Assembly: GCA_031280375.1 (NCBI GenBank)
Contig: JAITGU010000050.1
Location: 1 to 47,075, forward strand
Source of the DNA: Candidatus Methanovirga procula
Lineage (GTDB): Archaea > Methanobacteriota > Methanobacteria > Methanobacteriales > Methanobacteriaceae
Length of the DNA: 47,075 bases
Direction: 5' to 3'
Shown: in pieces, positions 1 through 47,075 of the stretch
How the letters are laid out: each line of letters begins with the position of its first letter
Position numbering within the stretch: the stretch's first letter is position 1
Made by a program: the position numbers and the translations under genes
The notes under the pieces: generated by a model
The model's database searches: none
The model's input: the letters and a program-made list of their open reading frames with translations, nothing else
What the model was told of the DNA's origin: nothing

Positions 1-396
1 TTGATAGGAGTAATGATTTGTTAATATGCTGATATGTGTGAATATGCAGTTTTAACTGTGTGAATTTGGTTTTTGTGTTTTGTTTGTGATTAGTTTTGAA
101 CTTTCCAGATGAAACTATACTACATTACATATTTAAAATCACACAACTAACTTGTCTTAACAATAGTATTTTACTGAAATTTATTAACCTTATATATTTT
201 TATTAAATTTTTAAAAAGACTCAATATATCTTAGAATTAAAAATTAATCAATTTTAAGAATAATTTTTTAATAAAAATGTTATAAAAAAAATTGGTAAAA
301 TATTATAATCGAATTATAAAGATTTGTCTTAATAATCATAGTTCTTAATCATTTAAATAATTTTTCATTAAGTCAGCACTGATATAAAATGAATTA

Positions 397-1002
397 TTAA
401 ATAATTAAATTTCCACTACCTTCTCTTAAAATAGTAGGTTTTAATTTAGTTAAATCAACCACAGTTGAAAATTTATCTGATTTTAAAGGCCCTATATCAA
501 TAGCTAAGTCAACATCGTGATTTAATTGTTTAACTATTTCCTTTGGAGTTGATAATGTCTCCATTAAAGACTTATTAGCACTTGTGGCTGTTATGGGAAA
601 AATTTTCGAAAGTTCAATAGCTATTTCACTTTTTGGAATTCTAATTCCAATTTTAGGGTTATCTTTATCAAAAAATTTAAATCCTAAACCTCTTTTTTTA
701 TACATTATAAATGTGAATGGACCTGGAAGATTTCTATTTAAAATGTTAATATCTTGATTATTTCCTTTTGTTAACATTAAAACTGATTTAATAGATGGGA
801 AACAAGCTGAAATTGGCTTATTCTCATCTCTTCCCTTAATTTGATAAACTTTCTTAACAGCGTCTTTATCAAAGATACTTACACCTAAACCATAAATTGT
901 ATCAGTCGGATAAATAATTACTCCACCTTCTGATAGAACGCTGATTGCATAATCAATTATATCTAAGTCTAAATCCTGATTCTCCATGTTTAAAATTTCC
1001 AT
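397..1002 (-). CDS. YrdC/Sua5-family L-threonylcarbamoyladenylate synthase (YrdC domain only)
   Basis: 201-aa ORF with YrdC-domain motifs PTDTIYGLG, KGRDENKP, LPGPFTF, ATSAN and STVVD. Confidence 0.85.
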   Translation of the reverse strand: MEILNMENQDLDLDIIDYAISVLSEGGVIIYPTDTIYGLGVSIFDKDAVKKVYQIKGRDENKPISACFPSIKSVLMLTKGNNQDINILNRNLPGPFTFIMYKKRGLGFKFFDKDNPKIGIRIPKSEIAIELSKIFPITATSANKSLMETLSTPKEIVKQLNHDVDLAIDIGPLKSDKFSTVVDLTKLKPTILREGSGNLII

Positions 1003-1501
1003 AAAACACCAAAAAATGTAAATAAAAATATCTATTTAACCCATCAAATGTAATTTTAGTTGTAGATTAGATTTTTTATAAGTTATAATTCCATTACAGT
1101 AATGAAATGGTTTTTTCAAAAACTTACATTAATCTTAAAATTTAAATATAATAAATTATAAAATATAAATAGAAAAATTAAATTGATATAATATTTAAAT
1201 AATTAAAAACATTTTGACTATGAAAAATTAATATTTATATTGTAATTATTACACATTTATATTAATAAATTTACTAAAGAATAGTTATAACTAAAAAAGT
1301 ATTACAACTATGAAGTATTAATTAATTGATAATTATATAAGATTAAGAACTTTATAATAATTATTTTTTATGAAAATGAGGATATTTATATATATTTTTA
1401 TGTTGGAAAATCATTAATAATAAAAATTATAAGTTAAAATTAAATTTGAGAATATAAAATAAAATATAGATTATTATCCATAAATAGGAGTGAGTAATAA
1501 T

Positions 1502-2737
1502 ATGGAGACAATCCCATTCGATCCTGAAATTGACAAATTAGAAGATCTTAAAAAAGAAATTCAAATGTTAAAAGAAGAAAACACTAAAACGAAAAGAAAT
1601 TTAATGTGGAAAGTAAGAAAGTTAGAAAAAGATAAAGTCTTCACAGAAAATGAAAAAATTAAATTAGAACGTGAAGTTAAAGCCTTAAAAGGAGAGGTAG
1701 AAAGATTTAGATCTCCCCCATTAGTCTTAGCAACAATCACAGAAGTTTTAGGCAATGATAGGTTGGCTGTTAAAAGTAGTACAGGACCACATTTCCTTAT
1801 AAACTACTCTAAATTTTTAGATCCAAAACTGTTAGTACCAGGCTCAAGAGTGGCTTTAAATCAACAAACATTTGGTGTGGTTGATGTGCTTCCTTCTGAG
1901 AAAGACCATAATGTTAACAGTATGGAAGTTGAAGAAAAACCTGACATCTCCTATGACACCATTGGAGGTCTTGATGAGCAGATATTGGAAGTTAAAGAAA
2001 CAGTTGAACTACCACTTAAAAAGCCTGATCTCTTTAAAAAAATAGGTATTGAACCACCAAAAGGTGTTTTATTATATGGTCCTCCAGGGACTGGAAAAAC
2101 CTTACTTGCCAAGGCAGTGGCACACGAAACCAATGCCACATTTATTAAAGTTGTGGCATCTGAATTTGTTAAAAAATACATTGGTGAAGGAGCGAAGCTT
2201 GTTAGAAATGTTTTTGAATTAGCTAAAGAAAAATCACCCAGCATAATCTTCATTGATGAACTTGATGCTGTCGCAGCTAAACGGCTTAAAAGTTCTACAA
2301 GTGGTGATCGTGAAGTTCAAAGAACATTAATGCAATTACTTGCAGAGTTGGATGGTTTTGAATCCAGAGGAGACATAGGAATTATCGCTGCTACAAACAG
2401 ACCAGATATTTTAGATCCAGCATTACTTAGACCAGGAAGATTTGATAGATTTATTGAAGTTCCAGCTCCAAATGAAGAAGGAAGAAAAGAAATATTAAAA
2501 ATTCACACCTCAAAAATGTCTCTATCACCAGAAGTTGACATTGAACTCTTAGCAAACTTAACCGACGGTGTTTCTGGTGCAGATATTAAAGCTATTTGTA
2601 CTGAAGCAGGAATGTTTGCCATTAGAGAAGAACATGATGAAGTTACTGTATCTAACTTTATGGATGCTGTTAATAAAATAATGAAAATGGATCACGACGA
2701 AGAATTTAGAAGAGAAGCTGGAGTAATGTTTGGATAA
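1502..2737 (+). CDS. pan: Proteasome-activating nucleotidase (AAA+ ATPase)
   Basis: N-terminal coiled coil, Walker A GPPGTGKT, Walker [10 protein letters not shown] and second region of homology [19 protein letters not shown]. The track ORF opens at GTG 1490, but AGGAG at 1486-1490 sits 11 nt before ATG 1502, so I prefer 1502. Confidence 0.93.
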
Positions 2738-2797
2738 TTTAGATATAAATTCTAAGCTTTATCCATGTATTATAGTATTTTTTCTCTGTTTAGGTAT

Positions 2798-2859
2798 AAA
2801 TTCTGTGATGAACCCTATGAGCTCTGATTTATGATGATTGATGGGCGATCTGAGAATTT
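2798..2859 (+). ncRNA. Box C/D sRNA (2'-O-methylation guide)
   Basis: Reads aaattc-t-GTGATGA(C)-accctatgagct-CTGA(D')-ttt-ATGATGA(C')-ttgatgggcgat-CTGA(D)-gaattt. Both guides are exactly 12 nt. A 6-bp terminal stem pairs aaattc with gaattt. A TATA-like tatagtat lies about 25 nt upstream. Confidence 0.85.
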
Positions 2860-2921
2860 TATTTAAAACACTTAAATTTTTATAGGTATAAACAGTTTTT
2901 TACAGTTATTTGGGATTAATA

Positions 2922-3188
2922 ATGAATTCAACTGAAATAAGTTTGGTTGAACTATGTTTTTACTCTTGGTTGATTCCAGGTTCAGGCCATATGTATTATA
3001 GACAAGTCAGAAAGGCAAGAAGTCTTTTAATTTTCACTTTTTTGTGGTATACAAGTATTCTACCAGATTTTTTAAAAATCCACAGTTTAAACATAGTTAG
3101 CACAATTATATTATTAGTGTACATAATCCTGGCAACATACTCTGTATATGATGTGTATAGAATATGGAAACAACACTCCAACCATTGA
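2922..3188 (+). CDS. Small integral membrane protein, unknown function
   Basis: ORF with hydrophobic segments and an LIPGSGHMYYRQVRKA-type motif. ATG 2922 is preferred over the TTG at 2910. No family assignment. Confidence 0.45.
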   Translation: MNSTEISLVELCFYSWLIPGSGHMYYRQVRKARSLLIFTFLWYTSILPDFLKIHSLNIVSTIILLVYIILATYSVYDVYRIWKQHSNH

Positions 3189-3513
3189 ATATAAGTTCAT
3201 AAGGTAATTTCTTGTAAATTAACTTATTGATATATTGATTAAATTTAAATTTATTATATTATTACTCTTATTTTTTAAAAATATGTAATATAATTATTTG
3301 ATATTAAAAAATTTTATAAACAGTATCATAACCACTTAATTTTCATAGTTTTAAACTTGATTTTTAATAATTTTTACCTGCTTTTTATTATCAAAATTCA
3401 TTCATTAAGTTTTAACTCTCTTTTTTTCATATAAAATAAATTATATATAAACATTTAAAATTAAATTGTCATGACAATAGTAAAGGCATTTTCTTAAACT
3501 TAATATATGATGT

Positions 3514-3998
3514 TAGTTTTTGGAAAATGATTTTGATGAACCTTTTGTTTTTAACGAAGTGAAAAACTTAGGAGACGAAGTCTCCGTTTATTCTCAAGCG
3601 AAGCATGAGAATTTAGAAAAATCTCTGATTTTTTGTTATTTCGAACGAAGTGAAAAATTTAACGAAATTTTATAATTTCGTGTTTTTAAAAGTTTCTTCT
3701 AAATAGTAAAAAATTGAAGTTTTTTAAACTTATAAAAACTTTTGATGAAACTTTTGTTTTGAACGAAGTGAAAAACTTAGGAGACGGAGTCTCCGTTTCT
3801 AAAAGTTTCTTCTAAATAGTAAAAAATTGAAGTTTTTTAAACTTATAAAAACTTTTGATGAAACTTTTGTTTCGAATGAAATGAAAAACTTAGGAAAATC
3901 TCTGATTTTCCGTTTTCTAAAAGTTTCTTCTAAATAGTAAAAAATCTAAGATTTTGAAATTTATAAAAGTTTTGATGAGTTTTTTAAAAGGTTCTTAT
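3514..3998 (+). repeat. Hairpin-array element, locus A (one long unit plus tandem units of 113 and 117 bp and a partial fourth)
   Basis: Units start with TTTTGATGAA at 3531, 3740, 3853 and 3970, and the locus ends with AAAAGGTTCTTAT at 3986-3998. Hairpins seen: ggagac-gaa-gtctcc, attctcaagc-gaa-gcatgagaat, aaaaatc-tctg-attttt, aacgaaatt-ttat-aatttcgt, ggagac-gga-gtctcc and ggaaaatc-tctg-attttcc. Confidence 0.9.
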
Positions 3999-4041
3999 AA
4001 AACATAAAATATAATATCTAACAAAAATAATAATTGCTATT

Positions 4042-6165
4042 ATGAAAAAGAATATTTATCTTGGTAAAGAGAATATTTATCCATTCACAGCTATTGTAGG
4101 TCAAGAAAAGATTAAAAAAGCCTTAATACTAAATGCCATCAATCCTTCAATTGGTGGAGTATTGATTAAAGGAGATAGGGGAACAGGAAAAACAACAGCT
4201 GTTAGAGCATTAAGTAGTTTACTGCCAGAAATAGAAACTGTTGAAGGCTCACCATTCAATGTAGATAAAAATGAATACATTAATTTCCAATTGTACAAAT
4301 TCCATAACAAAACAAAGGAGGATGAAATTAAAATAGTTAAAAAACCTATGAATGTAGTTGAACTTCCACTTGGAGCTACTGAAGATAGAGTTATCGGCTC
4401 GATTAACATAGAAAAGGGACTGAAAGAAGGAGTAAAACAATTAGAGCCTGGAATTTTGGCTACTGCCCATAAAAATATACTCTACATTGATGAGATAAAT
4501 CTTTTAGATGATAACTTAGTGGATGTTCTATTGGATTCTGCTGCTTTTGGAATGAATACAGTTGAAAGAGAAGGAATATCAATTAAACATCCATCAAAAT
4601 TTATTTTAATTGGAACAATGAACCCAGAAGAAGGTGAACTTCGAAGACAACTTTCTGATAGAATAGGTTTAGAAATATTGGTTAGTGGAATAGAGAATAT
4701 TAAAGAAAAAATTACAATTATGAAGTATAGGCAAGAATTTGAGAAAGATCCTAAATCATTCAGAGAAAAATTCAAGGATAAAGAAATAAAGCTTAAAGAA
4801 AGAATAGAAAGTGCTAAAGATGGATTAGCTGAAGTTGAGATTGATGATAACTTAATTAGAATAATAGCTATAAACACTGATAATTTAGGATTAGAAGGGC
4901 ATAGAAAAGATATAGCTATTTTAAAAACTTCAAAGACAATAGCTGCATTTGAAGGAAGTAATACAGTGAATTATGAAAATGTGGTTGAGGCTTTTGAATT
5001 AGTTTTAGGTGAATATCCTGATTGTATGGATAGTTCTCAAAATGATGTCAATACTCCAAATAATGAAAATGATGGCACTGCTCAAAATAATGAAAGTAAT
5101 TATACTCAGAATAATAATGAAAAACAAGACACTGAGAAAAAAGAAGATAAAAATGACAATGAACAACAATCACAACAAAATACTAAAAATGAGGAAAACA
5201 ATAATGAAGAAGAAAATGAAAATTTATCAAATCAAGCACAAAGTGGAACTGATCTTAAAGAAAACGAAAATCAAGGTAGTGATTTAGAAATTAAAAGAGT
5301 TGAGAATCAAAGAAAAGTTGATGACTTTCCAATTGAAGAATTAGAAAAAGATATTAACAAAATTCTAATATTAAAAGGAAGAGAAAAAGAAAAAATTTAT
5401 GGTAATAGAGTAGAATCAAAGACAGAAAAAGGAAAATATGTTAAAACAAAGTTTTCAAAGGATTATAATGATATAGCTATTGATGGAACATTACGGGCAG
5501 CTGCAATTCATTCAAGAGATAAAATCTCAGTTAAAAAAGAAGATTTAAGAAGTAAAATTAGAAAACATAAATCAAGGGCAAGTATAGTTGTTGTAATGGA
5601 TTTAAGTGGCTCAATGATGAGTGATGAAAAAATAAATAAAATAAAGGGAATATTAAATAAAATTATTAAAAACATTAATAAACATAAGGACAAATTAACT
5701 GTCATTGGGTTTAAAGGTAATGAAAGTGAGATCATAATTCCAAACACAAAAAGACCAAGCTCTTTTTTAGACAAACTTGGAAAAATTAGTGTTGGTGGGA
5801 CAACACCAATGGCTAAAGGATTAAAAAAAGGATATGAGATTCTAAAAAAAGAAAAAAAATATGGGGAGTACATTCCTATGCTTATTTTACTCTCTGATGG
5901 GATGCCTAATGTTGGTATTAAAAACAGCGATTTAAAAAATATTACTGGAAGTCCAATAAAGGATGTTTTAGCTATTGGAAGACAGTTGGCTGATGATAAA
6001 ATATACATAATTGTTATAGATTTTGAAAAAAAGATCAAACAAGGTAAAAATGTTAATTTAGAGTTAGCTATTATTTCTAATGGCAAATACTATGATTTAG
6101 AAAATGTATGTGATTTTAGTGTAGCTATTGATAAAATATTAACTTATGAAAGGTCTATTTTATGA
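4042..6165 (+). CDS. Mg-chelatase-like ATPase, ChlI/ChlD (BchD)-type: AAA+ module, low-complexity linker and vWA domain
   Basis: N-terminus [38 protein letters not shown], Walker [14 protein letters not shown]-rich linker (about nt 5030-5290), and a C-terminal vWA with MIDAS motif [10 protein letters not shown]. Confidence 0.85.
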
Positions 6166-6190
6166 AAATAGCTATTTTTGTTTAATATTT

Positions 6191-6361
6191 ATAAGAACCT
6201 TTTAGAAACACGAAATTATAAAATTTCGTTAAATTTCTCACTTCGTTCGAAATAACAAAAAATCAGAGATTTTTCTAAATTCTCATGCTTCGCTTGAGAA
6301 TAAACGGAGACTTCGTCTCCTAAGTTTCTCATTTCATTCGAAACAAAAGGTTCATCAAAAC
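6191..6361 (-). repeat. Hairpin-array element, locus B (inverted copy of the first unit of locus A)
   Basis: The reverse complement aligns to 3531-3700 with 161 of 170 identical positions by my manual alignment, including a 90-nt perfect stretch. The same four hairpins occur in the same order. Confidence 0.92.
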
Positions 6362-6458
6362 TTATTTTTTAAAAATAATAAAATCCATTTTTAAAGAATT
6401 ATTTTAATATTTATAAATTCATTTTTGATTTTATTATTTAAATTAATGAATAATTAAT

Positions 6459-6600
6459 GTTTCGACCTTTAAGAAGCATAAATTTTTAGAAGTTGATTTT
6501 AAAAATGGTTTAAATATAATCACTGGAATCAATTCGACGGGCAAATCGACAATAACTCAAGGTTTAACCTATGCTTTTTTTGGCAAAAGCGATTATAAAC
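6459..6600 (+). pseudogene. Remnant of a P-loop NTPase N-terminus (SMC/RecF/Rad50/AAA_15-like)
   Basis: The frame reads KKHKFLEVDFKNGLNIITGINSTGKSTITQGLTYAFFGKS, with a Walker A in the position typical of these ATPases. It has no in-frame start codon, because the ATG at 6457 is in another frame that stops after 10 codons. The frame then runs antisense into argH. Confidence 0.5.
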
Positions 6601-8034
6601 TTAATGTTTGTTGTTTTGAATTTTCTTATCATATTCTTTTTTTAAAAATTTCTGCATATTCTTCGCAGATAATTCCACCATCTCAGGGGCAGGCCCTCCT
6701 ATAACATTCCTTGATTTAACATTTTGAACAGGATCCAAGGCTTTCTTTATTAAGTCATTAGGTAAAGATAATGATTTTCCTGTAAGCTTAATAGCTATTT
6801 TATCTACAAATTCAGAATCTATCTTGTTGAAATCAAGATCATCGTTGGAATTTACTTCATTTACTATTCGTCCAACGATTTGATGAGCTATTCTAAAAGG
6901 GGTTTTTTTTTCTTTAACCATTAAATCAGCCAAATCTGTTGCAGTTGCAAAATTTTTGTAAGCTAACTCCAATCCTCTTTCCTTTTTAAAGTTAATTGAT
7001 AAGGTCATTTTGGATGTTATACTTAAAATAGCTTCTGTATTTTCAATAACATTCCAAAGATGAGGATTTATCTCTTGTAAATCTCTATTATATGTGTATG
7101 GAATCCCTTTAAGTATCATTAAAATTGTCATAAGTTCTCCAGTTATAATGGATGATTTCCCACGGACTAATTCTGCAACATCAGGATTTTTTTTCTGTGG
7201 CATTATTGATGAGGTTGAGGAGAACTCATCAGATATTTCAATTAATCTGAATTCATAACTGCTCCACATAATTAGTTCTTCAGCTATTTTACATAGATTT
7301 GAAGATAAAATAGCTAAATCTGATACAACTTCAACTATGAAATCACGAGAACTAACACCGTCCATTGAATTCTCTAAGTAAGCATCAAATCCAAGAATCT
7401 TTGTAGTTAGTTCTCTGTTAATTGGAAATGTTGTTGTTGCTAATGCTCCTGAACCTAATGGATTTAAGTTCACTCGTTTATAACTGTCTTTAAGCCGCTC
7501 ATAATCTCTTTTTAGTGATTGGGCATAAGCCATTAGGTGATGACCAAAGGTTATTGTTTGTCCATGTTGAAGATGAGTGTATCCAATAGATATTATGTTT
7601 TTGTGTTCAATAGCTAATTCAACTAATCCTTCAATGAATTCAAGAATAGATATTTGAATTTCGTCTATTTTAACCCTTAAACTTAGTCTGAGGTCAGTTG
7701 CAACTTGGTCATTTCTTGATTTTGCTGTATGCATAAATCCAGCATCATCTCCAACTGATTTAATCACATATTTTTCAACTGCCATATGAATATCTTCATC
7801 AGCATGATTAAAATTTAGTGCATCATAACCTTCATCCATTAGTTTAAATAAAGCTTCAAGTATTTTATCGGCTATTTCTTCATCTACTATTTTTTCTTCT
7901 TTTAACATTAAAGTATGTGCAATATTACATTTAACATCTGATTCAAAAATATATTTATCAAATTCTACTGATGATGTAAATTCAGCGGCTTCTTCATCCA
8001 TTGCTTTCTTTAAACGACCATCTCTTATTTTCAA
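6601..8034 (-). CDS. argH: Argininosuccinate lyase
   Basis: 477 aa with the fumarate-lyase signature SSIMPQKKNPDVAELVRGK and GYTHLQHGQTITFGHH. Confidence 0.95.
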   Translation of the reverse strand: MKIRDGRLKKAMDEEAAEFTSSVEFDKYIFESDVKCNIAHTLMLKEEKIVDEEIADKILEALFKLMDEGYDALNFNHADEDIHMAVEKYVIKSVGDDAGFMHTAKSRNDQVATDLRLSLRVKIDEIQISILEFIEGLVELAIEHKNIISIGYTHLQHGQTITFGHHLMAYAQSLKRDYERLKDSYKRVNLNPLGSGALATTTFPINRELTTKILGFDAYLENSMDGVSSRDFIVEVVSDLAILSSNLCKIAEELIMWSSYEFRLIEISDEFSSTSSIMPQKKNPDVAELVRGKSSIITGELMTILMILKGIPYTYNRDLQEINPHLWNVIENTEAILSITSKMTLSINFKKERGLELAYKNFATATDLADLMVKEKKTPFRIAHQIVGRIVNEVNSNDDLDFNKIDSEFVDKIAIKLTGKSLSLPNDLIKKALDPVQNVKSRNVIGGPAPEMVELSAKNMQKFLKKEYDKKIQNNKH

Positions 8035-8584
8035 AAAAACACCTTGTTATATCTATTTATCTAAATTCAAAAATAGACAATGATTATATATGTCTTTTAA
8101 TATATTGTTATAGTATTGTTCATAGAGATTGATAGTACTTCTTTTAATATATTTAATTTATTATTGTATTAATTTTTTCATAGTAGATTATATTTTACTA
8201 TAAGATTATGAACCAGCATATATAATTTAAATATGACTTTTATAATATAATATAAATATTTTAAAAATTATAATTAATTATTATGAATAATAATTGATAT
8301 GTATAAATAGTTAATTTATGAATTAAATTATTTTGATTATATTTATGAATGATTTTTTTGATGAGTATAAAAAGTTATAAATAAATTTTTTTAATGAGTA
8401 ATAAAATATAAGTATATAGTTATTTTTTTTAATAAGTAAATTTTTTATCAATATTTTATTAAATTTTATATCTAAGATTTTATCTTTACAATACTATTTT
8501 TATATTGTTATTATTAGTTTATATTTATTGTTGTAATTTATATTGAAATAAAAAACAGATTTTAAATAAAAAATAGGTTTTAAA

Positions 8585-9265
8585 ATGAAGAATAATGTTT
8601 ATGAAATAGATTTATCTAAAATGACACCAAGAGAAGCAAATGAGTCCATTATAGGAAATGCTTCAAAATATGATAAAATAATTTTAAAAAATCCTCATGC
8701 AATGCACTATCTTATTGCAGGATTAGTAGAGGAAGTAGATATTGAAGTTGATGGATCAACAGGATATTTTATAGGAACCATGAATGATAAAGCGAATATA
8801 AAAGTCAATGGCAATGTTGGCTGGTTTGCTGGAGACAATATGACTGGAGGCAAACTTTTAATAGAAGGTTCTGCTGGTGATGGAGTAGGTCAAGGAATAT
8901 ATGGTGGAAAAATCATTGTAAGAAAAGATGCTGGTGCGAGAACTGGGGAGATAATGAAAAACGGCACTATAATTGTTGGAGGTAATTCAGGGTTTATGAC
9001 TGGAATATTTATGATGGGTGGTCGTATAGTTGTTCTTGGTGATTTAGGTAAAGACATTGGTGAATCTATTATAAGAGGAGTTATTTATGTTTTAGGTGAA
9101 GTTGAAAGTTTAGGGAAAAATGCAACTTTAGTGGATATTGATGATGAAAATAAGAAAGAACTTAAAAGTTTGTTAAGTAAGTATGATTTTAATTTAAATA
9201 GCTCTGATTATGATAGTTTTAGAAAAATAATTCCGAAAAGTAAAAGACCGTTTTATGGTAAATAG
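8585..9265 (+). CDS. Glutamate synthase GXGXG-repeat domain protein (GltB C-terminal domain / FwdC-like)
   Basis: Repeated G-x-G-x-G beta-helix motifs (GNVGWFAGDNMTGGKLLIEGSAGDGVGQGIYGGKIIV...). It is adjacent to, and on the same strand as, the FMN-domain gene. Confidence 0.85.
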   Translation: MKNNVYEIDLSKMTPREANESIIGNASKYDKIILKNPHAMHYLIAGLVEEVDIEVDGSTGYFIGTMNDKANIKVNGNVGWFAGDNMTGGKLLIEGSAGDGVGQGIYGGKIIVRKDAGARTGEIMKNGTIIVGGNSGFMTGIFMMGGRIVVLGDLGKDIGESIIRGVIYVLGEVESLGKNATLVDIDDENKKELKSLLSKYDFNLNSSDYDSFRKIIPKSKRPFYGK

Positions 9266-9285
9266 CTAAGATTGGAGGTTAATTA

Positions 9286-10767
9286 ATGCCATATAATGTT
9301 AAAAAAGATTCATTTTTGTGTAATAGAGAATTTTCTCGTCCAGGATGTTGTTGGTATAAGTGTGATGTTAAAGATGAGAATATTTGTCCTGAATGTTATT
9401 CATGCTATAATAATTGTCCTCACGGTGTTTATGAGATAATTAATAATGAACCATATCCTGTTCATCATAAAAACTGTGTTGGATGTAGAATTTGTGAGGA
9501 AATGTGTCCAAATAATGCTATTAATGTGTATGCAGTAAGTGATGACGTAAGAAATGTTTTTTCTTATGATGATGTGTTTGAAATTAAAAGAAAGTCAAAT
9601 GAAGGTTCATATAAAGTAAAGAGTATGGGAGCTGTTAGAAGGATTCCAACATTCGATGATCTTGTAATAATTCCAGCTCAAGTTTCAAGACCTCCATTGG
9701 ATAAATACAGAGAACCTTGTTTTACAAATGTGACCTTAGGTGATAGATATGCTGAACATCCTTTAAAATTAGATACACCTGTTATGATAGGTGCAATGTC
9801 CTTTGGTGCTTTAAGTAAAGAAGCGAAATTGGCTCTTGCATTAGGCTCAACTTATGCTGGGACTGCTTCAAATACTGGTGAAGGTGGAATGTTAAAAGAT
9901 GAGAGAAAATTGGCTAAAAAGTTAATTGCACAATATGCTTCTGGGAGATTTGGTGTTTCAGCTGAATACCTAAATAATGCAGATGCAATTGAGATTAAAA
10001 TAGGTCAAGGAGCAAAATCTGGAATGGGAGGTCATTTATTGGGTGAAAAAGTCACTGGAGAGGTTTCTAAAATAAGAATGATACCTGAAGGTGCAGATGC
10101 ACTTTCTCCAGCAAGACATATGGATATTGTAGGACCAGAAGATTTAAGCATGAAAATATCACAGTTACGTGAGATTACAGATTGGCAAGTTCCTATAATG
10201 GTTAAGTTTGCATCAGGAAGGGTTAAAGATGATGTGAAAATAGCTGCAAAGGGTGGTGCAGATATTATTGTTGTTGATGGTATGCAAGGAGGAACAGGTG
10301 CAGGACCAGGAGTTGTAACTGAACATTCTGGTATTCCTACAATAGCTTCTATTGTTGAAGCAGATAAGGCTTTAAAAGAAGTTAATTTAAGGAATGAAGT
10401 TAGTTTAGTGGCTGCTGGAGGAATTAGAAATGGAGCGGATATGGTTAAATCCATAGCCCTTGGTGCTGATGCAGTATACATTGGTACTGCTGCACTTATT
10501 TCATTAGGTTGTAGAGTATGTCAAATGTGCTTTAAAGGAAATTGTAGAAAAGGTATTGCAACACAAGATAAACAATTAAGACATAGACTTGATTATCATA
10601 AAGCAGGTGAAGACTTAGGAAGATATATTAAGGCAATGACTGAAGAAGGATGTATGTTAGTTCAACAAGCAGGAAATACACATTTAAGTAAAATTGAAAA
10701 AGAAGATCTCCGTTCACTAACTTTAGAAGCATCTAAATTAACAGGAGTTAAAATGGCTGGTTCATAA
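9286..10767 (+). CDS. gltB: Archaeal glutamate synthase FMN-binding domain with N-terminal 2x[4Fe-4S] ferredoxin motifs
   Basis: Cysteine clusters CPECYSCYNNCP and CVGCRICEEMCP, then a GltS FMN domain (GAMSFGALS, IKIGQGAKSGMGGHL, VVDGMQGGTGAGP, AAGGIRNGADMVKSIALGADAVY). Confidence 0.9.
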   Translation: MPYNVKKDSFLCNREFSRPGCCWYKCDVKDENICPECYSCYNNCPHGVYEIINNEPYPVHHKNCVGCRICEEMCPNNAINVYAVSDDVRNVFSYDDVFEIKRKSNEGSYKVKSMGAVRRIPTFDDLVIIPAQVSRPPLDKYREPCFTNVTLGDRYAEHPLKLDTPVMIGAMSFGALSKEAKLALALGSTYAGTASNTGEGGMLKDERKLAKKLIAQYASGRFGVSAEYLNNADAIEIKIGQGAKSGMGGHLLGEKVTGEVSKIRMIPEGADALSPARHMDIVGPEDLSMKISQLREITDWQVPIMVKFASGRVKDDVKIAAKGGADIIVVDGMQGGTGAGPGVVTEHSGIPTIASIVEADKALKEVNLRNEVSLVAAGGIRNGADMVKSIALGADAVYIGTAALISLGCRVCQMCFKGNCRKGIATQDKQLRHRLDYHKAGEDLGRYIKAMTEEGCMLVQQAGNTHLSKIEKEDLRSLTLEASKLTGVKMAGS

Positions 10768-10906
10768 TGGCCATTTACTTTTAATAGCTATTTAATCTAT
10801 ACTTTATAAGTGTATGTAATATTGTTCTTCATCTATTATTTATTTTACGAAAACTTTATTAATATAAAAATCTTAATTTATATAATTATACTTAAGATGG
10901 TTGGTT

Positions 10907-12007
10907 ATGATGAATTACGGCTTTTTATTTTCAATTACCTTTATAACAACGGTTTTATTTACATATTTTATTAAAAAAGTTTTAATCAAATCTAATATAG
11001 TGGATAATCCAATTGTTTCTGAACATAGACATAAAACAGGCACTCCTACAATGGGAGGAATAGCTTTTCTCCTCTCTATTTTATTTGTTACTTCTATTTA
11101 CTATAAGGAACCGTTAATAACAATTAGTGCATTAACAATGGTTGTTGCAGGGATAGTTGGTTTAATAGATGATTTAATAGGTCTTAAATCAAAAGAAGTT
11201 CAAAAAGTAATTAAAAATATAAGTGATAAAACAGTTAAAGTAGGCATACTAAATTTAGAACCAAATCATGAAGCAAGAATAGCTACATCAAAAGCCAAAA
11301 AAGATTTACCTGGATTATTGGATAAAAACTTAGTTAAAGTCATTGATGAAGTTCCAATTAAAAATGAAATGAGTGAAAAAGATAAAATAATTGTTCAATT
11401 GGTTATAGGGATATTTTTAGTAGTAACTGCTTCAGTTTTTACCTTAGGAGGATACAATCTCGGACCGATTATTAATTTCAATGGGATTTTAGTAGGAATT
11501 TTAGCTATTCCAGTAATTTTAATAGGTATAACAGGTGCTATTAATGCTGTAAATTTAATTGATGGGATGGATGGTTTAGCATCAAGCATAATAGCTATTG
11601 CCTCATTTGCCTGTGTTATATACTTATTTATCACTGGAAAATTGGATAAATCACTTCCTTTTATAGTTTTAATTGGTGTGACATTAGGATTTTTAGTTTT
11701 CAATAGATATCCAGCTTCTATTTTTATGGGTGATACAGGATCATTTGTTTTGGGTGCAGGATATGCAACAGCAGTTTTAATTACAGATACTCCTTATTTC
11801 GGTGTTTTGGCTTTATTTGTCCCAATTATCACGGTTATTATCAGTCTTTTACATAGAGTTCATATTATTACTTTACCTATTGAACCTTTTCATCATGTTT
11901 TAAACTATCATGGAATCTCTGAAAAGAAAATTATAATCTCGTATTGGTTAATAACAGCCATAGTATCTACTATTGGTCTTTTAGCAGCATACTACTTCTT
12001 TTTATGA
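10907..12007 (+). CDS. MraY/WecA-family (GT4) polyprenyl-phosphate sugar-phosphate transferase, as used in pseudomurein or glycan synthesis
   Basis: Polytopic membrane protein with NAVNLIDGMDGLASS and FMGDTGS motifs. ATG 10907 is preferred over TTG 10901. Confidence 0.82.
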   Translation: MMNYGFLFSITFITTVLFTYFIKKVLIKSNIVDNPIVSEHRHKTGTPTMGGIAFLLSILFVTSIYYKEPLITISALTMVVAGIVGLIDDLIGLKSKEVQKVIKNISDKTVKVGILNLEPNHEARIATSKAKKDLPGLLDKNLVKVIDEVPIKNEMSEKDKIIVQLVIGIFLVVTASVFTLGGYNLGPIINFNGILVGILAIPVILIGITGAINAVNLIDGMDGLASSIIAIASFACVIYLFITGKLDKSLPFIVLIGVTLGFLVFNRYPASIFMGDTGSFVLGAGYATAVLITDTPYFGVLALFVPIITVIISLLHRVHIITLPIEPFHHVLNYHGISEKKIIISYWLITAIVSTIGLLAAYYFFL

Positions 12008-12200
12008 TTTATATTCACAATTTTTTTATATGCTATCTTTATCATTAGTTTATATTATTAATTTTATTAAAAGTAATATTTATATACTACAAAAAATAAT
12101 ATTATTTATTATAAAATAATATAAAAAGAGTCAATATTATTAATATTTATTTTTTACTCTATCTTTTTAGACAGTGCAAAGAACTCAATATTTTTTGGAG

Positions 12201-13090
12201 GTGTATAAACTGACTTTAAAAAATAAAGGTGTTGAAAATAAAGACATTAAATTAATGGATGATCGGATATTCAACTTATTTTTGGTAGAATAGATTCAAA
12301 AGAACTATTAAGAAGTTTTTCAGAGCGAATACTTGAGAGAAAAATCGGAATAAAAGACATCCTTAATGGTGAAGTAGTCTCAGAGGTTAAAAATAGAAAA
12401 AAAATTAGCTTAGATATTGTTGCCAAAACCACAGACAACACAATAATCCACATAGAAGCCCAAAACGCTTATGACAGAGGTCTTGAAAACCGAATAAAAT
12501 ATTATGCTGATAGAGAATGTGTAGTTCACCTGAAAAAAGGAGATAACTATCGTGATGCCCAAAAAATAATCTCAATAGTTCTACTCAACCATAAATTTTA
12601 TAAAGAAAAAGAAAAAATATATAAACATAACTACAAAATATTAAATACAGATGATTATTCAATTTACGATGACAATCCACTTGAGATTGTTATCTTTGAT
12701 AAGTTAAAGAAAGAACATTATGACTTAAATAAACCAATGGATCTTATTTTCATGTATTTGTTTGATTTATTAAGTCCTGAAGAACTTGAAAAAGCAATAA
12801 AAGAGGCTAAGTTAATAGAAAAGATAGAAAGGAGGAAGAATATGATTTTAAAGACTGAAGAAGAATTTCTTAAATTAGAATTAGAAAAAAGAGAAATGAT
12901 GGAAAAATACAGAATAGAAGATGCAGCAAAAGAAGCCTTAGAGAGAGGTAGAATAGAAGGTATTATTCAAACCTCTTTGAGATTGAAAGATAAGGGTTTT
13001 TCTTTAGAGGATATAAGTGATATAACTGGTTTATCATTTGAAATTAAGGAAACTAACCTTATAGTCAATGTTGCACATTTAATTTCTTAA
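12201..13090 (+). pseudogene. Rpn/YhgA-like PD-(D/E)XK nuclease (putative-transposase family), frameshifted near the N-terminus
   Basis: The N-terminal piece ...IKLMDDRIFNLF stops at 12291. The frame shifted by one continues FGRIDSKELLRSFSERIL...DIVAKTTDNTIIHIEAQN...GLSFE to 13090. The frames meet in a T5 run at 12279-12283. The first ATG of the long frame is only at 12737. Confidence 0.75.
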
Positions 13091-13704
13091 TCCATGCTGT
13101 TAACTTAATTTTTAAGTTCCATTAAGATGATGTTTAACATTAATCGGCTTTTACTATTTCACTGTTTTTAGATTTTATCACCATATTCTATTTTTTAATT
13201 CATCAATCCAAGGTATGTCCAAGTAAAACAACCAGCAATGGCTAAAATATTAAATAGTTTTTTTATTGTCTTATAAATTTTGCGATGAGTGTATTTTCTT
13301 TTTACTGACCATACTATTCATGCATTTAAAAATATTGAAGGTTTATTTTTTTTTTTTGCCTTGATTTACGGTATGTTTGTCTGCTAACAGGTTGAATGCC
13401 ATCATTTTTGAGCATATCTAATCTAATTCGGCACTTGTATTATACTTTTCCATGAAAAAAGCATGGAATAGATTATATCTTTGAGATTCATGTTTCTATT
13501 GTGTGTGAAGGATTTTAGAATTTATTCTGCTCATTTATAGGAATTCGTCTGAAATTATTAACTCAAAAAACTCTTTGAAGATGTTTATTATAATTCATAA
13601 TAAATGTAACTATCCATGTTTGTCTAATATAAAACATAATATAGATAATAAATAATGATAATGTACTATATAAATATTAAGTTAACAGCATTGTTATATG
13701 AACT

Positions 13705-13862
13705 TTTTTGATCAAACTTTTCTTACTTTTTAGATAAGTTGGGAACTTCAGTTTCTATTGATTTCGAAGGAAGTGAGAAATTTGGGAAACAAAGTTTCAA
13801 TTATTTCGAACGAAATGAGAAATGTAGAAAACAAAGTTTTCTTTGTTTTTCATTCTTAAAAA
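13705..13862 (+). repeat. Hairpin-array element, locus C (divergent ends)
   Basis: Contains ttttgatcaaactttt, then gggaacttcagtttc, then two modules: atttcgaaggaagtgagaaat plus ggaaac-aaa-gtttc, and atttcgaacgaaatgagaaat plus agaaaac-aaa-gttttct. Confidence 0.8.
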
Positions 13863-14086
13863 TGTTGTATAATAATTCTCTTAACTTATTGAGATATGAT
13901 GCTCATTAATTCACTTAATCAATCCATATAAAACTGAAATTCTCCATTCTTCGCAATATTTATTTATATGAATGTCCTCTATGTTTTCTCCGTTTATTTA
14001 CTTTATGGGATTATTATTTAGTATATATGGATTTGATTAGAAGATATATGAAACTAATGTTTTTGAAGATATGTTTCATTATAATT

Positions 14087-14764
14087 TCAGTTTTTAACAA
14101 AGTACTCTAATACTAAACACTCATCAAGGAAATAGCTATTTTTTATTTTAAGTTGAACACTATTTTCCATAAATTCAAATCCCTCACCATCCACTAAAGT
14201 TTTGGACTGACTACCACCCACAATCATTGGACCTATACAAACATTTGCTTCATCAATTAACTTTTCTTTAAACATTGAAAAATTAAGCGTTGAACCACCT
14301 TCCAACAAGAGAGTTTTAATTCCTTTATTATATAAGTATTCCATTAATCTTTTTAAATCAACATATTCTTCCCCACAAATGAAAACATCAGCTTTTTCTC
14401 TAAGTGATGAAAGAGTCCCTGGCTCTTCTAATATCTTATTAGATGTAGCTATTATTGTTTCGCTGTCAGAATTTAATACATTGGAATCAAGTGGTGTTCT
14501 ACCATTACTATCAACAACAATTCTAATAGGATTTATTTTTTTCATATCACCAATAGGTTTGTCTTTTTCAGGTAATTTATGGGCTGTTAACTTAGGATCA
14601 TCGATTAAAACTGTGTTTATACCAACCATGATTCCATCAAACTTTTTTCGAAGTTTGTGGACTCTTTCAGTGTCTTTCTTATTGGATATTTTTGAACTTC
14701 CATTTTTTGTAGCTATTTTACCATCTAAAGTCATAGCGGCATTTAATATGGTGTAAGGTCTCAT
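14087..14764 (-). CDS. arfC: 2,5-diamino-6-ribosylamino-4(3H)-pyrimidinone 5'-phosphate reductase (archaeal RibD C-terminal-domain type)
   Basis: 225 aa beginning MRPYTILNAAMTLDGKIATKNGSSKIS...VHKLRKKFDGIMVGINTVLIDDPKLT and containing LLLEGGSTLNFS. Confidence 0.88.
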   Translation of the reverse strand: MRPYTILNAAMTLDGKIATKNGSSKISNKKDTERVHKLRKKFDGIMVGINTVLIDDPKLTAHKLPEKDKPIGDMKKINPIRIVVDSNGRTPLDSNVLNSDSETIIATSNKILEEPGTLSSLREKADVFICGEEYVDLKRLMEYLYNKGIKTLLLEGGSTLNFSMFKEKLIDEANVCIGPMIVGGSQSKTLVDGEGFEFMENSVQLKIKNSYFLDECLVLEYFVKN

Positions 14765-14976
14765 AATAACACTTTATTTTCCTATATTTTGAATTAATTT
14801 TTTTATTTACTTTTTTCTTATTATTTTCTATTTTTTTATTTCTTGTTTTTATTTATTTATTTTGATATTAACTAACTTGATTAGATAATTTTAATATTAA
14901 AAAAAATAGGAATATTGAAAAAAAATAGTTAAAAAGCTTAAAATATCTTTTAATTAATTTAAATAAATAATCTAAT

Positions 14977-15075
14977 CTTTGGATTATCATTAATATTTAA
15001 ACCTTGAACGATAACTAATATTTAAACCTTGAACTATAACTAATATTTAAATTTTGGAGCTATAATTAATTTTTA
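14977..15075. repeat. Four tandem units of about 25 bp (accttgaac[g/t]ataactaatatttaa)
   Basis: Units at 14977-15000, 15001-15025, 15026-15050 and 15051-15075. The middle two differ at one base and the outer two are degenerate. Each contains TTTAAATA on the minus strand, which is TATA-box-like. Confidence 0.8.
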
Positions 15076-15209
15076 TTAAGAACTTCCTTCAAAATATGAA
15101 CATCACCTTTACTTAAAACTTTTAAGAGAATAATTGAAAATGAATAAGCAAATAGTGATATGGAATAGCAACAATTAAAAGCATTAACTTAAAAGTTTTA
15201 ATTTTTAAG

Positions 15210-15345
15210 TTAGAAAACTTTGATTTCGAGCAGAGAGAGAAATTTAGGGAATGAAATTCCCGTTGTTTTGAACAAAGTGAGAGACTTAGGACAGAGTATC
15301 CGTTAGTTCCAAACAAAGTTAGGAACTTAGAAAATGGAGTTTTCT
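15210..15345 (+). repeat. Hairpin-array element, locus D (5'-truncated, three to four modules)
   Basis: Modules: atttcgagcagagagagaaat plus gggaat-gaa-attccc, gttttgaacaaagtgagagac plus ggaca-gag-tatcc, gttcc-aaacaaagtta-ggaac, and agaaaa-tggag-ttttct. Confidence 0.8.
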
Positions 15346-15353
15346 TTATTTTC

Positions 15354-15465
15354 TTCAATTCAAAATTTTTTATTATTGAAAATTTATTTTTCAATTTAGA
15401 AGAATTAATTCTTCGTTTTTGAATTTAGAAAACGAAGTTTTTCTTTAATTCAAAATTTTTTATTT
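15354..15465 (+). repeat. Second hairpin module family, bounded by an 18-nt direct repeat aattcaaaattttttatt
   Basis: Contains ttgaaaa-tttat-ttttcaa, the 16-nt palindrome gaagaattaattcttc and agaaaac-gaa-gttttt. Positions 15362-15419 recur perfectly, inverted, at 37810-37867. Confidence 0.85.
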
Positions 15466-15983
15466 TCTTTAATTTTTAAATAAAATATTTGTATTTTTAA
15501 TAACTTATTAGATATTATTATTTCTAATTATAAAATGATTAAATTTAATATTTTTAAAAAATAAGGAGTTATAATATAATAAATTAAAATTTAGTCAGAT
15601 ATTATTGATAATTTAATTGCTAAAGATATGTCACTGACTATAGTTATGTAAAAAATTAAGAGAACAAGCTGAAGATAGTTTGTCTCTACGATATTATATA
15701 ATTAATTCTTTAAATCTATCAGATTTGAAAAAAAAGTATATCTTGATTGCAGAGTAAAAATAGGATATATTTAGATTTGAAAATAATAATAGAAAATGAT
15801 GCAATTTGTGTTTACATTGATAGTATTGATAGATATTTTGATTTTGGTGAATTATTTAGATTAAATGGTATTGTAGAAAAGATGAGTAAATATGGAGAGT
15901 ACCATGGATTGAAGTAAATCCATGAATATTCCATATCTAATTTAAAGGATGGATAACTTGGAATCCTTATTTGTTGAATATAG

Positions 15984-16649
15984 CTATTTTTTCCTGCCAT
16001 AAATTGCTACACCGATCAATAAAGCACTTAATAGTCCTAATAGGGGCATAGCAGTTTGATGTAGACCAACAGAATTTACATTATGAATAATTCCATGATC
16101 AGCTATTTCATCTGGAGTCGCATCATCCCAATCAAAACCATCATCAGGATCATAATCATCATCGTCTCCATCATCCTCATCATCATAATAGTATTCATGA
16201 TATGTTATTGAGTCTGCAAGTTTTCTCATTTCCTCAACCACCACTGCAAAACCTCTACCAGATTCACCAGTCGCATTCACAACATTATCTATATCATCAC
16301 TGTTTATATAATCAACCATATTATCCAAATATTCTTTAAGTTCCTGATTAAAAACACCATCATCAGAAATCTGCCCTGACTGAAAAAATCCTCCCATGCT
16401 TTTAGCCATTTTATTAATATTATCTGCAATAATAGCAAGATCTCTACCTGCTTCACCAGCATGAGCTGCTTCAATAGCTGCATTCATTGCCAGCAAATTT
16501 AGTTGACTCTGAATATTCTCAGAGTATACTCCATCGTCAAACTGATAATAATTTTCAGCATTAACACTACTAATTGTAAGTCCAATAAGACACATAGATA
16601 TTATAAAGGATATCAAGTTTATAGAAACTCTCGATAATTTTTTCATCAT
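15984..16649 (-). CDS. Small exported, C-terminally anchored protein with two MCP signalling-tip-like motifs and an acidic tract
   Basis: Contains a signal-peptide-like N-terminus (...LTISSVNA-EN), NLLAMNAAIEAAHAGEAGRDLAIIADNINKMAKS, ATGESGRGFAVVVEEMRKLADS, a D/E/Y-rich stretch, and a C-terminal hydrophobic helix ending GRKK. Confidence 0.7.
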   Translation of the reverse strand: MMKKLSRVSINLISFIISMCLIGLTISSVNAENYYQFDDGVYSENIQSQLNLLAMNAAIEAAHAGEAGRDLAIIADNINKMAKSMGGFFQSGQISDDGVFNQELKEYLDNMVDYINSDDIDNVVNATGESGRGFAVVVEEMRKLADSITYHEYYYDDEDDGDDDDYDPDDGFDWDDATPDEIADHGIIHNVNSVGLHQTAMPLLGLLSALLIGVAIYGRKK

Positions 16650-17786
16650 AGTACAATCTCCTTTTCATTATTTAATTTATACAAAAATGTTTGGGAACAG
16701 TTAGTACTAATACTAAATAAAAAAAACAATTAGTACACAGATTATAACTATTAGTGTATTAAGGATATCAGACAGTTTTAAACATTAAAAAACTTTATTA
16801 GAAAACTGTATTGTCGACATTAACAATTTGTATAATACTTACTTCCCATGAGGTAATATATTGTACACTACATATATAAGTTATCTCCCATCATAATCAC
16901 TGTATATATATTGAAAGATAAATGGAGTCCATATGTTGATATCAATACTGGAACTGAATATTTTCAAAATGGTGCAAAAACTGAATGTTGGTCACCTTGG
17001 AGGGCTTGTCATCACGATGATGTCTGGGCTGATATTAATGGTATTAGTCCTTTTAGTTGGGAATAGATAAGTTCTTCGATCTCTACCTGGTGGTTTGTCC
17101 TTTCTTCGATTTCAATGATAGAGATTTTAATTCAGGTGAAACATGCCCTCTGACAAAATAAAGAACCTATAATAATGATTAATGTTTTATCAAACATTAC
17201 AAATGATATATAATAATACTAATACATATACATCTACTCCTTCAAAACAAGAAAATATAGTGCCTGCTGTTATTTAAGCCTATTCCATTTGATTATAATA
17301 ACAAAAATAGCTAAAAAATTAGACAAAAAAAATCCTAAAGTTGACAAAATGACCATATAGAAAAGATTAAATACTATAAAAACAAAACACACTATAACAA
17401 AATTATTTTATCTTTTATTATTAATAAATTATTATATGTTATTGTAATATACATATGATTCATTATTGTATAACATTATTTATTAAATTACATTTTTTGA
17501 TCAATATTTATTTTTAATATAGTTTATTTTGAATTATTAAATATATCTAATCCATTAAGTTATATTATCAGTACATTAGTTTTAAAATGATAATAACCTG
17601 ATTGAATAGTAATATAAGTTAGATATTTGGTTTAAACATATAATATTTTTATAAATTTTATATTCATTACAATTATATTCATATTACATAAATAGAGTAA
17701 TCTTTAAATTAATGAAATCTTAATATTATAATAAATCTTAAATTAAGAATAATCTTGGATTTAATTAAATATATGGGGTTGTTTAA

Positions 17787-18827
17787 ATGGCAGGAATTGT
17801 AGGATATGGTGTTTATATACCATCATACAGAATTAAGGTAGAAGAAATTGCAAAAGTTTGGGGTGATGATTCTAATGCTATATCTAAAGGATTAATAGTC
17901 AATGAAAAATCAGTCCCTGGTCCTGATGAAGATACTGCTACAATAGCTGTTGAAGCATCAAGAAATGCTTTAAGAAGAAGTAAAATTAATCCTAAAGATA
18001 TTGGTGCAATTTATGTTGGATCTGAATCACATCCTTATGCTGTGAAACCAACTGCGACAATTGTATCTGAGGCAATTGAAGCTGCACCTGATATGACTGC
18101 TGCAGATTTGGAGTTTGCATGTAAAGCAGGTACAGCTGGAATGCAAATGGTTATTGGTCTGGTTGATTCTAATATGGTTAAATATGGATTAGCTATTGGA
18201 GCTGACACATCTCAAGGAGCACCAGGCGATGCATTAGAATACACAGCATCTGCTGGAGGAGCAGCATATATAATTGGAAAAGAAGATACAATTGCTGATT
18301 TTGATTTTACTTGTAGTTTCACAACTGATACTCCTGACTTTTATAGAAGGGAAGGTAAACCATATCCAAGTCACGGTGGTAGATTTACAGGAGAACCTGC
18401 ATTTTTCAAACATGTTCAAGGAGCAACTAATAGATTATTTGAAGAAACTGGAACCACTGCAAAAGATTATGATTATGGTGTTTTCCATCAACCCAATGGT
18501 AAATTTTATTTGAAAGTTGGTAAGATCTTAGGTTTCAATAATGAACAAATAAAAGATGGTCTTTTAACTCCAAATATTGGTAACACATATTCTGGAGCCA
18601 CTCCTCTTGGTTTGGCTTCAATTCTTGATAAGGCTCAAGGTGGAGATAAGATATTAGCTGTTTCTTATGGCTCTGGTTCTGGAAGTGATGCTTTTGCCAT
18701 TACAGTCAATGATGAAATAGATGAAAGAAGAGATTTAGCTCCTAAAACAGAATATTTTGTTGGTAATAAGATTTATGTTGATTATTCTATTTATGCTAAA
18801 TATAAAGGGAAACTAAGAATGAGTTAA
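17787..18827 (+). CDS. Hydroxymethylglutaryl-CoA synthase (archaeal mevalonate pathway)
   Basis: 346 aa beginning [26 protein letters not shown], with the catalytic-Cys context [15 protein letters not shown] before the ATG. Confidence 0.92.
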
Positions 18828-18841
18828 TAATTATCTATTGA

Positions 18842-20002
<1,161 letters not shown>

Positions 20003-20016
20003 TTTTTAGTGGGTAT

Positions 20017-20056
20017 GTTTATTAAATATTTTCTAATAAACATTATTTTTCTTTTT
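20017..20056 (+). terminator. Hairpin plus T-tracts after the thiolase gene
   Basis: Stem gtttatta/taataaac (20017-20024 and 20034-20041), followed by attatttttctttttt. Confidence 0.4.
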
Positions 20057-20629
20057 TCACTTTTTTGAAAAGAGTTTATTAAGTTTTTTTTTAGTGAATT
20101 TCAAAAGATAAAAATGAATTTCAGAAGATAACAATGAGTTTTAGGATGATTTTTTTTTGAATAATTTACAGTCCTTGGTATTAACAATAACTATTAATTA
20201 ATGAATTTTTCTATTGTTAAAAATTTATTTTTAACTTAGAAGAATTTATTCTCTGTTTAAAAATATTGATTGAAAATAATTTATTTCCTTATTAAGTAAT
20301 TTAAAATTAATTATATTAAAAAATATATTATTTAATTAAACAAAAATTCAAAATAAAATAGTATTATATTTATTTAAAAAGTCCATTACTTAAAAAAATT
20401 ATTCCAAGGGCTATAAATTATTTTTTATAATTTAAAATAAATTTTTAATAATATTAAATTTTAATATGCTAAAATTTTAAATCTCGAAATTTAAAATGAA
20501 TATATTTAATATGGGAGTTTATATACTATAAACTCTAAACATAAGTTTAGATATTGAATAAGTTTAAAATAATGAATCATAAGTTATATAAATAGTATAA
20601 TATAAATTGATATTTTGGATTAATAACTT

Positions 20630-21550
20630 ATGTTTTTAAATTCGGTGATTTTATTGATTATTGGTGGATCAGCATCTCAAAATCTTACATCTAAAGTTGC
20701 GTCTTGTCTTGGTGAGGAATTATGCCCTATAGAAATTAAAAAATTTCCTGATGGTGAAAAATATATAAGAATTAAAGGAAAAGTAAGTGAAGAGATGGTG
20801 ATTGTCCAATCAACAGGTTATCCTCAAGATGAGAATTTAATGGAACTTATATTTTTAATTTCAAATTTAAGAGACTTAGGTGTAAAGCAAATTAAAGTTG
20901 TAATGCCTTATTTTGCCTACGGAAGACAAGAAAAATGTTTTAAAGATGGAGAAGTAATTTCTGCTAAAATAATATCTAATTTAATTGAAAATGCTGGAGC
21001 AACAGAACTTATTTCCTTAAATCTTCATGAAGATATTTTAAAAGATTTTTTTTCAATATCTGTTCATAATTTATCAGCAACACCTGTAATTGCAGAGTAT
21101 ATACGAGAAAATACAGAAAATCCTATAATTGTTGGTCCTGACAAAGGAGCAGTAGGCTTTACAACTGAAATAGCTAATATTCTTAATTGTGATTCAACTT
21201 ACTTGTCTAAAATAAGAATATCTCCAGATAAGGTTGAGACAAATGTTGTTAATGCGGGCGATGAGTCTAAAATTGATATTTCTTCAGTTGAAGGAAAAGA
21301 AGCTATTTTAGTCGATGATATAATATCTACTGGTGGCACAATAGTTAATGCAACTAAGATCTTGTTGGATTATGGAGCAAAATCTGTTGATGCTTATTGT
21401 GTTCATCCTGTTCTAGTAAACGATGCTGTACTTAAAATTTACAGTGCTGGTGTGAGAAATGTGATTGGGACTGATACTTTAACATCAGATATTAGTCATA
21501 TTTCTGTAGCAAATGTTATTGCCAATAAAATTTTGGAATTAAGAGATTAA
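20630..21550 (+). CDS. prs: Ribose-phosphate pyrophosphokinase
   Basis: PRPP synthase layout with the PRPP-binding loop ILVDDIISTGGT. The true start may be a few codons downstream (GTG 20645). Confidence 0.88.
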   Translation: MFLNSVILLIIGGSASQNLTSKVASCLGEELCPIEIKKFPDGEKYIRIKGKVSEEMVIVQSTGYPQDENLMELIFLISNLRDLGVKQIKVVMPYFAYGRQEKCFKDGEVISAKIISNLIENAGATELISLNLHEDILKDFFSISVHNLSATPVIAEYIRENTENPIIVGPDKGAVGFTTEIANILNCDSTYLSKIRISPDKVETNVVNAGDESKIDISSVEGKEAILVDDIISTGGTIVNATKILLDYGAKSVDAYCVHPVLVNDAVLKIYSAGVRNVIGTDTLTSDISHISVANVIANKILELRD

Positions 21551-21576
21551 ATCTGATGATTGTTAGGGATTGACTT

Positions 21577-22014
21577 ATGCTTTTAAAGGTTAGGAAAGAT
21601 ACACTAATAATATTATTATTAGCTTTTATGTTGATTTTCGCAGGAAGATTGATTAATTATGTTTCCTTTGCTTCTTCTTATCAAGGAAACGACGGAACTC
21701 CAATCTCTGGGGTTATGATTAAGGGTAATGATCTTGTTCCTATAGATGTTATAAAAAAGAATGTTGCAAATACAGGACTTAGAGTTGGAAGTTATATAAA
21801 AGGGAACATGCTGATAACTTCTAAAAGATCTTTGCCTTTGGATGATGCAATACGTAATGCTGAGCTTTATGCTACATTTTCAACAATTCCAGGTACTAAA
21901 TTACAACCTATTGTTGTTGCTAATGTTGTAGTAGATAATCAAACAGGAATTGTTGTTGTTAATGTTATTGAAGATTTTTCAGGAGCAATCCGCAGTGACA
22001 ATTCGACTTCTTAG
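21577..22014 (+). CDS. Membrane-anchored hypothetical protein
   Basis: 145 aa with an N-terminal TM helix and no recognisable family. It lies directly upstream of the next hypothetical gene on the same strand. Confidence 0.55.
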   Translation: MLLKVRKDTLIILLLAFMLIFAGRLINYVSFASSYQGNDGTPISGVMIKGNDLVPIDVIKKNVANTGLRVGSYIKGNMLITSKRSLPLDDAIRNAELYATFSTIPGTKLQPIVVANVVVDNQTGIVVVNVIEDFSGAIRSDNSTS

Positions 22015-22173
22015 TTTAAATATTTATTAGTTTAAAAAAATATTAATAATATTTAAATTATCTTTTTTAAAAAATTTTAATTTTGAAAATTATCAAAATT
22101 TTTAAAGTTATCAATTAAAGACAACAAAAATAAGCAAAAAATAAGACTTTTAGAAAGTAGAGGGGGGGATATT

Positions 22174-23424
22174 TTGAATAAAAATTTATTATTATCAACA
22201 TCGCTTTTTTTAGTATTTTTTTTAGTAGTTGGAAATGTTGCTGCTACAATGAATGTTGTTATTATTACAGATCCAACAGGTAAGGATTTAAATGGTGCTG
22301 CTGCTGGTAGTATGTCTTATGCAAAAAATATGTTTCAGTCTACATTTTTAATGTCTAAACTCCATAAATATGCCCTTTTATCTGGGGGTGTAGGTTCAGA
22401 GGATTTAAGGCTACATTCTATTGTTAATGCTGCTGTTGTGCTGGGTAAAGGTGGTACTGCAACTCAAGCTGCATCAGTAGCAACCTCAGAGGATCGTATT
22501 TTAGTGGGTGGACCGAATATTGGTATTGCAGTTGGAGGTTCATTTGATGCTTATGTTGTTGAAGTTAAAGATAATGGGGATATTAGTGTGACTTCCCATT
22601 CTGGGGGTCTTGCAGCTTTAAATCCAGGTAAAAAAGGAGCTATTATCCATTTGAGAAATTCATTAGGTAATCCTATGTATGGAACAGCTCAAAAAGTTCG
22701 AGAAGAAACAGCTTTAAATATTGGTAGGATGATAAGGGATGGTTACTCTGCATCAACCATTCTTGGTGATGTTTTTAAAGAGGTAGCTATTGATTCTGGT
22801 GAAGAGCATGGCGGAGGTGCCCTCAACCTAATATCTGGTACTACAACTGGGGATATGTTTACACCTATGGAATTAAATAGTTATGGTTATCCAATGAGTC
22901 AACCTTATTCTAAAATTTGTCCTTCCTGTGGTTGGAGTATTGGATTTCCAGCAGCAAATGATCATACTAACTGTCCTAATGATGACACTCCTTTAAAGAC
23001 TATTTATGCTTATGAAAGTTTAGAGAATGCAATTTTTGCTTCAGATAACTCAACATCTGTTACAGTTTATTCTGATATGCCTGGAATTTCTCAAAGTGCA
23101 ACTGAGATTATTAAATCTTCTGTGAAAAAAGATGGATATGATGTTAAGGCTATTACAGATTCAATAAATAAAGGTATTAAAAATGGCATGATTGTAGGTG
23201 TGAATTATGTAGAACCAAAGGATATTAATATTAGAGAAGATTTAAAGGCGGTTGGCGTATATTTTACTCCTCTTTCCGAGCATAGGACATCTCCACCGTG
23301 GCAATTACCTGTGAATCCATTCATTCTCACTGTAATAGGCAATATTCAAACTGTTATTGGCATTATTTTGATCCTTTTAGTAGTCTTTAGAACTATGATA
23401 ATACGATCCTTCCAAAAAAAATGA
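22174..23424 (+). CDS. Exported hypothetical protein with C-terminal TM anchor and a Cys-rich insert
   Basis: TTG start 5 nt after GAGGGGGGG. Signal-peptide-like N-terminus, CPSCGW...NCPNDD motif, and a C-terminal hydrophobic helix ending in basic residues. Confidence 0.65.
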   Translation: MNKNLLLSTSLFLVFFLVVGNVAATMNVVIITDPTGKDLNGAAAGSMSYAKNMFQSTFLMSKLHKYALLSGGVGSEDLRLHSIVNAAVVLGKGGTATQAASVATSEDRILVGGPNIGIAVGGSFDAYVVEVKDNGDISVTSHSGGLAALNPGKKGAIIHLRNSLGNPMYGTAQKVREETALNIGRMIRDGYSASTILGDVFKEVAIDSGEEHGGGALNLISGTTTGDMFTPMELNSYGYPMSQPYSKICPSCGWSIGFPAANDHTNCPNDDTPLKTIYAYESLENAIFASDNSTSVTVYSDMPGISQSATEIIKSSVKKDGYDVKAITDSINKGIKNGMIVGVNYVEPKDINIREDLKAVGVYFTPLSEHRTSPPWQLPVNPFILTVIGNIQTVIGIILILLVVFRTMIIRSFQKK

Positions 23425-23664
23425 TCTTATAAAATAATTAAATATTTGATTAATCCTTAAATGTACATTTGTTAATATATCATATAAATTAAGTATTTAT
23501 ATATCTTTTATCAGATATTTAATTAATTATAATTGTAAATATTATAAAACAACTAATATCATAAGTATTTAAAATTTTTAATTACTTTTAAAATTTCTTG
23601 ATTTAGAAATAAAATCTTTAATTTTGTAAATAATAAGGTATTTCTTAAAAACTAATTATTTTGA

Positions 23665-23880
23665 TAGTTTTTGGAAAATAACTTTTGATGAACCTTAACT
23701 TGTTAAGGTAAAGTTAGGGAACTCCAGTTCCCATTGATTTCGAACAAAGTGAGAAATTTAGGATACAAAGTATCCATTATTTCGAATTAAATGAGAAACT
23801 TAGGATACAAAGTATCCATTATTTCGAACAAAGTGAGAAACTTAGGGAATGAAATTTCCGTTTTTGAAAGGTTTTTCTAA
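23665..23880 (+). repeat. Hairpin-array element, locus E (best-preserved copy)
   Basis: Begins tagtttttggaaaataacTTTTGATGAACC. Then ccttaac-ttg-ttaagg and gggaac-tcca-gttccc. Then three modules (atttcgaacaaagtgagaaat plus ggatac-aaa-gtatcc, a second copy of that module, then plus gggaat-gaa-atttcc). Ends tttttgaaaggtttttct. Confidence 0.9.
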
Positions 23881-24078
23881 TAAATAAAATTGATTATAAA
23901 TAAATTTAGCAAAGATTATGATTAATATAAACTTTATGAAAAATTTCTATTTTGGCTTATTCTTGAACAAATAGAGTTAGGAAAATCTAATTTTTTATTT
24001 CCAGAGGTAATTATAGAAAAATTTTTTATTTATTCAAAGATTTATTAATTATAATATTAAAAACAATCAGAGGATAAT

Positions 24079-24612
24079 ATGGCATTAATTTTAATTCGTG
24101 GGGAGAATAACTCTAAATTATTAAATGCAATTGCAGATATAGAACGTCATGCAAAGTTGAAACTTATATCAAAACCTAAGGTTATTAGTGCAGCAATTGC
24201 CGATGATATAGTAGAAAAAATTTTAAAGGTTCCATTAAGGAGCCAGTCAAAAGCAGCAACATCTTTTTTTGTAAAAGAGGATATTACTTTAAGTATTATG
24301 CAAATTAAAACAATTCATCCTCCTGCTCATGTTATAGTGGTCAGTGATGAATATGAAGAATATGAACATTTAGATGCTATTTTAGATGAATGTCCTGATT
24401 TAGAAGGATACCAATCTAAAAAACCAGCAAATAACAATCAACAAAATAGTAATAGCAGTTATAGTAATGTTAACAAGCATAATTCTAATGGTGGTCATAG
24501 TAATCGTTATAACAACAACAAACCTAAAAGTAAATACAATAATGATAATGATAGCCTCTCATATCCTACTCAACTTAGAGATTATCGGAAAGATTACTTA
24601 TCAGCAGATTAA
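24079..24612 (+). CDS. Hypothetical protein with an Asn-rich C-terminal tail
   Basis: 177 aa with an AGAGGA RBS before the ATG. The N-terminal roughly 110 aa look globular, and the C-terminus is N/S/K low complexity. Confidence 0.6.
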   Translation: MALILIRGENNSKLLNAIADIERHAKLKLISKPKVISAAIADDIVEKILKVPLRSQSKAATSFFVKEDITLSIMQIKTIHPPAHVIVVSDEYEEYEHLDAILDECPDLEGYQSKKPANNNQQNSNSSYSNVNKHNSNGGHSNRYNNNKPKSKYNNDNDSLSYPTQLRDYRKDYLSAD

Positions 24613-24736
24613 AATTAGATTTTTTTTTATTTCTTTTGATCAAAAAAGAGAATTTTCATCTTTTTTTATAAAATGAACTTCTTTAAAATAAGTTTTTTAT
24701 AAAGAATCAAATAATTCTTAAAAATCATCATTTTGT

Positions 24737-24866
24737 TAGCTTTTTGAAAAATTTTATGATGAACCTTTCGCAGCAAAATGAGAAACTTATGGAATTAACT
24801 TATCGTTGTTTCGAACAGAGCGAGAACTTAGGAACCAAAGGGTCTGTTTAAAATGATCTTCTAAAA
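24737..24866 (+). repeat. Hairpin-array element, locus F (short, degenerate)
   Basis: Reads tagctttttgaaaaattTTATGATGAACCTTTcgcagcaaaatgagaaac...gtttcgaacagagcgagaac plus ggaacc-aaa-gggtct...gtttaaaatgatcttctaaaac. Confidence 0.75.
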
Positions 24867-24982
24867 CTCCACAAAAGTTTACAACCTCAATATATCAATA
24901 AATTTATATAGGATAAAAACAAAAACTTTAATTGTTGTCTTATTTTACTTGAAATCTAATTAATAAATTTGTTATTATATGT

Positions 24983-25057
<75 letters not shown>

Positions 25058-25185
25058 TTACTATTTCTTTAATTCTTTAATCACTCAATAACAGATTATC
25101 AAAACTTAAAGGGAGTATAATAATCTCAGGAGGTTTAGATATCTGGAATCAGATAAAAAAGAGTTTCCAAAAGTATCCTGCAAGA

Positions 25186-25644
25186 ATGAAAGTAGCGAAG
25201 AAAATGATCGACTTAGGTATTAGAGTTGGTGATAATCAGAAGCTATACTGTGGAAACTTAAAAATTAGTATTACTGGGATTGCAAAAGCATGCGAAGTTG
25301 ATAGAAAAGCTGTTATGGCTACAATAAATTCTATTTTAAAAGATGAATATTTAACAATCATATTTAAAAATATTATTCCTGCTGGAACATTATTAAAAAA
25401 CATTGCTCAAAATTTAGGATTAGGAGTAATTGAAATCGAAACACAAAGAGAAAACAATGGAATCTTAGCAGAGATCAGTAAATTAACATCTGACAAAAAC
25501 TTAGCTATTCGTCAAGCTCATGCTAATGACACCGAAATGGAATCATTACCGATTTTAACTATAATAACTGAAACATCAGCACCAGATGACTTAATTAAAG
25601 AAATTTTAAAAATAGAAGGAGTTATGAAAGTTTCTATTTACTAA
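25186..25644 (+). CDS. ACT-domain putative regulator of amino-acid metabolism. The N-terminus probably extends upstream (see finding).
   Basis: 152 aa from the first ATG, with an ACT-like C-terminal half (GILAEISKLTSDKNLAIRQAHAN...ILKIEGVMKVSIY). The frame is open back to 25081, and AGGAGG lies at 25128-25133. Confidence 0.7.
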   Translation: MKVAKKMIDLGIRVGDNQKLYCGNLKISITGIAKACEVDRKAVMATINSILKDEYLTIIFKNIIPAGTLLKNIAQNLGLGVIEIETQRENNGILAEISKLTSDKNLAIRQAHANDTEMESLPILTIITETSAPDDLIKEILKIEGVMKVSIY

Positions 25645-25680
25645 AAAATAAAATTAATAAAACAAAAAACTAAAGTAAAA

Positions 25681-25788
25681 AGACTGTCTATCAATTAGTT
25701 TTCACATGAAAAAATAAGACAACACAACTCTTTAAAATTAAAAATAGAGTAATTTATCTTTTAAAATCTGTATTGTTAGACTGTCTCT
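25681..25788 (+). repeat. About 105-nt TIR-bearing repeat, copy R1 (3' of hypC)
   Basis: Ends agactgtctatcaat and attgttagactgtct are inverted repeats (13 of 15). The internal core is aaaaataagacaacacaactctttaaaattaaaaatagag. Confidence 0.8.
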
Positions 25789-25865
25789 AAAAAAAAGTTA
25801 AAAAACACCATCATATTAAACTATAAAAAAAGCAAGCTCATAATCATAACTGTAAAAAAAATTGT

Positions 25866-26126
25866 TTATTTATCTAAAGAAGCATTAAGTTCATCCTCTT
25901 CATCTAATGAAGTTAATAATTCTCCCCAAGCTTCTAATGACTCTTTAGCTGTCTGATCATCTAAAACCTCAATAGCATATCCTGCATGAACAAGAACATA
26001 CTTACCTACTTCTATGCCATCAACTAAATCCAATTTTATCTGAGTTCTTACTCCTCCAAAATCAACGAAACCAACATTATTCTCCGTATCTAACTCTACA
26101 ATTTCTGCGGGGGCAGCAATACACAT
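25866..26126 (-). CDS. hypC: Hydrogenase maturation chaperone HypC/HupF
   Basis: 86 aa with the N-terminal MCIAAPAEIV motif and VLVHAGYAIEVLD, plus an acidic C-terminal extension. Confidence 0.9.
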   Translation of the reverse strand: MCIAAPAEIVELDTENNVGFVDFGGVRTQIKLDLVDGIEVGKYVLVHAGYAIEVLDDQTAKESLEAWGELLTSLDEEDELNASLDK

Positions 26127-26327
26127 AATTAATCATTCCATATTATTTTTTTATTTAACTTCCATTATGTCCATATAAAAACATTGAATATAAAAAATAT
26201 CTTATTTCACTAAAATTGACTCAAAAAGTAATAATGGTTCAAAAAGAAAATTTAATCACATATTTGAAGATTATATTATATTAATTTTACTAATACTTTT
26301 CAATGAAAAAAAATATTGAGGTTGTCT

Positions 26328-26430
26328 AACAATTATTTTTACACAAAAAATAAGATAGAACAATTCTTTAAATTAAAAATAGAGAAACAAATTTTTTACA
26401 AGTCTATTGTTAGATATCCTCTATTCTGAA
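26328..26430 (+). repeat. About 105-nt TIR-bearing repeat, copy R2 (5' of hypC)
   Basis: Ends gaggttgtctaacaat and attgttagatatcctc are inverted repeats (14 of 16). The core aaaaataagatagaacaattctttaaattaaaaatagag matches R1. Confidence 0.8.
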
Positions 26431-26671
26431 AAAAAAACAATTTAATATCATTTATTATATGTTTTATAATTAATTTCCTTATTTATTTCAAGCAAACTAT
26501 CTTTTTAAATCATTGATTACTCCATACAGCCAGAATATTATTGTCATCATTTAAAAATTGAATCTTAGCAATATTTTCTAACAGCAATACTTCATCACCA
26601 TAATAAATTGTATATTACCATAGATTTGATATTTTTCACCTAAATTGGATCATATATTCTGAAATCACTTG

Positions 26672-27826
26672 TTATCTACTGTTCCATATAGGGGACATTA
26701 AGCGTAATTTTTCAACTGATGTTTTAATAACTTCGATGACTTTTTCAACTTCTTTTTCTGTATTTTCTGGACCTAAAGTTAGGCGAAGAGAGCCGTGAGA
26801 ATCGACAACATCAAGTCCAATAGCTTTCAAAACTGGAGAAGCTTTCAATTTTTTAGATGAACATGCAGAACCAGTTGCAGCAGCTATTCCATTTCCATCA
26901 AGAAGCAATACTAAACTTTCTCCTTCAATTCCAATAAAACGGAAATTAGCTGTTCCAGGGACCATTTTTTCAATATATCCATTTAGATAAACTTCTTCAA
27001 TAGCTAATATTCCCTTAACAAGTTTTTCTTTTAAATTAGATAAATGTTTCATATTATTATCCAATTCTCTTTTGGCTAACTCAGCTGCTTTTCCAAGTCC
27101 TACCATTCCAGCGACATTTTCTGTTCCAGAATTTAAATTTTTTTCTTGTCCTCCACCATGAATAAATGGTTCTAATCTAAGTCCTTCACGAACATATAAT
27201 GCTCCAACACCTTTTGGACCATAGAGTTTATGGCTGGACATAGAAAGTAAGTCTACATTAAGATCATTAACATTAACAGGTATTTTTCCTACACTTTGAA
27301 CTGCATCTGTGTGGAAGGCTATTCCTTTTTTTTTTGCAATTTTACCTATTTCACTGATTGGCTGAATTGTACCTATTTCACTGTTTACATGCATTATAGT
27401 TATTAAAATAGTCTTATCTGTAATAGCTTCCTTCAAATCTTCCACTTTAACTATACCTTCACTATAAACTGGAAGGTATGTAATTTCAAACCCAAATTTT
27501 TCAAGAAAGGCACATGTTTCAGCGACAGCAGGGTGTTCGATTTGAGAAGTGATTATATGATTTCCTTTATCTTTATTTCTAAGTGTTACTCCTTTAATTG
27601 CCATATTATCTGATTCAGTACCGCCATTTGTAAAAATTATTTCATCTACTTTAGCTCCAATCAAATCTGCAACTTTCTCTCTTGCTTCTTCCATTCCCTT
27701 TTTTGCTTCTCTTCCAACTTTATATATTGTAGAAGGATTTCCAAAGTATTTGGTAAAATAAGGCTCCATTGCTTCAACCACTTCTTCTTTAACAGGTGTG
27801 GTGGCTGCGTGATCCATGTATATCAT
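26672..27826 (-). CDS. Cysteine desulfurase (NifS/IscS class V aminotransferase)
   Basis: 384 aa with MDHAATTP, the PLP-Lys context SSHKLYGPKGVGALYVR, and the active-site loop ATGSACSS. Confidence 0.92.
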   Translation of the reverse strand: MIYMDHAATTPVKEEVVEAMEPYFTKYFGNPSTIYKVGREAKKGMEEAREKVADLIGAKVDEIIFTNGGTESDNMAIKGVTLRNKDKGNHIITSQIEHPAVAETCAFLEKFGFEITYLPVYSEGIVKVEDLKEAITDKTILITIMHVNSEIGTIQPISEIGKIAKKKGIAFHTDAVQSVGKIPVNVNDLNVDLLSMSSHKLYGPKGVGALYVREGLRLEPFIHGGGQEKNLNSGTENVAGMVGLGKAAELAKRELDNNMKHLSNLKEKLVKGILAIEEVYLNGYIEKMVPGTANFRFIGIEGESLVLLLDGNGIAAATGSACSSKKLKASPVLKAIGLDVVDSHGSLRLTLGPENTEKEVEKVIEVIKTSVEKLRLMSPIWNSR

Positions 27827-28330
27827 ATTTGATCTCCTGTTTTTTGTTAAAAGTTGATTATTTAAAAGTTGATTATAATTTATTTAATAATGTATAATAT
27901 TTAATAAAATTTTTTTTAATAAAACTTTTTTAGTAAAATTTAAAAATTTTTGGATTTTCTTTTTATAACTCATTATCTTTGTTATAAGTCATTGATCTAA
28001 TTTTATAATTAATAATCTCCAACTTGTAAAAATAATAACCATTTATATTTTATATTTTATTTTATAAAAATTTTTTTATAAAACTTCTATTAAACTATTG
28101 GAAAATAGAGTAATTAAAGAATATAATAGTTTAAATAATTTAAAAACATGACTAATATAAACTATTACAAAAATCTAATTAAGAAAATATAATTAATTAA
28201 AAAACATCATAAACAAAAATATATTAAATATATAACCAATATTAACTATATTTTGATAAATAAGTTTTAAATGAGTACAATAAATCTTAAATGAATATGA
28301 TAAAGTTTAAAAGGATTAATCCTTAAAAAT

Positions 28331-29797
28331 TCAGTTGGTAAATAAATGACTAATTTGATCAATTGTGATTATTCCTACAAGTTTTAAATCATCAGATACA
28401 ACAGGTAAGGCAGAAATATTATATTTCTTCATTTTACGAGCTACATCATCAATTGAATCAGCTAAGTTACAAATCTTAACATCACGAGTCATAATAGCTT
28501 CAAGATTATCGCATTCAGTAGCTATTGATTTAGATAAATCCCAAGCTGTAATAATACCAATTAAAACTTTATCTTTAGTTATAACTGGAACATGAGTTAT
28601 TTGTCTGTCCATCATCAAAATAGCTACATCTTCAACATCAGCATCAGAACTTATTGTTGCAATATCTCTTTCAACAATATCTTCAACATATAAATCATCT
28701 AAAAACTTAGATATTAAATAATTCAGTTGACCATCTTCTAAAAGGAATGCATCATGCCCATAAGGCGATTCCAATTCACTATAACTAACATCAACATCAT
28801 TTGCTTTAAGAGCAGTTAATATATCTTTAGACTGGCTTGGAGGATATAACCAATCAGTGTTAATAGCTATTAGTTTAACCTTCGCTTCAATATTTTTAAA
28901 TCCTTCAATTAAAGACCCATTCTTTGATAAATCAAAGTAATCAATAGATTTTGTAATATAAATATAAGAATTGGCATCAAATCGTTTAACAAAAGATTCA
29001 CCTTGGTGATGAAGATAACTTTCAACTTGGAAATCTAAATCAACATCATAACTAAGTTCTTGTTTATCCTGAAGATCGCGTCCAAACTTCTCGTACATTG
29101 ATTCATCACTAAGATAGGTTATATGAGCTATCATTCGAGCTATTGAAAGACCATTCTCAACTCTTCCTTTACCATAATAGTTTCCATTATTCCAATTTAT
29201 ATCTGTGATTATGGCTTGTCTTCCAACTTCATTGAAAGCTATTTGTTGTGGAGAAGATCGAGAGGTTGTAGCTATTGCAACAATTTTTTTAACCATTTCT
29301 GGATATGAGACCATCCATTGTAATACTTGCATTCCACCCATTGACCCTCCAACAGCAGAAAATAGCTGTTTTATACCAAAAGATTCTACAAGCTTTTTTT
29401 CTGCCTTAACCATATCTTTAATTGTCACAACTGGAAAACCAATGCCATATTCTTTTCCTGTATCTGGATTGATAGTCGCTGGTCCAGTAGAACCTTTACA
29501 GCCACCAATGACATTTGAAGAGATTATGAAATATTTTTCTGTATCCAATGATTTTCCAGGACCTATTACTATTTCCCACCATCCAGGTTTTTTATCTCCT
29601 TTATGCCATCCAGCTGCATGAGCATCACCAGAAAGTGCATGACAAATTAATATTGCATTATTCTTTTCTTTATTTAATTTTCCGTATGTTTCATAAGCTA
29701 TTGTAACATTTTTTAATATTTTACCTGATTCTAATTCCAAATCAGTTTTAATATTAAAAAATTCTGTTTGAACACTACCGACTGACTCTTTCTTCAT
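28331..29797 (-). CDS. metX: Homoserine O-acetyltransferase with a C-terminal tandem CBS pair
   Basis: Alpha/beta-hydrolase MetX core (nucleophile context GGSMGGMQ) followed by two CBS-like repeats ([20 protein letters not shown] and [20 protein letters not shown]). Confidence 0.92.
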
Positions 29798-30098
29798 GAA
29801 ATCCCTAATAAAATTGGATATATTGATAAAATCATTATTAATAAAATTTACAAGATTAATAACATATTAATTTAATGACATACTAATAAAAAGATTATAT
29901 TCAAATAGAAGTTATATTAATTATTTCTTATTTTAATTATAAATAGACTAATATCCATTTTAAACATGAGTTCTTTTTTAAGATACAAATTCCTAAAATT
30001 AATAATTAAATCAATATAACTATTGTTATATTTTGTTATATTGGATATAAATATTTTGTTGAACCTTTTTGTTTTGATGAAAACAAAGAATACTTAAC

Positions 30099-30397
30099 TT
30101 ATTCATATTCAATATGTATTTTCTTCACTCGTCTATCATTATCATCATCAATTAAAATTAAATTCCTTCCATTTTTAAGCATTATAATTCCATATTCTTT
30201 ACCATGACCACACAAACATATTAGGCTCCTTCCACATAACCAATACACTGATCATACCCTTCTTGTGTAGGTAGTTTTCCACATCGAAGACAGAGTCTTG
30301 AATCATTTACTATTTCTTTTGTATCTAAATAAATATCTTTTTCTCCATTAGACCATCTAATAACAATTTCATGTCCCCAGAACATACTTCTTCCCAT
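30099..30397 (-). pseudogene. Small Cys-rich protein (CxxC ... CGHG motif), frameshifted
   Basis: MGRSMFWGHEIVIRWSNGEKDIYLDTKEIVNDSRLCLRCGKLPTQEGYDQCIGYVEGA stops at 30221-30223. Another frame continues CLCGHGKEYGIIMLKNGRNLILIDDDNDRRVKKIHIEYE to the stop at 30099-30101. Confidence 0.4.
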
Positions 30398-30576
30398 ATT
30401 TTTTCATTTAACTCAACCAATTAAATTAATTTTATTTTAATTTTTAGAGAATATTCATAAACTTAATTTTGTTTATTAAAAGTAATAAAATTTACCATAA
30501 CATCTGATACTGCAACCAAAAAAGTAAGTCAAGAAGTTTTTTCTATAAAACTATAATCTAAATATGTATTATTGAA

Positions 30577-30854
30577 TATAGGGTGTTAGGTTTTCACATT
30601 TCAGTGAGGGTTTGTAGTGTCTTATTTATCTGGAGTTAACTTTGATTACTATTAACTTTATGTTAATAACAATGTCATCAACTTAAGAAATCTGGTTAAA
30701 TATTTTCGTGAAAAATTAGACCAATTTATATAAAAAAAATTTGCAATTTATTTAAAACCATGAAAAAATATAAAACTCAATTTAAATAAAAATCGTTAAG
30801 TTGATGACATTGGTTTATGTTCTTTGTTTTTTCATGAAAATCTAACACCCTATA
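30577..30854. mobile_element. 278-bp MITE-like element with nested inverted repeats
   Basis: The outer 20-nt inverted repeats are tatagggtgttaggttttca (30577-30596) and tgaaaatctaacaccctata (30835-30854), with one mismatch. The inner perfect 17-nt inverted repeats are caatgtcatcaacttaa (30670-30686) and ttaagttgatgacattg (30796-30812). No ORF inside. Confidence 0.65.
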
Positions 30855-31651
30855 GAGTTTATAGACAGATTTTCACTGAATACGATACTCATGAAAAATT
30901 GTTAGTATATAAAATCAACAATTAAATAGGAAGAATCAAATTGTCATGACAATAGAGCTCTTCATAAAATATTTCATGAGCTGGGTCACAAGTCATATTC
31001 TCAAATTTCACCTATTTCACATTTTCAACTAAAATCAGTTGAACTCAGTATATACAATATTCTTGAAAATGGAAATTTCGTTTCATAACTTACCCAAGGG
31101 TAAAAAAAGGTTGATTAAAACTTTAAGGTTTTGATCCAGGTTTTTTCAAAAGAATGGCATAAATCTTGATTTTAATTATATTTAAAAAAATAATGATTAT
31201 TAAATCAAAATTTTAGATTTAAAAAGTAAACTTGTCTTTAAATCCAACTTAAAAACACCGAATTTTCCTGAAAATATGCATATTTTAACCGTGTCCCAAT
31301 CATTTATAATCAAAAAAAAATATAGAAAGTTATTTAATAATAATTAATATAATTTATATATTATAAACAAAATATATTATCAGATATATTTAAAATTAAA
31401 TGTTTTAGAATTGGATAATCTAAAATTAAATAATCTGAAAAATATAGATTATCAGATATTTTATAATAAGATTAAAATATTATACAATTCACTGCCCAAT
31501 TTATTTTGTAGTTAACTATTTAAATTTAAAAAAAATGAATAAATTAAGGAAATAAACTAATAACAACTAAGTTTTTCATTTGTAAAAATGCTTATATTCT
31601 TAAAAATAATATTAGTTTTAAACTTATTGTCTATTTTATGGGGGAAATTTA

Positions 31652-32365
31652 TTGCTTCTATTAATAAGTCCAATTAATCATGAAGAAGCTGTTGAAGCTA
31701 TTGAAGGTGGATCAGATATTGTTGATGTTAAAAATCCAAAAGAAGGTTCTTTAGGTGCTAATTTTCCGTGGGTTATTGAAGATATAAGGAGAATAACACC
31801 TGAAGAAACTTTAGTAAGTGCAACTTTAGGAGATGTGGATTATAAACCTGGTACTGTATCTCTTGCTGCTTTAGGAGCCCTTGCTTCTGGTGCAGATTAT
31901 ATTAAAGTAGGTTTGTATGGTACAAAAAATTATGATGAAGCATTGGAAGTTATGAAGAATGTTGTTAAAGCTATTAAAGACAAGAAGAGAGATACTATTG
32001 TAGTTGCTTCAGGTTATGCTGATGCCCATCGTGTTGGTAGTGTTGATCCATTAAAAATTCCTCGAATAGCTAAGGATTCTGGATCTGATTTAGCAATGTT
32101 GGACACTGCCGTAAAAGATGGTAAAGGATTATTTGACTTCTTAGATATTAACACTTTAAAAAAATTTGTTGATGAAACACATAGCTACTATTTAAAAACT
32201 GCTTTAGCTGGTTCTCTTAAAAAAGAAGATTTGAAACCATTGGCAGATATTGGTTGTGATGTTGTTGGTATAAGAGGAGCTGCTTGTATTGGTGGAGATA
32301 GAAATACTGGTAAAATCCATAGGAGTGCAGTCTCTGATTTGAAATCATTAATAAATAGCTTTTGA
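31652..32365 (+). CDS. mfnB: (5-formylfuran-3-yl)methyl phosphate synthase (methanofuran biosynthesis, MJ1099 family)
   Basis: TTG start 7 nt after GGGGG. The N-terminus [41 protein letters not shown] is typical of this family. Confidence 0.85.
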
Positions 32366-32521
32366 CAAAGTCCCATTATTATCATATTCATTATCAAAAT
32401 CTATATTTTATTATTACAACTTCTCATTGTCTATAAACAATTATTACTAATTATCTTTAATATTTAAATTATTTCTTTTAATCTCATTATTAATAATTAA
32501 ACAAAAAAATAGAGGAAATTT

Positions 32522-34003
32522 ATGTACCTAAATAAAATAAACGAAGCCAAAACTGCTTATACCTTTGATGATTTTTTACTTGCTCCTAATGAATCATGGG
32601 TCGAACCAAAAGATGTAAATACTAAATCAAGGATATCCACCAATTTTAAATTGAAAATTCCTATAGTGAGTGCTGCTATGGATACAGTGACTGAAAATGA
32701 ACTTGCCATTGCTTTAGCTCAAGAAGGTGGAATTGGAATCATACACAGGAATATGACACTTGAGGATGAAGTAAATCATGTTAAAAAGGTTAAAGAATCT
32801 GGTGATTTAACAATAAGAGATGTTTTTACCACAGATCCTGAATCTTCATTAGAAACAGTTAAAGATTTAATGAGTGAAGAAGCTGTTAGTGGTCTTCCAG
32901 TTATAGAATCTGGGAAATTAATCGGGATTATAAGTAAAAGAGACCTCAAACCTTTTTTAAATGAAACAAGCAATAAAACAGTTAAAGATCTTATGACTTG
33001 TGGTGTTGTGACAGTTCCAGAATCCATATCTCCAGCTGAAGCCTTAGATATTGCCTATGAAAACAAGATTGAAAGACTTCCTGTTGTAAAAGATGATAAA
33101 TTAGTGGGAATTATTACAATTAAAGATATTTTAGAACAGAAACAATACCCTCATAGTATAAGGGATAAAGATGGAAAATTATTGGTTGCTGCTGCAGCAG
33201 GACCATTTGATTTAAAAAGAGCCATTGCCTTAGATGAAGCTGGTGCAGATATAATAGCTATTGATTGTGCTCATGCTCATAATATGAATGTTGTTAATTT
33301 TGTATCTACAATTAAAGAAAATGTAGATGCTGATTTAATTGTTGGAAACATTGCAACTGTAGAAGCAGCTGAAGCATTAATAGCTAAGGATGTGAATGGC
33401 CTTAAAGTTGGAATTGGACCTGGTTCTATGTGTACAACAAGAATAATAGCTGGGGTTGGTGTTCCTCAAATAACAGCTATTGGGCAAGTTGCTGATGTAG
33501 CAAGAGATTATGATGTTCCTGTTATTGCTGATGGTGGTATTAGATATTCAGGTGACATAGCTAAAGCCATTGCTGCGGGAGCAGATGTTGTTATGTTAGG
33601 TAATCTTCTTGCAGGAACATACGAATCTCCTGGAGCCGTTACTGTAATCAATGGCATAAAATATAAACAATATCGTGGAATGGGTTCAATGGGTGCTATG
33701 ACTGGTGGTTTTAGTGGAGGTGCAGATAGATACTTCCAAGAGATAAAAGGTCCTATGAAGCATTCAAAACTTGTTCCTGAAGGAGTTGAAGGTGTAGTCC
33801 ATTATAAAGGCAAAGTAAGTGATGTCATTTTCCAACTTGTAGGTGGTTTAAAAGCTTCTATGGGTTATTGTGGAGCCAAAAACATTCAAGTGATGCATGA
33901 ACAAGCTAAATTTGTTAAGATCACTTCAAGTGGTATTAAAGAAAGCCATCCTCACGACCTTTTAATCACCAATGAAAGTCCAAACTACCCTACACTAAAA
34001 TAG
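32522..34003 (+). CDS. guaB: IMP dehydrogenase with CBS pair
   Basis: 493 aa with FDDFLLAP, the catalytic loop [11 protein letters not shown], and [17 protein letters not shown]. Confidence 0.95.
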
Positions 34004-34037
34004 CTATTAATTTAACTTAGCTATTGAAGGTTGAAAA

Positions 34038-34727
34038 ATGATTCCAAATAATCATAGAACTTGCATATTACTATGTGGAGGATTGAGTAAAAGAATGGGT
34101 CAAGATAAGGGATCTATGATAATTCACAGTAAACCTATGATTATGTATATACTTAAAACACTAAACTATGAAATAGATGAAGTCATAATTGTTTTAAATG
34201 ATAGAGAAAGAATACTAAAATATGAGTCAATGATAAATTACTACCATTGTGAAAAATTTTCTTATAAAATAATATTTGTAGAAGACGAATTTAAGGATAA
34301 AGGTCCTTTATCAGGAATTATGACTGGGCTGAAAAATGCAAATAGTAGCTATTGTCTCGTTATTCCCTGTGATTCGCCATACATAACAAAAAAATATGTT
34401 AACTCTATTTTCAAAATAAAAAATAAAATAAAAAAGGATTTTGATGCTTTAATACCATACCACAATGATAAGGAAAGCTTAATAGATGAATCTTTACATA
34501 TAAATGATAAAAATTTTAAGCTAAAACTAATAGAACCATTACATGGGATTTATAATAAAAATATAATAGATCAAATGCAAAAAAATATAGGAAACAATAA
34601 ATTAGATATTAAATCAATTATTAAACATTCTAATACTTATTTTATTAACACTAAAAACTTTGATGAAATTAACTTTCAGAATATAAATTGTCCCTGTGAT
34701 TTAAATAACATTCAAATTTATCGTTGA
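34038..34727 (+). CDS. mobA: Molybdenum cofactor guanylyltransferase-like nucleotidyltransferase
   Basis: ILLCGGLSKRMGQDKGSM N-terminus, GPLSGIMTGL and IPCDSPYI motifs, and an AT-rich insertion in the C-terminal half. Confidence 0.78.
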   Translation: MIPNNHRTCILLCGGLSKRMGQDKGSMIIHSKPMIMYILKTLNYEIDEVIIVLNDRERILKYESMINYYHCEKFSYKIIFVEDEFKDKGPLSGIMTGLKNANSSYCLVIPCDSPYITKKYVNSIFKIKNKIKKDFDALIPYHNDKESLIDESLHINDKNFKLKLIEPLHGIYNKNIIDQMQKNIGNNKLDIKSIIKHSNTYFINTKNFDEINFQNINCPCDLNNIQIYR

Positions 34728-34736
34728 TTTATTGCT

Positions 34737-35027
34737 TTGAATTGTACTGATTGGTCTTTGTTTACTTGTTGGATTGCTAAGGAGTTAGGTTATCCTTTCC
34801 GTGTTTATAATGTTGTTTGTTCAAGCAGCGGAGGGCATGTAAGGCCAGCTATTGTGGATATGGATGATTCTGATAGTGGTTGGATGTCTACAGACCCAGC
34901 TGCTATCAACGACCGTAATGAACGACGCTATGACTGTTTATATGATGTTTGGTGTGATACTGATAATGGTTCCACGATTGTAGACACGAGCGAAAAAAAT
35001 CAATTACTTGGATGGATGCACTGGTAA
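34737..35027 (+). pseudogene. Transglutaminase-like cysteine peptidase core, N-terminally truncated
   Basis: NCTDWSLFTCWIAKELGYPFRVYN...GGHVRPAIVDMDDSDSGWMSTDPAA carries the Cys, His and Asp contexts. The frame opens only at 34728, right after the mobA stop, with a TTG at 34737. Noticeably GC-richer than its surroundings. Confidence 0.45.
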
Positions 35028-35031
35028 AAAT

Positions 35032-35148
35032 ATGTTGGACGGAATTCTATGCCCATGCCGTGAATGCCGAAAGCACGATTTCGATAACAGTGGACATAAA
35101 GTCTGCAGATTATCATTAGAACAATGGAAGATCGACGATGAGTCCTAA
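35032..35148 (+). CDS. Small Cys-rich (zinc-ribbon-like) protein, 38 aa
   Basis: MLDGILCPCRECRKHDFDNSGHKVCRLSLEQWKIDDES. Relatively GC-rich coding-like composition. Overlaps the next ORF by 11 nt (35138-35148). Confidence 0.35.
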   Translation: MLDGILCPCRECRKHDFDNSGHKVCRLSLEQWKIDDES

Positions 35149-35263
35149 ATGGTTAGACTATCAAATCGAACTAAACCAAAAAGCCATACAATGGCACAAA
35201 GACCATGGCAAGAAATACGAAACATTAGAATTAGAACATTTGCTAAAAATAGCAAATAAATAA
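35138..35263 (+). CDS. Small hypothetical protein, 41 aa
   Basis: MSPKWLDYQIELNQKAIQWHKDHGKKYETLELEHLLKIANK. Overlaps the previous small ORF, which suggests translational coupling. Confidence 0.35.
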   Translation: MSPKWLDYQIELNQKAIQWHKDHGKKYETLELEHLLKIANK

Positions 35264-35540
35264 ATAATAAATATAAATTTTTTTAGGAGAAAAGTATAAA
35301 ATGTCTTGTGATAAATGAATTAGCAGAAATTAAAAACATATTAAAAAAATTAGTAGAAATCAAAGACAATGAACTTAGTGTGTTAGAAATGGTAGCAGCT
35401 ATTTACATGGAAAAAAACTCTCATGTGATGGAAGCTATTCAAAACTAAGTTGAATTTGAGAATTTAGATGATTTTGAAGACGAAGAGGATTAACTTCAAA
35501 TAAATCCTCTCTTCATATTCAATTTTGAAGGTGTAGATAA

Positions 35541-36660
35541 ATGATGTTAAAAATAATAAAACCTATAGGTTTATTTATCATAATAATGTTTTTATTAGCT
35601 AATTTAGGCTCACCAGTAGCAGCAGAATTTAGTAAGCCGTCTTTTAATGAGATTTTAGCTGATACTTTGGATACTTCAATAGATAATTCTACATTAGTTA
35701 ATGAATCTGATAATCCTGTTATTAGTCGTATTAAGTTTTTTAATCCTAATGCTACTGTGGGTGAGGTTATTGCTGTTAATGTGATGCTGGGTGAACAATT
35801 GAACCAGTCTAATAATGGTTTTGATCTTAATCTTTATTTTTACTATTGTAATAATTCATCCAGTTACCCAATTACTGGTGTTGATTTAACAGCCCGTGAA
35901 TTGTATGCTCAAGCACCAGGTGTACGTTCTTTTATTGATGGTTTAGATAATGTACTTATCCGTTATAGTCATATGAGTAAAGAAGAAAAAGTTGAATTCT
36001 TATTAACTAAAACTCCAAGTAATGATTTAACTGAAGAAATATTAGATAACGCTGATGCCGATGAATTAACATTACTATCTCAGAAAGCATTCACAGCATT
36101 TGATAATTTCCCTGATTATGATTATGATGATATAACTAAAGCTAATACAATTAAAAAAGATGTTGAAGGACATGTTGATAAATTCAATAATGATGTACAA
36201 TATTATGATAAATATTTCCAAGTTTATGGTGATGAGGAACATCTTAGGAGTAATGTTTCTATAGCTAATAATACTTCTACTAGTGTGAATATTAATGAAA
36301 CAACCGATATAAACGTTTTAAGAATGCTTAAGAGCGAATGTCTTATCAACATTAGTTATTTAGAAAATGAGAAGCAGCCTTTCGAGGATACTAAAGATAA
36401 AATAATCAAATCTGGTCTCAGTCTCAGTGGAATTGGAGCTGGACTGCTTGCATTGGCTAGCTGTAACCATTGTAGCTATTTGGTTAATGGTTGCTTTGTT
36501 TTTATTTGGTGCTTTTCTGCTATTGATTGGTCTTATGCTGATTGGAGTTGGTGGTGATATATGGGATGCTAAGATTAAGCCTTATGATGATAAAATAGCT
36601 GTTTTAAAGCAAGAGGTTAAGGATATTGATGCTAGGATAGCTTTTTTGTTGACTTTATAG
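35541..36660 (+). pseudogene. Exported protein with interrupted reading frame (+1 shift near 36450-36462)
   Basis: Signal-peptide-like N-terminus. Frame A ends in an implausible Cys/Trp-rich tail at 36557. Frame B from about 36460 encodes a clean hydrophobic double helix (AVTIVAIWLMVALFLFGAFLLLIGLMLIGVGG) and a coiled-coil tail to 36660. Confidence 0.55.
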
Positions 36661-36777
36661 AATAATACCAATTTTTTTTTTTTGGCTTGTTGATAATGAT
36701 GTAAAAAAAATCATTGGATGATGCAGCTACAAAAAAAAATAAAAAAAAATGATTTCAAAGATTTGGAGGTTATTTAA

Positions 36778-37104
36778 ATGCTGTTGAATAAATTTTTAGG
36801 TTTAATGTTAATAGCTTTGTTAGCTGTTAGCAGTATGAGTGCTGTTAGTGCTACCACTATTCATATAGATGGTGATTGGAGATTAGTGTTTAATTTCAAA
36901 TTCACTGATCTGTCTACTGGTGAGAATATTTGGAGTTGTAATGTTGCTGCTGGAGATGGGCATACTATGAATTTTGATGCTAATCCCCATAAATTACATC
37001 AAATAGGTGTTACTGTAACTCCATATGGTTATACTAATCCTGGTTACATCAGTAAAGTGATAAATGTGTATAATGGTGGGGATTTGATGTTTTCGCTAAG
37101 TTAA
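36778..37104 (+). CDS. Small secreted hypothetical protein
   Basis: 108 aa with GGAGG 9 nt before the ATG and a signal peptide ending SAVSA-TT. Confidence 0.6.
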   Translation: MLLNKFLGLMLIALLAVSSMSAVSATTIHIDGDWRLVFNFKFTDLSTGENIWSCNVAAGDGHTMNFDANPHKLHQIGVTVTPYGYTNPGYISKVINVYNGGDLMFSLS

Positions 37105-37242
37105 AATGGAATTACGGCAAAGCACGGTATGATTTTAGTTTAAATCCTTGTACTGTTGGTGGTGTACCTTTCTAAATTTCTTTTAGGGTTTTTTTAGAGC
37201 TACATAGTATGTCTTGTAGGGGTGCAATTCATCTATTAGCTC

Positions 37243-37280
37243 ATTTTAGGGAGGATTCTCCCTAAAATCTAATTTTTTTT
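37243..37280 (+). terminator. 11-bp perfect hairpin followed by a T8 run
   Basis: attttagggag-gatt-ctccctaaaat (37243-37268), then ctaatttttttt. Confidence 0.5.
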
Positions 37281-37784
37281 ACTTATAACTTTCATTATTC
37301 CAAACAAATACAAACAGCAGAAATCATAAGAATAAATCATATTAACTATTAGTCCAAGACAAAATTTTCGACATTTTAATAATTTTTTACTTAAAGAACT
37401 TGCTGCATGACTATTAATTAATATTTAAAATATGAATTAAAAAATTTTGAGTATATATTAAATTGCGAATTTATTTTTTTCATTTTCAACTACTCCAATT
37501 AACTTTTTGTAACTTATAGTATTTTTGAAAAAGTTCTTAAATTTTGAAAATAAATTAAATCATGAATAATAGTTATTTTAAATTATATCTGGTTATAATT
37601 AATTATTATTAAAACTTAAATTATTATAATTATTTATTAATTTAATAAACTACTTAAAATTGTTAAATTAAAAATATAAATATTTTTTTATAATTTATTT
37701 ATTAAAAACTTTATCAAATTGACTATAATATGATAAAAAAATCATTAATTTAATCTTAAAATATAAATTAATTATTAATATTAC

Positions 37785-37870
37785 AAAATCGAAGATTTTT
37801 AATTCTTATAAAACGAAGAATTAATTCTTCTAAATTGAAAAATAAATTTTCAATAATAAAAAATTTTATA
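37785..37870 (-). repeat. Inverted copy of the second hairpin module family
   Basis: Positions 37810-37867 are the perfect reverse complement of 15362-15419 (58 nt). The adjacent hairpin is aaaatc-gaa-gatttt. Confidence 0.9.
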
Positions 37871-38297
37871 AATAATAACTTTATTTTATTAAATTAATTT
37901 TAATAAGGGTATTTATAAAATATTCTCGTATTTGTTTACTCTACAACAAGGTTTGTTTTCCACCATTACCATAGTGTCTAATTTGACTTGCCACAAAAAA
38001 CGAGTTAGAATTTTACTTCAAAATCGTATTGTGTATAAACTTTACTTAGATTAGAAATACTTGTGGAACGACCTGTACTATCTGAAGAGAGTGCAAATTA
38101 TTATAAAATCTTTAAATCTTGATTAAATATGATATTACCCTCTCTTTGTTGAATAAAATCTACAGTATGAATGAACCTTTTCCAAGTAAATAAATTATAA
38201 AATTAGATTTGATATATATTGATATGCTTTATATTTAAATATTTATAATAGTAGACATAAAAAGTGTTTTAAAAAAAATTATTATCTAAATTGTATA

Positions 38298-38483
38298 TCA
38301 ACTCCATATTTTTAAGACAGTCATTAATAAACCAATAATTAGAATAAAAGAACCCATAATAGTTAGAAATAGTTTAATATGATTATCTAATTTTTCATTG
38401 TACTCTTTTTGATTAGCATCCATCTTATCATAATACCTATGTTCAAGATCTAATAACTCTTTACGATATTCAATTTCATCCAT
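38298..38483 (-). CDS. Small tail-anchored coiled-coil protein
   Basis: 61 aa with GGGAGGG 7 nt upstream of the ATG and a C-terminal TM helix FLTIMGSFILIIGLLMTVL. Confidence 0.55.
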   Translation of the reverse strand: MDEIEYRKELLDLEHRYYDKMDANQKEYNEKLDNHIKLFLTIMGSFILIIGLLMTVLKIWS

Positions 38484-38526
38484 TTTACATCCCTCCCACT
38501 TTTTTCAATTTTATTAATTGTTTTAT

Positions 38527-38715
38527 CTAATCTTCAATCTTTTCAAGACAATCTTTTTCTAAACTAATTTTTACTTTATTGTCAATGACTTCCATGAACC
38601 ATTTCATTCTATTCTTTTCATTGAGTTGTAATATTGCTCTAACTTCTCTTGGAAATGTGGTTATTAAAAATTTTGATTTCCATTTGGTTTTCTCAATGAT
38701 GTCACTGATAAAATT
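38527..38715 (-). pseudogene. AbrB/SpoVT-like small DNA-binding protein lacking an in-frame start
   Basis: The open frame reads NFISDIIEKTKWKSKFLITTFPREVRAILQLNEKNRMKWFMEVIDNKVKISLEKDCLEKIED. It has no ATG, GTG or TTG in frame. A GTG-initiated 22-codon ORF in another frame overlaps its 5' end. Confidence 0.3.
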
Positions 38716-38922
38716 TTAGTTATGTTTTTCACTTTTTTATCACTTATTTTTTTTTATATTATTTAATTAGTTTACATGTTCTTTGAATTTATATATTTTC
38801 CTATAAAACTATTTTTAGTAAACTTTATATACCAATGAAGTTCAATGAGAAAAAATTTAATTTCAAAATAATTAATTTTACAAAATACTATAATCATATA
38901 CTCATAGAATATTTTTCCATTA

Positions 38923-39867
38923 TTACGATCTAATTTGATTTTTCAAAAACCATTCTACTGTAGTTTTAAGTTGTGATTTAAATAAATTGGGGTCTACTTT
39001 AAAATGTATCTTACTAAGATTATCAACGTTTGCTTGAGAATGCTTTATATCTCCCAATCTTTCATCATCATATTTAGGTTTCAAACTAGATTGGAGTATA
39101 ACACTAATAATATTGTAAAGTTGACTAATAGTTACAGAATATCCTGATCCTAAATTCAATATTCCATTAAACTTCGATTCAGCCGCCAAAATATTTGCTT
39201 CAACAAGATCTTTTACAAAAATAAAGTCCCTACTTTGTTCTCCATCACCAAATATGATTGCTTGTCTATTATTTATAATTGCATCTATAAATTTCGGTAT
39301 CACTGCAGCATACTGTGAGTTAGGATCTTGTCTTGGACCAAAGACATTGAAAAACCTAAAAGCAACACTTTCTAAACCATAAGACTCATAAAAAGATTGT
39401 AGATACAGTTCACAACTTGCTTTAGATGCTGCATAAGGTGAAGTTGGAGTCAAAACTTCAGATTCTTTTAAAGGAATGTTTGGATTGTTTCCATAAACAG
39501 CTGACGAAGAAGCAAAAACAATTTTTTTAACAGCCCCCTCTTTAGCAGCCTCTAACAATTTAACAGTGACATCAACATTATTTTTATTTGCTAAAATAGG
39601 GTTTTCCACACTCAATGGAACACTTGCCATTGCAGCATAATGAAAAACATAATCAACATCTTCAAAAATTCCATTTAAATCCATAGTATTCAAGTCATTT
39701 ATGATTATGCTTAAATTAGAATGATTTAGATTTTCAATATTTGTAATTTTTCCACTGGATTCATTATCAATAACTATAACTTCATTATTTTCCACTGTCT
39801 CTTCAACAATATGAGAACCAATGAATCCTAAACCACCAGTAACCAGAATTTTTTTGTTTTTCATCAT
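38923..39867 (-). CDS. NAD-dependent sugar-nucleotide 4-epimerase (WbpP/TviC-like extended SDR)
   Basis: VTGGLGFIGSH Rossmann motif, YAASK catalytic motif, and FNVFGPRQDPNSQYAAVIPKF. Confidence 0.85.
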   Translation of the reverse strand: MMKNKKILVTGGLGFIGSHIVEETVENNEVIVIDNESSGKITNIENLNHSNLSIIINDLNTMDLNGIFEDVDYVFHYAAMASVPLSVENPILANKNNVDVTVKLLEAAKEGAVKKIVFASSSAVYGNNPNIPLKESEVLTPTSPYAASKASCELYLQSFYESYGLESVAFRFFNVFGPRQDPNSQYAAVIPKFIDAIINNRQAIIFGDGEQSRDFIFVKDLVEANILAAESKFNGILNLGSGYSVTISQLYNIISVILQSSLKPKYDDERLGDIKHSQANVDNLSKIHFKVDPNLFKSQLKTTVEWFLKNQIRS

Positions 39868-40099
39868 ATTATCCTAAAAATTTAATTTATAATATTTTAC
39901 CTAACTTATTAACATGATATATTTTATTAAATTCTTTTCATTGAATTTTTAAAAGAAAAAACTTTAATATCTATTTAAATTAAAATTTAAGTAATTTTAA
40001 AAATAATTTTTTAATAAAAATTTTTATAGTGTTTTGCAAAATTAATTATTTTTGGCTTAAATTACTAAAAATTACCAAAAATTTTTAATTTTTGTAATT

Positions 40100-40120
40100 A
40101 TGAAAATCCAAAGGATTTTC
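40100..40120. repeat. Solitary hairpin built like the array hairpins
   Basis: tgaaaatcc-aaa-ggattttca: a 9-bp perfect stem and an AAA triloop closed by C-G. Confidence 0.6.
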
Positions 40121-40471
40121 AGTAATCTTTGATTTTGTAAATATTAATGTTTATTTTATATTTAAGATTACTCCTTAATATTTTAGGGTTAATCTATCTA
40201 AGTTATAATTTAATTTTTTTACCTAATAAACTTTTATAAATTGGTATTGAGCAAATTCAAATAAAATAATATCCAAGTATATCCTTAATTAAATAAAAAG
40301 TCCATAATAAGAGAACTATAATAAGAAAATTTTACGGATAAAACTTTAAAAAATCTTTTAGAAGAAGAAAAAATAAAGTATAAATAAAAAATTAATAAAA
40401 AATTTTTGAATAAAAAAAATTCATTCCTTTTTTTTTACTATTTCATTGTTTAGAATTTATTACCAAATAAT

Positions 40472-41467
40472 TTAATTTGATACATAGACATATTCTGAAA
40501 CCCAAGAATCATAAGGCACAGTCCAGCTGGTACCATGTCCCCAACCACCTTGTACAACTCTACAAGTTTCTAACCAATAAAATGTACCATCAACATATAC
40601 ATAAGGAACTCTATGGTTTCCCATTTCAGTGTGCCCTTGATATATTCCACATTTGTAACCTGCAGCACTAAGTGCACTATATATTAAATTACTGAAAGAG
40701 TAGCAATCACCATCTATACCATAAGTCATTCCACTTAATCGGTTTTCTAATGAGTTTATAGTGTCCCATCCATTACCACCATAGGACTTACTACTATAAG
40801 TATTAGATGAACTACTACTTGAAGAGGAAATAGTACTTGAAGAAGAACTACTGCTTGGAGAAGCAACATTAGTTCCTACCAGACTATTAGCTTCAAAAGC
40901 AACAGAATCTGGGAGAGTATTATTATTTTCAGACATATAATTTACAATTCTTGCAAAACCATCAACAGTAGCATCAAAAGATATATCACCTAACTTGTCA
41001 CTTTTTAAGAAATTAGGAGCTTGTTTATTTGAATCCATAAATGAGATTATGGCCTTTGAAGCATTAATATAGGCTTTTCTGTCAAGTTCACCTTGGGTAT
41101 TGTTTCCTTTAGAATAAGCAGATTCAACGTCTGTTAGAACTTGAATAGATGAAGAGTTGTTAGAAGAGTTTACATTAGCTACAACTTTACATAAATCATA
41201 TAGAAATTGTTCCATGGTATAATTTTCACCTGCAATTTCAACATTAGCAGGTAATCGTCCATTTTCCTTTTCATAGGATTTTACTTGCTTAGAAGCAGTG
41301 ATTATATCAGTTACACTTAATTCTGCAACATTTACATTGTTCACATTTACACTATTTACATTTAAATTATCATTTGTAGTATTTTTACTTTCATCCATAA
41401 GATAGCTTGCACTTATTAAAGATATTGAAAGCATACAAACTATACCAAGAATTAAAGCATTTTTCAT
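40472..41467 (-). CDS. Secreted pseudomurein-binding-repeat protein with a C-terminal transglutaminase-like cysteine peptidase core (Pei-like architecture)
   Basis: Signal peptide, two PMBR-like repeats (ITASKQVKSYEKENGRLPANVEIAGENYTMEQFLYDL and INASKAIISFMDSNKQAPNFL...), a poly-Ser linker, and Cys/His contexts GDCYSFSNLIY and GNHRVPYVYV. Confidence 0.8.
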   Translation of the reverse strand: MKNALILGIVCMLSISLISASYLMDESKNTTNDNLNVNSVNVNNVNVAELSVTDIITASKQVKSYEKENGRLPANVEIAGENYTMEQFLYDLCKVVANVNSSNNSSSIQVLTDVESAYSKGNNTQGELDRKAYINASKAIISFMDSNKQAPNFLKSDKLGDISFDATVDGFARIVNYMSENNNTLPDSVAFEANSLVGTNVASPSSSSSSSTISSSSSSSSNTYSSKSYGGNGWDTINSLENRLSGMTYGIDGDCYSFSNLIYSALSAAGYKCGIYQGHTEMGNHRVPYVYVDGTFYWLETCRVVQGGWGHGTSWTVPYDSWVSEYVYVSN

Positions 41468-43020
41468 CTTCGAAATAATTTCACCTCATATATTTTATAT
41501 TTAATCCAATTGAGCCAGATTATAATCTCAAATATTCTCAATTGAACTACTTCAACAAAACTGAAAATTAAATACAGATCAATAATAAAATTATTATACT
41601 GGTATATAAGTTTATTATGTTCATTACTATATCAATAAGAACTTATTGATTGAATTCAGATATATCGACTTGTACAAGCATTTACAAATTCAATGAAATC
41701 AACAAATCAATTTATATGAATATGTAATCAATGCACCAATTTGTGATTGATGTTTATTTTAATAAATCAACTTATAGACATATACAATCACCATATACAC
41801 AATGAATTCAAAAATTCAGTTTTGCTTTCACTTTCATATTAAGCAATTAATCTTATATAAATGTTTCTAATAACTAATTAAAATTAATTAATTTTTTTCG
41901 TTTTGAACTAATATGCACAGCAATAAACTACTTAAAAGTATTAAACTATATTAAATTAAACTTAAAAATTAATTAACAGATTAAAACACTCTTTAATGAA
42001 CTTTAAAAATATTTATATCATTTATTTAAAAACAAAATAGATATTGAACCTAATAATTTAAATAAAATAGAATTAAAACCCAAATAAAAAAAATTTGATG
42101 AATATATCTTCATTATATAAAAAATAAGCTGTTTTAATACTTATTGAAAGAAAAATAAAGATATTTAAAGAAAAAATAATCTGAGTTTAAAATTGAATTT
42201 TTAATGCAAAAATCCAATTAGAATTAATCAAAATATTCGACAACATCAATTACCCTAACATATAAAGCAATAATCTATCCTTTTTCATTTTAAATCTTCA
42301 TCTAAAAATCTTTTGATCAATATAGAGAACTTTAAAAATTATATTATGTTTAAAATAAGATTAAAAAATATATTTAAGACCTTAAAGATGATTTTTTATT
42401 TAAATTTAATTTTAAACCATGTATTAGAATTATTTATATCTAAATAAGAAAATAAATAAGAATAATTAATTTTAGAATAAAATTGTGACATTATAGAATT
42501 AATAAAGATATTTACATCAATTTCGTAAATACTCACTTTATAGGTCTGTTATTAAAAAAATAGCTGCCAGAATAATGCAATATTTTGCCTAAAATTCTTA
42601 ACATATATCAATATCATTAAATATTGTATATTATAATAACATTATCATAATATTACAATATTTTATATCTTTATTATTTTTTTGTATTAAAAAATATTTC
42701 TAAATCATTAAAATTTCAATAAAAAAGAAACTAAATCATAAAAAAATCAATAAATTTTCAAATTTACATACTTAACTTATAAATAAACTTAATAAACAAA
42801 TAACAAAAAATGTAGATAAATTAAAAGAAGTAGATTAAATAAAAGAAGTAGATAAATAAAAGAAAAAAATTAATGTATAAAATAAAAACAAGCCCAATAA
42901 ACTAATTACTAAGCATTAAAAAAGATATAAGCGAGAAAAAATCAAAAATAATGCAAGTCAGAAGTATGTCAAATAGAATTAAAGAAAAAGTTTTAATTGA
43001 AGTTAAAAAAGAAGTAAAAT

Positions 43021-43749
43021 TTACTTAAGTATTGAATTAAAAAAATCCTTAGTGAATTTAGGTAGGTTCTCATCTACAAAAACACATTTATTTTGTCTTG
43101 AAGTATTATTAATTTGAGATGAATTTATTCTACAAGTTTTATAAATACCAATACCTCTTCTTTGCCAAGCAGGTAATTTCCCTAAATTAATCCCTTTTTT
43201 TCTAAATAAGTACTCATGAATTTCTGGTGACTTGAAGCCATTAAGTTTTTTTTTAAGTTCATCGTTTTCATACTTTTCTTTTAAAGCCCAGTAACCATAG
43301 ATATTTATACAGTTTCTATAAGCTTCATCTTGTCTCCATTTAAAATAATTAAAAATTTCATTATCAGAGACTGGAATAGTTCGTGAATCAAAAGCTATTG
43401 GAAATAAATCATGGTCATCATCATATCTATCTGAGTTTTTTATACTTAGAGTCAATGAACTTGAAGCTAAACTTGAAAAAACAGAATTCAATTTCTCTAT
43501 TCTTCCAGAAAATGGAATATAATTAAAAAGAATACTAACTTCATCTGAAAATGTGTATATGAATAATGGTGAAAATTCTTTAAAAATATCTAAACCTGCT
43601 TTAGCCATTAAACTTGTAAATTCATAGTCAAATGGTGTTTTAAGATTTAATTTTTTACTTAAACTATGGAAACTTCTGCCATCTAATCTTAGAATTAGGT
43701 TTGAACTTAATGGAACTTTAATTTCAGAATAAATTTCGTGTTCTTTCAT
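43021..43749 (-). CDS. thg1: tRNA(His) guanylyltransferase-like protein (Thg1/TLP)
   Basis: 242 aa with LRLDGRSFHSLSK and YTFSDEVSILF motifs. Confidence 0.87.
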   Translation of the reverse strand: MKEHEIYSEIKVPLSSNLILRLDGRSFHSLSKKLNLKTPFDYEFTSLMAKAGLDIFKEFSPLFIYTFSDEVSILFNYIPFSGRIEKLNSVFSSLASSSLTLSIKNSDRYDDDHDLFPIAFDSRTIPVSDNEIFNYFKWRQDEAYRNCINIYGYWALKEKYENDELKKKLNGFKSPEIHEYLFRKKGINLGKLPAWQRRGIGIYKTCRINSSQINNTSRQNKCVFVDENLPKFTKDFFNSILK

Positions 43750-43777
43750 AAAATCTTCCAGGACCTCTAAATAAAAA

Positions 43778-44539
43778 TTATGTTCCTAAGTTAAATGGTT
43801 CAATTAATCCGTTTAATAGCTGAATTGCAGAGTAAGCAGCAAGAATACTTGTTTTAGGATTGGATTCACAGGGTAAATTTTCAGTTTCAGTTATAACCCT
43901 TCCAAAATCACCTTCAACAAGTACTTGATGAATGTTTCTATCGACCTTAGGATCAACGAGGATTTTAACATCAATATCTAAATTAGAAGCAATGCTTAAT
44001 GTAGCTGCAACATTGATATTCAATGGAAACCTTTTAACAGCTTCACTCGCTTTACCAACGAATAAAATTTCTTCTTCAATTATATTCATACCCAGTGAAC
44101 TTGGTGACTTTCGTGTAGTTAATAAAACCTTTTTTATTTCTCCTACAGAACCAGCTTTTATTGCATCCAAGCCAGCTATTGCACCACTTGGAATATGAAT
44201 TTTTGAACCTGTTTTTTTTGAAATATTATTGATTTCATTCCAAAAATCATTATCCAACAATGCTCCAACACTCATTATAATAACATCTTTACCCTTTTTA
44301 AGAACCTGAGGAATAAGCTCCTTAACAGATGATTGAGATGCTGATTCTAAAACCAAGTCCACATTATCAACCATATCTTGAAAATCTAAAACAACAGTTC
44401 CATTAGATACTCGTGCTAAGTTTTCAGCTTTCTCAATATCTCTATCATAAAAATATTTAATCAATATTTCTTCTTTATTCTCAATTTTACGAATAAGAAC
44501 ATTAGCTATTGCTCCACATCCAAGTATGCCTACTATCAT
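43778..44539 (-). CDS. nadX: L-aspartate dehydrogenase
   Basis: Rossmann N-terminus MIVGILGCGAIA (internal Met preferred over the track start at 44593), plus IHIPSGAIAGLDAIKA. Confidence 0.87.
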   Translation of the reverse strand: MIVGILGCGAIANVLIRKIENKEEILIKYFYDRDIEKAENLARVSNGTVVLDFQDMVDNVDLVLESASQSSVKELIPQVLKKGKDVIIMSVGALLDNDFWNEINNISKKTGSKIHIPSGAIAGLDAIKAGSVGEIKKVLLTTRKSPSSLGMNIIEEEILFVGKASEAVKRFPLNINVAATLSIASNLDIDVKILVDPKVDRNIHQVLVEGDFGRVITETENLPCESNPKTSILAAYSAIQLLNGLIEPFNLGT

Positions 44540-44743
44540 TATAATCACTAAATTGAAGAGGAGTTTATAAATTAAAAAAAAAGAGGTTAACAAAAAAATT
44601 ATAGTCTATAAAATTATAATTTATTAGCTCTTAAAAAGTTTATACTACAATAATATAGTCATGTGAAATAAAAATAATATAATAGTTAATCTTAAAAATT
44701 AATAGCTAATCCCATTAAATAGTAAATTAACTAAGTACTGTCC

Positions 44744-45100
44744 TTATAAATCATTATTCAATGTTTTATTAATTTGAGGATTAGGTTCTGGAGATGTAGC
44801 TGTTAAATTTCTTGGATCTATCAACATTATATCTCCAATAGCTTTAACTTTATCATAATCTATGTCAAATATCTTATCACTATATGATTTAACATGATTT
44901 TCATCAGGGACAAGCTGGAAATTTGTTTTTATCATGTCCATTAAACCAACATCTTTTTTTTCCCCAATGTCAAAGGTTCTTACTTTAAGTTTTGAAATTA
45001 TTCCAAGTTTTATGTTAAGAACAACATCCACAACTTTTCCTATGTACAGTCCTTCAATTGTGTATATATCTAAGTTGTAAAGATTTGAAACTTCCACCAT
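44744..45100 (-). CDS. PRC-barrel domain protein
   Basis: 118 aa. The N-terminal pattern LDIYTIEGLYIGKVVDVVLNIKLGIISKLKV is typical of archaeal PRC-barrel proteins. Confidence 0.7.
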   Translation of the reverse strand: MVEVSNLYNLDIYTIEGLYIGKVVDVVLNIKLGIISKLKVRTFDIGEKKDVGLMDMIKTNFQLVPDENHVKSYSDKIFDIDYDKVKAIGDIMLIDPRNLTATSPEPNPQINKTLNNDL

Positions 45101-45205
45101 ATTCTCACCAATTCCAATGAATTATCTATCAATTAATAATTATATTAGATTTATTCATATAAATACTTTTCTATCGTTATACTCATGTAACTGAAAAAAG
45201 ATTTT

Positions 45206-46066
45206 TTAAAATTTGTACCTCCCTAAAAGAATATCCTCTTTCCTATATGGTTTTAAAATAGCTTCAATATAATCTTCTTTTATTTCATAAGTGTTGAATG
45301 AATTAGGGCAAGACCCTCTTAATTTAAAAGAAGAGAAAGAGCCAGCAGTGGCAAAAAGAGTATTTTCAACTTTCCATAAATAAGGAACATGTTTATGACC
45401 TGAAAGAACCATATTAACATCTAAATCTGTTAATGATTTTAAAATATCTCCAGCATCAAATAATATATTACGTTCTCTTCCTGTTTTAGGAATAGGTAAA
45501 ACATGATGATGAATAGCTACAATAGAAAAAGTAGAGTTTATATAAGAATCTGTTAAAATCTCTTCCATCCATAATTGTTGAGGACGACCAACACTTCCAT
45601 CACTGATATCTGGTTCTGAACTATCTAAACCAATTAAAGTAATATTACTAACATCAACCAAACATTTGGAGATACGATCATTTTTAGACCATTTCTTTTT
45701 ACCATTGTCTTTTAACATGCATTTTTCTTTTAAAGAATCATCATACTGTAATTTAATATTATCTTTATCATTAGAATTTAAAGTTTGAGCCCAACTACGT
45801 TCACCAATAAGTTTTTGAAAAGTTTCATAACCTAAATTACGAGCGTCATGGTTTCCAGGAATAGAAAAAAACATTGATTTAAAAAATTTTACATACTCAA
45901 TAGCTTTCACATACTCAGCATGATATCCACGATTTGTTAAATCGCCAGTGAAAATTATAAAATCAGGATCTAAATCATTGACCGTGTCAACACTATTAAA
46001 AAAGACATCTTCATTGAAATCACCTTCTCCAATGTGGAAATCAGAAATATGTACTATAAATGTCAT
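45206..46066 (-). CDS. Calcineurin-like metallophosphoesterase
   Basis: Motifs HISDFHIG, GDLTNRG, GNHD, IHHH and GHKH occur in canonical order. Confidence 0.85.
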   Translation of the reverse strand: MTFIVHISDFHIGEGDFNEDVFFNSVDTVNDLDPDFIIFTGDLTNRGYHAEYVKAIEYVKFFKSMFFSIPGNHDARNLGYETFQKLIGERSWAQTLNSNDKDNIKLQYDDSLKEKCMLKDNGKKKWSKNDRISKCLVDVSNITLIGLDSSEPDISDGSVGRPQQLWMEEILTDSYINSTFSIVAIHHHVLPIPKTGRERNILFDAGDILKSLTDLDVNMVLSGHKHVPYLWKVENTLFATAGSFSSFKLRGSCPNSFNTYEIKEDYIEAILKPYRKEDILLGRYKF

Positions 46067-46080
46067 TTTAATCGTGGATT

Positions 46081-46431
46081 TTACTGATTTAACTTTAGAA
46101 TAGCTTCTGCTAAATCGCCTTTAGTAGCTATTAAAGCTTTTTCAGCTTCTTCTTTAGAAACTTGACCTTGACTTGCCACCATTTCTATATCTTCATCAGG
46201 AATTATTAGTTCTTCCTCAAGCTGAATTTCAATAGATGTGCCAGTCACTTGATAAGTTTCCTGACCCATTACTTTCATTAAACTAACTTCTGCATTGGGA
46301 ATGATTAATTCTCTATCTTCAAGTTTAATTATGACTTCTTTAACTCCAGAAATATTTTCCATTCCCATTCCCATCTTTTTCATTTGTCTTTCCATTTGCT
46401 TCATTTGTTTTGGATTCATACCAGGTATCAT
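46081..46431 (-). CDS. nac: Nascent polypeptide-associated complex protein (archaeal NAC with UBA tail)
   Basis: 116 aa with an MNPKQMKQMERQMKKMGM N-terminus, a NAC beta-barrel region, and a C-terminal UBA-like EEAEKALIATKGDLAEAILKL. Confidence 0.9.
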   Translation of the reverse strand: MIPGMNPKQMKQMERQMKKMGMGMENISGVKEVIIKLEDRELIIPNAEVSLMKVMGQETYQVTGTSIEIQLEEELIIPDEDIEMVASQGQVSKEEAEKALIATKGDLAEAILKLNQ

Positions 46432-46751
46432 ACAATCACTACTTACTTATTGATATTAAACATAAATTATTTATTAAATTACATTCATCTATTAAATATA
46501 TTCATTCTTAATCATTAATTAAATTTATTATATAATTTTTAAGGTGATATTTAATAAATTAAATATAATAAATTAATATTTAAGATATTTAATTATTTGA
46601 TATTTAATAAATAACAACAATTGTTTATAATTTAAATTATATAATTACAAATAATATTTATTATACTATTATCTATAAGTTTATTTATCCATTAAATTCA
46701 AAATTTATTATTGCAATTTATTTTAAATGTATTTGAATATTTTTACCTTAA

Positions 46752-46991
46752 ATAAGAACCTTTTAAAAATGGGAATTTCATTCCCTAAATTTCTCGCTCT
46801 GCTCAAAATAAACTGAGACTTTGTCTCCTAAGTTTTTCACGACCTTCGAAACAAATGGGAAATCAGAGATTTTCCTAAGTTCTCACGACCTTCGAAACAA
46901 CGGAAACTGAAGTTCCCTAACTTACCTAAAGGTAAGAAAGTTTAAGAAAATCAACGATTTTCTAACTTAACAAGTTAAGGTTCATCAAAAC
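46752..46991 (-). repeat. Hairpin-array element, locus G (longest repertoire)
   Basis: The reverse complement reads TTTTGATGAACC. Next come ccttaac-ttg-ttaag, agaaaatc-gttg-attttct, cttacc-ttta-ggtaag and an imperfect gggaac-ttca-gtttcc. Then three modules (gtttcgaaggtcgtgagaac plus ggaaaatc-tctg-atttcc, gtttcgaaggtcgtgaaaaac plus ggagac-aaa-gtctc, attttgagcagagcgagaaat plus gggaat-gaa-attccc). It ends TTTTTAAAAGGTTCTTAT. Confidence 0.9.
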
Positions 46992-47075
46992 TTATTTATC
47001 CATTTTTAAAGAATCACTTTACTATTTAGAAATTTAAATCTTAAGTTCATAGCATTGGTTTAATTTTAATATTAA

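Follow-up and report, generated by a model that had tools for sequence, protein, structure and literature searches.

Small non-coding, probably mobile DNA elements with a preferred 14-base target and an expandable hairpin-module array in Methanovirga

Results

The window, the whole 47,075-nucleotide stretch of DNA analyzed here, derives from a termite-gut methanogen of the genus Methanovirga, the genome of which has 27% G+C and is rich in further tandem repeats. Seven loci, A to G, harbor hairpin arrays (Table 1), and the modular hairpin units of the original prediction are present at every one of them. A covariance model for the ~39-nt double-hairpin module (filters off, cut-off E<1e-3) recovered 19 module copies in the window, all intergenic, within loci A-G and on the predicted strands. 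Analogously, a fuzzy search for the 21-nt hairpin returned 17 matches, each of them within these loci, and a degenerate 25-mer matched 10 times in the window versus 0.00 expected from shuffles. The exclusively intergenic placement that had been claimed also holds in a wider sample, with 0 of 32 arrays (window and related loci) inside any ORF of at least 110 aa, and the elements have no coding capacity. At locus A, the 3' flanking 14-mer is situated 34 nt upstream of the start of a Mg-chelatase-like gene at 4042. A suggested 5'-end fragment at 30055-30090 has a single mismatch to the 5' core, but was not confirmed because a module is absent.

Table 1. Units, elements and flanking 14-mers in the window
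Feature	Position	Strand	Description
Degenerate 14-nt target motif ATGACAATAGTAAA	3471..3484	+	5' flank of array A; 10/14 match to the 14-mer 3' of A1
Unit A1	3485..3696	+	46-nt leader, core TTTTGATGAACCTTTT, five hairpins (two canonical hairpin 1), 3' end GTTTTTAAAAGTTTC
Exact 14-mer TTCTAAATAGTAAA	3697..3710	+	Sole copy between A1 and A2
Unit A2	3711..3809	+	29-nt leader, core, one double-hairpin module, 3' end; missing in CfCl-M3
Exact 14-mer TTCTAAATAGTAAA	3810..3823	+	A2/A3 junction
Unit A3	3824..3927	+	Leader, core, one module, 3' end; missing in CfCl-M3
Exact 14-mer TTCTAAATAGTAAA	3928..3941	+	A3/A4 junction
Unit A4, minimal	3942..3994	+	Leader, TTTTGATGAG core, TTTTTTAAAAGGTTC; 0 modules; kept in CfCl-M3
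14-mer TTATAAAACATAAA	3995..4008	+	3' flank of array A
Target-site duplication copy	6181..6194	-	3' side of B; TTATAAATATTAAA on element strand
Element B	6195..6402	-	Complete 208-bp mobile unit; 42-nt leader, core, five hairpins, GTTTCTAAAAGGTTC
Target-site duplication copy	6403..6416	-	5' side of B; identical to 6181-6194
ATATAAATATTAAG	13668..13681		Directly 5' of element C
Element C	13682..13870	+	Variant core TTTTGATCAAAC, cttac..gtaag-type and gggaac hairpins, two modules; 3' end atypical, boundary approximate
Element D	15183..15460	+	5' end CTTAAAAGTTTTAATTTTTAAG without GATGAACC core; three canonical modules, then AT-rich hairpin modules; boundaries approximate
14-mer TTGTAAATAATAAG	23624..23637	+	5' flank of E
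Element E	23638..23874	+	45-nt leader, core, three modules, ccttaac..gttaagg and gggaac hairpins, 3' end GTTTTTGAAAGGTTT
14-mer TTCTAATAAATAAA	23875..23888	+	3' flank of E
Element F	24712..24858	+	42-nt leader, core TTATGATGAACC, two modules (one degenerate, one canonical), 3' end GTTTAAAATGATC
Terminal repeat of second element type, GAGGTTGTAAACTTTTGTGGAG	24867..24891	-	Adjoining F
14-mer TTATTTAAGGTAAA	46742..46755	-	3' flank of G
Element G	46756..47017	-	42-nt leader, core, three non-canonical hairpins, 3-4 modules, 3' end ATTTTTAAAAGGTTC
Exact 14-mer TTCTAAATAGTAAA	47018..47031	-	5' flank of G

A unit measures ~55-260 bp and holds between its ends anything from no hairpin module to five or more. 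The ends form an imperfect terminal inverted repeat (5' rAwyCTTTAAAAA..., 3' ...TTTTwAAAAGGTTC), and an internal copy of the end sequence, TTTTGATGAACCTTTT, is able to pair with the 3' end. Congruent with the original prediction, the complementarity of GAACCTTTT and AAAAGGTTC is real and closes the predicted fold. The best inverted repeat is that of element G (GATTCTTTAAAAATGG versus GAACCTTTTAAAAATGG); being short and imperfect (~8-14 of 15-17 positions), these repeats alone are weak evidence. The predicted boundaries on the other hand proved too narrow. Because a conserved leader belongs to the unit, the mobile unit begins 29-46 nt (the leader length) upstream of the proposed 5' end, and it terminates at ...AAAAGGTTC, the last four bases of the proposed 3' motif, TTAT, being part of the duplicated target. 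Moreover, locus A is not one element but four head-to-tail units, two with one module and one with none, and the end of F, contrary to the prediction, is formed by the terminal repeat of another type of element. The postulated common architecture, with the 5' core TTTTGATGAACC, was recovered at A, B, E, F and G, while D lacks this core and C displays only the variant TTTTGATCAAAC.

Each module spans ~39-42 nt and opens with a 21-nt hairpin in which a tandem G·A is invariant; the linker TTA joins this hairpin to a variable one, and GTT follows as a further linker. The loops are mostly GAA or AAA triloops with a C-G closing pair. All modules within one array share the same orientation, and the same modules occur in elements with differing ends. 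Instead of the single conserved hairpin type that had been described, the family comprises at least eight.

We then assessed the pairing statistically, with 66 distinct modules and 500 shuffles. In total, 95.2% of the cells are paired, although the modules were picked by a strand-specific model, which somewhat inflates the paired fractions and the strand asymmetry. Changes on both sides of a pair affect 116 cells as compared to 32 in the shuffles, none of which (0/500) reached 116, and compensatory change is found in 10 of 13 pairs. This variation is strong in both hairpins, and the self-complementarity proposed for the variable palindrome of the second was confirmed. Of 61 modules, 57 carry the tandem GA/GA, the CUUAGG linker is invariant, G·T/T·G is commoner than A·C/C·A (43 versus 15, p=3e-4), and the predicted fold equals the proposed structure. 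Together, the compensatory variation, the constancy of the tandem G·A and the surplus of G·T relative to A·C indicate that one strand folds.

Comparison of orthologous sites revealed that locus B represents a clean 208-bp insertion when compared with the close relative 'Methanobrevibacter' sp. CfCl-M3. A perfect 14-bp duplication, TTATAAATATTAAA, flanks B and is single copy in CfCl-M3; removal of 6195-6416 (208 bp plus one 14-mer) from the window leaves a sequence that agrees with CfCl-M3 at all but 2 of 149 nt. This is the only clean pair of occupied and empty sites found. The 14-mer, with the consensus TTMTAAATAKTAAA, flanks the other complete copies too: all six exact matches in the window adjoin elements, and flank pairs agree at 13/14 (L026), 12/14 (L008) and 9-10/14 positions (G, E, A1 and A4). 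The elements insert at this preferred 14-bp AT-rich target, TTMTAAATAKTAAA, which is duplicated on insertion. Alternatively, the empty site at locus B may have arisen in CfCl-M3 through exact loss of the element between two direct repeats of 14 bp. Given how closely the 14-mer agrees from site to site, the element itself may also bring it along as a recombination core, in which case no staggered cuts would have duplicated it.

The remaining sites vary between relatives. The four units of locus A, with single 14-mers between them and several modules, are matched in CfCl-M3 by only two units, both without modules. At site E, CfCl-M3 has a single module where the window has three, and the lengths differ in exact steps of 42 nt. 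In a species with 84% protein identity the ends are in place and enclose other hairpins instead of such modules, and in one at 78% the element is absent. The M. australis locus that corresponds to G follows the window with a 92.6% match as far as the 3' edge of the element and diverges within it, both in the modules and at the 5' end. Only Methanovirga genomes yielded the family (the M. australis MAG, on 18 contigs, CfCl-M3 and a third Methanovirga species), and the same ends, leader and modules are shared by unlinked loci and by at least four species. Viral contigs gave no family matches, and a metagenome collection only chance matches.

Discussion

Collectively, the family consists of small non-coding mobile DNA elements that use one preferred, duplicated 14-base AT-rich target and carry an expandable array of hairpin modules. 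It is previously undescribed; we found no published account of a Methanovirga hairpin-array family in the literature. We consider it likely, with a probability of about 0.75, that these are non-autonomous, target-specific and lineage-specific mobile elements with MITE-like ends and a BOX-like modular build.

The MITE or mosaic mobile element envisaged in the original prediction is supported by the insertion polymorphism with its 14-bp duplication, the imperfect terminal inverted repeats and the dispersed, non-coding copies with varying module number. Like MITEs, the elements are small, AT-rich and highly base-paired, with many copies and polymorphism among close relatives. Unlike MITEs, they have short, imperfect inverted repeats and a sequence-specific duplication of unusual length (14 bp), a parent IS with matching ends was not found, and the interior is a modular expandable array rather than the remnant of a deleted IS. 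BOX elements of pneumococci and S. suis, boxA-(boxB)n-boxC, are likewise composite non-coding intergenic repeats with fixed 5' and 3' end modules and self-folding tandem internal modules, variable in number (between strains in BOX), which leave the end-to-end pairing undisturbed and may be shared between different end modules, as for boxE/boxF in S. suis (PMC3049150). There is however no sequence relationship, BOX hosts are bacterial rather than archaeal, our elements repeat a double hairpin in which the tandem G·A is constant and draw on at least eight hairpin types, and the 14-bp target is conserved and duplicated, whereas regions flanking BOX insertions gave no clear evidence (PMC3049150).

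It is possible, though unlikely, that the arrays are primarily RNA elements with mobility secondary. Transcription from the TATA-like 14-mer or by read-through would then yield a hairpin chain, in which the tandem G·A hairpin might bind protein, or which might stabilise, terminate or insulate neighbouring transcripts; effects on transcripts are known for both BOX and REP elements (PMC3049150). Congruent with such a role are the pairing conserved through compensatory changes, a tolerance of G·U wobble limited to one strand, the lack of variation in the tandem G·A and the CUUAGG linker, and the retention of elements at the same intergenic site in different species. The orientation of 19 of 27 arrays with the downstream gene also fits, a bias that is not significant without orthologous duplicates (16 versus 8). 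Rfam however gave no match, C/D-box and K-turn families included; a K-turn would have a 3-nt bulge, which is missing from the hairpin, the Watson-Crick covariation of positions 8-14 and 9-13 speaks against a K-loop, and the module number at orthologous sites is free to vary from 0 to 5. Furthermore, the prevailing C-G-closed GAA/AAA triloop is a classic stable DNA mini-hairpin, while stable RNA hairpins favour GNRA or UNCG tetraloops.

Derivation from casposons appears improbable. A Cas1-family integrase (casposase) would here recognise the conserved 14-bp target, cut 14 bp apart and exploit the 3' terminal C of the element as nucleophile, with single-stranded hairpin ends tolerated or preferred. 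Published studies of casposons report duplications of 14 bp, a duplicated sequence that is conserved from locus to locus, tandem copies with nothing but a common duplication between them, C at the 3' end and preferential use of single-stranded DNA (PMC6977970, PMC4779613, PMC9939771). Correspondingly, our elements display a sequence-conserved target, a 14-bp duplication, head-to-tail arrays with one duplication copy between units, and a 3' C on the top strand in most copies examined and on the bottom strand in the majority. Nevertheless, the bottom-strand 3' end of element B is T, and no casposase, PolB or solo Cas1 was detected in the window, ~220 kb of related loci or the portion of the CfCl-M3 annotation examined, where all Cas1 genes are CRISPR-linked. 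Duplication length is by itself not diagnostic, and some DDE families also produce long target duplications. In addition, casposons are many-kilobase elements encoding casposase and PolB, with targets in Methanosarcina at tRNA-Leu 3' ends or particular intergenic sites, in contrast to the present elements without any linked casposase; we found no casposon-derived miniature elements in the literature.

Still more doubtful is a REP/BIME-type system, to which the arrays had been likened, with single-stranded DNA hairpins spread by a domesticated HUH Y1 enzyme (RAYT-like or IS200-type TnpA). Dispersed intergenic hairpins in mosaics, persistence in the lineage, variable composition at orthologous sites, strand-specific folding, the conserved tetranucleotide-like linker TTAG after hairpin 1 and common DNA-type triloops all fit. 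By contrast, the modules are co-oriented instead of alternating as the REPs of BIMEs, the GTAG or CGTC tag is absent, the elements are AT-rich with GAA triloops where REP stems are G+C-rich, and a 14-bp target duplication is present, which Y1 enzymes are not known to make. The portion of the CfCl-M3 annotation examined lists a TnpB pseudogene only, and in Archaea solely IS200-type TnpA, and no RAYT, has been reported (PMC6006769). Finally, decaying duplicated spacer DNA or independent minisatellites in AT-rich intergenic DNA, neither functional nor mobile, could account for the slippage-like steps in module number in a tandem-repeat-rich host of low G+C, yet is hardly credible, contradicted already by the clean insertion with duplication at locus B and by compensatory changes far above shuffled controls, as well as by the shared ends, leader and modules at unlinked loci.

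As a whole, the earlier interpretation (REP/BIME, MITE or structured RNA array) is partly supported. Fungal mitochondrial double-hairpin elements and GC clusters are also short mobile two-hairpin units of AT-rich intergenic DNA, with structure more conserved than sequence. They differ in belonging to organelle genomes and, as far as we know, in having no defined end modules and no 14-bp target duplication; the likeness is a lead only.

Returning to non-autonomous mobile elements, an integrase or transposase would probably be provided in trans. As predicted, the window has no intact transposase, only a frameshifted PDDEXK_2 'putative transposase' pseudogene (12171-13090), and neither an autonomous copy nor a partner enzyme was found. 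The ends (TTGCACAATTA) of the sole intact multi-copy IS seen in CfCl-M3, an IS1182-like element, are unrelated. Because insertion at TTMTAAATAKTAAA duplicates the target, it is regenerated on both sides of the element, and its repeated use may generate head-to-tail arrays such as locus A. The internal array would behave as a minisatellite, whole modules being gained or lost by slippage or unequal exchange, and since the hairpins are kept on one particular strand, they probably act as folded single strands, either as DNA during movement or replication or as RNA on read-through. Considering that elements persist at the same site in different species, most copies must be old, and they have possibly become immobile.

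Conserved pairing in the hairpin modules

The seven intergenic hairpin loci of the original prediction, A to G, were all recovered with their proposed units on reading the sequence. In the window, a search for the conserved 21-nt hairpin (hairpin 1) with up to six mismatches returned 17 matches, every one within these loci, and a degenerate 25-mer gave 10 matches against 0 expected. Similarly, scanning with a covariance model built from 26 distinct fixed-length aligned modules, filters off, yielded 19 matches at E<1e-3, all in A-G and on the predicted strands, with nothing comparable elsewhere in the window. No array lies within an open reading frame of at least 110 aa, in line with the proposed intergenic placement. 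An additional predicted 5'-end fragment was not confirmed: it carries the 5' core with one mismatch, but neither a module nor a 3' end, and may represent a solo remnant or a chance match.

Each module is a double hairpin of about 39-42 nt. Hairpin 1, 5'-GUUUC-GA-AC-GAA-GU-GA-GAAAC, is built from a stem of 5 bp, the invariant tandem G·A/A·G, two further Watson-Crick pairs and a triloop. Among 52 modules, pair 1-21 is G-C in 27 and A-T in 14, pair 4-18 T-A in 47 and C-G in 4, pair 5-17 C-G in 38 and T-A in 6, and pair 9-13 C-G in 30 and T-A in 13, while the loop is GAA in 20 and AAA in 17, and the linker TTAGG occurs in 39. Hairpin 2 (stem 5-9 bp, loop 3-4 nt) exists in 43 distinct versions among the same 52. 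Within the arrays, further hairpin types recur, connected by the same TTA(G)/GTT linkers: GTTGTC-GAA-GACAAC, ATTCTCAaGC-GAA-GCaTGAGAAT, CTTACC-TTT-AGGTAAG, CCTTAAC-TTG-TTAAGG and AT-rich forms.

Substitutions in the modules preserve pairing, as had been proposed: across 66 distinct model-aligned modules, compensatory change is found in 10 of 13 pairs, and all slid controls collapse. Two-sided changes affect 41 cells of the 26-module alignment against 11.5 when shuffled (0/500 shuffles), and 116 against 32 for the 66 modules. The paired fraction amounts to 97% and 95.2% of cells, respectively, and G·T/T·G exceed A·C/C·A pairs by 43 to 15 (p=3e-4); since selection of the modules relied on similarity or on a strand-specific model, both the paired fraction and the strand asymmetry are somewhat inflated. 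The predicted minimum-energy fold of a module is exactly the proposed structure. Of 61 modules, 57 have the tandem GA/GA and, as G·A pairs turn into C·T mismatches on the opposite strand, the strand originally assigned is the folding strand. Pairing is maintained on this one strand.

Triloops of the forms C-GAA-G and C-AAA-G, like a tandem G·A in the Y-GA-R context seen here, typify mini-hairpins that are very stable as DNA. Element B folds far more stably than shuffled sequence, with z = -3.9 and -6.0 for its two strands as RNA, and z = -6.0 for the element strand as DNA. We propose that the hairpins would act as folded single strands, whether of DNA or of RNA. Arrays are co-oriented with the downstream gene in 19 of 27 cases (16 of 24 without orthologous duplicates, not significant).

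Insertion at a duplicated 14-bp target

Comparison with the close relative 'Methanobrevibacter' sp. CfCl-M3 defined the mobile unit at site B. By BLAST, its chelatase-gene contig matches the window at 98.3% identity up to 6194 and resumes at 6403, with a 14-nt overlap between the two segments on the CfCl-M3 side. The site reads ...tatttttgTTTAATATTTATAAattcattttt... in CfCl-M3 and ...tatttttgTTTAATATTTATAA[208 bp]TTTAATATTTATAAattcattttt... in the window, and direct reconstruction, removing 208 bp and one 14-mer, leaves a sequence that differs from CfCl-M3 by 2 mismatches over 149 nt. Because this deletion restores the CfCl-M3 sequence, element B is an insertion with a perfect 14-bp duplication on its two sides. 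CfCl-M3 has the target once, and presence or absence of a unit with its duplication, a comparison raised in the original prediction, was thereby observed in one such pair. The predicted 5' boundary of B requires correction, the inserted unit extending 42 nt further upstream to include a leader.

The insertion target is sequence-specific. All six exact window matches to the flanking motif TTMTAAATAKTAAA are element flanks, the 14-mer target being TTCTAAATAGTAAA, and the two flanks agree at 13/14 positions for the CfCl-M3 unit at site A, 12/14 for the element at related locus L008, and 9-10/14 at G, E, A1 and A4 (first and last of the four tandem units of locus A). Units measure 53-262 bp. At locus A neighbouring units are separated by one exact 14-mer, so that head-to-tail units share one target copy. 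Site A in CfCl-M3 holds only two units, both without modules; since module-less units exist, modules are optional content between ends.

The ends were predicted to be imperfect inverted repeats, which appears to hold best at G (GATTCTTTAAAAATGG versus GAACCTTTTAAAAATGG, 14/16 with one indel) and at about 8-11 of 13-15 positions in other copies, all read by eye. The element ends read GAACCTTTTAAAAA. An internal GATGAACCTTTT repeats the end sequence compared at G; by pairing with the 3' end, it closes the predicted fold. We suggest that integration would proceed via cuts staggered by 14 bp at the recognised target, and that each insertion would regenerate the target on both sides, which would explain the tandem arrays.

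Coordinates of units, repeats and neighbouring features (L-numbers denote loci of related genomes)
Feature	Location	Strand	Remark
Inserted unit B	window 6195-6402	-	leader precedes the predicted 5' end; stops at ...AAAAGGTTC
Locus A unit A1	window 3485-3696	+	
Locus A unit A2	window 3711-3809	+	
Locus A unit A3	window 3824-3927	+	
Locus A unit A4	window 3942-3994	+	
5' core fragment	window 30055-30090		TTTGTTGAACCTT, then palindrome TTTGTTTTgatgAAAACAAA
Frameshifted PD-(D/E)XK 'nuclease family transposase'	window 12171-13090	+	PF12784, E=1e-20; 600 bp upstream of element C
IS1182-like IS	L099 2386-4258		CfCl-M3; DUF772, DDE_Tnp_1, DDE_Tnp_1_6; inverted ends around TTGCACAATTA
Short derivative with IS1182-like ends	L008 ~1990-2200		appears nested inside the L008 hairpin element
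Second element type	window 24867-24891	-	
Second element type	L013 7133-7555		
Second element type	L014 3862-4150		
Second element type	L015 1699		
Second element type	L016 2544-2569		
Second element type	L002 7873-7915		
Second element type	L020 4745-4990		
hsdM-like reading frame	L014 3796-3870		..GEFYTPRAVTDFMAQM; continues directly into a second-type inverted repeat
Module fused to IS630-like transposase remnant	L016 2380-2495		LPQYSPKFNPIEQVW
AT-rich hairpin-module set	window 15360-15460	+	caaaattttttattattgaaaatttatttttcaattt / agaagaattaattcttc / agaaaacgaagtttttct
AT-rich hairpin-module set	window 37770-37880	-	inverted; missing from the original prediction
AT-rich tandem repeats, most distant species	L025 3500-3780		
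AT-rich tandem repeats, most distant species	L025 1380-1480		
AT-rich tandem repeats, most distant species	L029 1-130		
3.1-kb CfCl-M3 segment	L026 7628-10758		between chelatase-like gene and argininosuccinate lyase; missing from window; only short broken ORFs
Further intergenic stretch	window 37452-37923		70-86% identity (all four stretches) to unlinked M. australis loci
Further intergenic stretch	window 20206-20414		
Further intergenic stretch	window 3324-3474		
Further intergenic stretch	window 25643-25805		

Array changes at orthologous sites

Site E contains three canonical modules in the window and one in CfCl-M3; the difference equals two exact 42-nt blocks plus a 10-nt deletion between flanks that are about 97% identical. 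Modules are thus gained or lost in 42-nt steps. In a species at 84% protein identity, the same site retains the leader and both ends with only CTTACC.. and GGAACC hairpins (0 modules), and at 78% protein identity no element is present. At site G, the alignment with a Candidatus Methanovirga australis contig (92.6%) reaches as far as the element's 3' edge; inside the element, the 5' end and the modules differ. Site F modules differ between the window and M. australis, while CfCl-M3 has a second element type next to it, with a loss of synteny. Upstream of RibD, synteny with M. australis ends at an element end. Arrays at these sites therefore gain and lose entire modules, in the manner of slippage or unequal exchange; sites remain occupied over long periods, and the elements mark rearrangement breakpoints.

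The second element type is bounded by inverted repeats of about 22-40 nt, GAGGTTGTAAATTTTTGTGGAG (TTTTTCA..CATG), and carries the same hairpin modules inside; the extra copy at site F of CfCl-M3 has its repeats in the opposite orientation to that of the window. An AT-rich hairpin-module set, found twice in the window, is also common to L007, L014 and L015. Judged by sequence similarity, the intergenic DNA of the window genome apparently holds several more dispersed repeat families.

Distribution and genomic setting

The exact module pattern was found in 1 of 185,579 species genomes scanned, a Ca. Methanovirga australis MAG (18 contigs), in a collection that apparently excludes the window's own genome. 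Protein-guided retrieval added CfCl-M3 and a third species as carriers, and in related loci totalling 170 kb the covariance model identified 52 modules, with all modules of each array on one strand. For the most distant Methanovirga species, the same model detected no modules in either of its two loci. The intergenic sites A, B and E of this species are occupied by different AT-rich tandem repeats, with units of about 20-50 nt, in place of hairpin elements. Viral contigs gave 0 matches to the module pattern, and a metagenome collection 14 isolated chance matches, none with a second hairpin. A probe of 18 nt combining the 3' end with the target proved too unspecific (55 chance matches in viral contigs). 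We found no paper describing these repeats, nor any report of a BOX/BIME-type small mosaic repeat in Methanobacteriota. Overall, the family is real, has not been described before and is restricted to the genus Methanovirga.

The window (G+C 27%) encodes Methanobacteriales chromosomal housekeeping genes, including a pseudomurein-binding repeat protein, 4-HFC-P synthase, a proteasome ATPase and IMP dehydrogenase. CfCl-M3, 'Ca. Methanobrevibacter cononymphae', is grouped with Methanovirga procula, and its DUF356 and Mg-chelatase-like proteins are 98% and 97% identical to those of the window. Methanovirga species inhabit the flagellates found in the gut of lower termites (PMC13135261). Element density is about 1 per 5-7 kb. 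Part of the window is matched exactly by a Logan contig (run SRR14710902), which terminates within element E and gives no information on polymorphism.

Comparison with known systems and search for a partner enzyme

The description that fits the family best is that of a non-autonomous mobile element that is target-specific and carries an expandable array of hairpin modules. The original likening to MITEs fits in size (under ~500 bp), multiple copies (19 modules at the 7 window loci and 52 in the 170 kb), lack of coding capacity (none in an ORF), apparent imperfect inverted ends (read by eye) and a target-site duplication that is single-copy at the empty site (site B versus CfCl-M3, one pair). 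Unlike in MITEs, no parent IS was found in the window or related loci, and the duplication is long and sequence-specific. BOX elements, known like BIME from bacteria as small mosaic repeats, share the architecture, an end module, variable tandem and independently folding internal modules, and an end module, where here n = 0 to 5 (n = 3, 1 and 0 in three species at site E). In S. suis BOX, different end modules likewise flank the same internal module (PMC3049150). The likeness is one of architecture, host and composition being unrelated.

Casposon-type integration is similar in its 14-15-bp duplication and conserved target sequence (PMC6977970, PMC4779613), in tandem copies with nothing but a single duplication copy between them (locus A), and in a C at the 3' terminus and ends that are rich in hairpins and might be single-stranded (PMC6977970, PMC4779613, PMC9939771). 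Since no casposase (solo Cas1) was found in the window, in related-locus DNA or among the CfCl-M3 annotation entries listed, the resemblance would be limited to the mode of integration. That the elements are the first miniature non-autonomous casposon-type derivatives, with a Cas1-family enzyme integrating hairpin-rich DNA into a duplicated, re-used 14-bp target to yield repeat/insert/repeat arrays, we hold to be conceivable and quite improbable.

The REP/BIME likeness, also part of the original prediction, fails: REP hairpins alternate, whereas every module of an array here lies on one strand, the palindromes lack a GTAG/CGTC tag and are flanked by TTA(G) and GTT linkers, and there is a duplication. 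RAYT (REP-associated Y1) enzymes have not been reported from Archaea (PMC6006769). Hairpin 1 as a K-turn or K-loop (L7Ae site) would agree with the tandem G·A, probably of sheared geometry, but is rejected on covariation: it has no 3-nt bulge, and positions 8-14 (AU/GC) and 9-13 (CG/UA) covary as pairs, whereas a K-loop would have an unpaired loop and a flipped-out U beside the G·A pairs. A CRISPR array is rejected on a repeat of only 21 nt (versus 24-37), 'spacers' that are a few recurring palindromes, and no cas genes in the window. The TGATGA core recalls a C/D-box sRNA, yet no D box is suitably spaced from it, its 3' partner is something other than GA, and Rfam lends no support; with gathering and E-value thresholds only tRNA-Ile passes, element regions giving weak matches (E 0.7-9). 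The Shine-Dalgarno-like AGGAG of hairpin 2 occurs only in a subset of variants.

As to an enzyme, the window contains no intact transposase, as first noted, only a frameshifted PDDEXK_2 (Rpn-like) pseudogene. The non-coding 250 nt upstream of it recur in L004 and L007, with another copy at L099 6169. No parent IS with the same ends occurs in the window or related loci, and the IS1182-like IS of CfCl-M3 was rejected as a partner, its terminal repeats differing from the element ends. Among the CfCl-M3 annotation entries listed are CRISPR Cas1 genes, a TnpB pseudogene, an ISH3 pseudogene and Rpn-like pseudogenes, with no casposase, PolB or HUH/Y1 enzyme in that list.

Implications

The anatomy of the family is well-defined, with a specific duplicated 14-bp target, tandem re-insertion and whole-module gain and loss, and structurally it stands out with unusual clarity, through covariation in both hairpins, the invariance of the tandem G·A and the asymmetry between strands. 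The elements sit at synteny breakpoints and probably fragment metagenome assemblies. The question of interest is which enzyme makes the 14-bp duplication. Were it a Cas1-like enzyme, the family would bear directly on the origin of repeat arrays from transposon integration, and, if the casposon-type reading were true, it would link casposon integration to a CRISPR-like array as a natural intermediate.

Follow-up and report, generated by a model that had tools for sequence, protein, structure and literature searches.

The window, a 47,075-nt contig analysed over its whole length, comes from a termite-gut Methanobrevibacter/"Methanovirga" archaeon. It carries a ChlI/ChlD-fusion chelatase gene followed by argH, with non-coding repeats on both sides of the chelatase gene (Table 1). 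The chelatase matches TIGR02442 at 8e-183 (below the curated cut-off) and the Pfam families Mg_chelatase, AAA_5, AAA_lid_2 and VWA_2. A domain search of the ORFs found no CobN/ChlH partner gene in the 47-kb window. Orthologues in relatives show identities of 97%, 90% and 72-75%. The GC content of the gene is unremarkable, and its divergence is in step with that of its neighbours, with 92.6% nucleotide identity to australis-type contigs vs 91.5% for pan. The AAA/SMC-like ATPase remnant beside argH is also present in contig L005 of the sister strain Methanobrevibacter sp. CfCl-M3.

Table 1. Features of the chelatase locus and further loci of the repeat family (window coordinates)
Feature	Position	Strand	Description
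5' region of array A	3476..3530	+	DR-like ATAGTAAA at start, then TTTTCTTAAAC...GTTAGTTTTTGGAAAATGA; sister-strain homology starts here
Unit A1, left arm	3531..3696	+	Leader TTTTGATGAACCTTTTG, six hairpins, trailer TTTTTAAAAGTTTC
14-mer TTCTAAATAGTAAA, unit separator	3697..3710	+	More copies at 3810-3823 and 3928-3941
Units A2, A3, A4	3711..3994	+	A2: leader 3740, 2 hairpins; A3: leader 3853, 2 hairpins; A4: 3970-3994, leader and trailer, hairpin-less
ChlI/ChlD-fusion gene	4042..6165	+	Intact, 707 aa, AAA+ and VWA domains; putative cobalto-/metal chelatase ATPase subunit
14-bp direct repeat, copy 1	6181..6194	-	TTTAATATTTATAA on + strand; read as target-site duplication
Element B, right arm	6195..6402	-	208 bp: 'short'-type 5' region, leader 6346-6360, six hairpins, trailer (6193-6204 region)
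14-bp direct repeat, copy 2	6403..6416	-	From repeat search and alignment
AAA/SMC-like ATPase remnant, N-terminal	6474..6600	+	Walker A GINSTGKST; truncated against argH 3' end; context, outside the element
argH (argininosuccinate lyase)	6601..8034	-	TIGR00838 at 1e-169; syntenic in L005; conserved right-hand neighbour
Family locus C	13706..13850	+	5-6 hairpins; within a 2,055-bp segment missing from the sister strain
Family locus D	15196..15360	+	~7 hairpins; leader/trailer not clear
Family locus E	23641..23885	+	8 hairpins, among them three 42-nt di-hairpin tandem copies
Family locus F	24725..24866	+	Kept in CfCl-M3; strain homology stops at 3' border of F
Family locus G	46754..47031	-	Fullest copy, ~10 hairpins; B-type 5' region; preceded by TTCTAAATAGTAAA

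The inverted pair and its repeat family

Global alignment of 3531-3700 with the reverse complement of 6191-6361 gave 161 identical columns out of 171 and a longest perfect run of 90 nt, bearing out the near-identity that the preliminary description had derived by hand (161/170). A repeat search of the window returned the inverted arms as 3502-3713 and 6178-6389 (212 nt, 89% complementary). As had been described, the hairpins of the two arms are the same and follow one another in the same order, though we count six of them and not four. The set comprises two copies of H1, the family's conserved hairpin, together with GGAGAC-GAA-GTCTCC, ATTCTCA-A-GC-GAA-GC-A-TGAGAAT, AAAAATC-TCT-GATTTTT and ACGAAATT-TTAT-AATTTCGT; in A1 the hairpins lie at 3548-3566, 3571-3585, 3590-3612, 3617-3633, 3639-3657 and 3662-3681. 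The chelatase gene is indeed the sole gene between the arms, but three short units of the upstream array are enclosed as well.

The ten mismatches between A1 and B are unevenly placed: five fall within the first hairpin and three within the trailer, against a single one in the central ~125 nt, leaving an almost identical core between locus-specific edges. The 18-nt H1 motif occurs 11 times in the window against 0.05 occurrences expected by chance, and exact 14-mer direct repeats spaced 150-300 nt apart have a chance expectation of 0.38 in the entire window. A chance origin of the A1/B resemblance is excluded. The combination of a near-identical core and locus-specific edges suggests that A1 and B arose by recent copying or gene conversion. 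The latter had been proposed at the outset, and it also fits the lack of either hairpin set in the ~98%-identical sister strain CfCl-M3.

A1 and B both belong to a hairpin-array repeat that is small, lineage-specific and so far undescribed, and that is scattered through the genome. This non-coding family occupies at least seven loci in the contig (7-9 by count). Its architecture, read from the sequences of nine loci, consists of a 14-mer TT[AC]TAAATA[GT]TAAA, a 5' region of 29-60 nt, the leader TTTTGATGAACCTTTTG, N hairpins with a period of ~21 nt, the trailer CTAAAAGGTTC, which pairs with the leader, and the same 14-mer again. All exact matches to the 14-mer pattern in the window (6/6) lie at element borders. 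The hairpins, all intergenic, are perfect palindromes of 13-21 nt preceded by TTAG or GTAG, and a CTTAGG linker is conserved in the family. Units within one array all have the same orientation, with the G·A pairs and purine loops on one strand. Other loci carry differing hairpin sets, in agreement with the preliminary description, and the 5' region type of array A recurs at loci E and F. Array A itself contains a tandem repeat at 3682-3978 with a period of 113 nt (2.6 copies). When the leader is read as a coding start (ATG ATG AAC CTT), it opens an ORF at locus F only and meets a stop after 8 codons at B and E; the leader is thus not coding.

Comparison with related genomes

Relative to the sister strain, B is a 222-bp insertion composed of the 208-bp element and an exact 14-bp duplication. 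Contig L005 matches the window over 3913-6194 at 98.3% and over 6469-12030 at 97.2%, lacks 6195-6416 and has a single TTTAATATTTATAA vs two in the window, so that the empty site in CfCl-M3 is an uninterrupted target with one 14-mer. Both states were seen in independent contigs: Logan contig L010 has the filled site (the junction of B with the argH side) and L009 the sister-strain arrangement. The comparison shows what appears to be a recent insertion of B in the chelatase-argH spacer of the window lineage; alternatively, the absence of B from CfCl-M3 could reflect a precise loss through recombination between two 14-mers. The window and CfCl-M3 form the one clean filled/empty pair found. Locus F offered a second candidate empty site in Ca. 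M. australis, but this comparison is unusable because the alignment dissolves at a synteny break, and an exact-protein look-up for locus G in the sister strain returned no match.

A B-type element is also present at an unrelated locus in another species, with a 5' part that is 89.6% identical and the 14-mer once more in front of it. The terminal 45 nt of B, compared with the reverse complement of the other end, score 9, which equals the shuffled mean (276/500 shuffles score as high), and reveal no terminal inverted repeats. As no terminal inverted repeats and no partner enzyme were identified, the element is called mobile on the strength of the indel and of its spread to non-homologous loci. 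BLAST searches for a plasmid or phage source of B gave a single 46-nt chance match. In IMG/VR, the H1 pattern had 0 matches and the leader pattern 49 single, scattered, chance-like ones. Searches of metagenomes with the H1 pattern gave 4 matches, all by chance and all in coding sequence of unrelated organisms.

The upstream array has a different history. Three genomes have it at the chelatase gene, where it holds 0, 6 or 10 hairpins, in unrelated sets. In CfCl-M3 it consists of one hairpin-less unit and A4 only; blastn aligns 5224-5292 of L005 with 3476-3546 of the window at 82%, and homology is absent further left. Ca. M. australis has the chelatase gene with a different upstream element and none downstream, and its homology covers 3987-6188 only, i.e. 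the gene between the inner element ends. Likewise, the orthologous site of locus E holds 8 hairpins in the window, 4 in CfCl-M3 and 2 in Ca. M. australis. Together these alignments show the upstream array as a seemingly old resident with hairpin turnover.

On the argH side, the chelatase gene of CfCl-M3 adjoins argH without B and in the same relative orientation as in the window. The pan side is rearranged between the strains, and the break falls exactly at the element border. Thus the order pan-chelatase-argH, to be looked for in relatives devoid of the flanking repeats, was found in half: relative to argH the gene is neither absent, inverted nor relocated although B is missing, but its link to pan is broken.

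These comparisons bear on the preliminary reading of the locus as composite-transposon-like, a mobile cassette whose arms jointly move the chelatase gene as cargo. Near-identical inverted copies do bracket a single gene, the neighbours of this gene differ among relatives, and the homology in Ca. M. australis is confined to the inter-arm gene. However, cargo and arms are not present or absent together in relatives, where CfCl-M3 and Ca. M. australis keep the gene without B. The gene has diverged at the level of its housekeeping neighbours, with unremarkable GC. Pfam scans of 30 window ORFs revealed no intact transposase; the sole relic, a PDDEXK_2 pseudogene lying 6 kb away, is truncated. Because the arms are small (170-220 nt), ORF-less and without a transposase nearby, because the direct repeat (6181-6194 / 6403-6416) surrounds B only and not the outer ends of the 2.85-kb unit, because chelatase and argH adjoin in the B-less sister strain, and because the upstream array appears old, with unrelated hairpin sets in three genomes, a composite transposon finds no support and is extremely improbable.

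The locus had also been viewed as an invertible cassette, in which a recombinase would flip the inter-arm segment in a programmed manner and so control the chelatase or a neighbouring gene. With 170 nt of inverted repeat and a perfect core of 90 nt, the arms would offer an ample substrate for recombination, but no recombinase or invertase domain was found among the window ORFs (47 kb), one arm is missing in the sister strain, and each arm is an ordinary copy within a dispersed family, not a dedicated site. Orientation relative to argH is identical in the assemblies of the two strains compared; short Logan contigs stop inside the repeat. Furthermore, a flip would switch nothing obvious, since the inter-arm segment carries its own proximal upstream region (3700-4041) and expression need not change. 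No positive evidence for such a switch emerged, and we regard it as very improbable. Tn10-type composite transposons and hin/fim-type switches share with this locus an inverted related pair that brackets a gene; unlike them, it has no IS transposase, no recombinase gene and no outer-end duplication, and an arm is missing in the sister strain with the gene unchanged.

A mis-join through the repeat could likewise create a false inverted pair. The window is a metagenome-assembled contig, and other assemblies break at elements: L010 stops inside B, while L001, L006 and L007 begin just upstream of an element. Against such an artefact, the two edges of every arm are specific to their locus and agree with one another, the A1 trailer matching A2 and A3. 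On its trailer side B leads into sequence that L005 also has, L010 confirms the 5' side of B, and the chelatase-argH adjacency is independently seen in L005. With an identical run of at most 90 nt in addition, a mis-join is hardly credible.

Secondary structure and possible RNA role

The hairpins are kept as structure on one strand, as shown by an analysis of 17 di-hairpin units. In these, 93% of cells are paired, 7/12 pairs display compensatory changes, and none of 500 shuffles reaches the observed value. Of the 17 units, 16 keep the tandem GA/GA motif; the loops are rich in purines, and G·T is commoner than A·C (10 vs 4). Folding with the leader-trailer closing stem gives z-scores of -5.0 to -5.5; element B folds as a closing stem with a bouquet of hairpins, at z = -5 as RNA or DNA.

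Such conservation raises the question of whether the arrays are functional single-stranded elements, instead of or besides being selfish repeats, with A1 and B as two instances of one module set. They may be expressed as multi-hairpin RNAs, or act as REP-like modules in 3'/5' UTRs, ending or stabilising adjacent mRNAs or serving as a protein-binding site. The one-strand structure, the invariant tandem G·A and the conserved CTTAGG linker speak for this reading. The arrays also persist at orthologous intergenic sites over ~10% nucleotide divergence, their orientation matches adjacent genes at 5 of the 6 loci judged, and a T5 run follows the last hairpin at A1, E and G; oligo-T is an archaeal termination signal. 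On the other side, hairpin counts vary at orthologous sites (0/6/10 at A, 2/4/8 at E), and this turnover of hairpin content is unlike a sequence-specific RNA. The repeat has no Rfam match, and no convincing archaeal promoter was seen by eye. In addition, 3-nt GAA/AAA loops closed by C-G are more familiar from stable DNA mini-hairpins than from RNA motifs. On balance we consider a functional role of the arrays doubtful. Nonetheless, the conserved tandem G·A hairpin and CTTAGG linker hint at specific recognition, which a purely selfish repeat does not explain.

With the Rfam 15 covariance models, tRNA was the only match at gathering score and none fell on the repeat; an E-value scan of 3400-6500 gave a single chance match, inside coding sequence. 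Known RNA classes were compared directly. A C/D-box sRNA was rejected, as the leader TGATGA has no paired CTGA D box and no Rfam match, and so was a k-turn RNA, as the tandem G·A lacks a 3-nt bulge and an Rfam match.

Affinities and origin of the repeat

The hairpin-array family is undescribed, being without match in Rfam or in the literature searched. The CfCl-M3 genome paper does not mention hairpin-array repeats, and literature on Methanobrevibacter MITEs or archaeal REPs yielded nothing specific. With its 14-bp duplication, lack of terminal inverted repeats and conserved tandem G·A hairpin, the repeat does not fit the standard MITE, REP and IS200-derived classes.

Among known systems, the BOX elements of Streptococcus pneumoniae are modular repeats of the form boxA-(boxB)n-boxC. 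Like the hairpin-array repeat, they are short, non-coding and dispersed between genes, and have conserved end modules able to pair, internal modules in varying number and a strong predicted structure; neither kind of element codes for a transposase. Being bacterial and unrelated in sequence, they resemble it by analogy only; here, the internal modules are single ~21-nt hairpins with varying stems, and there is a 14-bp duplication and a 14-mer target. CRISPR arrays consist of identical 24-48-nt direct repeats with unique spacers, usually accompanied by cas genes. This class was rejected: the present units are self-complementary hairpins drawn from a common vocabulary, unique spacers are lacking, and no cas genes lie alongside.

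REP/BIME sequences share with the repeat extragenic palindromic units of 15-25 nt with a short conserved tag (here TTAG or GTAG-like), arrangement in arrays and likely single-stranded hairpins. Successive REPs alternate in orientation, whereas here all hairpins point one way and are framed by leader, trailer and 14-mer direct repeats. Tagged REPs and their RAYT (HUH) transposases have been described (PMC3733652, PMC2817692); no RAYT/HUH gene was found in the 47-kb window. MITEs are likewise small, non-coding and multicopy, with a target-site duplication (here exactly 14 bp) and presence/absence polymorphism between strains (here the 222-bp indel). Unlike MITEs, B has no terminal inverted repeats, its complementary leader and trailer being internal on the 5' side, and a 14-bp duplication is long for a DDE-type MITE.

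Casposase generates duplications of 15 +/- 2 bp, strongly prefers certain target sequences and forms head-to-tail arrays with a single duplication copy between units (PMC5137440). All three patterns are seen here, in the B insertion, the conserved 14-mer and array A. Casposons, however, measure 8-20 kb and have cas1, polB and terminal inverted repeats, none of which the hairpin-array repeat has; the likeness gives a lead on the insertion enzyme only, not on membership. No cas1 or polB was found in the 47-kb window. For the CfCl-M3 genome, the accessible part of the published supplement records COG3666 transposases, a TnpB pseudogene and a CRISPR cas1, none linked to the hairpin-array repeat, and contains neither 'polB' nor 'casposon'. 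The units might be miniature non-autonomous elements inserted by a Cas1-type casposase, or by a similar ruler-like integrase that recognises folded single-stranded DNA. Such insertion would explain the exact 14-bp duplication, the conserved TATA-like 14-mer target, the head-to-tail arrays with their shared 14-mer and the DNA-type GAA/tandem-G·A hairpins. We think it unlikely; if true, these would be the first 'mini-casposons' in nature and a living analogue of repeat-plus-insert array growth at a fixed site.

We favour the view that both arms belong to a modular, non-coding hairpin-array repeat specific to this lineage, which is unstable and moves at least from time to time, and that the chelatase gene, an ordinary resident passed on by vertical descent, lies between two copies by happenstance; as a whole, this reading is probably correct. 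Elements would enter TATA-like 14-mers by duplicative insertion, through an enzyme not encoded in the window. Tandem arrays may then form by insertion into an element's own flanking 14-mer or by unequal crossing-over, and hairpins may be gained and lost by slippage and by tandem duplication across the closing stem. A recent copy or gene-conversion event over the central ~125 nt would account for the near-identity of A1 and B. Homologous recombination between the inverted copies could now flip the 2.5-kb segment, as a by-product and not a designed switch, and judging from the repeats such inversion may occur in the population.

The chelatase gene would accordingly be neither mobile cargo nor a phase-variable gene, which removes a false lead. 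The repeat itself is a rare archaeal example of an intergenic repeat with secondary structure for which a clean filled/empty site is available. It sits at breaks in synteny between ~98%-identical strains and helps to explain the unusually low coding density of these genomes of termite-protist symbionts and their badly fragmented assemblies, in which contigs break at elements.

The arms around the chelatase gene

The window (47,075 bp, the entire contig; ~27% GC) carries housekeeping genes typical of Methanobacteriales: pan, argH, archaeal glutamate synthase subunits, HMG-CoA synthase/thiolase, IMP dehydrogenase and a pseudomurein-binding protein. Its nearest sequence is Methanobrevibacter sp. 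CfCl-M3 (97-98% nucleotide identity), a Cononympha endosymbiont in Coptotermes formosanus (PMC11287868). Next come "Candidatus Methanovirga australis"-type contigs (~92%).

We aligned the window to the CfCl-M3 contig L005, which matches 3913-6194 at 98.3% and 6469-12030 at 97.2%. At the filled site the window has ...GTTTAATATTTATAA[208 bp of element B]TTTAATATTTATAAATTCATTTTTG..., and the corresponding L005 site reads ...GTTTAATATTTATAAATTCATTTTTG..., without the element. Thus B, the right arm, is a clean 222-bp indel with an exact 14-bp duplication. The filled junction is corroborated by the independent Logan contig L010, and the sister-strain arrangement by Logan contig L009. All six exact matches in the window to the consensus TT[AC]TAAATA[GT]TAAA lie at element borders, and a B-type element at an unrelated locus of another species (contig L072) again has this 14-mer upstream, indicating that it is a strongly preferred duplicated target or recombination core. 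The ends of B revealed no terminal inverted repeats.

B is a strain-specific insertion, and the bracketing of the gene is a coincidence of two repeat copies. A composite-transposon-like cassette, as the preliminary description proposed, is excluded on its defining features: the arms contain no IS or transposase, the duplication encloses B only, and the gene and arms are not inherited jointly. A programmed invertible switch, also suggested there, finds no support, since the window has no recombinase gene, the orientation is alike in both strains, the sister strain lacks one arm, and a flipped gene would take its own upstream region along. Spontaneous inversion by homologous recombination between the arms would be physically plausible.

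What is left standing is gene conversion between the flanks. Aligning left arm A1 (first unit of upstream array A) to B over the interval first described gave 161 of 171 identical columns, and again the 90-nt perfect stretch; the shared hairpin set and order also held, but each arm has six hairpins rather than four. The ten differences are clustered: the first hairpin has five of them, the trailer three and the central ~125 nt one. The edges of A1 are A-type (first hairpin like that of A2, trailer identical to those of A2 and A3), those of B are its own (5' region of the type seen at locus G and in L072, own trailer), and the cores are virtually identical. Such a pattern is the mark of a recent copying or gene-conversion event that transferred hairpins 2-6 between two family members lying 2.5 kb apart, by which the pair appears recently homogenised.

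Identity among orthologues of the enclosed gene declines smoothly (97, 90, 72-75 and 54-58%). In every one of the relatives examined its neighbourhood is a different one, and none of them showed a CobN/ChlH gene adjoining it.

Positions of the features discussed (window coordinates unless a contig is named)
Feature	Position	Remark
Inverted arms	3502-3713 / 6178-6389	212 nt, 89% complementary
ChlI/ChlD-fusion gene	4042-6165	between the arms; intact, 707 aa, AAA+ and VWA domains
Further loci with the arm architecture (C-G)	13706, 15200, 23641, 24725, 46754-47031	
Degenerate family copies	near 30054 and 31106	
Probable relic of another element	3236-3312	also matches 15520-15597, inverted
17-mer CTTATTTTTTAAAAATA	3267-3283	within the probable relic; matches part of B's 5' region (6361-6377) exactly
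AAA/SMC-like ATPase remnant	6474-6600	N-terminal (…GLNIITGINSTGKSTITQGL…)
Segment missing in sister strain	12031-14085	2,055 bp
Transposase-like gene	12284-13090	PD-(D/E)XK 'PDDEXK_2', N-terminally truncated
Second repeat type	13094-13110 (reverse complement), 13679-13695, near 47040; L005 ~7670-7810	ends like TTAAGTTAACAGCATTG / CAATGCTGTTAACTTAA
58-nt inverted repeat	15362-15419 and 37810-37867	perfect; 22 kb apart
Related copies of 58-nt repeat	20179-20245 and 20420-20466	
CTCCACAAAAGTTTACAACCTC	24866-24900	directly beyond array F, upstream of tRNA at 24983
CfCl-M3 insert	L005 7640-10759	3.2 kb, gene-less, between chelatase gene and argH; absent from window
Methanobrevibacter sp. TMH8 genes	L011 3500-8358	separate ChlI-like and VWA (ChlD-like) genes precede the orthologous fusion gene

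A family of hairpin arrays

The arm architecture recurs in the window and in related genomes. Each unit runs from the 14-mer through a 5' region of 29-60 nt, a leader TTTTGATGAACCTTTTG, a variable number of hairpins with a period of ~21 nt and a trailer CTAAAAGGTTC to the 14-mer again. The leader core GAACCTTTT is complementary to the trailer core AAAAGGTTC, and in folding the leader-trailer stem closes the element (z-score ~-5, as RNA or DNA). A conserved hairpin, H1 (TTTC-GA-AC-GAA-GT-GA-GAAA), alternates with perfect but variable palindromes that have TTAG in front and RTT behind them. Among 17 aligned di-hairpin units, 93% of cells are paired and double changes occur at 7 of 12 pairs, a covariation reached by no shuffle. 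The tandem GA/GA motif is retained in 16 of the 17, loops are GAA, AAA, AGA or GGA, and G·T outnumbers A·C by 10 to 4. Together the covariation, the kept GA/GA motif and the G·T excess show that structure matters on one strand, in single-stranded form.

The family matched nothing in Rfam, nor in viral contigs, JGI metagenome contigs, plasmids or phages, and no description was found in the literature searched. It is lineage-restricted and, in these sources, undescribed. The arrays may serve the host, for instance in forming or protecting mRNA 3' ends or in binding a protein: of six loci judged, five share the orientation of adjacent genes, and at A1, E and G the last hairpin is followed by a T5 run. 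Hairpin content is not conserved at orthologous sites, which argues against a sequence-specific RNA.

Turnover and proposed mobility of the arrays

Each of the three genomes (window, CfCl-M3 and Ca. M. australis) has an array directly in front of the chelatase gene, and they have the final ~60 nt 5' of the start codon in common. Array A has units with 6, 2, 2 and 0 hairpins, in tandem with a 113-nt period; CfCl-M3 has leader and trailer with zero hairpins, and Ca. M. australis a G-like set of about six. Orthologous locus E behaves likewise, with 8, 4 and 2 hairpins and a 42-nt tandem duplication. Hairpin number turns over rapidly at fixed sites, and the upstream array is old and plastic. The 5' border of array A is precisely where homology between the window and CfCl-M3 ends; beyond it lie pan in the window and an HAD hydrolase in CfCl-M3; in an australis-type contig other genes come after pan. 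Thus the elements coincide with rearrangement breakpoints and contig ends, an association with synteny breaks.

We infer that an enzyme would insert elements into TATA-like 14-mers, that arrays would grow by re-insertion into a flanking 14-mer or by unequal crossing-over, and that slippage across the closing stem may remove hairpins. Such slippage would fit the CfCl-M3 junction CTTTTTCTAAAAG, which is the remainder expected from deletion between T-runs flanking the hairpins. The 14-bp length, target specificity and one-duplication-per-junction arrays resemble casposase products (PMC5137440), making a casposase-like enzyme a lead for insertion. Single-strand-DNA (HUH) enzymes are a candidate second lead, as the tagged palindromes with their GAA triloops and tandem G·A are reminiscent of the substrates of such enzymes.

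Other repeats and rearrangements nearby

The probable relic left of array A lies in a 300-nt stretch of strain-unique sequence between the pan-side genes and the array. On the other side of the chelatase gene, the ATPase remnant runs into the argH 3' end on the opposite strand and is kept as a remnant in both strains. The CfCl-M3 insert sits at the 5' edge of this pseudogene and contains degraded ORFs, several IS-end-like copies (GGGGACTGTCTAAAATTTTACTG and variants) and a copy related to the second repeat type.

The segment missing in the sister strain, where the flanking GT4 glycosyltransferase and RibD_C genes align 6 nt apart, holds the transposase-like gene and array C. Beside array C an inverted pair of the second repeat type encloses ~570 bp, and related copies adjoin array G. 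The 58-nt repeat contains TTAG-tagged palindromes (AAGAATTAATTCTTC, TTGAAAAATAAATTTTCAA) and apparently represents a further subfamily of arrays with tagged palindromes. In CfCl-M3 (L066 7867-8167 and 99-336), CTCCACAAAAGTTTACAACCTC occurs twice inverted, flanking another tagged-palindrome array, and in direct orientation at the contig's other end, which may reflect local inversion or duplication between strains. Over the whole window, cumulative GC skew is highest at ~24-25 kb. There the genes change from + to - orientation, and so do the hairpin arrays (+ for A and C-F, - for G and I), except B and H.

Follow-up and report, generated by a model that had tools for sequence, protein, structure and literature searches.

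We judge it somewhat better than an even chance that the 21-nt hairpin described here (hairpin A) is one "brick" of a lineage-specific, non-autonomous, DNA-level modular repeat that occupies intergenic regions and in which the fold-back of a single strand is conserved. The family is most likely selfish or neutral repeat DNA, not functional RNA, and its architecture appears, by analogy, to be best matched by the bacterial modular repeats BrickBuilt, BOX, and REP/BIME (PMC4596501, PMC2817692). The preliminary description of this DNA missed both the modular-repeat membership of the hairpin and its quick gain and loss of modules.

The window, that is, the whole stretch of 47,075 nt that was analysed, has a G+C content of approximately 27% and encodes archaeal and methanogen markers, including DUF356, HMG-CoA synthase with thiolase, a pseudomurein-binding repeat protein, and 4-HFC-P synthase. 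The DUF356 protein shares 98% identity with its counterpart in Methanobrevibacter sp. CfCl-M3, and the coding regions match those of "Ca. Methanovirga australis" at approximately 92% identity. CfCl-M3, also designated "Ca. Methanobrevibacter cononymphae", lives as a facultative endosymbiont in termite-gut protists and has an ANI of 96.2% with Methanovirga procula. Judging from sequence, the host is a termite-gut methanogen of Methanovirga/Methanobrevibacter, near strain CfCl-M3. Within the collections and loci scanned, the hairpin family is confined to the Methanovirga procula/cononymphae-australis lineage and is found only between genes. Scans of viral, metagenome, phage, and plasmid collections gave no match, or lone chance matches without surrounding arrays, and the hairpin covariance model found no match in the orthologous DUF356 loci of six more distant relatives. 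The 21-mers of L020, a deltaproteobacterial MAG with 53% GC, were rejected as family members, having no array context. These two copies of ATGTC-ATTTC(G/A)AACGAAGTGAGAAAT (2018-2038 and 6342-6362) match the archaeal 21-mer, lie directly 5' of minus-strand gene starts, and probably represent a bacterial upstream motif with no relation to the family.

Hairpin A has the form (G/A)TTTC-GA-NN-loop-NN-GA-GAAA(C/T) and folds as (((((..((...))..))))), with a symmetric 2x2 internal loop and a triloop. A 19-mer consensus with up to 3 mismatches has 14 matches in the window against 0.07 expected, and a covariance model built from the ungapped alignment of hairpin A identified 17 copies at E<0.01, all intergenic. 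With 26 M. australis loci added, the model found 66 copies, again all intergenic, approximately 50 of them from M. australis; this sample is biased because the loci were fetched by pattern match to hairpin A. The conserved module hairpin that had been proposed, at about 20 copies, is thus real, with approximately 17 copies in the window and a co-varying stem. The stem variants listed with it are also present, namely the T-A inner pair (aTgaaAt at 3869 and, on the minus strand, at 6324; aTtaaAt at 23779), the A-T to G-C change (gaGCagaGCga at 46789, minus strand), the outer C-G to T-A change (TTTT/AAAA at 3547 and 3756), and the change from gtttc/gaaac to GTTCC/GGAAC at 15306. A further inner stem type, GT/AC, occurs in loci L011 and L018, and all four Watson-Crick combinations are seen in the inner 2-bp stem, on differing outer-stem backgrounds. 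The two GA dinucleotides are almost invariant, as described (G6 63/66, A7 66/66, G15 65/66, A16 66/66), and GA lies opposite GA in 62 of the 66 copies; the copy at 15306 breaks this rule with AA/TA. Such invariance is not special to GA, as T2-T4 and A18-A20 are equally invariant. The proposal that the triloops of hairpins A and B switch together fails over 25 modules (Fisher p=0.41).

The locus at 23,683-23,878 contains three tandem 42-nt modules (23737-23859), each composed of hairpin A, TTA, a 15-nt hairpin B, and ATT/GTT. Tandem Repeats Finder reports a period of 42 and 2.7 copies here. The features of this locus are as follows.

23683..23699, plus strand: left end of the enclosing element, TTTTGATGAACCTTAAC
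23737..23757, plus strand: hairpin A copy 1, ATTTC-GA-AC-AAA-GT-GA-GAAAT, 36.6 bits with the covariance model
23761..23775, plus strand: hairpin B of module 1, GGATAC-AAA-GTATCC, the second half of the 42-nt module
23779..23799, plus strand: hairpin A copy 2, inner pair T-A and loop TAA, found with the covariance model
23803..23817, plus strand: hairpin B of module 2, identical to that of module 1
23821..23841, plus strand: hairpin A copy 3, found by consensus search and covariance model
23845..23859, plus strand: hairpin B of module 3, GGGAAT-GAA-ATTTCC
23860..23878, plus strand: right end of the enclosing element, GTTTTTGAAAGGTTTTTCT, complementary to the left end

Two small hairpins (23693-23709, 23717-23732) come after the left end. 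In L045, from a related species, the orthologous site keeps the left end, and has both ends and two small hairpins without an A module. "Empty" forms, in which the left end is joined straight to the right end, are found at 3965-3995 of the window, in M. filiformis, and in L047. Because empty forms exist and L045 has the ends without hairpin A, the arrays evidently grew within an older palindrome. The 220 nt 5' of the DUF356 gene (23860-24078) are near-invariant in the window, CfCl-M3, and L045 and partly kept in L046, although identity of the DUF356 protein falls to 84% in L045; the region may be a leader, a promoter, or a small RNA candidate. Hairpin B was also considered as an NrpR-type GGAA-N6-TTCC operator and was rejected, as the spacing is wrong.

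The arrays in general consist of 21-nt hairpin units strung together (A, B, and several others); these are linked by TTAG...GTT and enclosed by a left end TTTTGATGAACCTTTT and, complementary to it, the right end AAAAGGTTCTT, which form an inverted-repeat element. The other units include GTTGTC-GAA-GACAAC, TTCTCAAGCGAAGCATGAGAA, and GGAGAATC-TTT-GATTCTCC. Terminal inverted repeats are present (GAACCTTTT/AAAAGGTTC), with co-varying GAAAC/GTTTC and CAAAC/GTTTG ends, and in some copies a TATA-like TTATAAAA is located just 5' of the left end. The other arrays in the window are listed below.

3531..3995, plus strand: composite array with a 170-nt multi-hairpin element, a 113-nt tandem triplication, and the "empty" left and right end at 3965-3995
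3547, 3638, 3756, and 3869, plus strand: hairpin A copies of the 3531..3995 array, found with the covariance model
6190..6376, minus strand: inverted copy of the 170-nt composite element, with hairpin A at 6233-6253 and 6324-6344
13706..13850, plus strand: array with two 42-nt modules, hairpin A at 13761 and 13803
15200..15450, plus strand: array in which hairpin A (15223, 15265, and 15306) occurs together with other 21-nt hairpin units
20232..20270, plus strand: related 21-nt hairpin units, with unit TATTGTTAAAAATTTATTTTT present in the window and missing from CfCl-M3
24754..24865, plus strand: array 3' of the DUF356 gene, with hairpin A at 24808-24828 and a degenerate copy at 24763
46760..47006, minus strand: array containing one hairpin A (46789-46809) together with two GAAGGTCGTGA-variant units (46832-46852, 46878-46898)

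The array at 15200..15450 is antisense to both neighbouring genes, and that at 24754..24865 is conserved in CfCl-M3. The 170-nt multi-hairpin composite is dispersed within and between the window species and M. australis with 88-98% identity. Array neighbours in the window are housekeeping genes, among others DUF356, tRNA-Ile, argininosuccinate lyase, and RibD. A type III toxin-antitoxin repeat RNA was rejected as an identity for the arrays, since the adjoining genes are housekeeping genes, and a CRISPR array was rejected since its would-be "spacers" are repeated hairpins as well (B and others), with a period of 21/42 nt. The 113-nt tandem triplication (3682-3978, 89% matching) has as its unit a whole small element, duplicated together with a spacer containing a TATA-like AAACTTATAAAAAC. 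A Mg-chelatase-like AAA+/VWA gene (4042-6165) lies between the inverted 170-nt composites (3531-3700, plus strand; 6190-6365, minus strand), an arrangement that in sequence resembles a composite transposon. A 25-nt tandem repeat at 14991-15051 (TAATATTTAAACCTTGAACGATAAC, 2.4 copies, 97% matching) is unrelated to the hairpin family.

Arrays change as entire 21- or 42-nt modules are gained or lost. The window has three 42-nt modules where CfCl-M3, with flanks 97-99% identical, has a single A hairpin (the counterpart of 23779-23799, the only one of the three A copies to have a counterpart). The triplicate at 23738-23860 is an expansion specific to this strain, a point that the preliminary description also missed. 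Likewise, a 21-nt hairpin unit at approximately 20240 is an indel, present in the window and not in CfCl-M3. Module content is not the same in orthologous arrays of the window and of M. australis; the M. australis site orthologous to 46760..47006, for example, also has an array, of different content. Modules are found in unrelated sequence as well. One 42-nt A+B module shows a precise presence/absence difference inside an unrelated IS630-like MITE: between "catg" and "gtttctttaRttataaaat", L027, L028, and L030 have the module and L024 and L053 lack it, with GTTTC microhomology at the junction. A MITE family distinct from the hairpin repeats, with terminal inverted repeat GAGGTTGTAAAYTTTTGTGGAG, is common to several Methanovirga-like genomes; one such terminal repeat is found at 24866-24890 of the window (CTCCACAAAAGTTTACAACCTCAAT), the family also occurs in L006, L024, L027, L028, L030, L045, L047, and L053, and it retains an IS630-type transposase C-terminal remnant in L030 (2404-2493, YSPKFNPIEQVW). 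At approximately 2995-3220 of the CfCl-M3 locus L053, opposite window position 20096, lies a MITE-like insertion of approximately 225 nt, whose ends are GAGGATGGGACAC...GTGACCCAGCCTC and which has GAAT on either side. The window and L045 lack this insertion of CfCl-M3, which is thus taken as a recent insertion polymorphism.

Statistical comparison indicated that the stem of hairpin A co-varies. In the alignment, 92% of cells pair, and compensatory double changes occur in 5 of the 7 stem pairs. The covariation score is 0.346 versus 0.227 in column shuffles (0/500 reach the observed score), and slid registers score at most 0.147. Two more robust shuffle measures were non-significant alone (41/500 and 213/500), and a tree-based null was therefore run, in which per-column parsimony changes were re-placed randomly on a neighbour-joining tree. 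Against this null, the fraction paired has p=0.01, the double-changed cells p<0.0005, and the number of pairs that carry double changes p=0.035. Covariation among the window and M. australis copies thus exceeds column shuffles, slid registers, and the tree-based null, and lies above phylogenetic expectation. In addition, fully paired haplotypes have higher copy number (Mann-Whitney p=0.002), and the high-copy subfamilies are fully base-paired. The claim of selection on a folded single strand holds insofar as pairing is kept by something acting on the folded strand; its RNA/L7Ae reading is not supported.

Two explanations that dispense with a selected fold were weighed against these data. The hairpins could be iteron-like sites for a dsDNA-binding protein, phased every 21 bp (two helical turns), as the regular 21/42-nt period and the invariant TTTCGAA and TGAGAAA cores would suggest. 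Compensatory changes at five pairs, however, have no rationale in a dsDNA site, and because they are inexplicable by it, such a site was ruled out as their cause. The half-sites, moreover, constantly differ (GA vs TC), and hundreds of dispersed copies with variable unit content are unlike an operator set or an origin, making iterons extremely improbable. Alternatively, the repeats could be a mutational by-product free of structure selection, in which fold-back template-switch errors make or correct inverted repeats, compensated arms arise in single events, and subfamilies amplify by chance. This would agree with the GTTTC microhomology at junctions and the module-sized indels, and the independent double changes may number perhaps only five or six. 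We nevertheless consider it very unlikely: fold-back correction should turn GA/GA into Watson-Crick pairs, yet the loop is kept in 62/66, all four Watson-Crick combinations of the inner stem occur on different outer-stem backgrounds, and fully paired haplotypes are the ones with greater copy number.

The GA/GA mismatch is strand-specific, because the opposite strand would read TC/TC, and since the GA/GA loop and the purine triloops define a "top" strand, the single-stranded form appears to matter. Both GA steps of hairpin A lie in a Y-GA-R context (C-GA-A, T-GA-G), and the 5'-Y-GA-R-3' context favours sheared tandem G-A in DNA and in RNA. C-GAA-G loops are classic stable DNA mini-hairpins, and Hirao, Chou, Reid and colleagues reportedly described stable DNA mini-hairpins such as d(GCGAAGC), with C-GNA-G triloops and sheared tandem G-A. 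Many units of the archaeal family have C-GAA-G loops, and one contains the exact GCGAAGC; the DNA mini-hairpin is, however, a biophysical motif and no genetic element, and AAA and AGA loops are also common in the family. Isolated hairpin A is predicted to be thermodynamically weak and only marginally stable, with energies of -1 to -5.6 kcal/mol as RNA and -0.5 to -2.2 as DNA, and the comparative data therefore support the fold more than energetics.

A competing explanation treats the arrays as modules of structured RNA, expressed either as UTRs or under a promoter of their own, with hairpin A serving as a protein-binding element (for an L7Ae-like G-A binder or other protein) or as an mRNA-stabilising or terminating element. 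Covariation combined with a strand-specific tandem G-A and purine triloops would be expected of such an RNA, and the TATA-like TTATAAAA just 5' of the left end in some copies is consistent with it. So are the better predicted folding of the top strand of hairpin A as RNA (-3.2 vs -1.2 kcal/mol for the bottom strand) and the single non-Watson-Crick pairs of hairpin B (8 G-T vs 1 A-C). In hairpin A, however, A-C pairs outnumber G-T pairs (10 vs 5), and wobble asymmetry was rejected as an RNA/DNA discriminator, as hairpins A and B contradict each other. Fold energy was also rejected as a strand discriminator, because whole-element z-scores are alike on both strands. In co-directional intergenic regions, 9 arrays are sense and 8 antisense, which argues against a cis-acting mRNA element, and variation of module number between near-identical strains is a poor fit to a dosage-sensitive RNA. 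An Rfam search, at the gathering threshold and at E<=1, found no family matching the repeats. Overall, the evidence leans to DNA over RNA, and structured RNA modules are an unlikely, though credible, account.

The kink-turn/K-loop bound by L7Ae resembles hairpin A in having tandem 5'-GA/3'-AG beside a Watson-Crick helix, and at the sequence level GA lies opposite GA as in a K-turn. The analogy that had been drawn to it breaks down nonetheless: the internal loop of hairpin A is a symmetric 2x2 loop, no copy has the 3-nt bulge, and the hairpin is not tied to transcription direction. Like kink-turns, box C/D and H/ACA RNAs differ in that the hairpin repeats match no Rfam family. The UGAUGA of the left end was considered as a box C/D RNA and rejected, as the right end has no CUGA partner and Rfam is silent at E<=1; a hammerhead reading was rejected as well, with core nucleotides absent and no Rfam match. 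A candidate box C/D sRNA lies elsewhere in the window at 2801-2855 (plus strand; Rfam sR2, 40.9 bits, gathering score 42, E=1.1e-5), and Rfam sR1, sR3, and sR5 match the same spot.

No transposase is encoded in the window, and no other enzyme able to read the hairpin was found in the DNA searched. A search by motif and tblastn, the latter with an approximate sequence of IS608 TnpA as query, found no Y1/HUH gene in the approximately 342 kb of Methanovirga-lineage DNA, from partial genomes, within the 470 kb searched; for Y1/HUH or IS630 transposases, only the C-terminal IS630-like remnant in L030 was recovered. No parent IS with ends matching the hairpin family was found in this search. No target-site duplication is definable, because the element boundaries run into conserved flanks, and an alignment of L009 with L045 for an empty site or target-site duplication was rejected since these loci are not orthologous. 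These results bear on a REP/RAYT- or IS200/IS605-like system, in which a dedicated single-copy HUH (Y1) transposase would read the G-A irregularity of hairpin A as ssDNA and cut and paste or copy modules. Precise module insertion in unrelated DNA and orientation independent of transcription would suit such an enzyme, and the family shares the REP/BIME logic of imperfect palindromes, strand-specific irregularities, and mosaic intergenic arrays (PMC2817692, PMC3479197). Given that no Y1/HUH ORF was found in the DNA searched, that the GTAG/CGTC tag is absent (PMC3733652), and that A copies in one array are co-oriented rather than alternating, we regard this system as improbable.

In bacteria, short repeats of this modular palindromic kind are familiar from REP/BIME, BOX, and BrickBuilt, and the present family is an archaeal case. 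BOX elements of Streptococcus pneumoniae have the structure boxA-boxB(n)-boxC. As in the archaeal arrays, complementary terminal modules surround a variable number of short internal modules, stem-loops are predicted, and the elements cluster and insert into each other (PMC10969869). BOX differs in its domain of life and sequence, and boxB is 45 nt long and not a mini-hairpin pair. BrickBuilt of Porphyromonas gingivalis is a MITE with an internal 23-nt minisatellite and has shown promoter activity (PMC4596501). The likeness lies in a leader and tail with small inverted-repeat ends around tandem repeats of approximately 21-23 nt, in variable repeat number, and in a strictly intergenic, multicopy distribution within a single lineage (PMC4596501); correspondingly, the archaeal family has 1 vs 3 modules between strains, empty forms, and an intergenic location. 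BrickBuilt is, however, bacterial, has no sequence similarity to the archaeal family, and uses one 23-nt brick, whereas the archaeal family has several 21-nt hairpins, one with an invariant tandem G-A loop.

REP/BIME-RAYT systems share with the archaeal family short imperfect palindromes in high-copy intergenic mosaics, and the REP hairpin is read as single-stranded DNA with conserved irregularities (PMC2817692, PMC3479197, PMC3733652); irregularities are conserved here too. REPs are 20-40-nt imperfect palindromes, high in copy number and extragenic, and the window has 17 copies in 47 kb, all intergenic. In place of the GTAG/CGTC tag (PMC3733652), the flanks read ..GTT/ATT upstream and TTAGG downstream. 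The alternation of BIMEs (PMC2817692) is also missing, as the A copies in an array share orientation (++++, ---). L011 and L018 are exceptions to this shared orientation. The REP/BIME-RAYT systems further differ from the present family in its archaeal host, and no RAYT was found in the DNA searched. To our knowledge, RAYTs have not been reported in archaea. Repetitive and double-hairpin elements of sponge and fungal mitochondria are alike in being tiny hairpin modules that invade AT-rich intergenic DNA, are nested, and differ between close relatives (PMC2800124). Those elements are organellar and GC-rich, whereas the archaeal modules are chromosomal and AT-rich with purine loops. The published archaeal MITEs come from Sulfolobus, haloarchaea, and a few others, with none reported for Methanobacteriales (PMC10969869). 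The Methanovirga and CfCl-M3 papers do not mention these repeats, and our literature search found no report of short modular palindromic repeats in Methanobacteriales methanogens, such repeats being barely documented in Archaea (PMC10969869).

In the modular DNA repeat that we favour, modules would spread as DNA, by template switching or recombination at common GTTTC/TTAG junctions, and might hitch-hike on MITE-like elements. Only variants whose top strand is able to fold back as ssDNA would be copied or retained, a requirement that would explain the compensated stems. The purine-rich irregularities (the Y-GA-R tandem G-A/A-G and the GAA/AAA triloops) would persist as part of the fold or as the cue of a putative protein. 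Several points count against this DNA-repeat explanation. Slippage or template switching alone leaves unexplained why GA/GA is never "repaired" to Watson-Crick pairs, and the excess of G-T over A-C in hairpin B is expected of a strand-specific fold, possibly RNA. The marginal predicted stability of the hairpin, the biased M. australis sample, and the enzyme search, which found none, count against it as well.

A bolder and quite doubtful possibility is that the 42-nt module or the 21-nt hairpin is a discrete archaeal mobile unit or, alternatively, that the arrays are multivalent RNA decoys. A putative structure-specific enzyme would recognise the folded strand via the invariant tandem G-A and insert it at GTTTC junctions; as decoys, the arrays would bind a putative G-A-motif protein. 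If true, the mobile unit would give Archaea a counterpart to REP-RAYT or attC-integrase logic and be the smallest mobile unit described.

The invariant tandem G-A in a co-varying mini-hairpin offers a clean handle for finding a hairpin reader, and if nothing reads the hairpins, the family would be a natural example of fold-back-driven repeat growth. Since modules turn over between near-identical strains of a facultative protist endosymbiont, the arrays are a possible strain-typing marker, and the family could record genome dynamics during the move to endosymbiosis.
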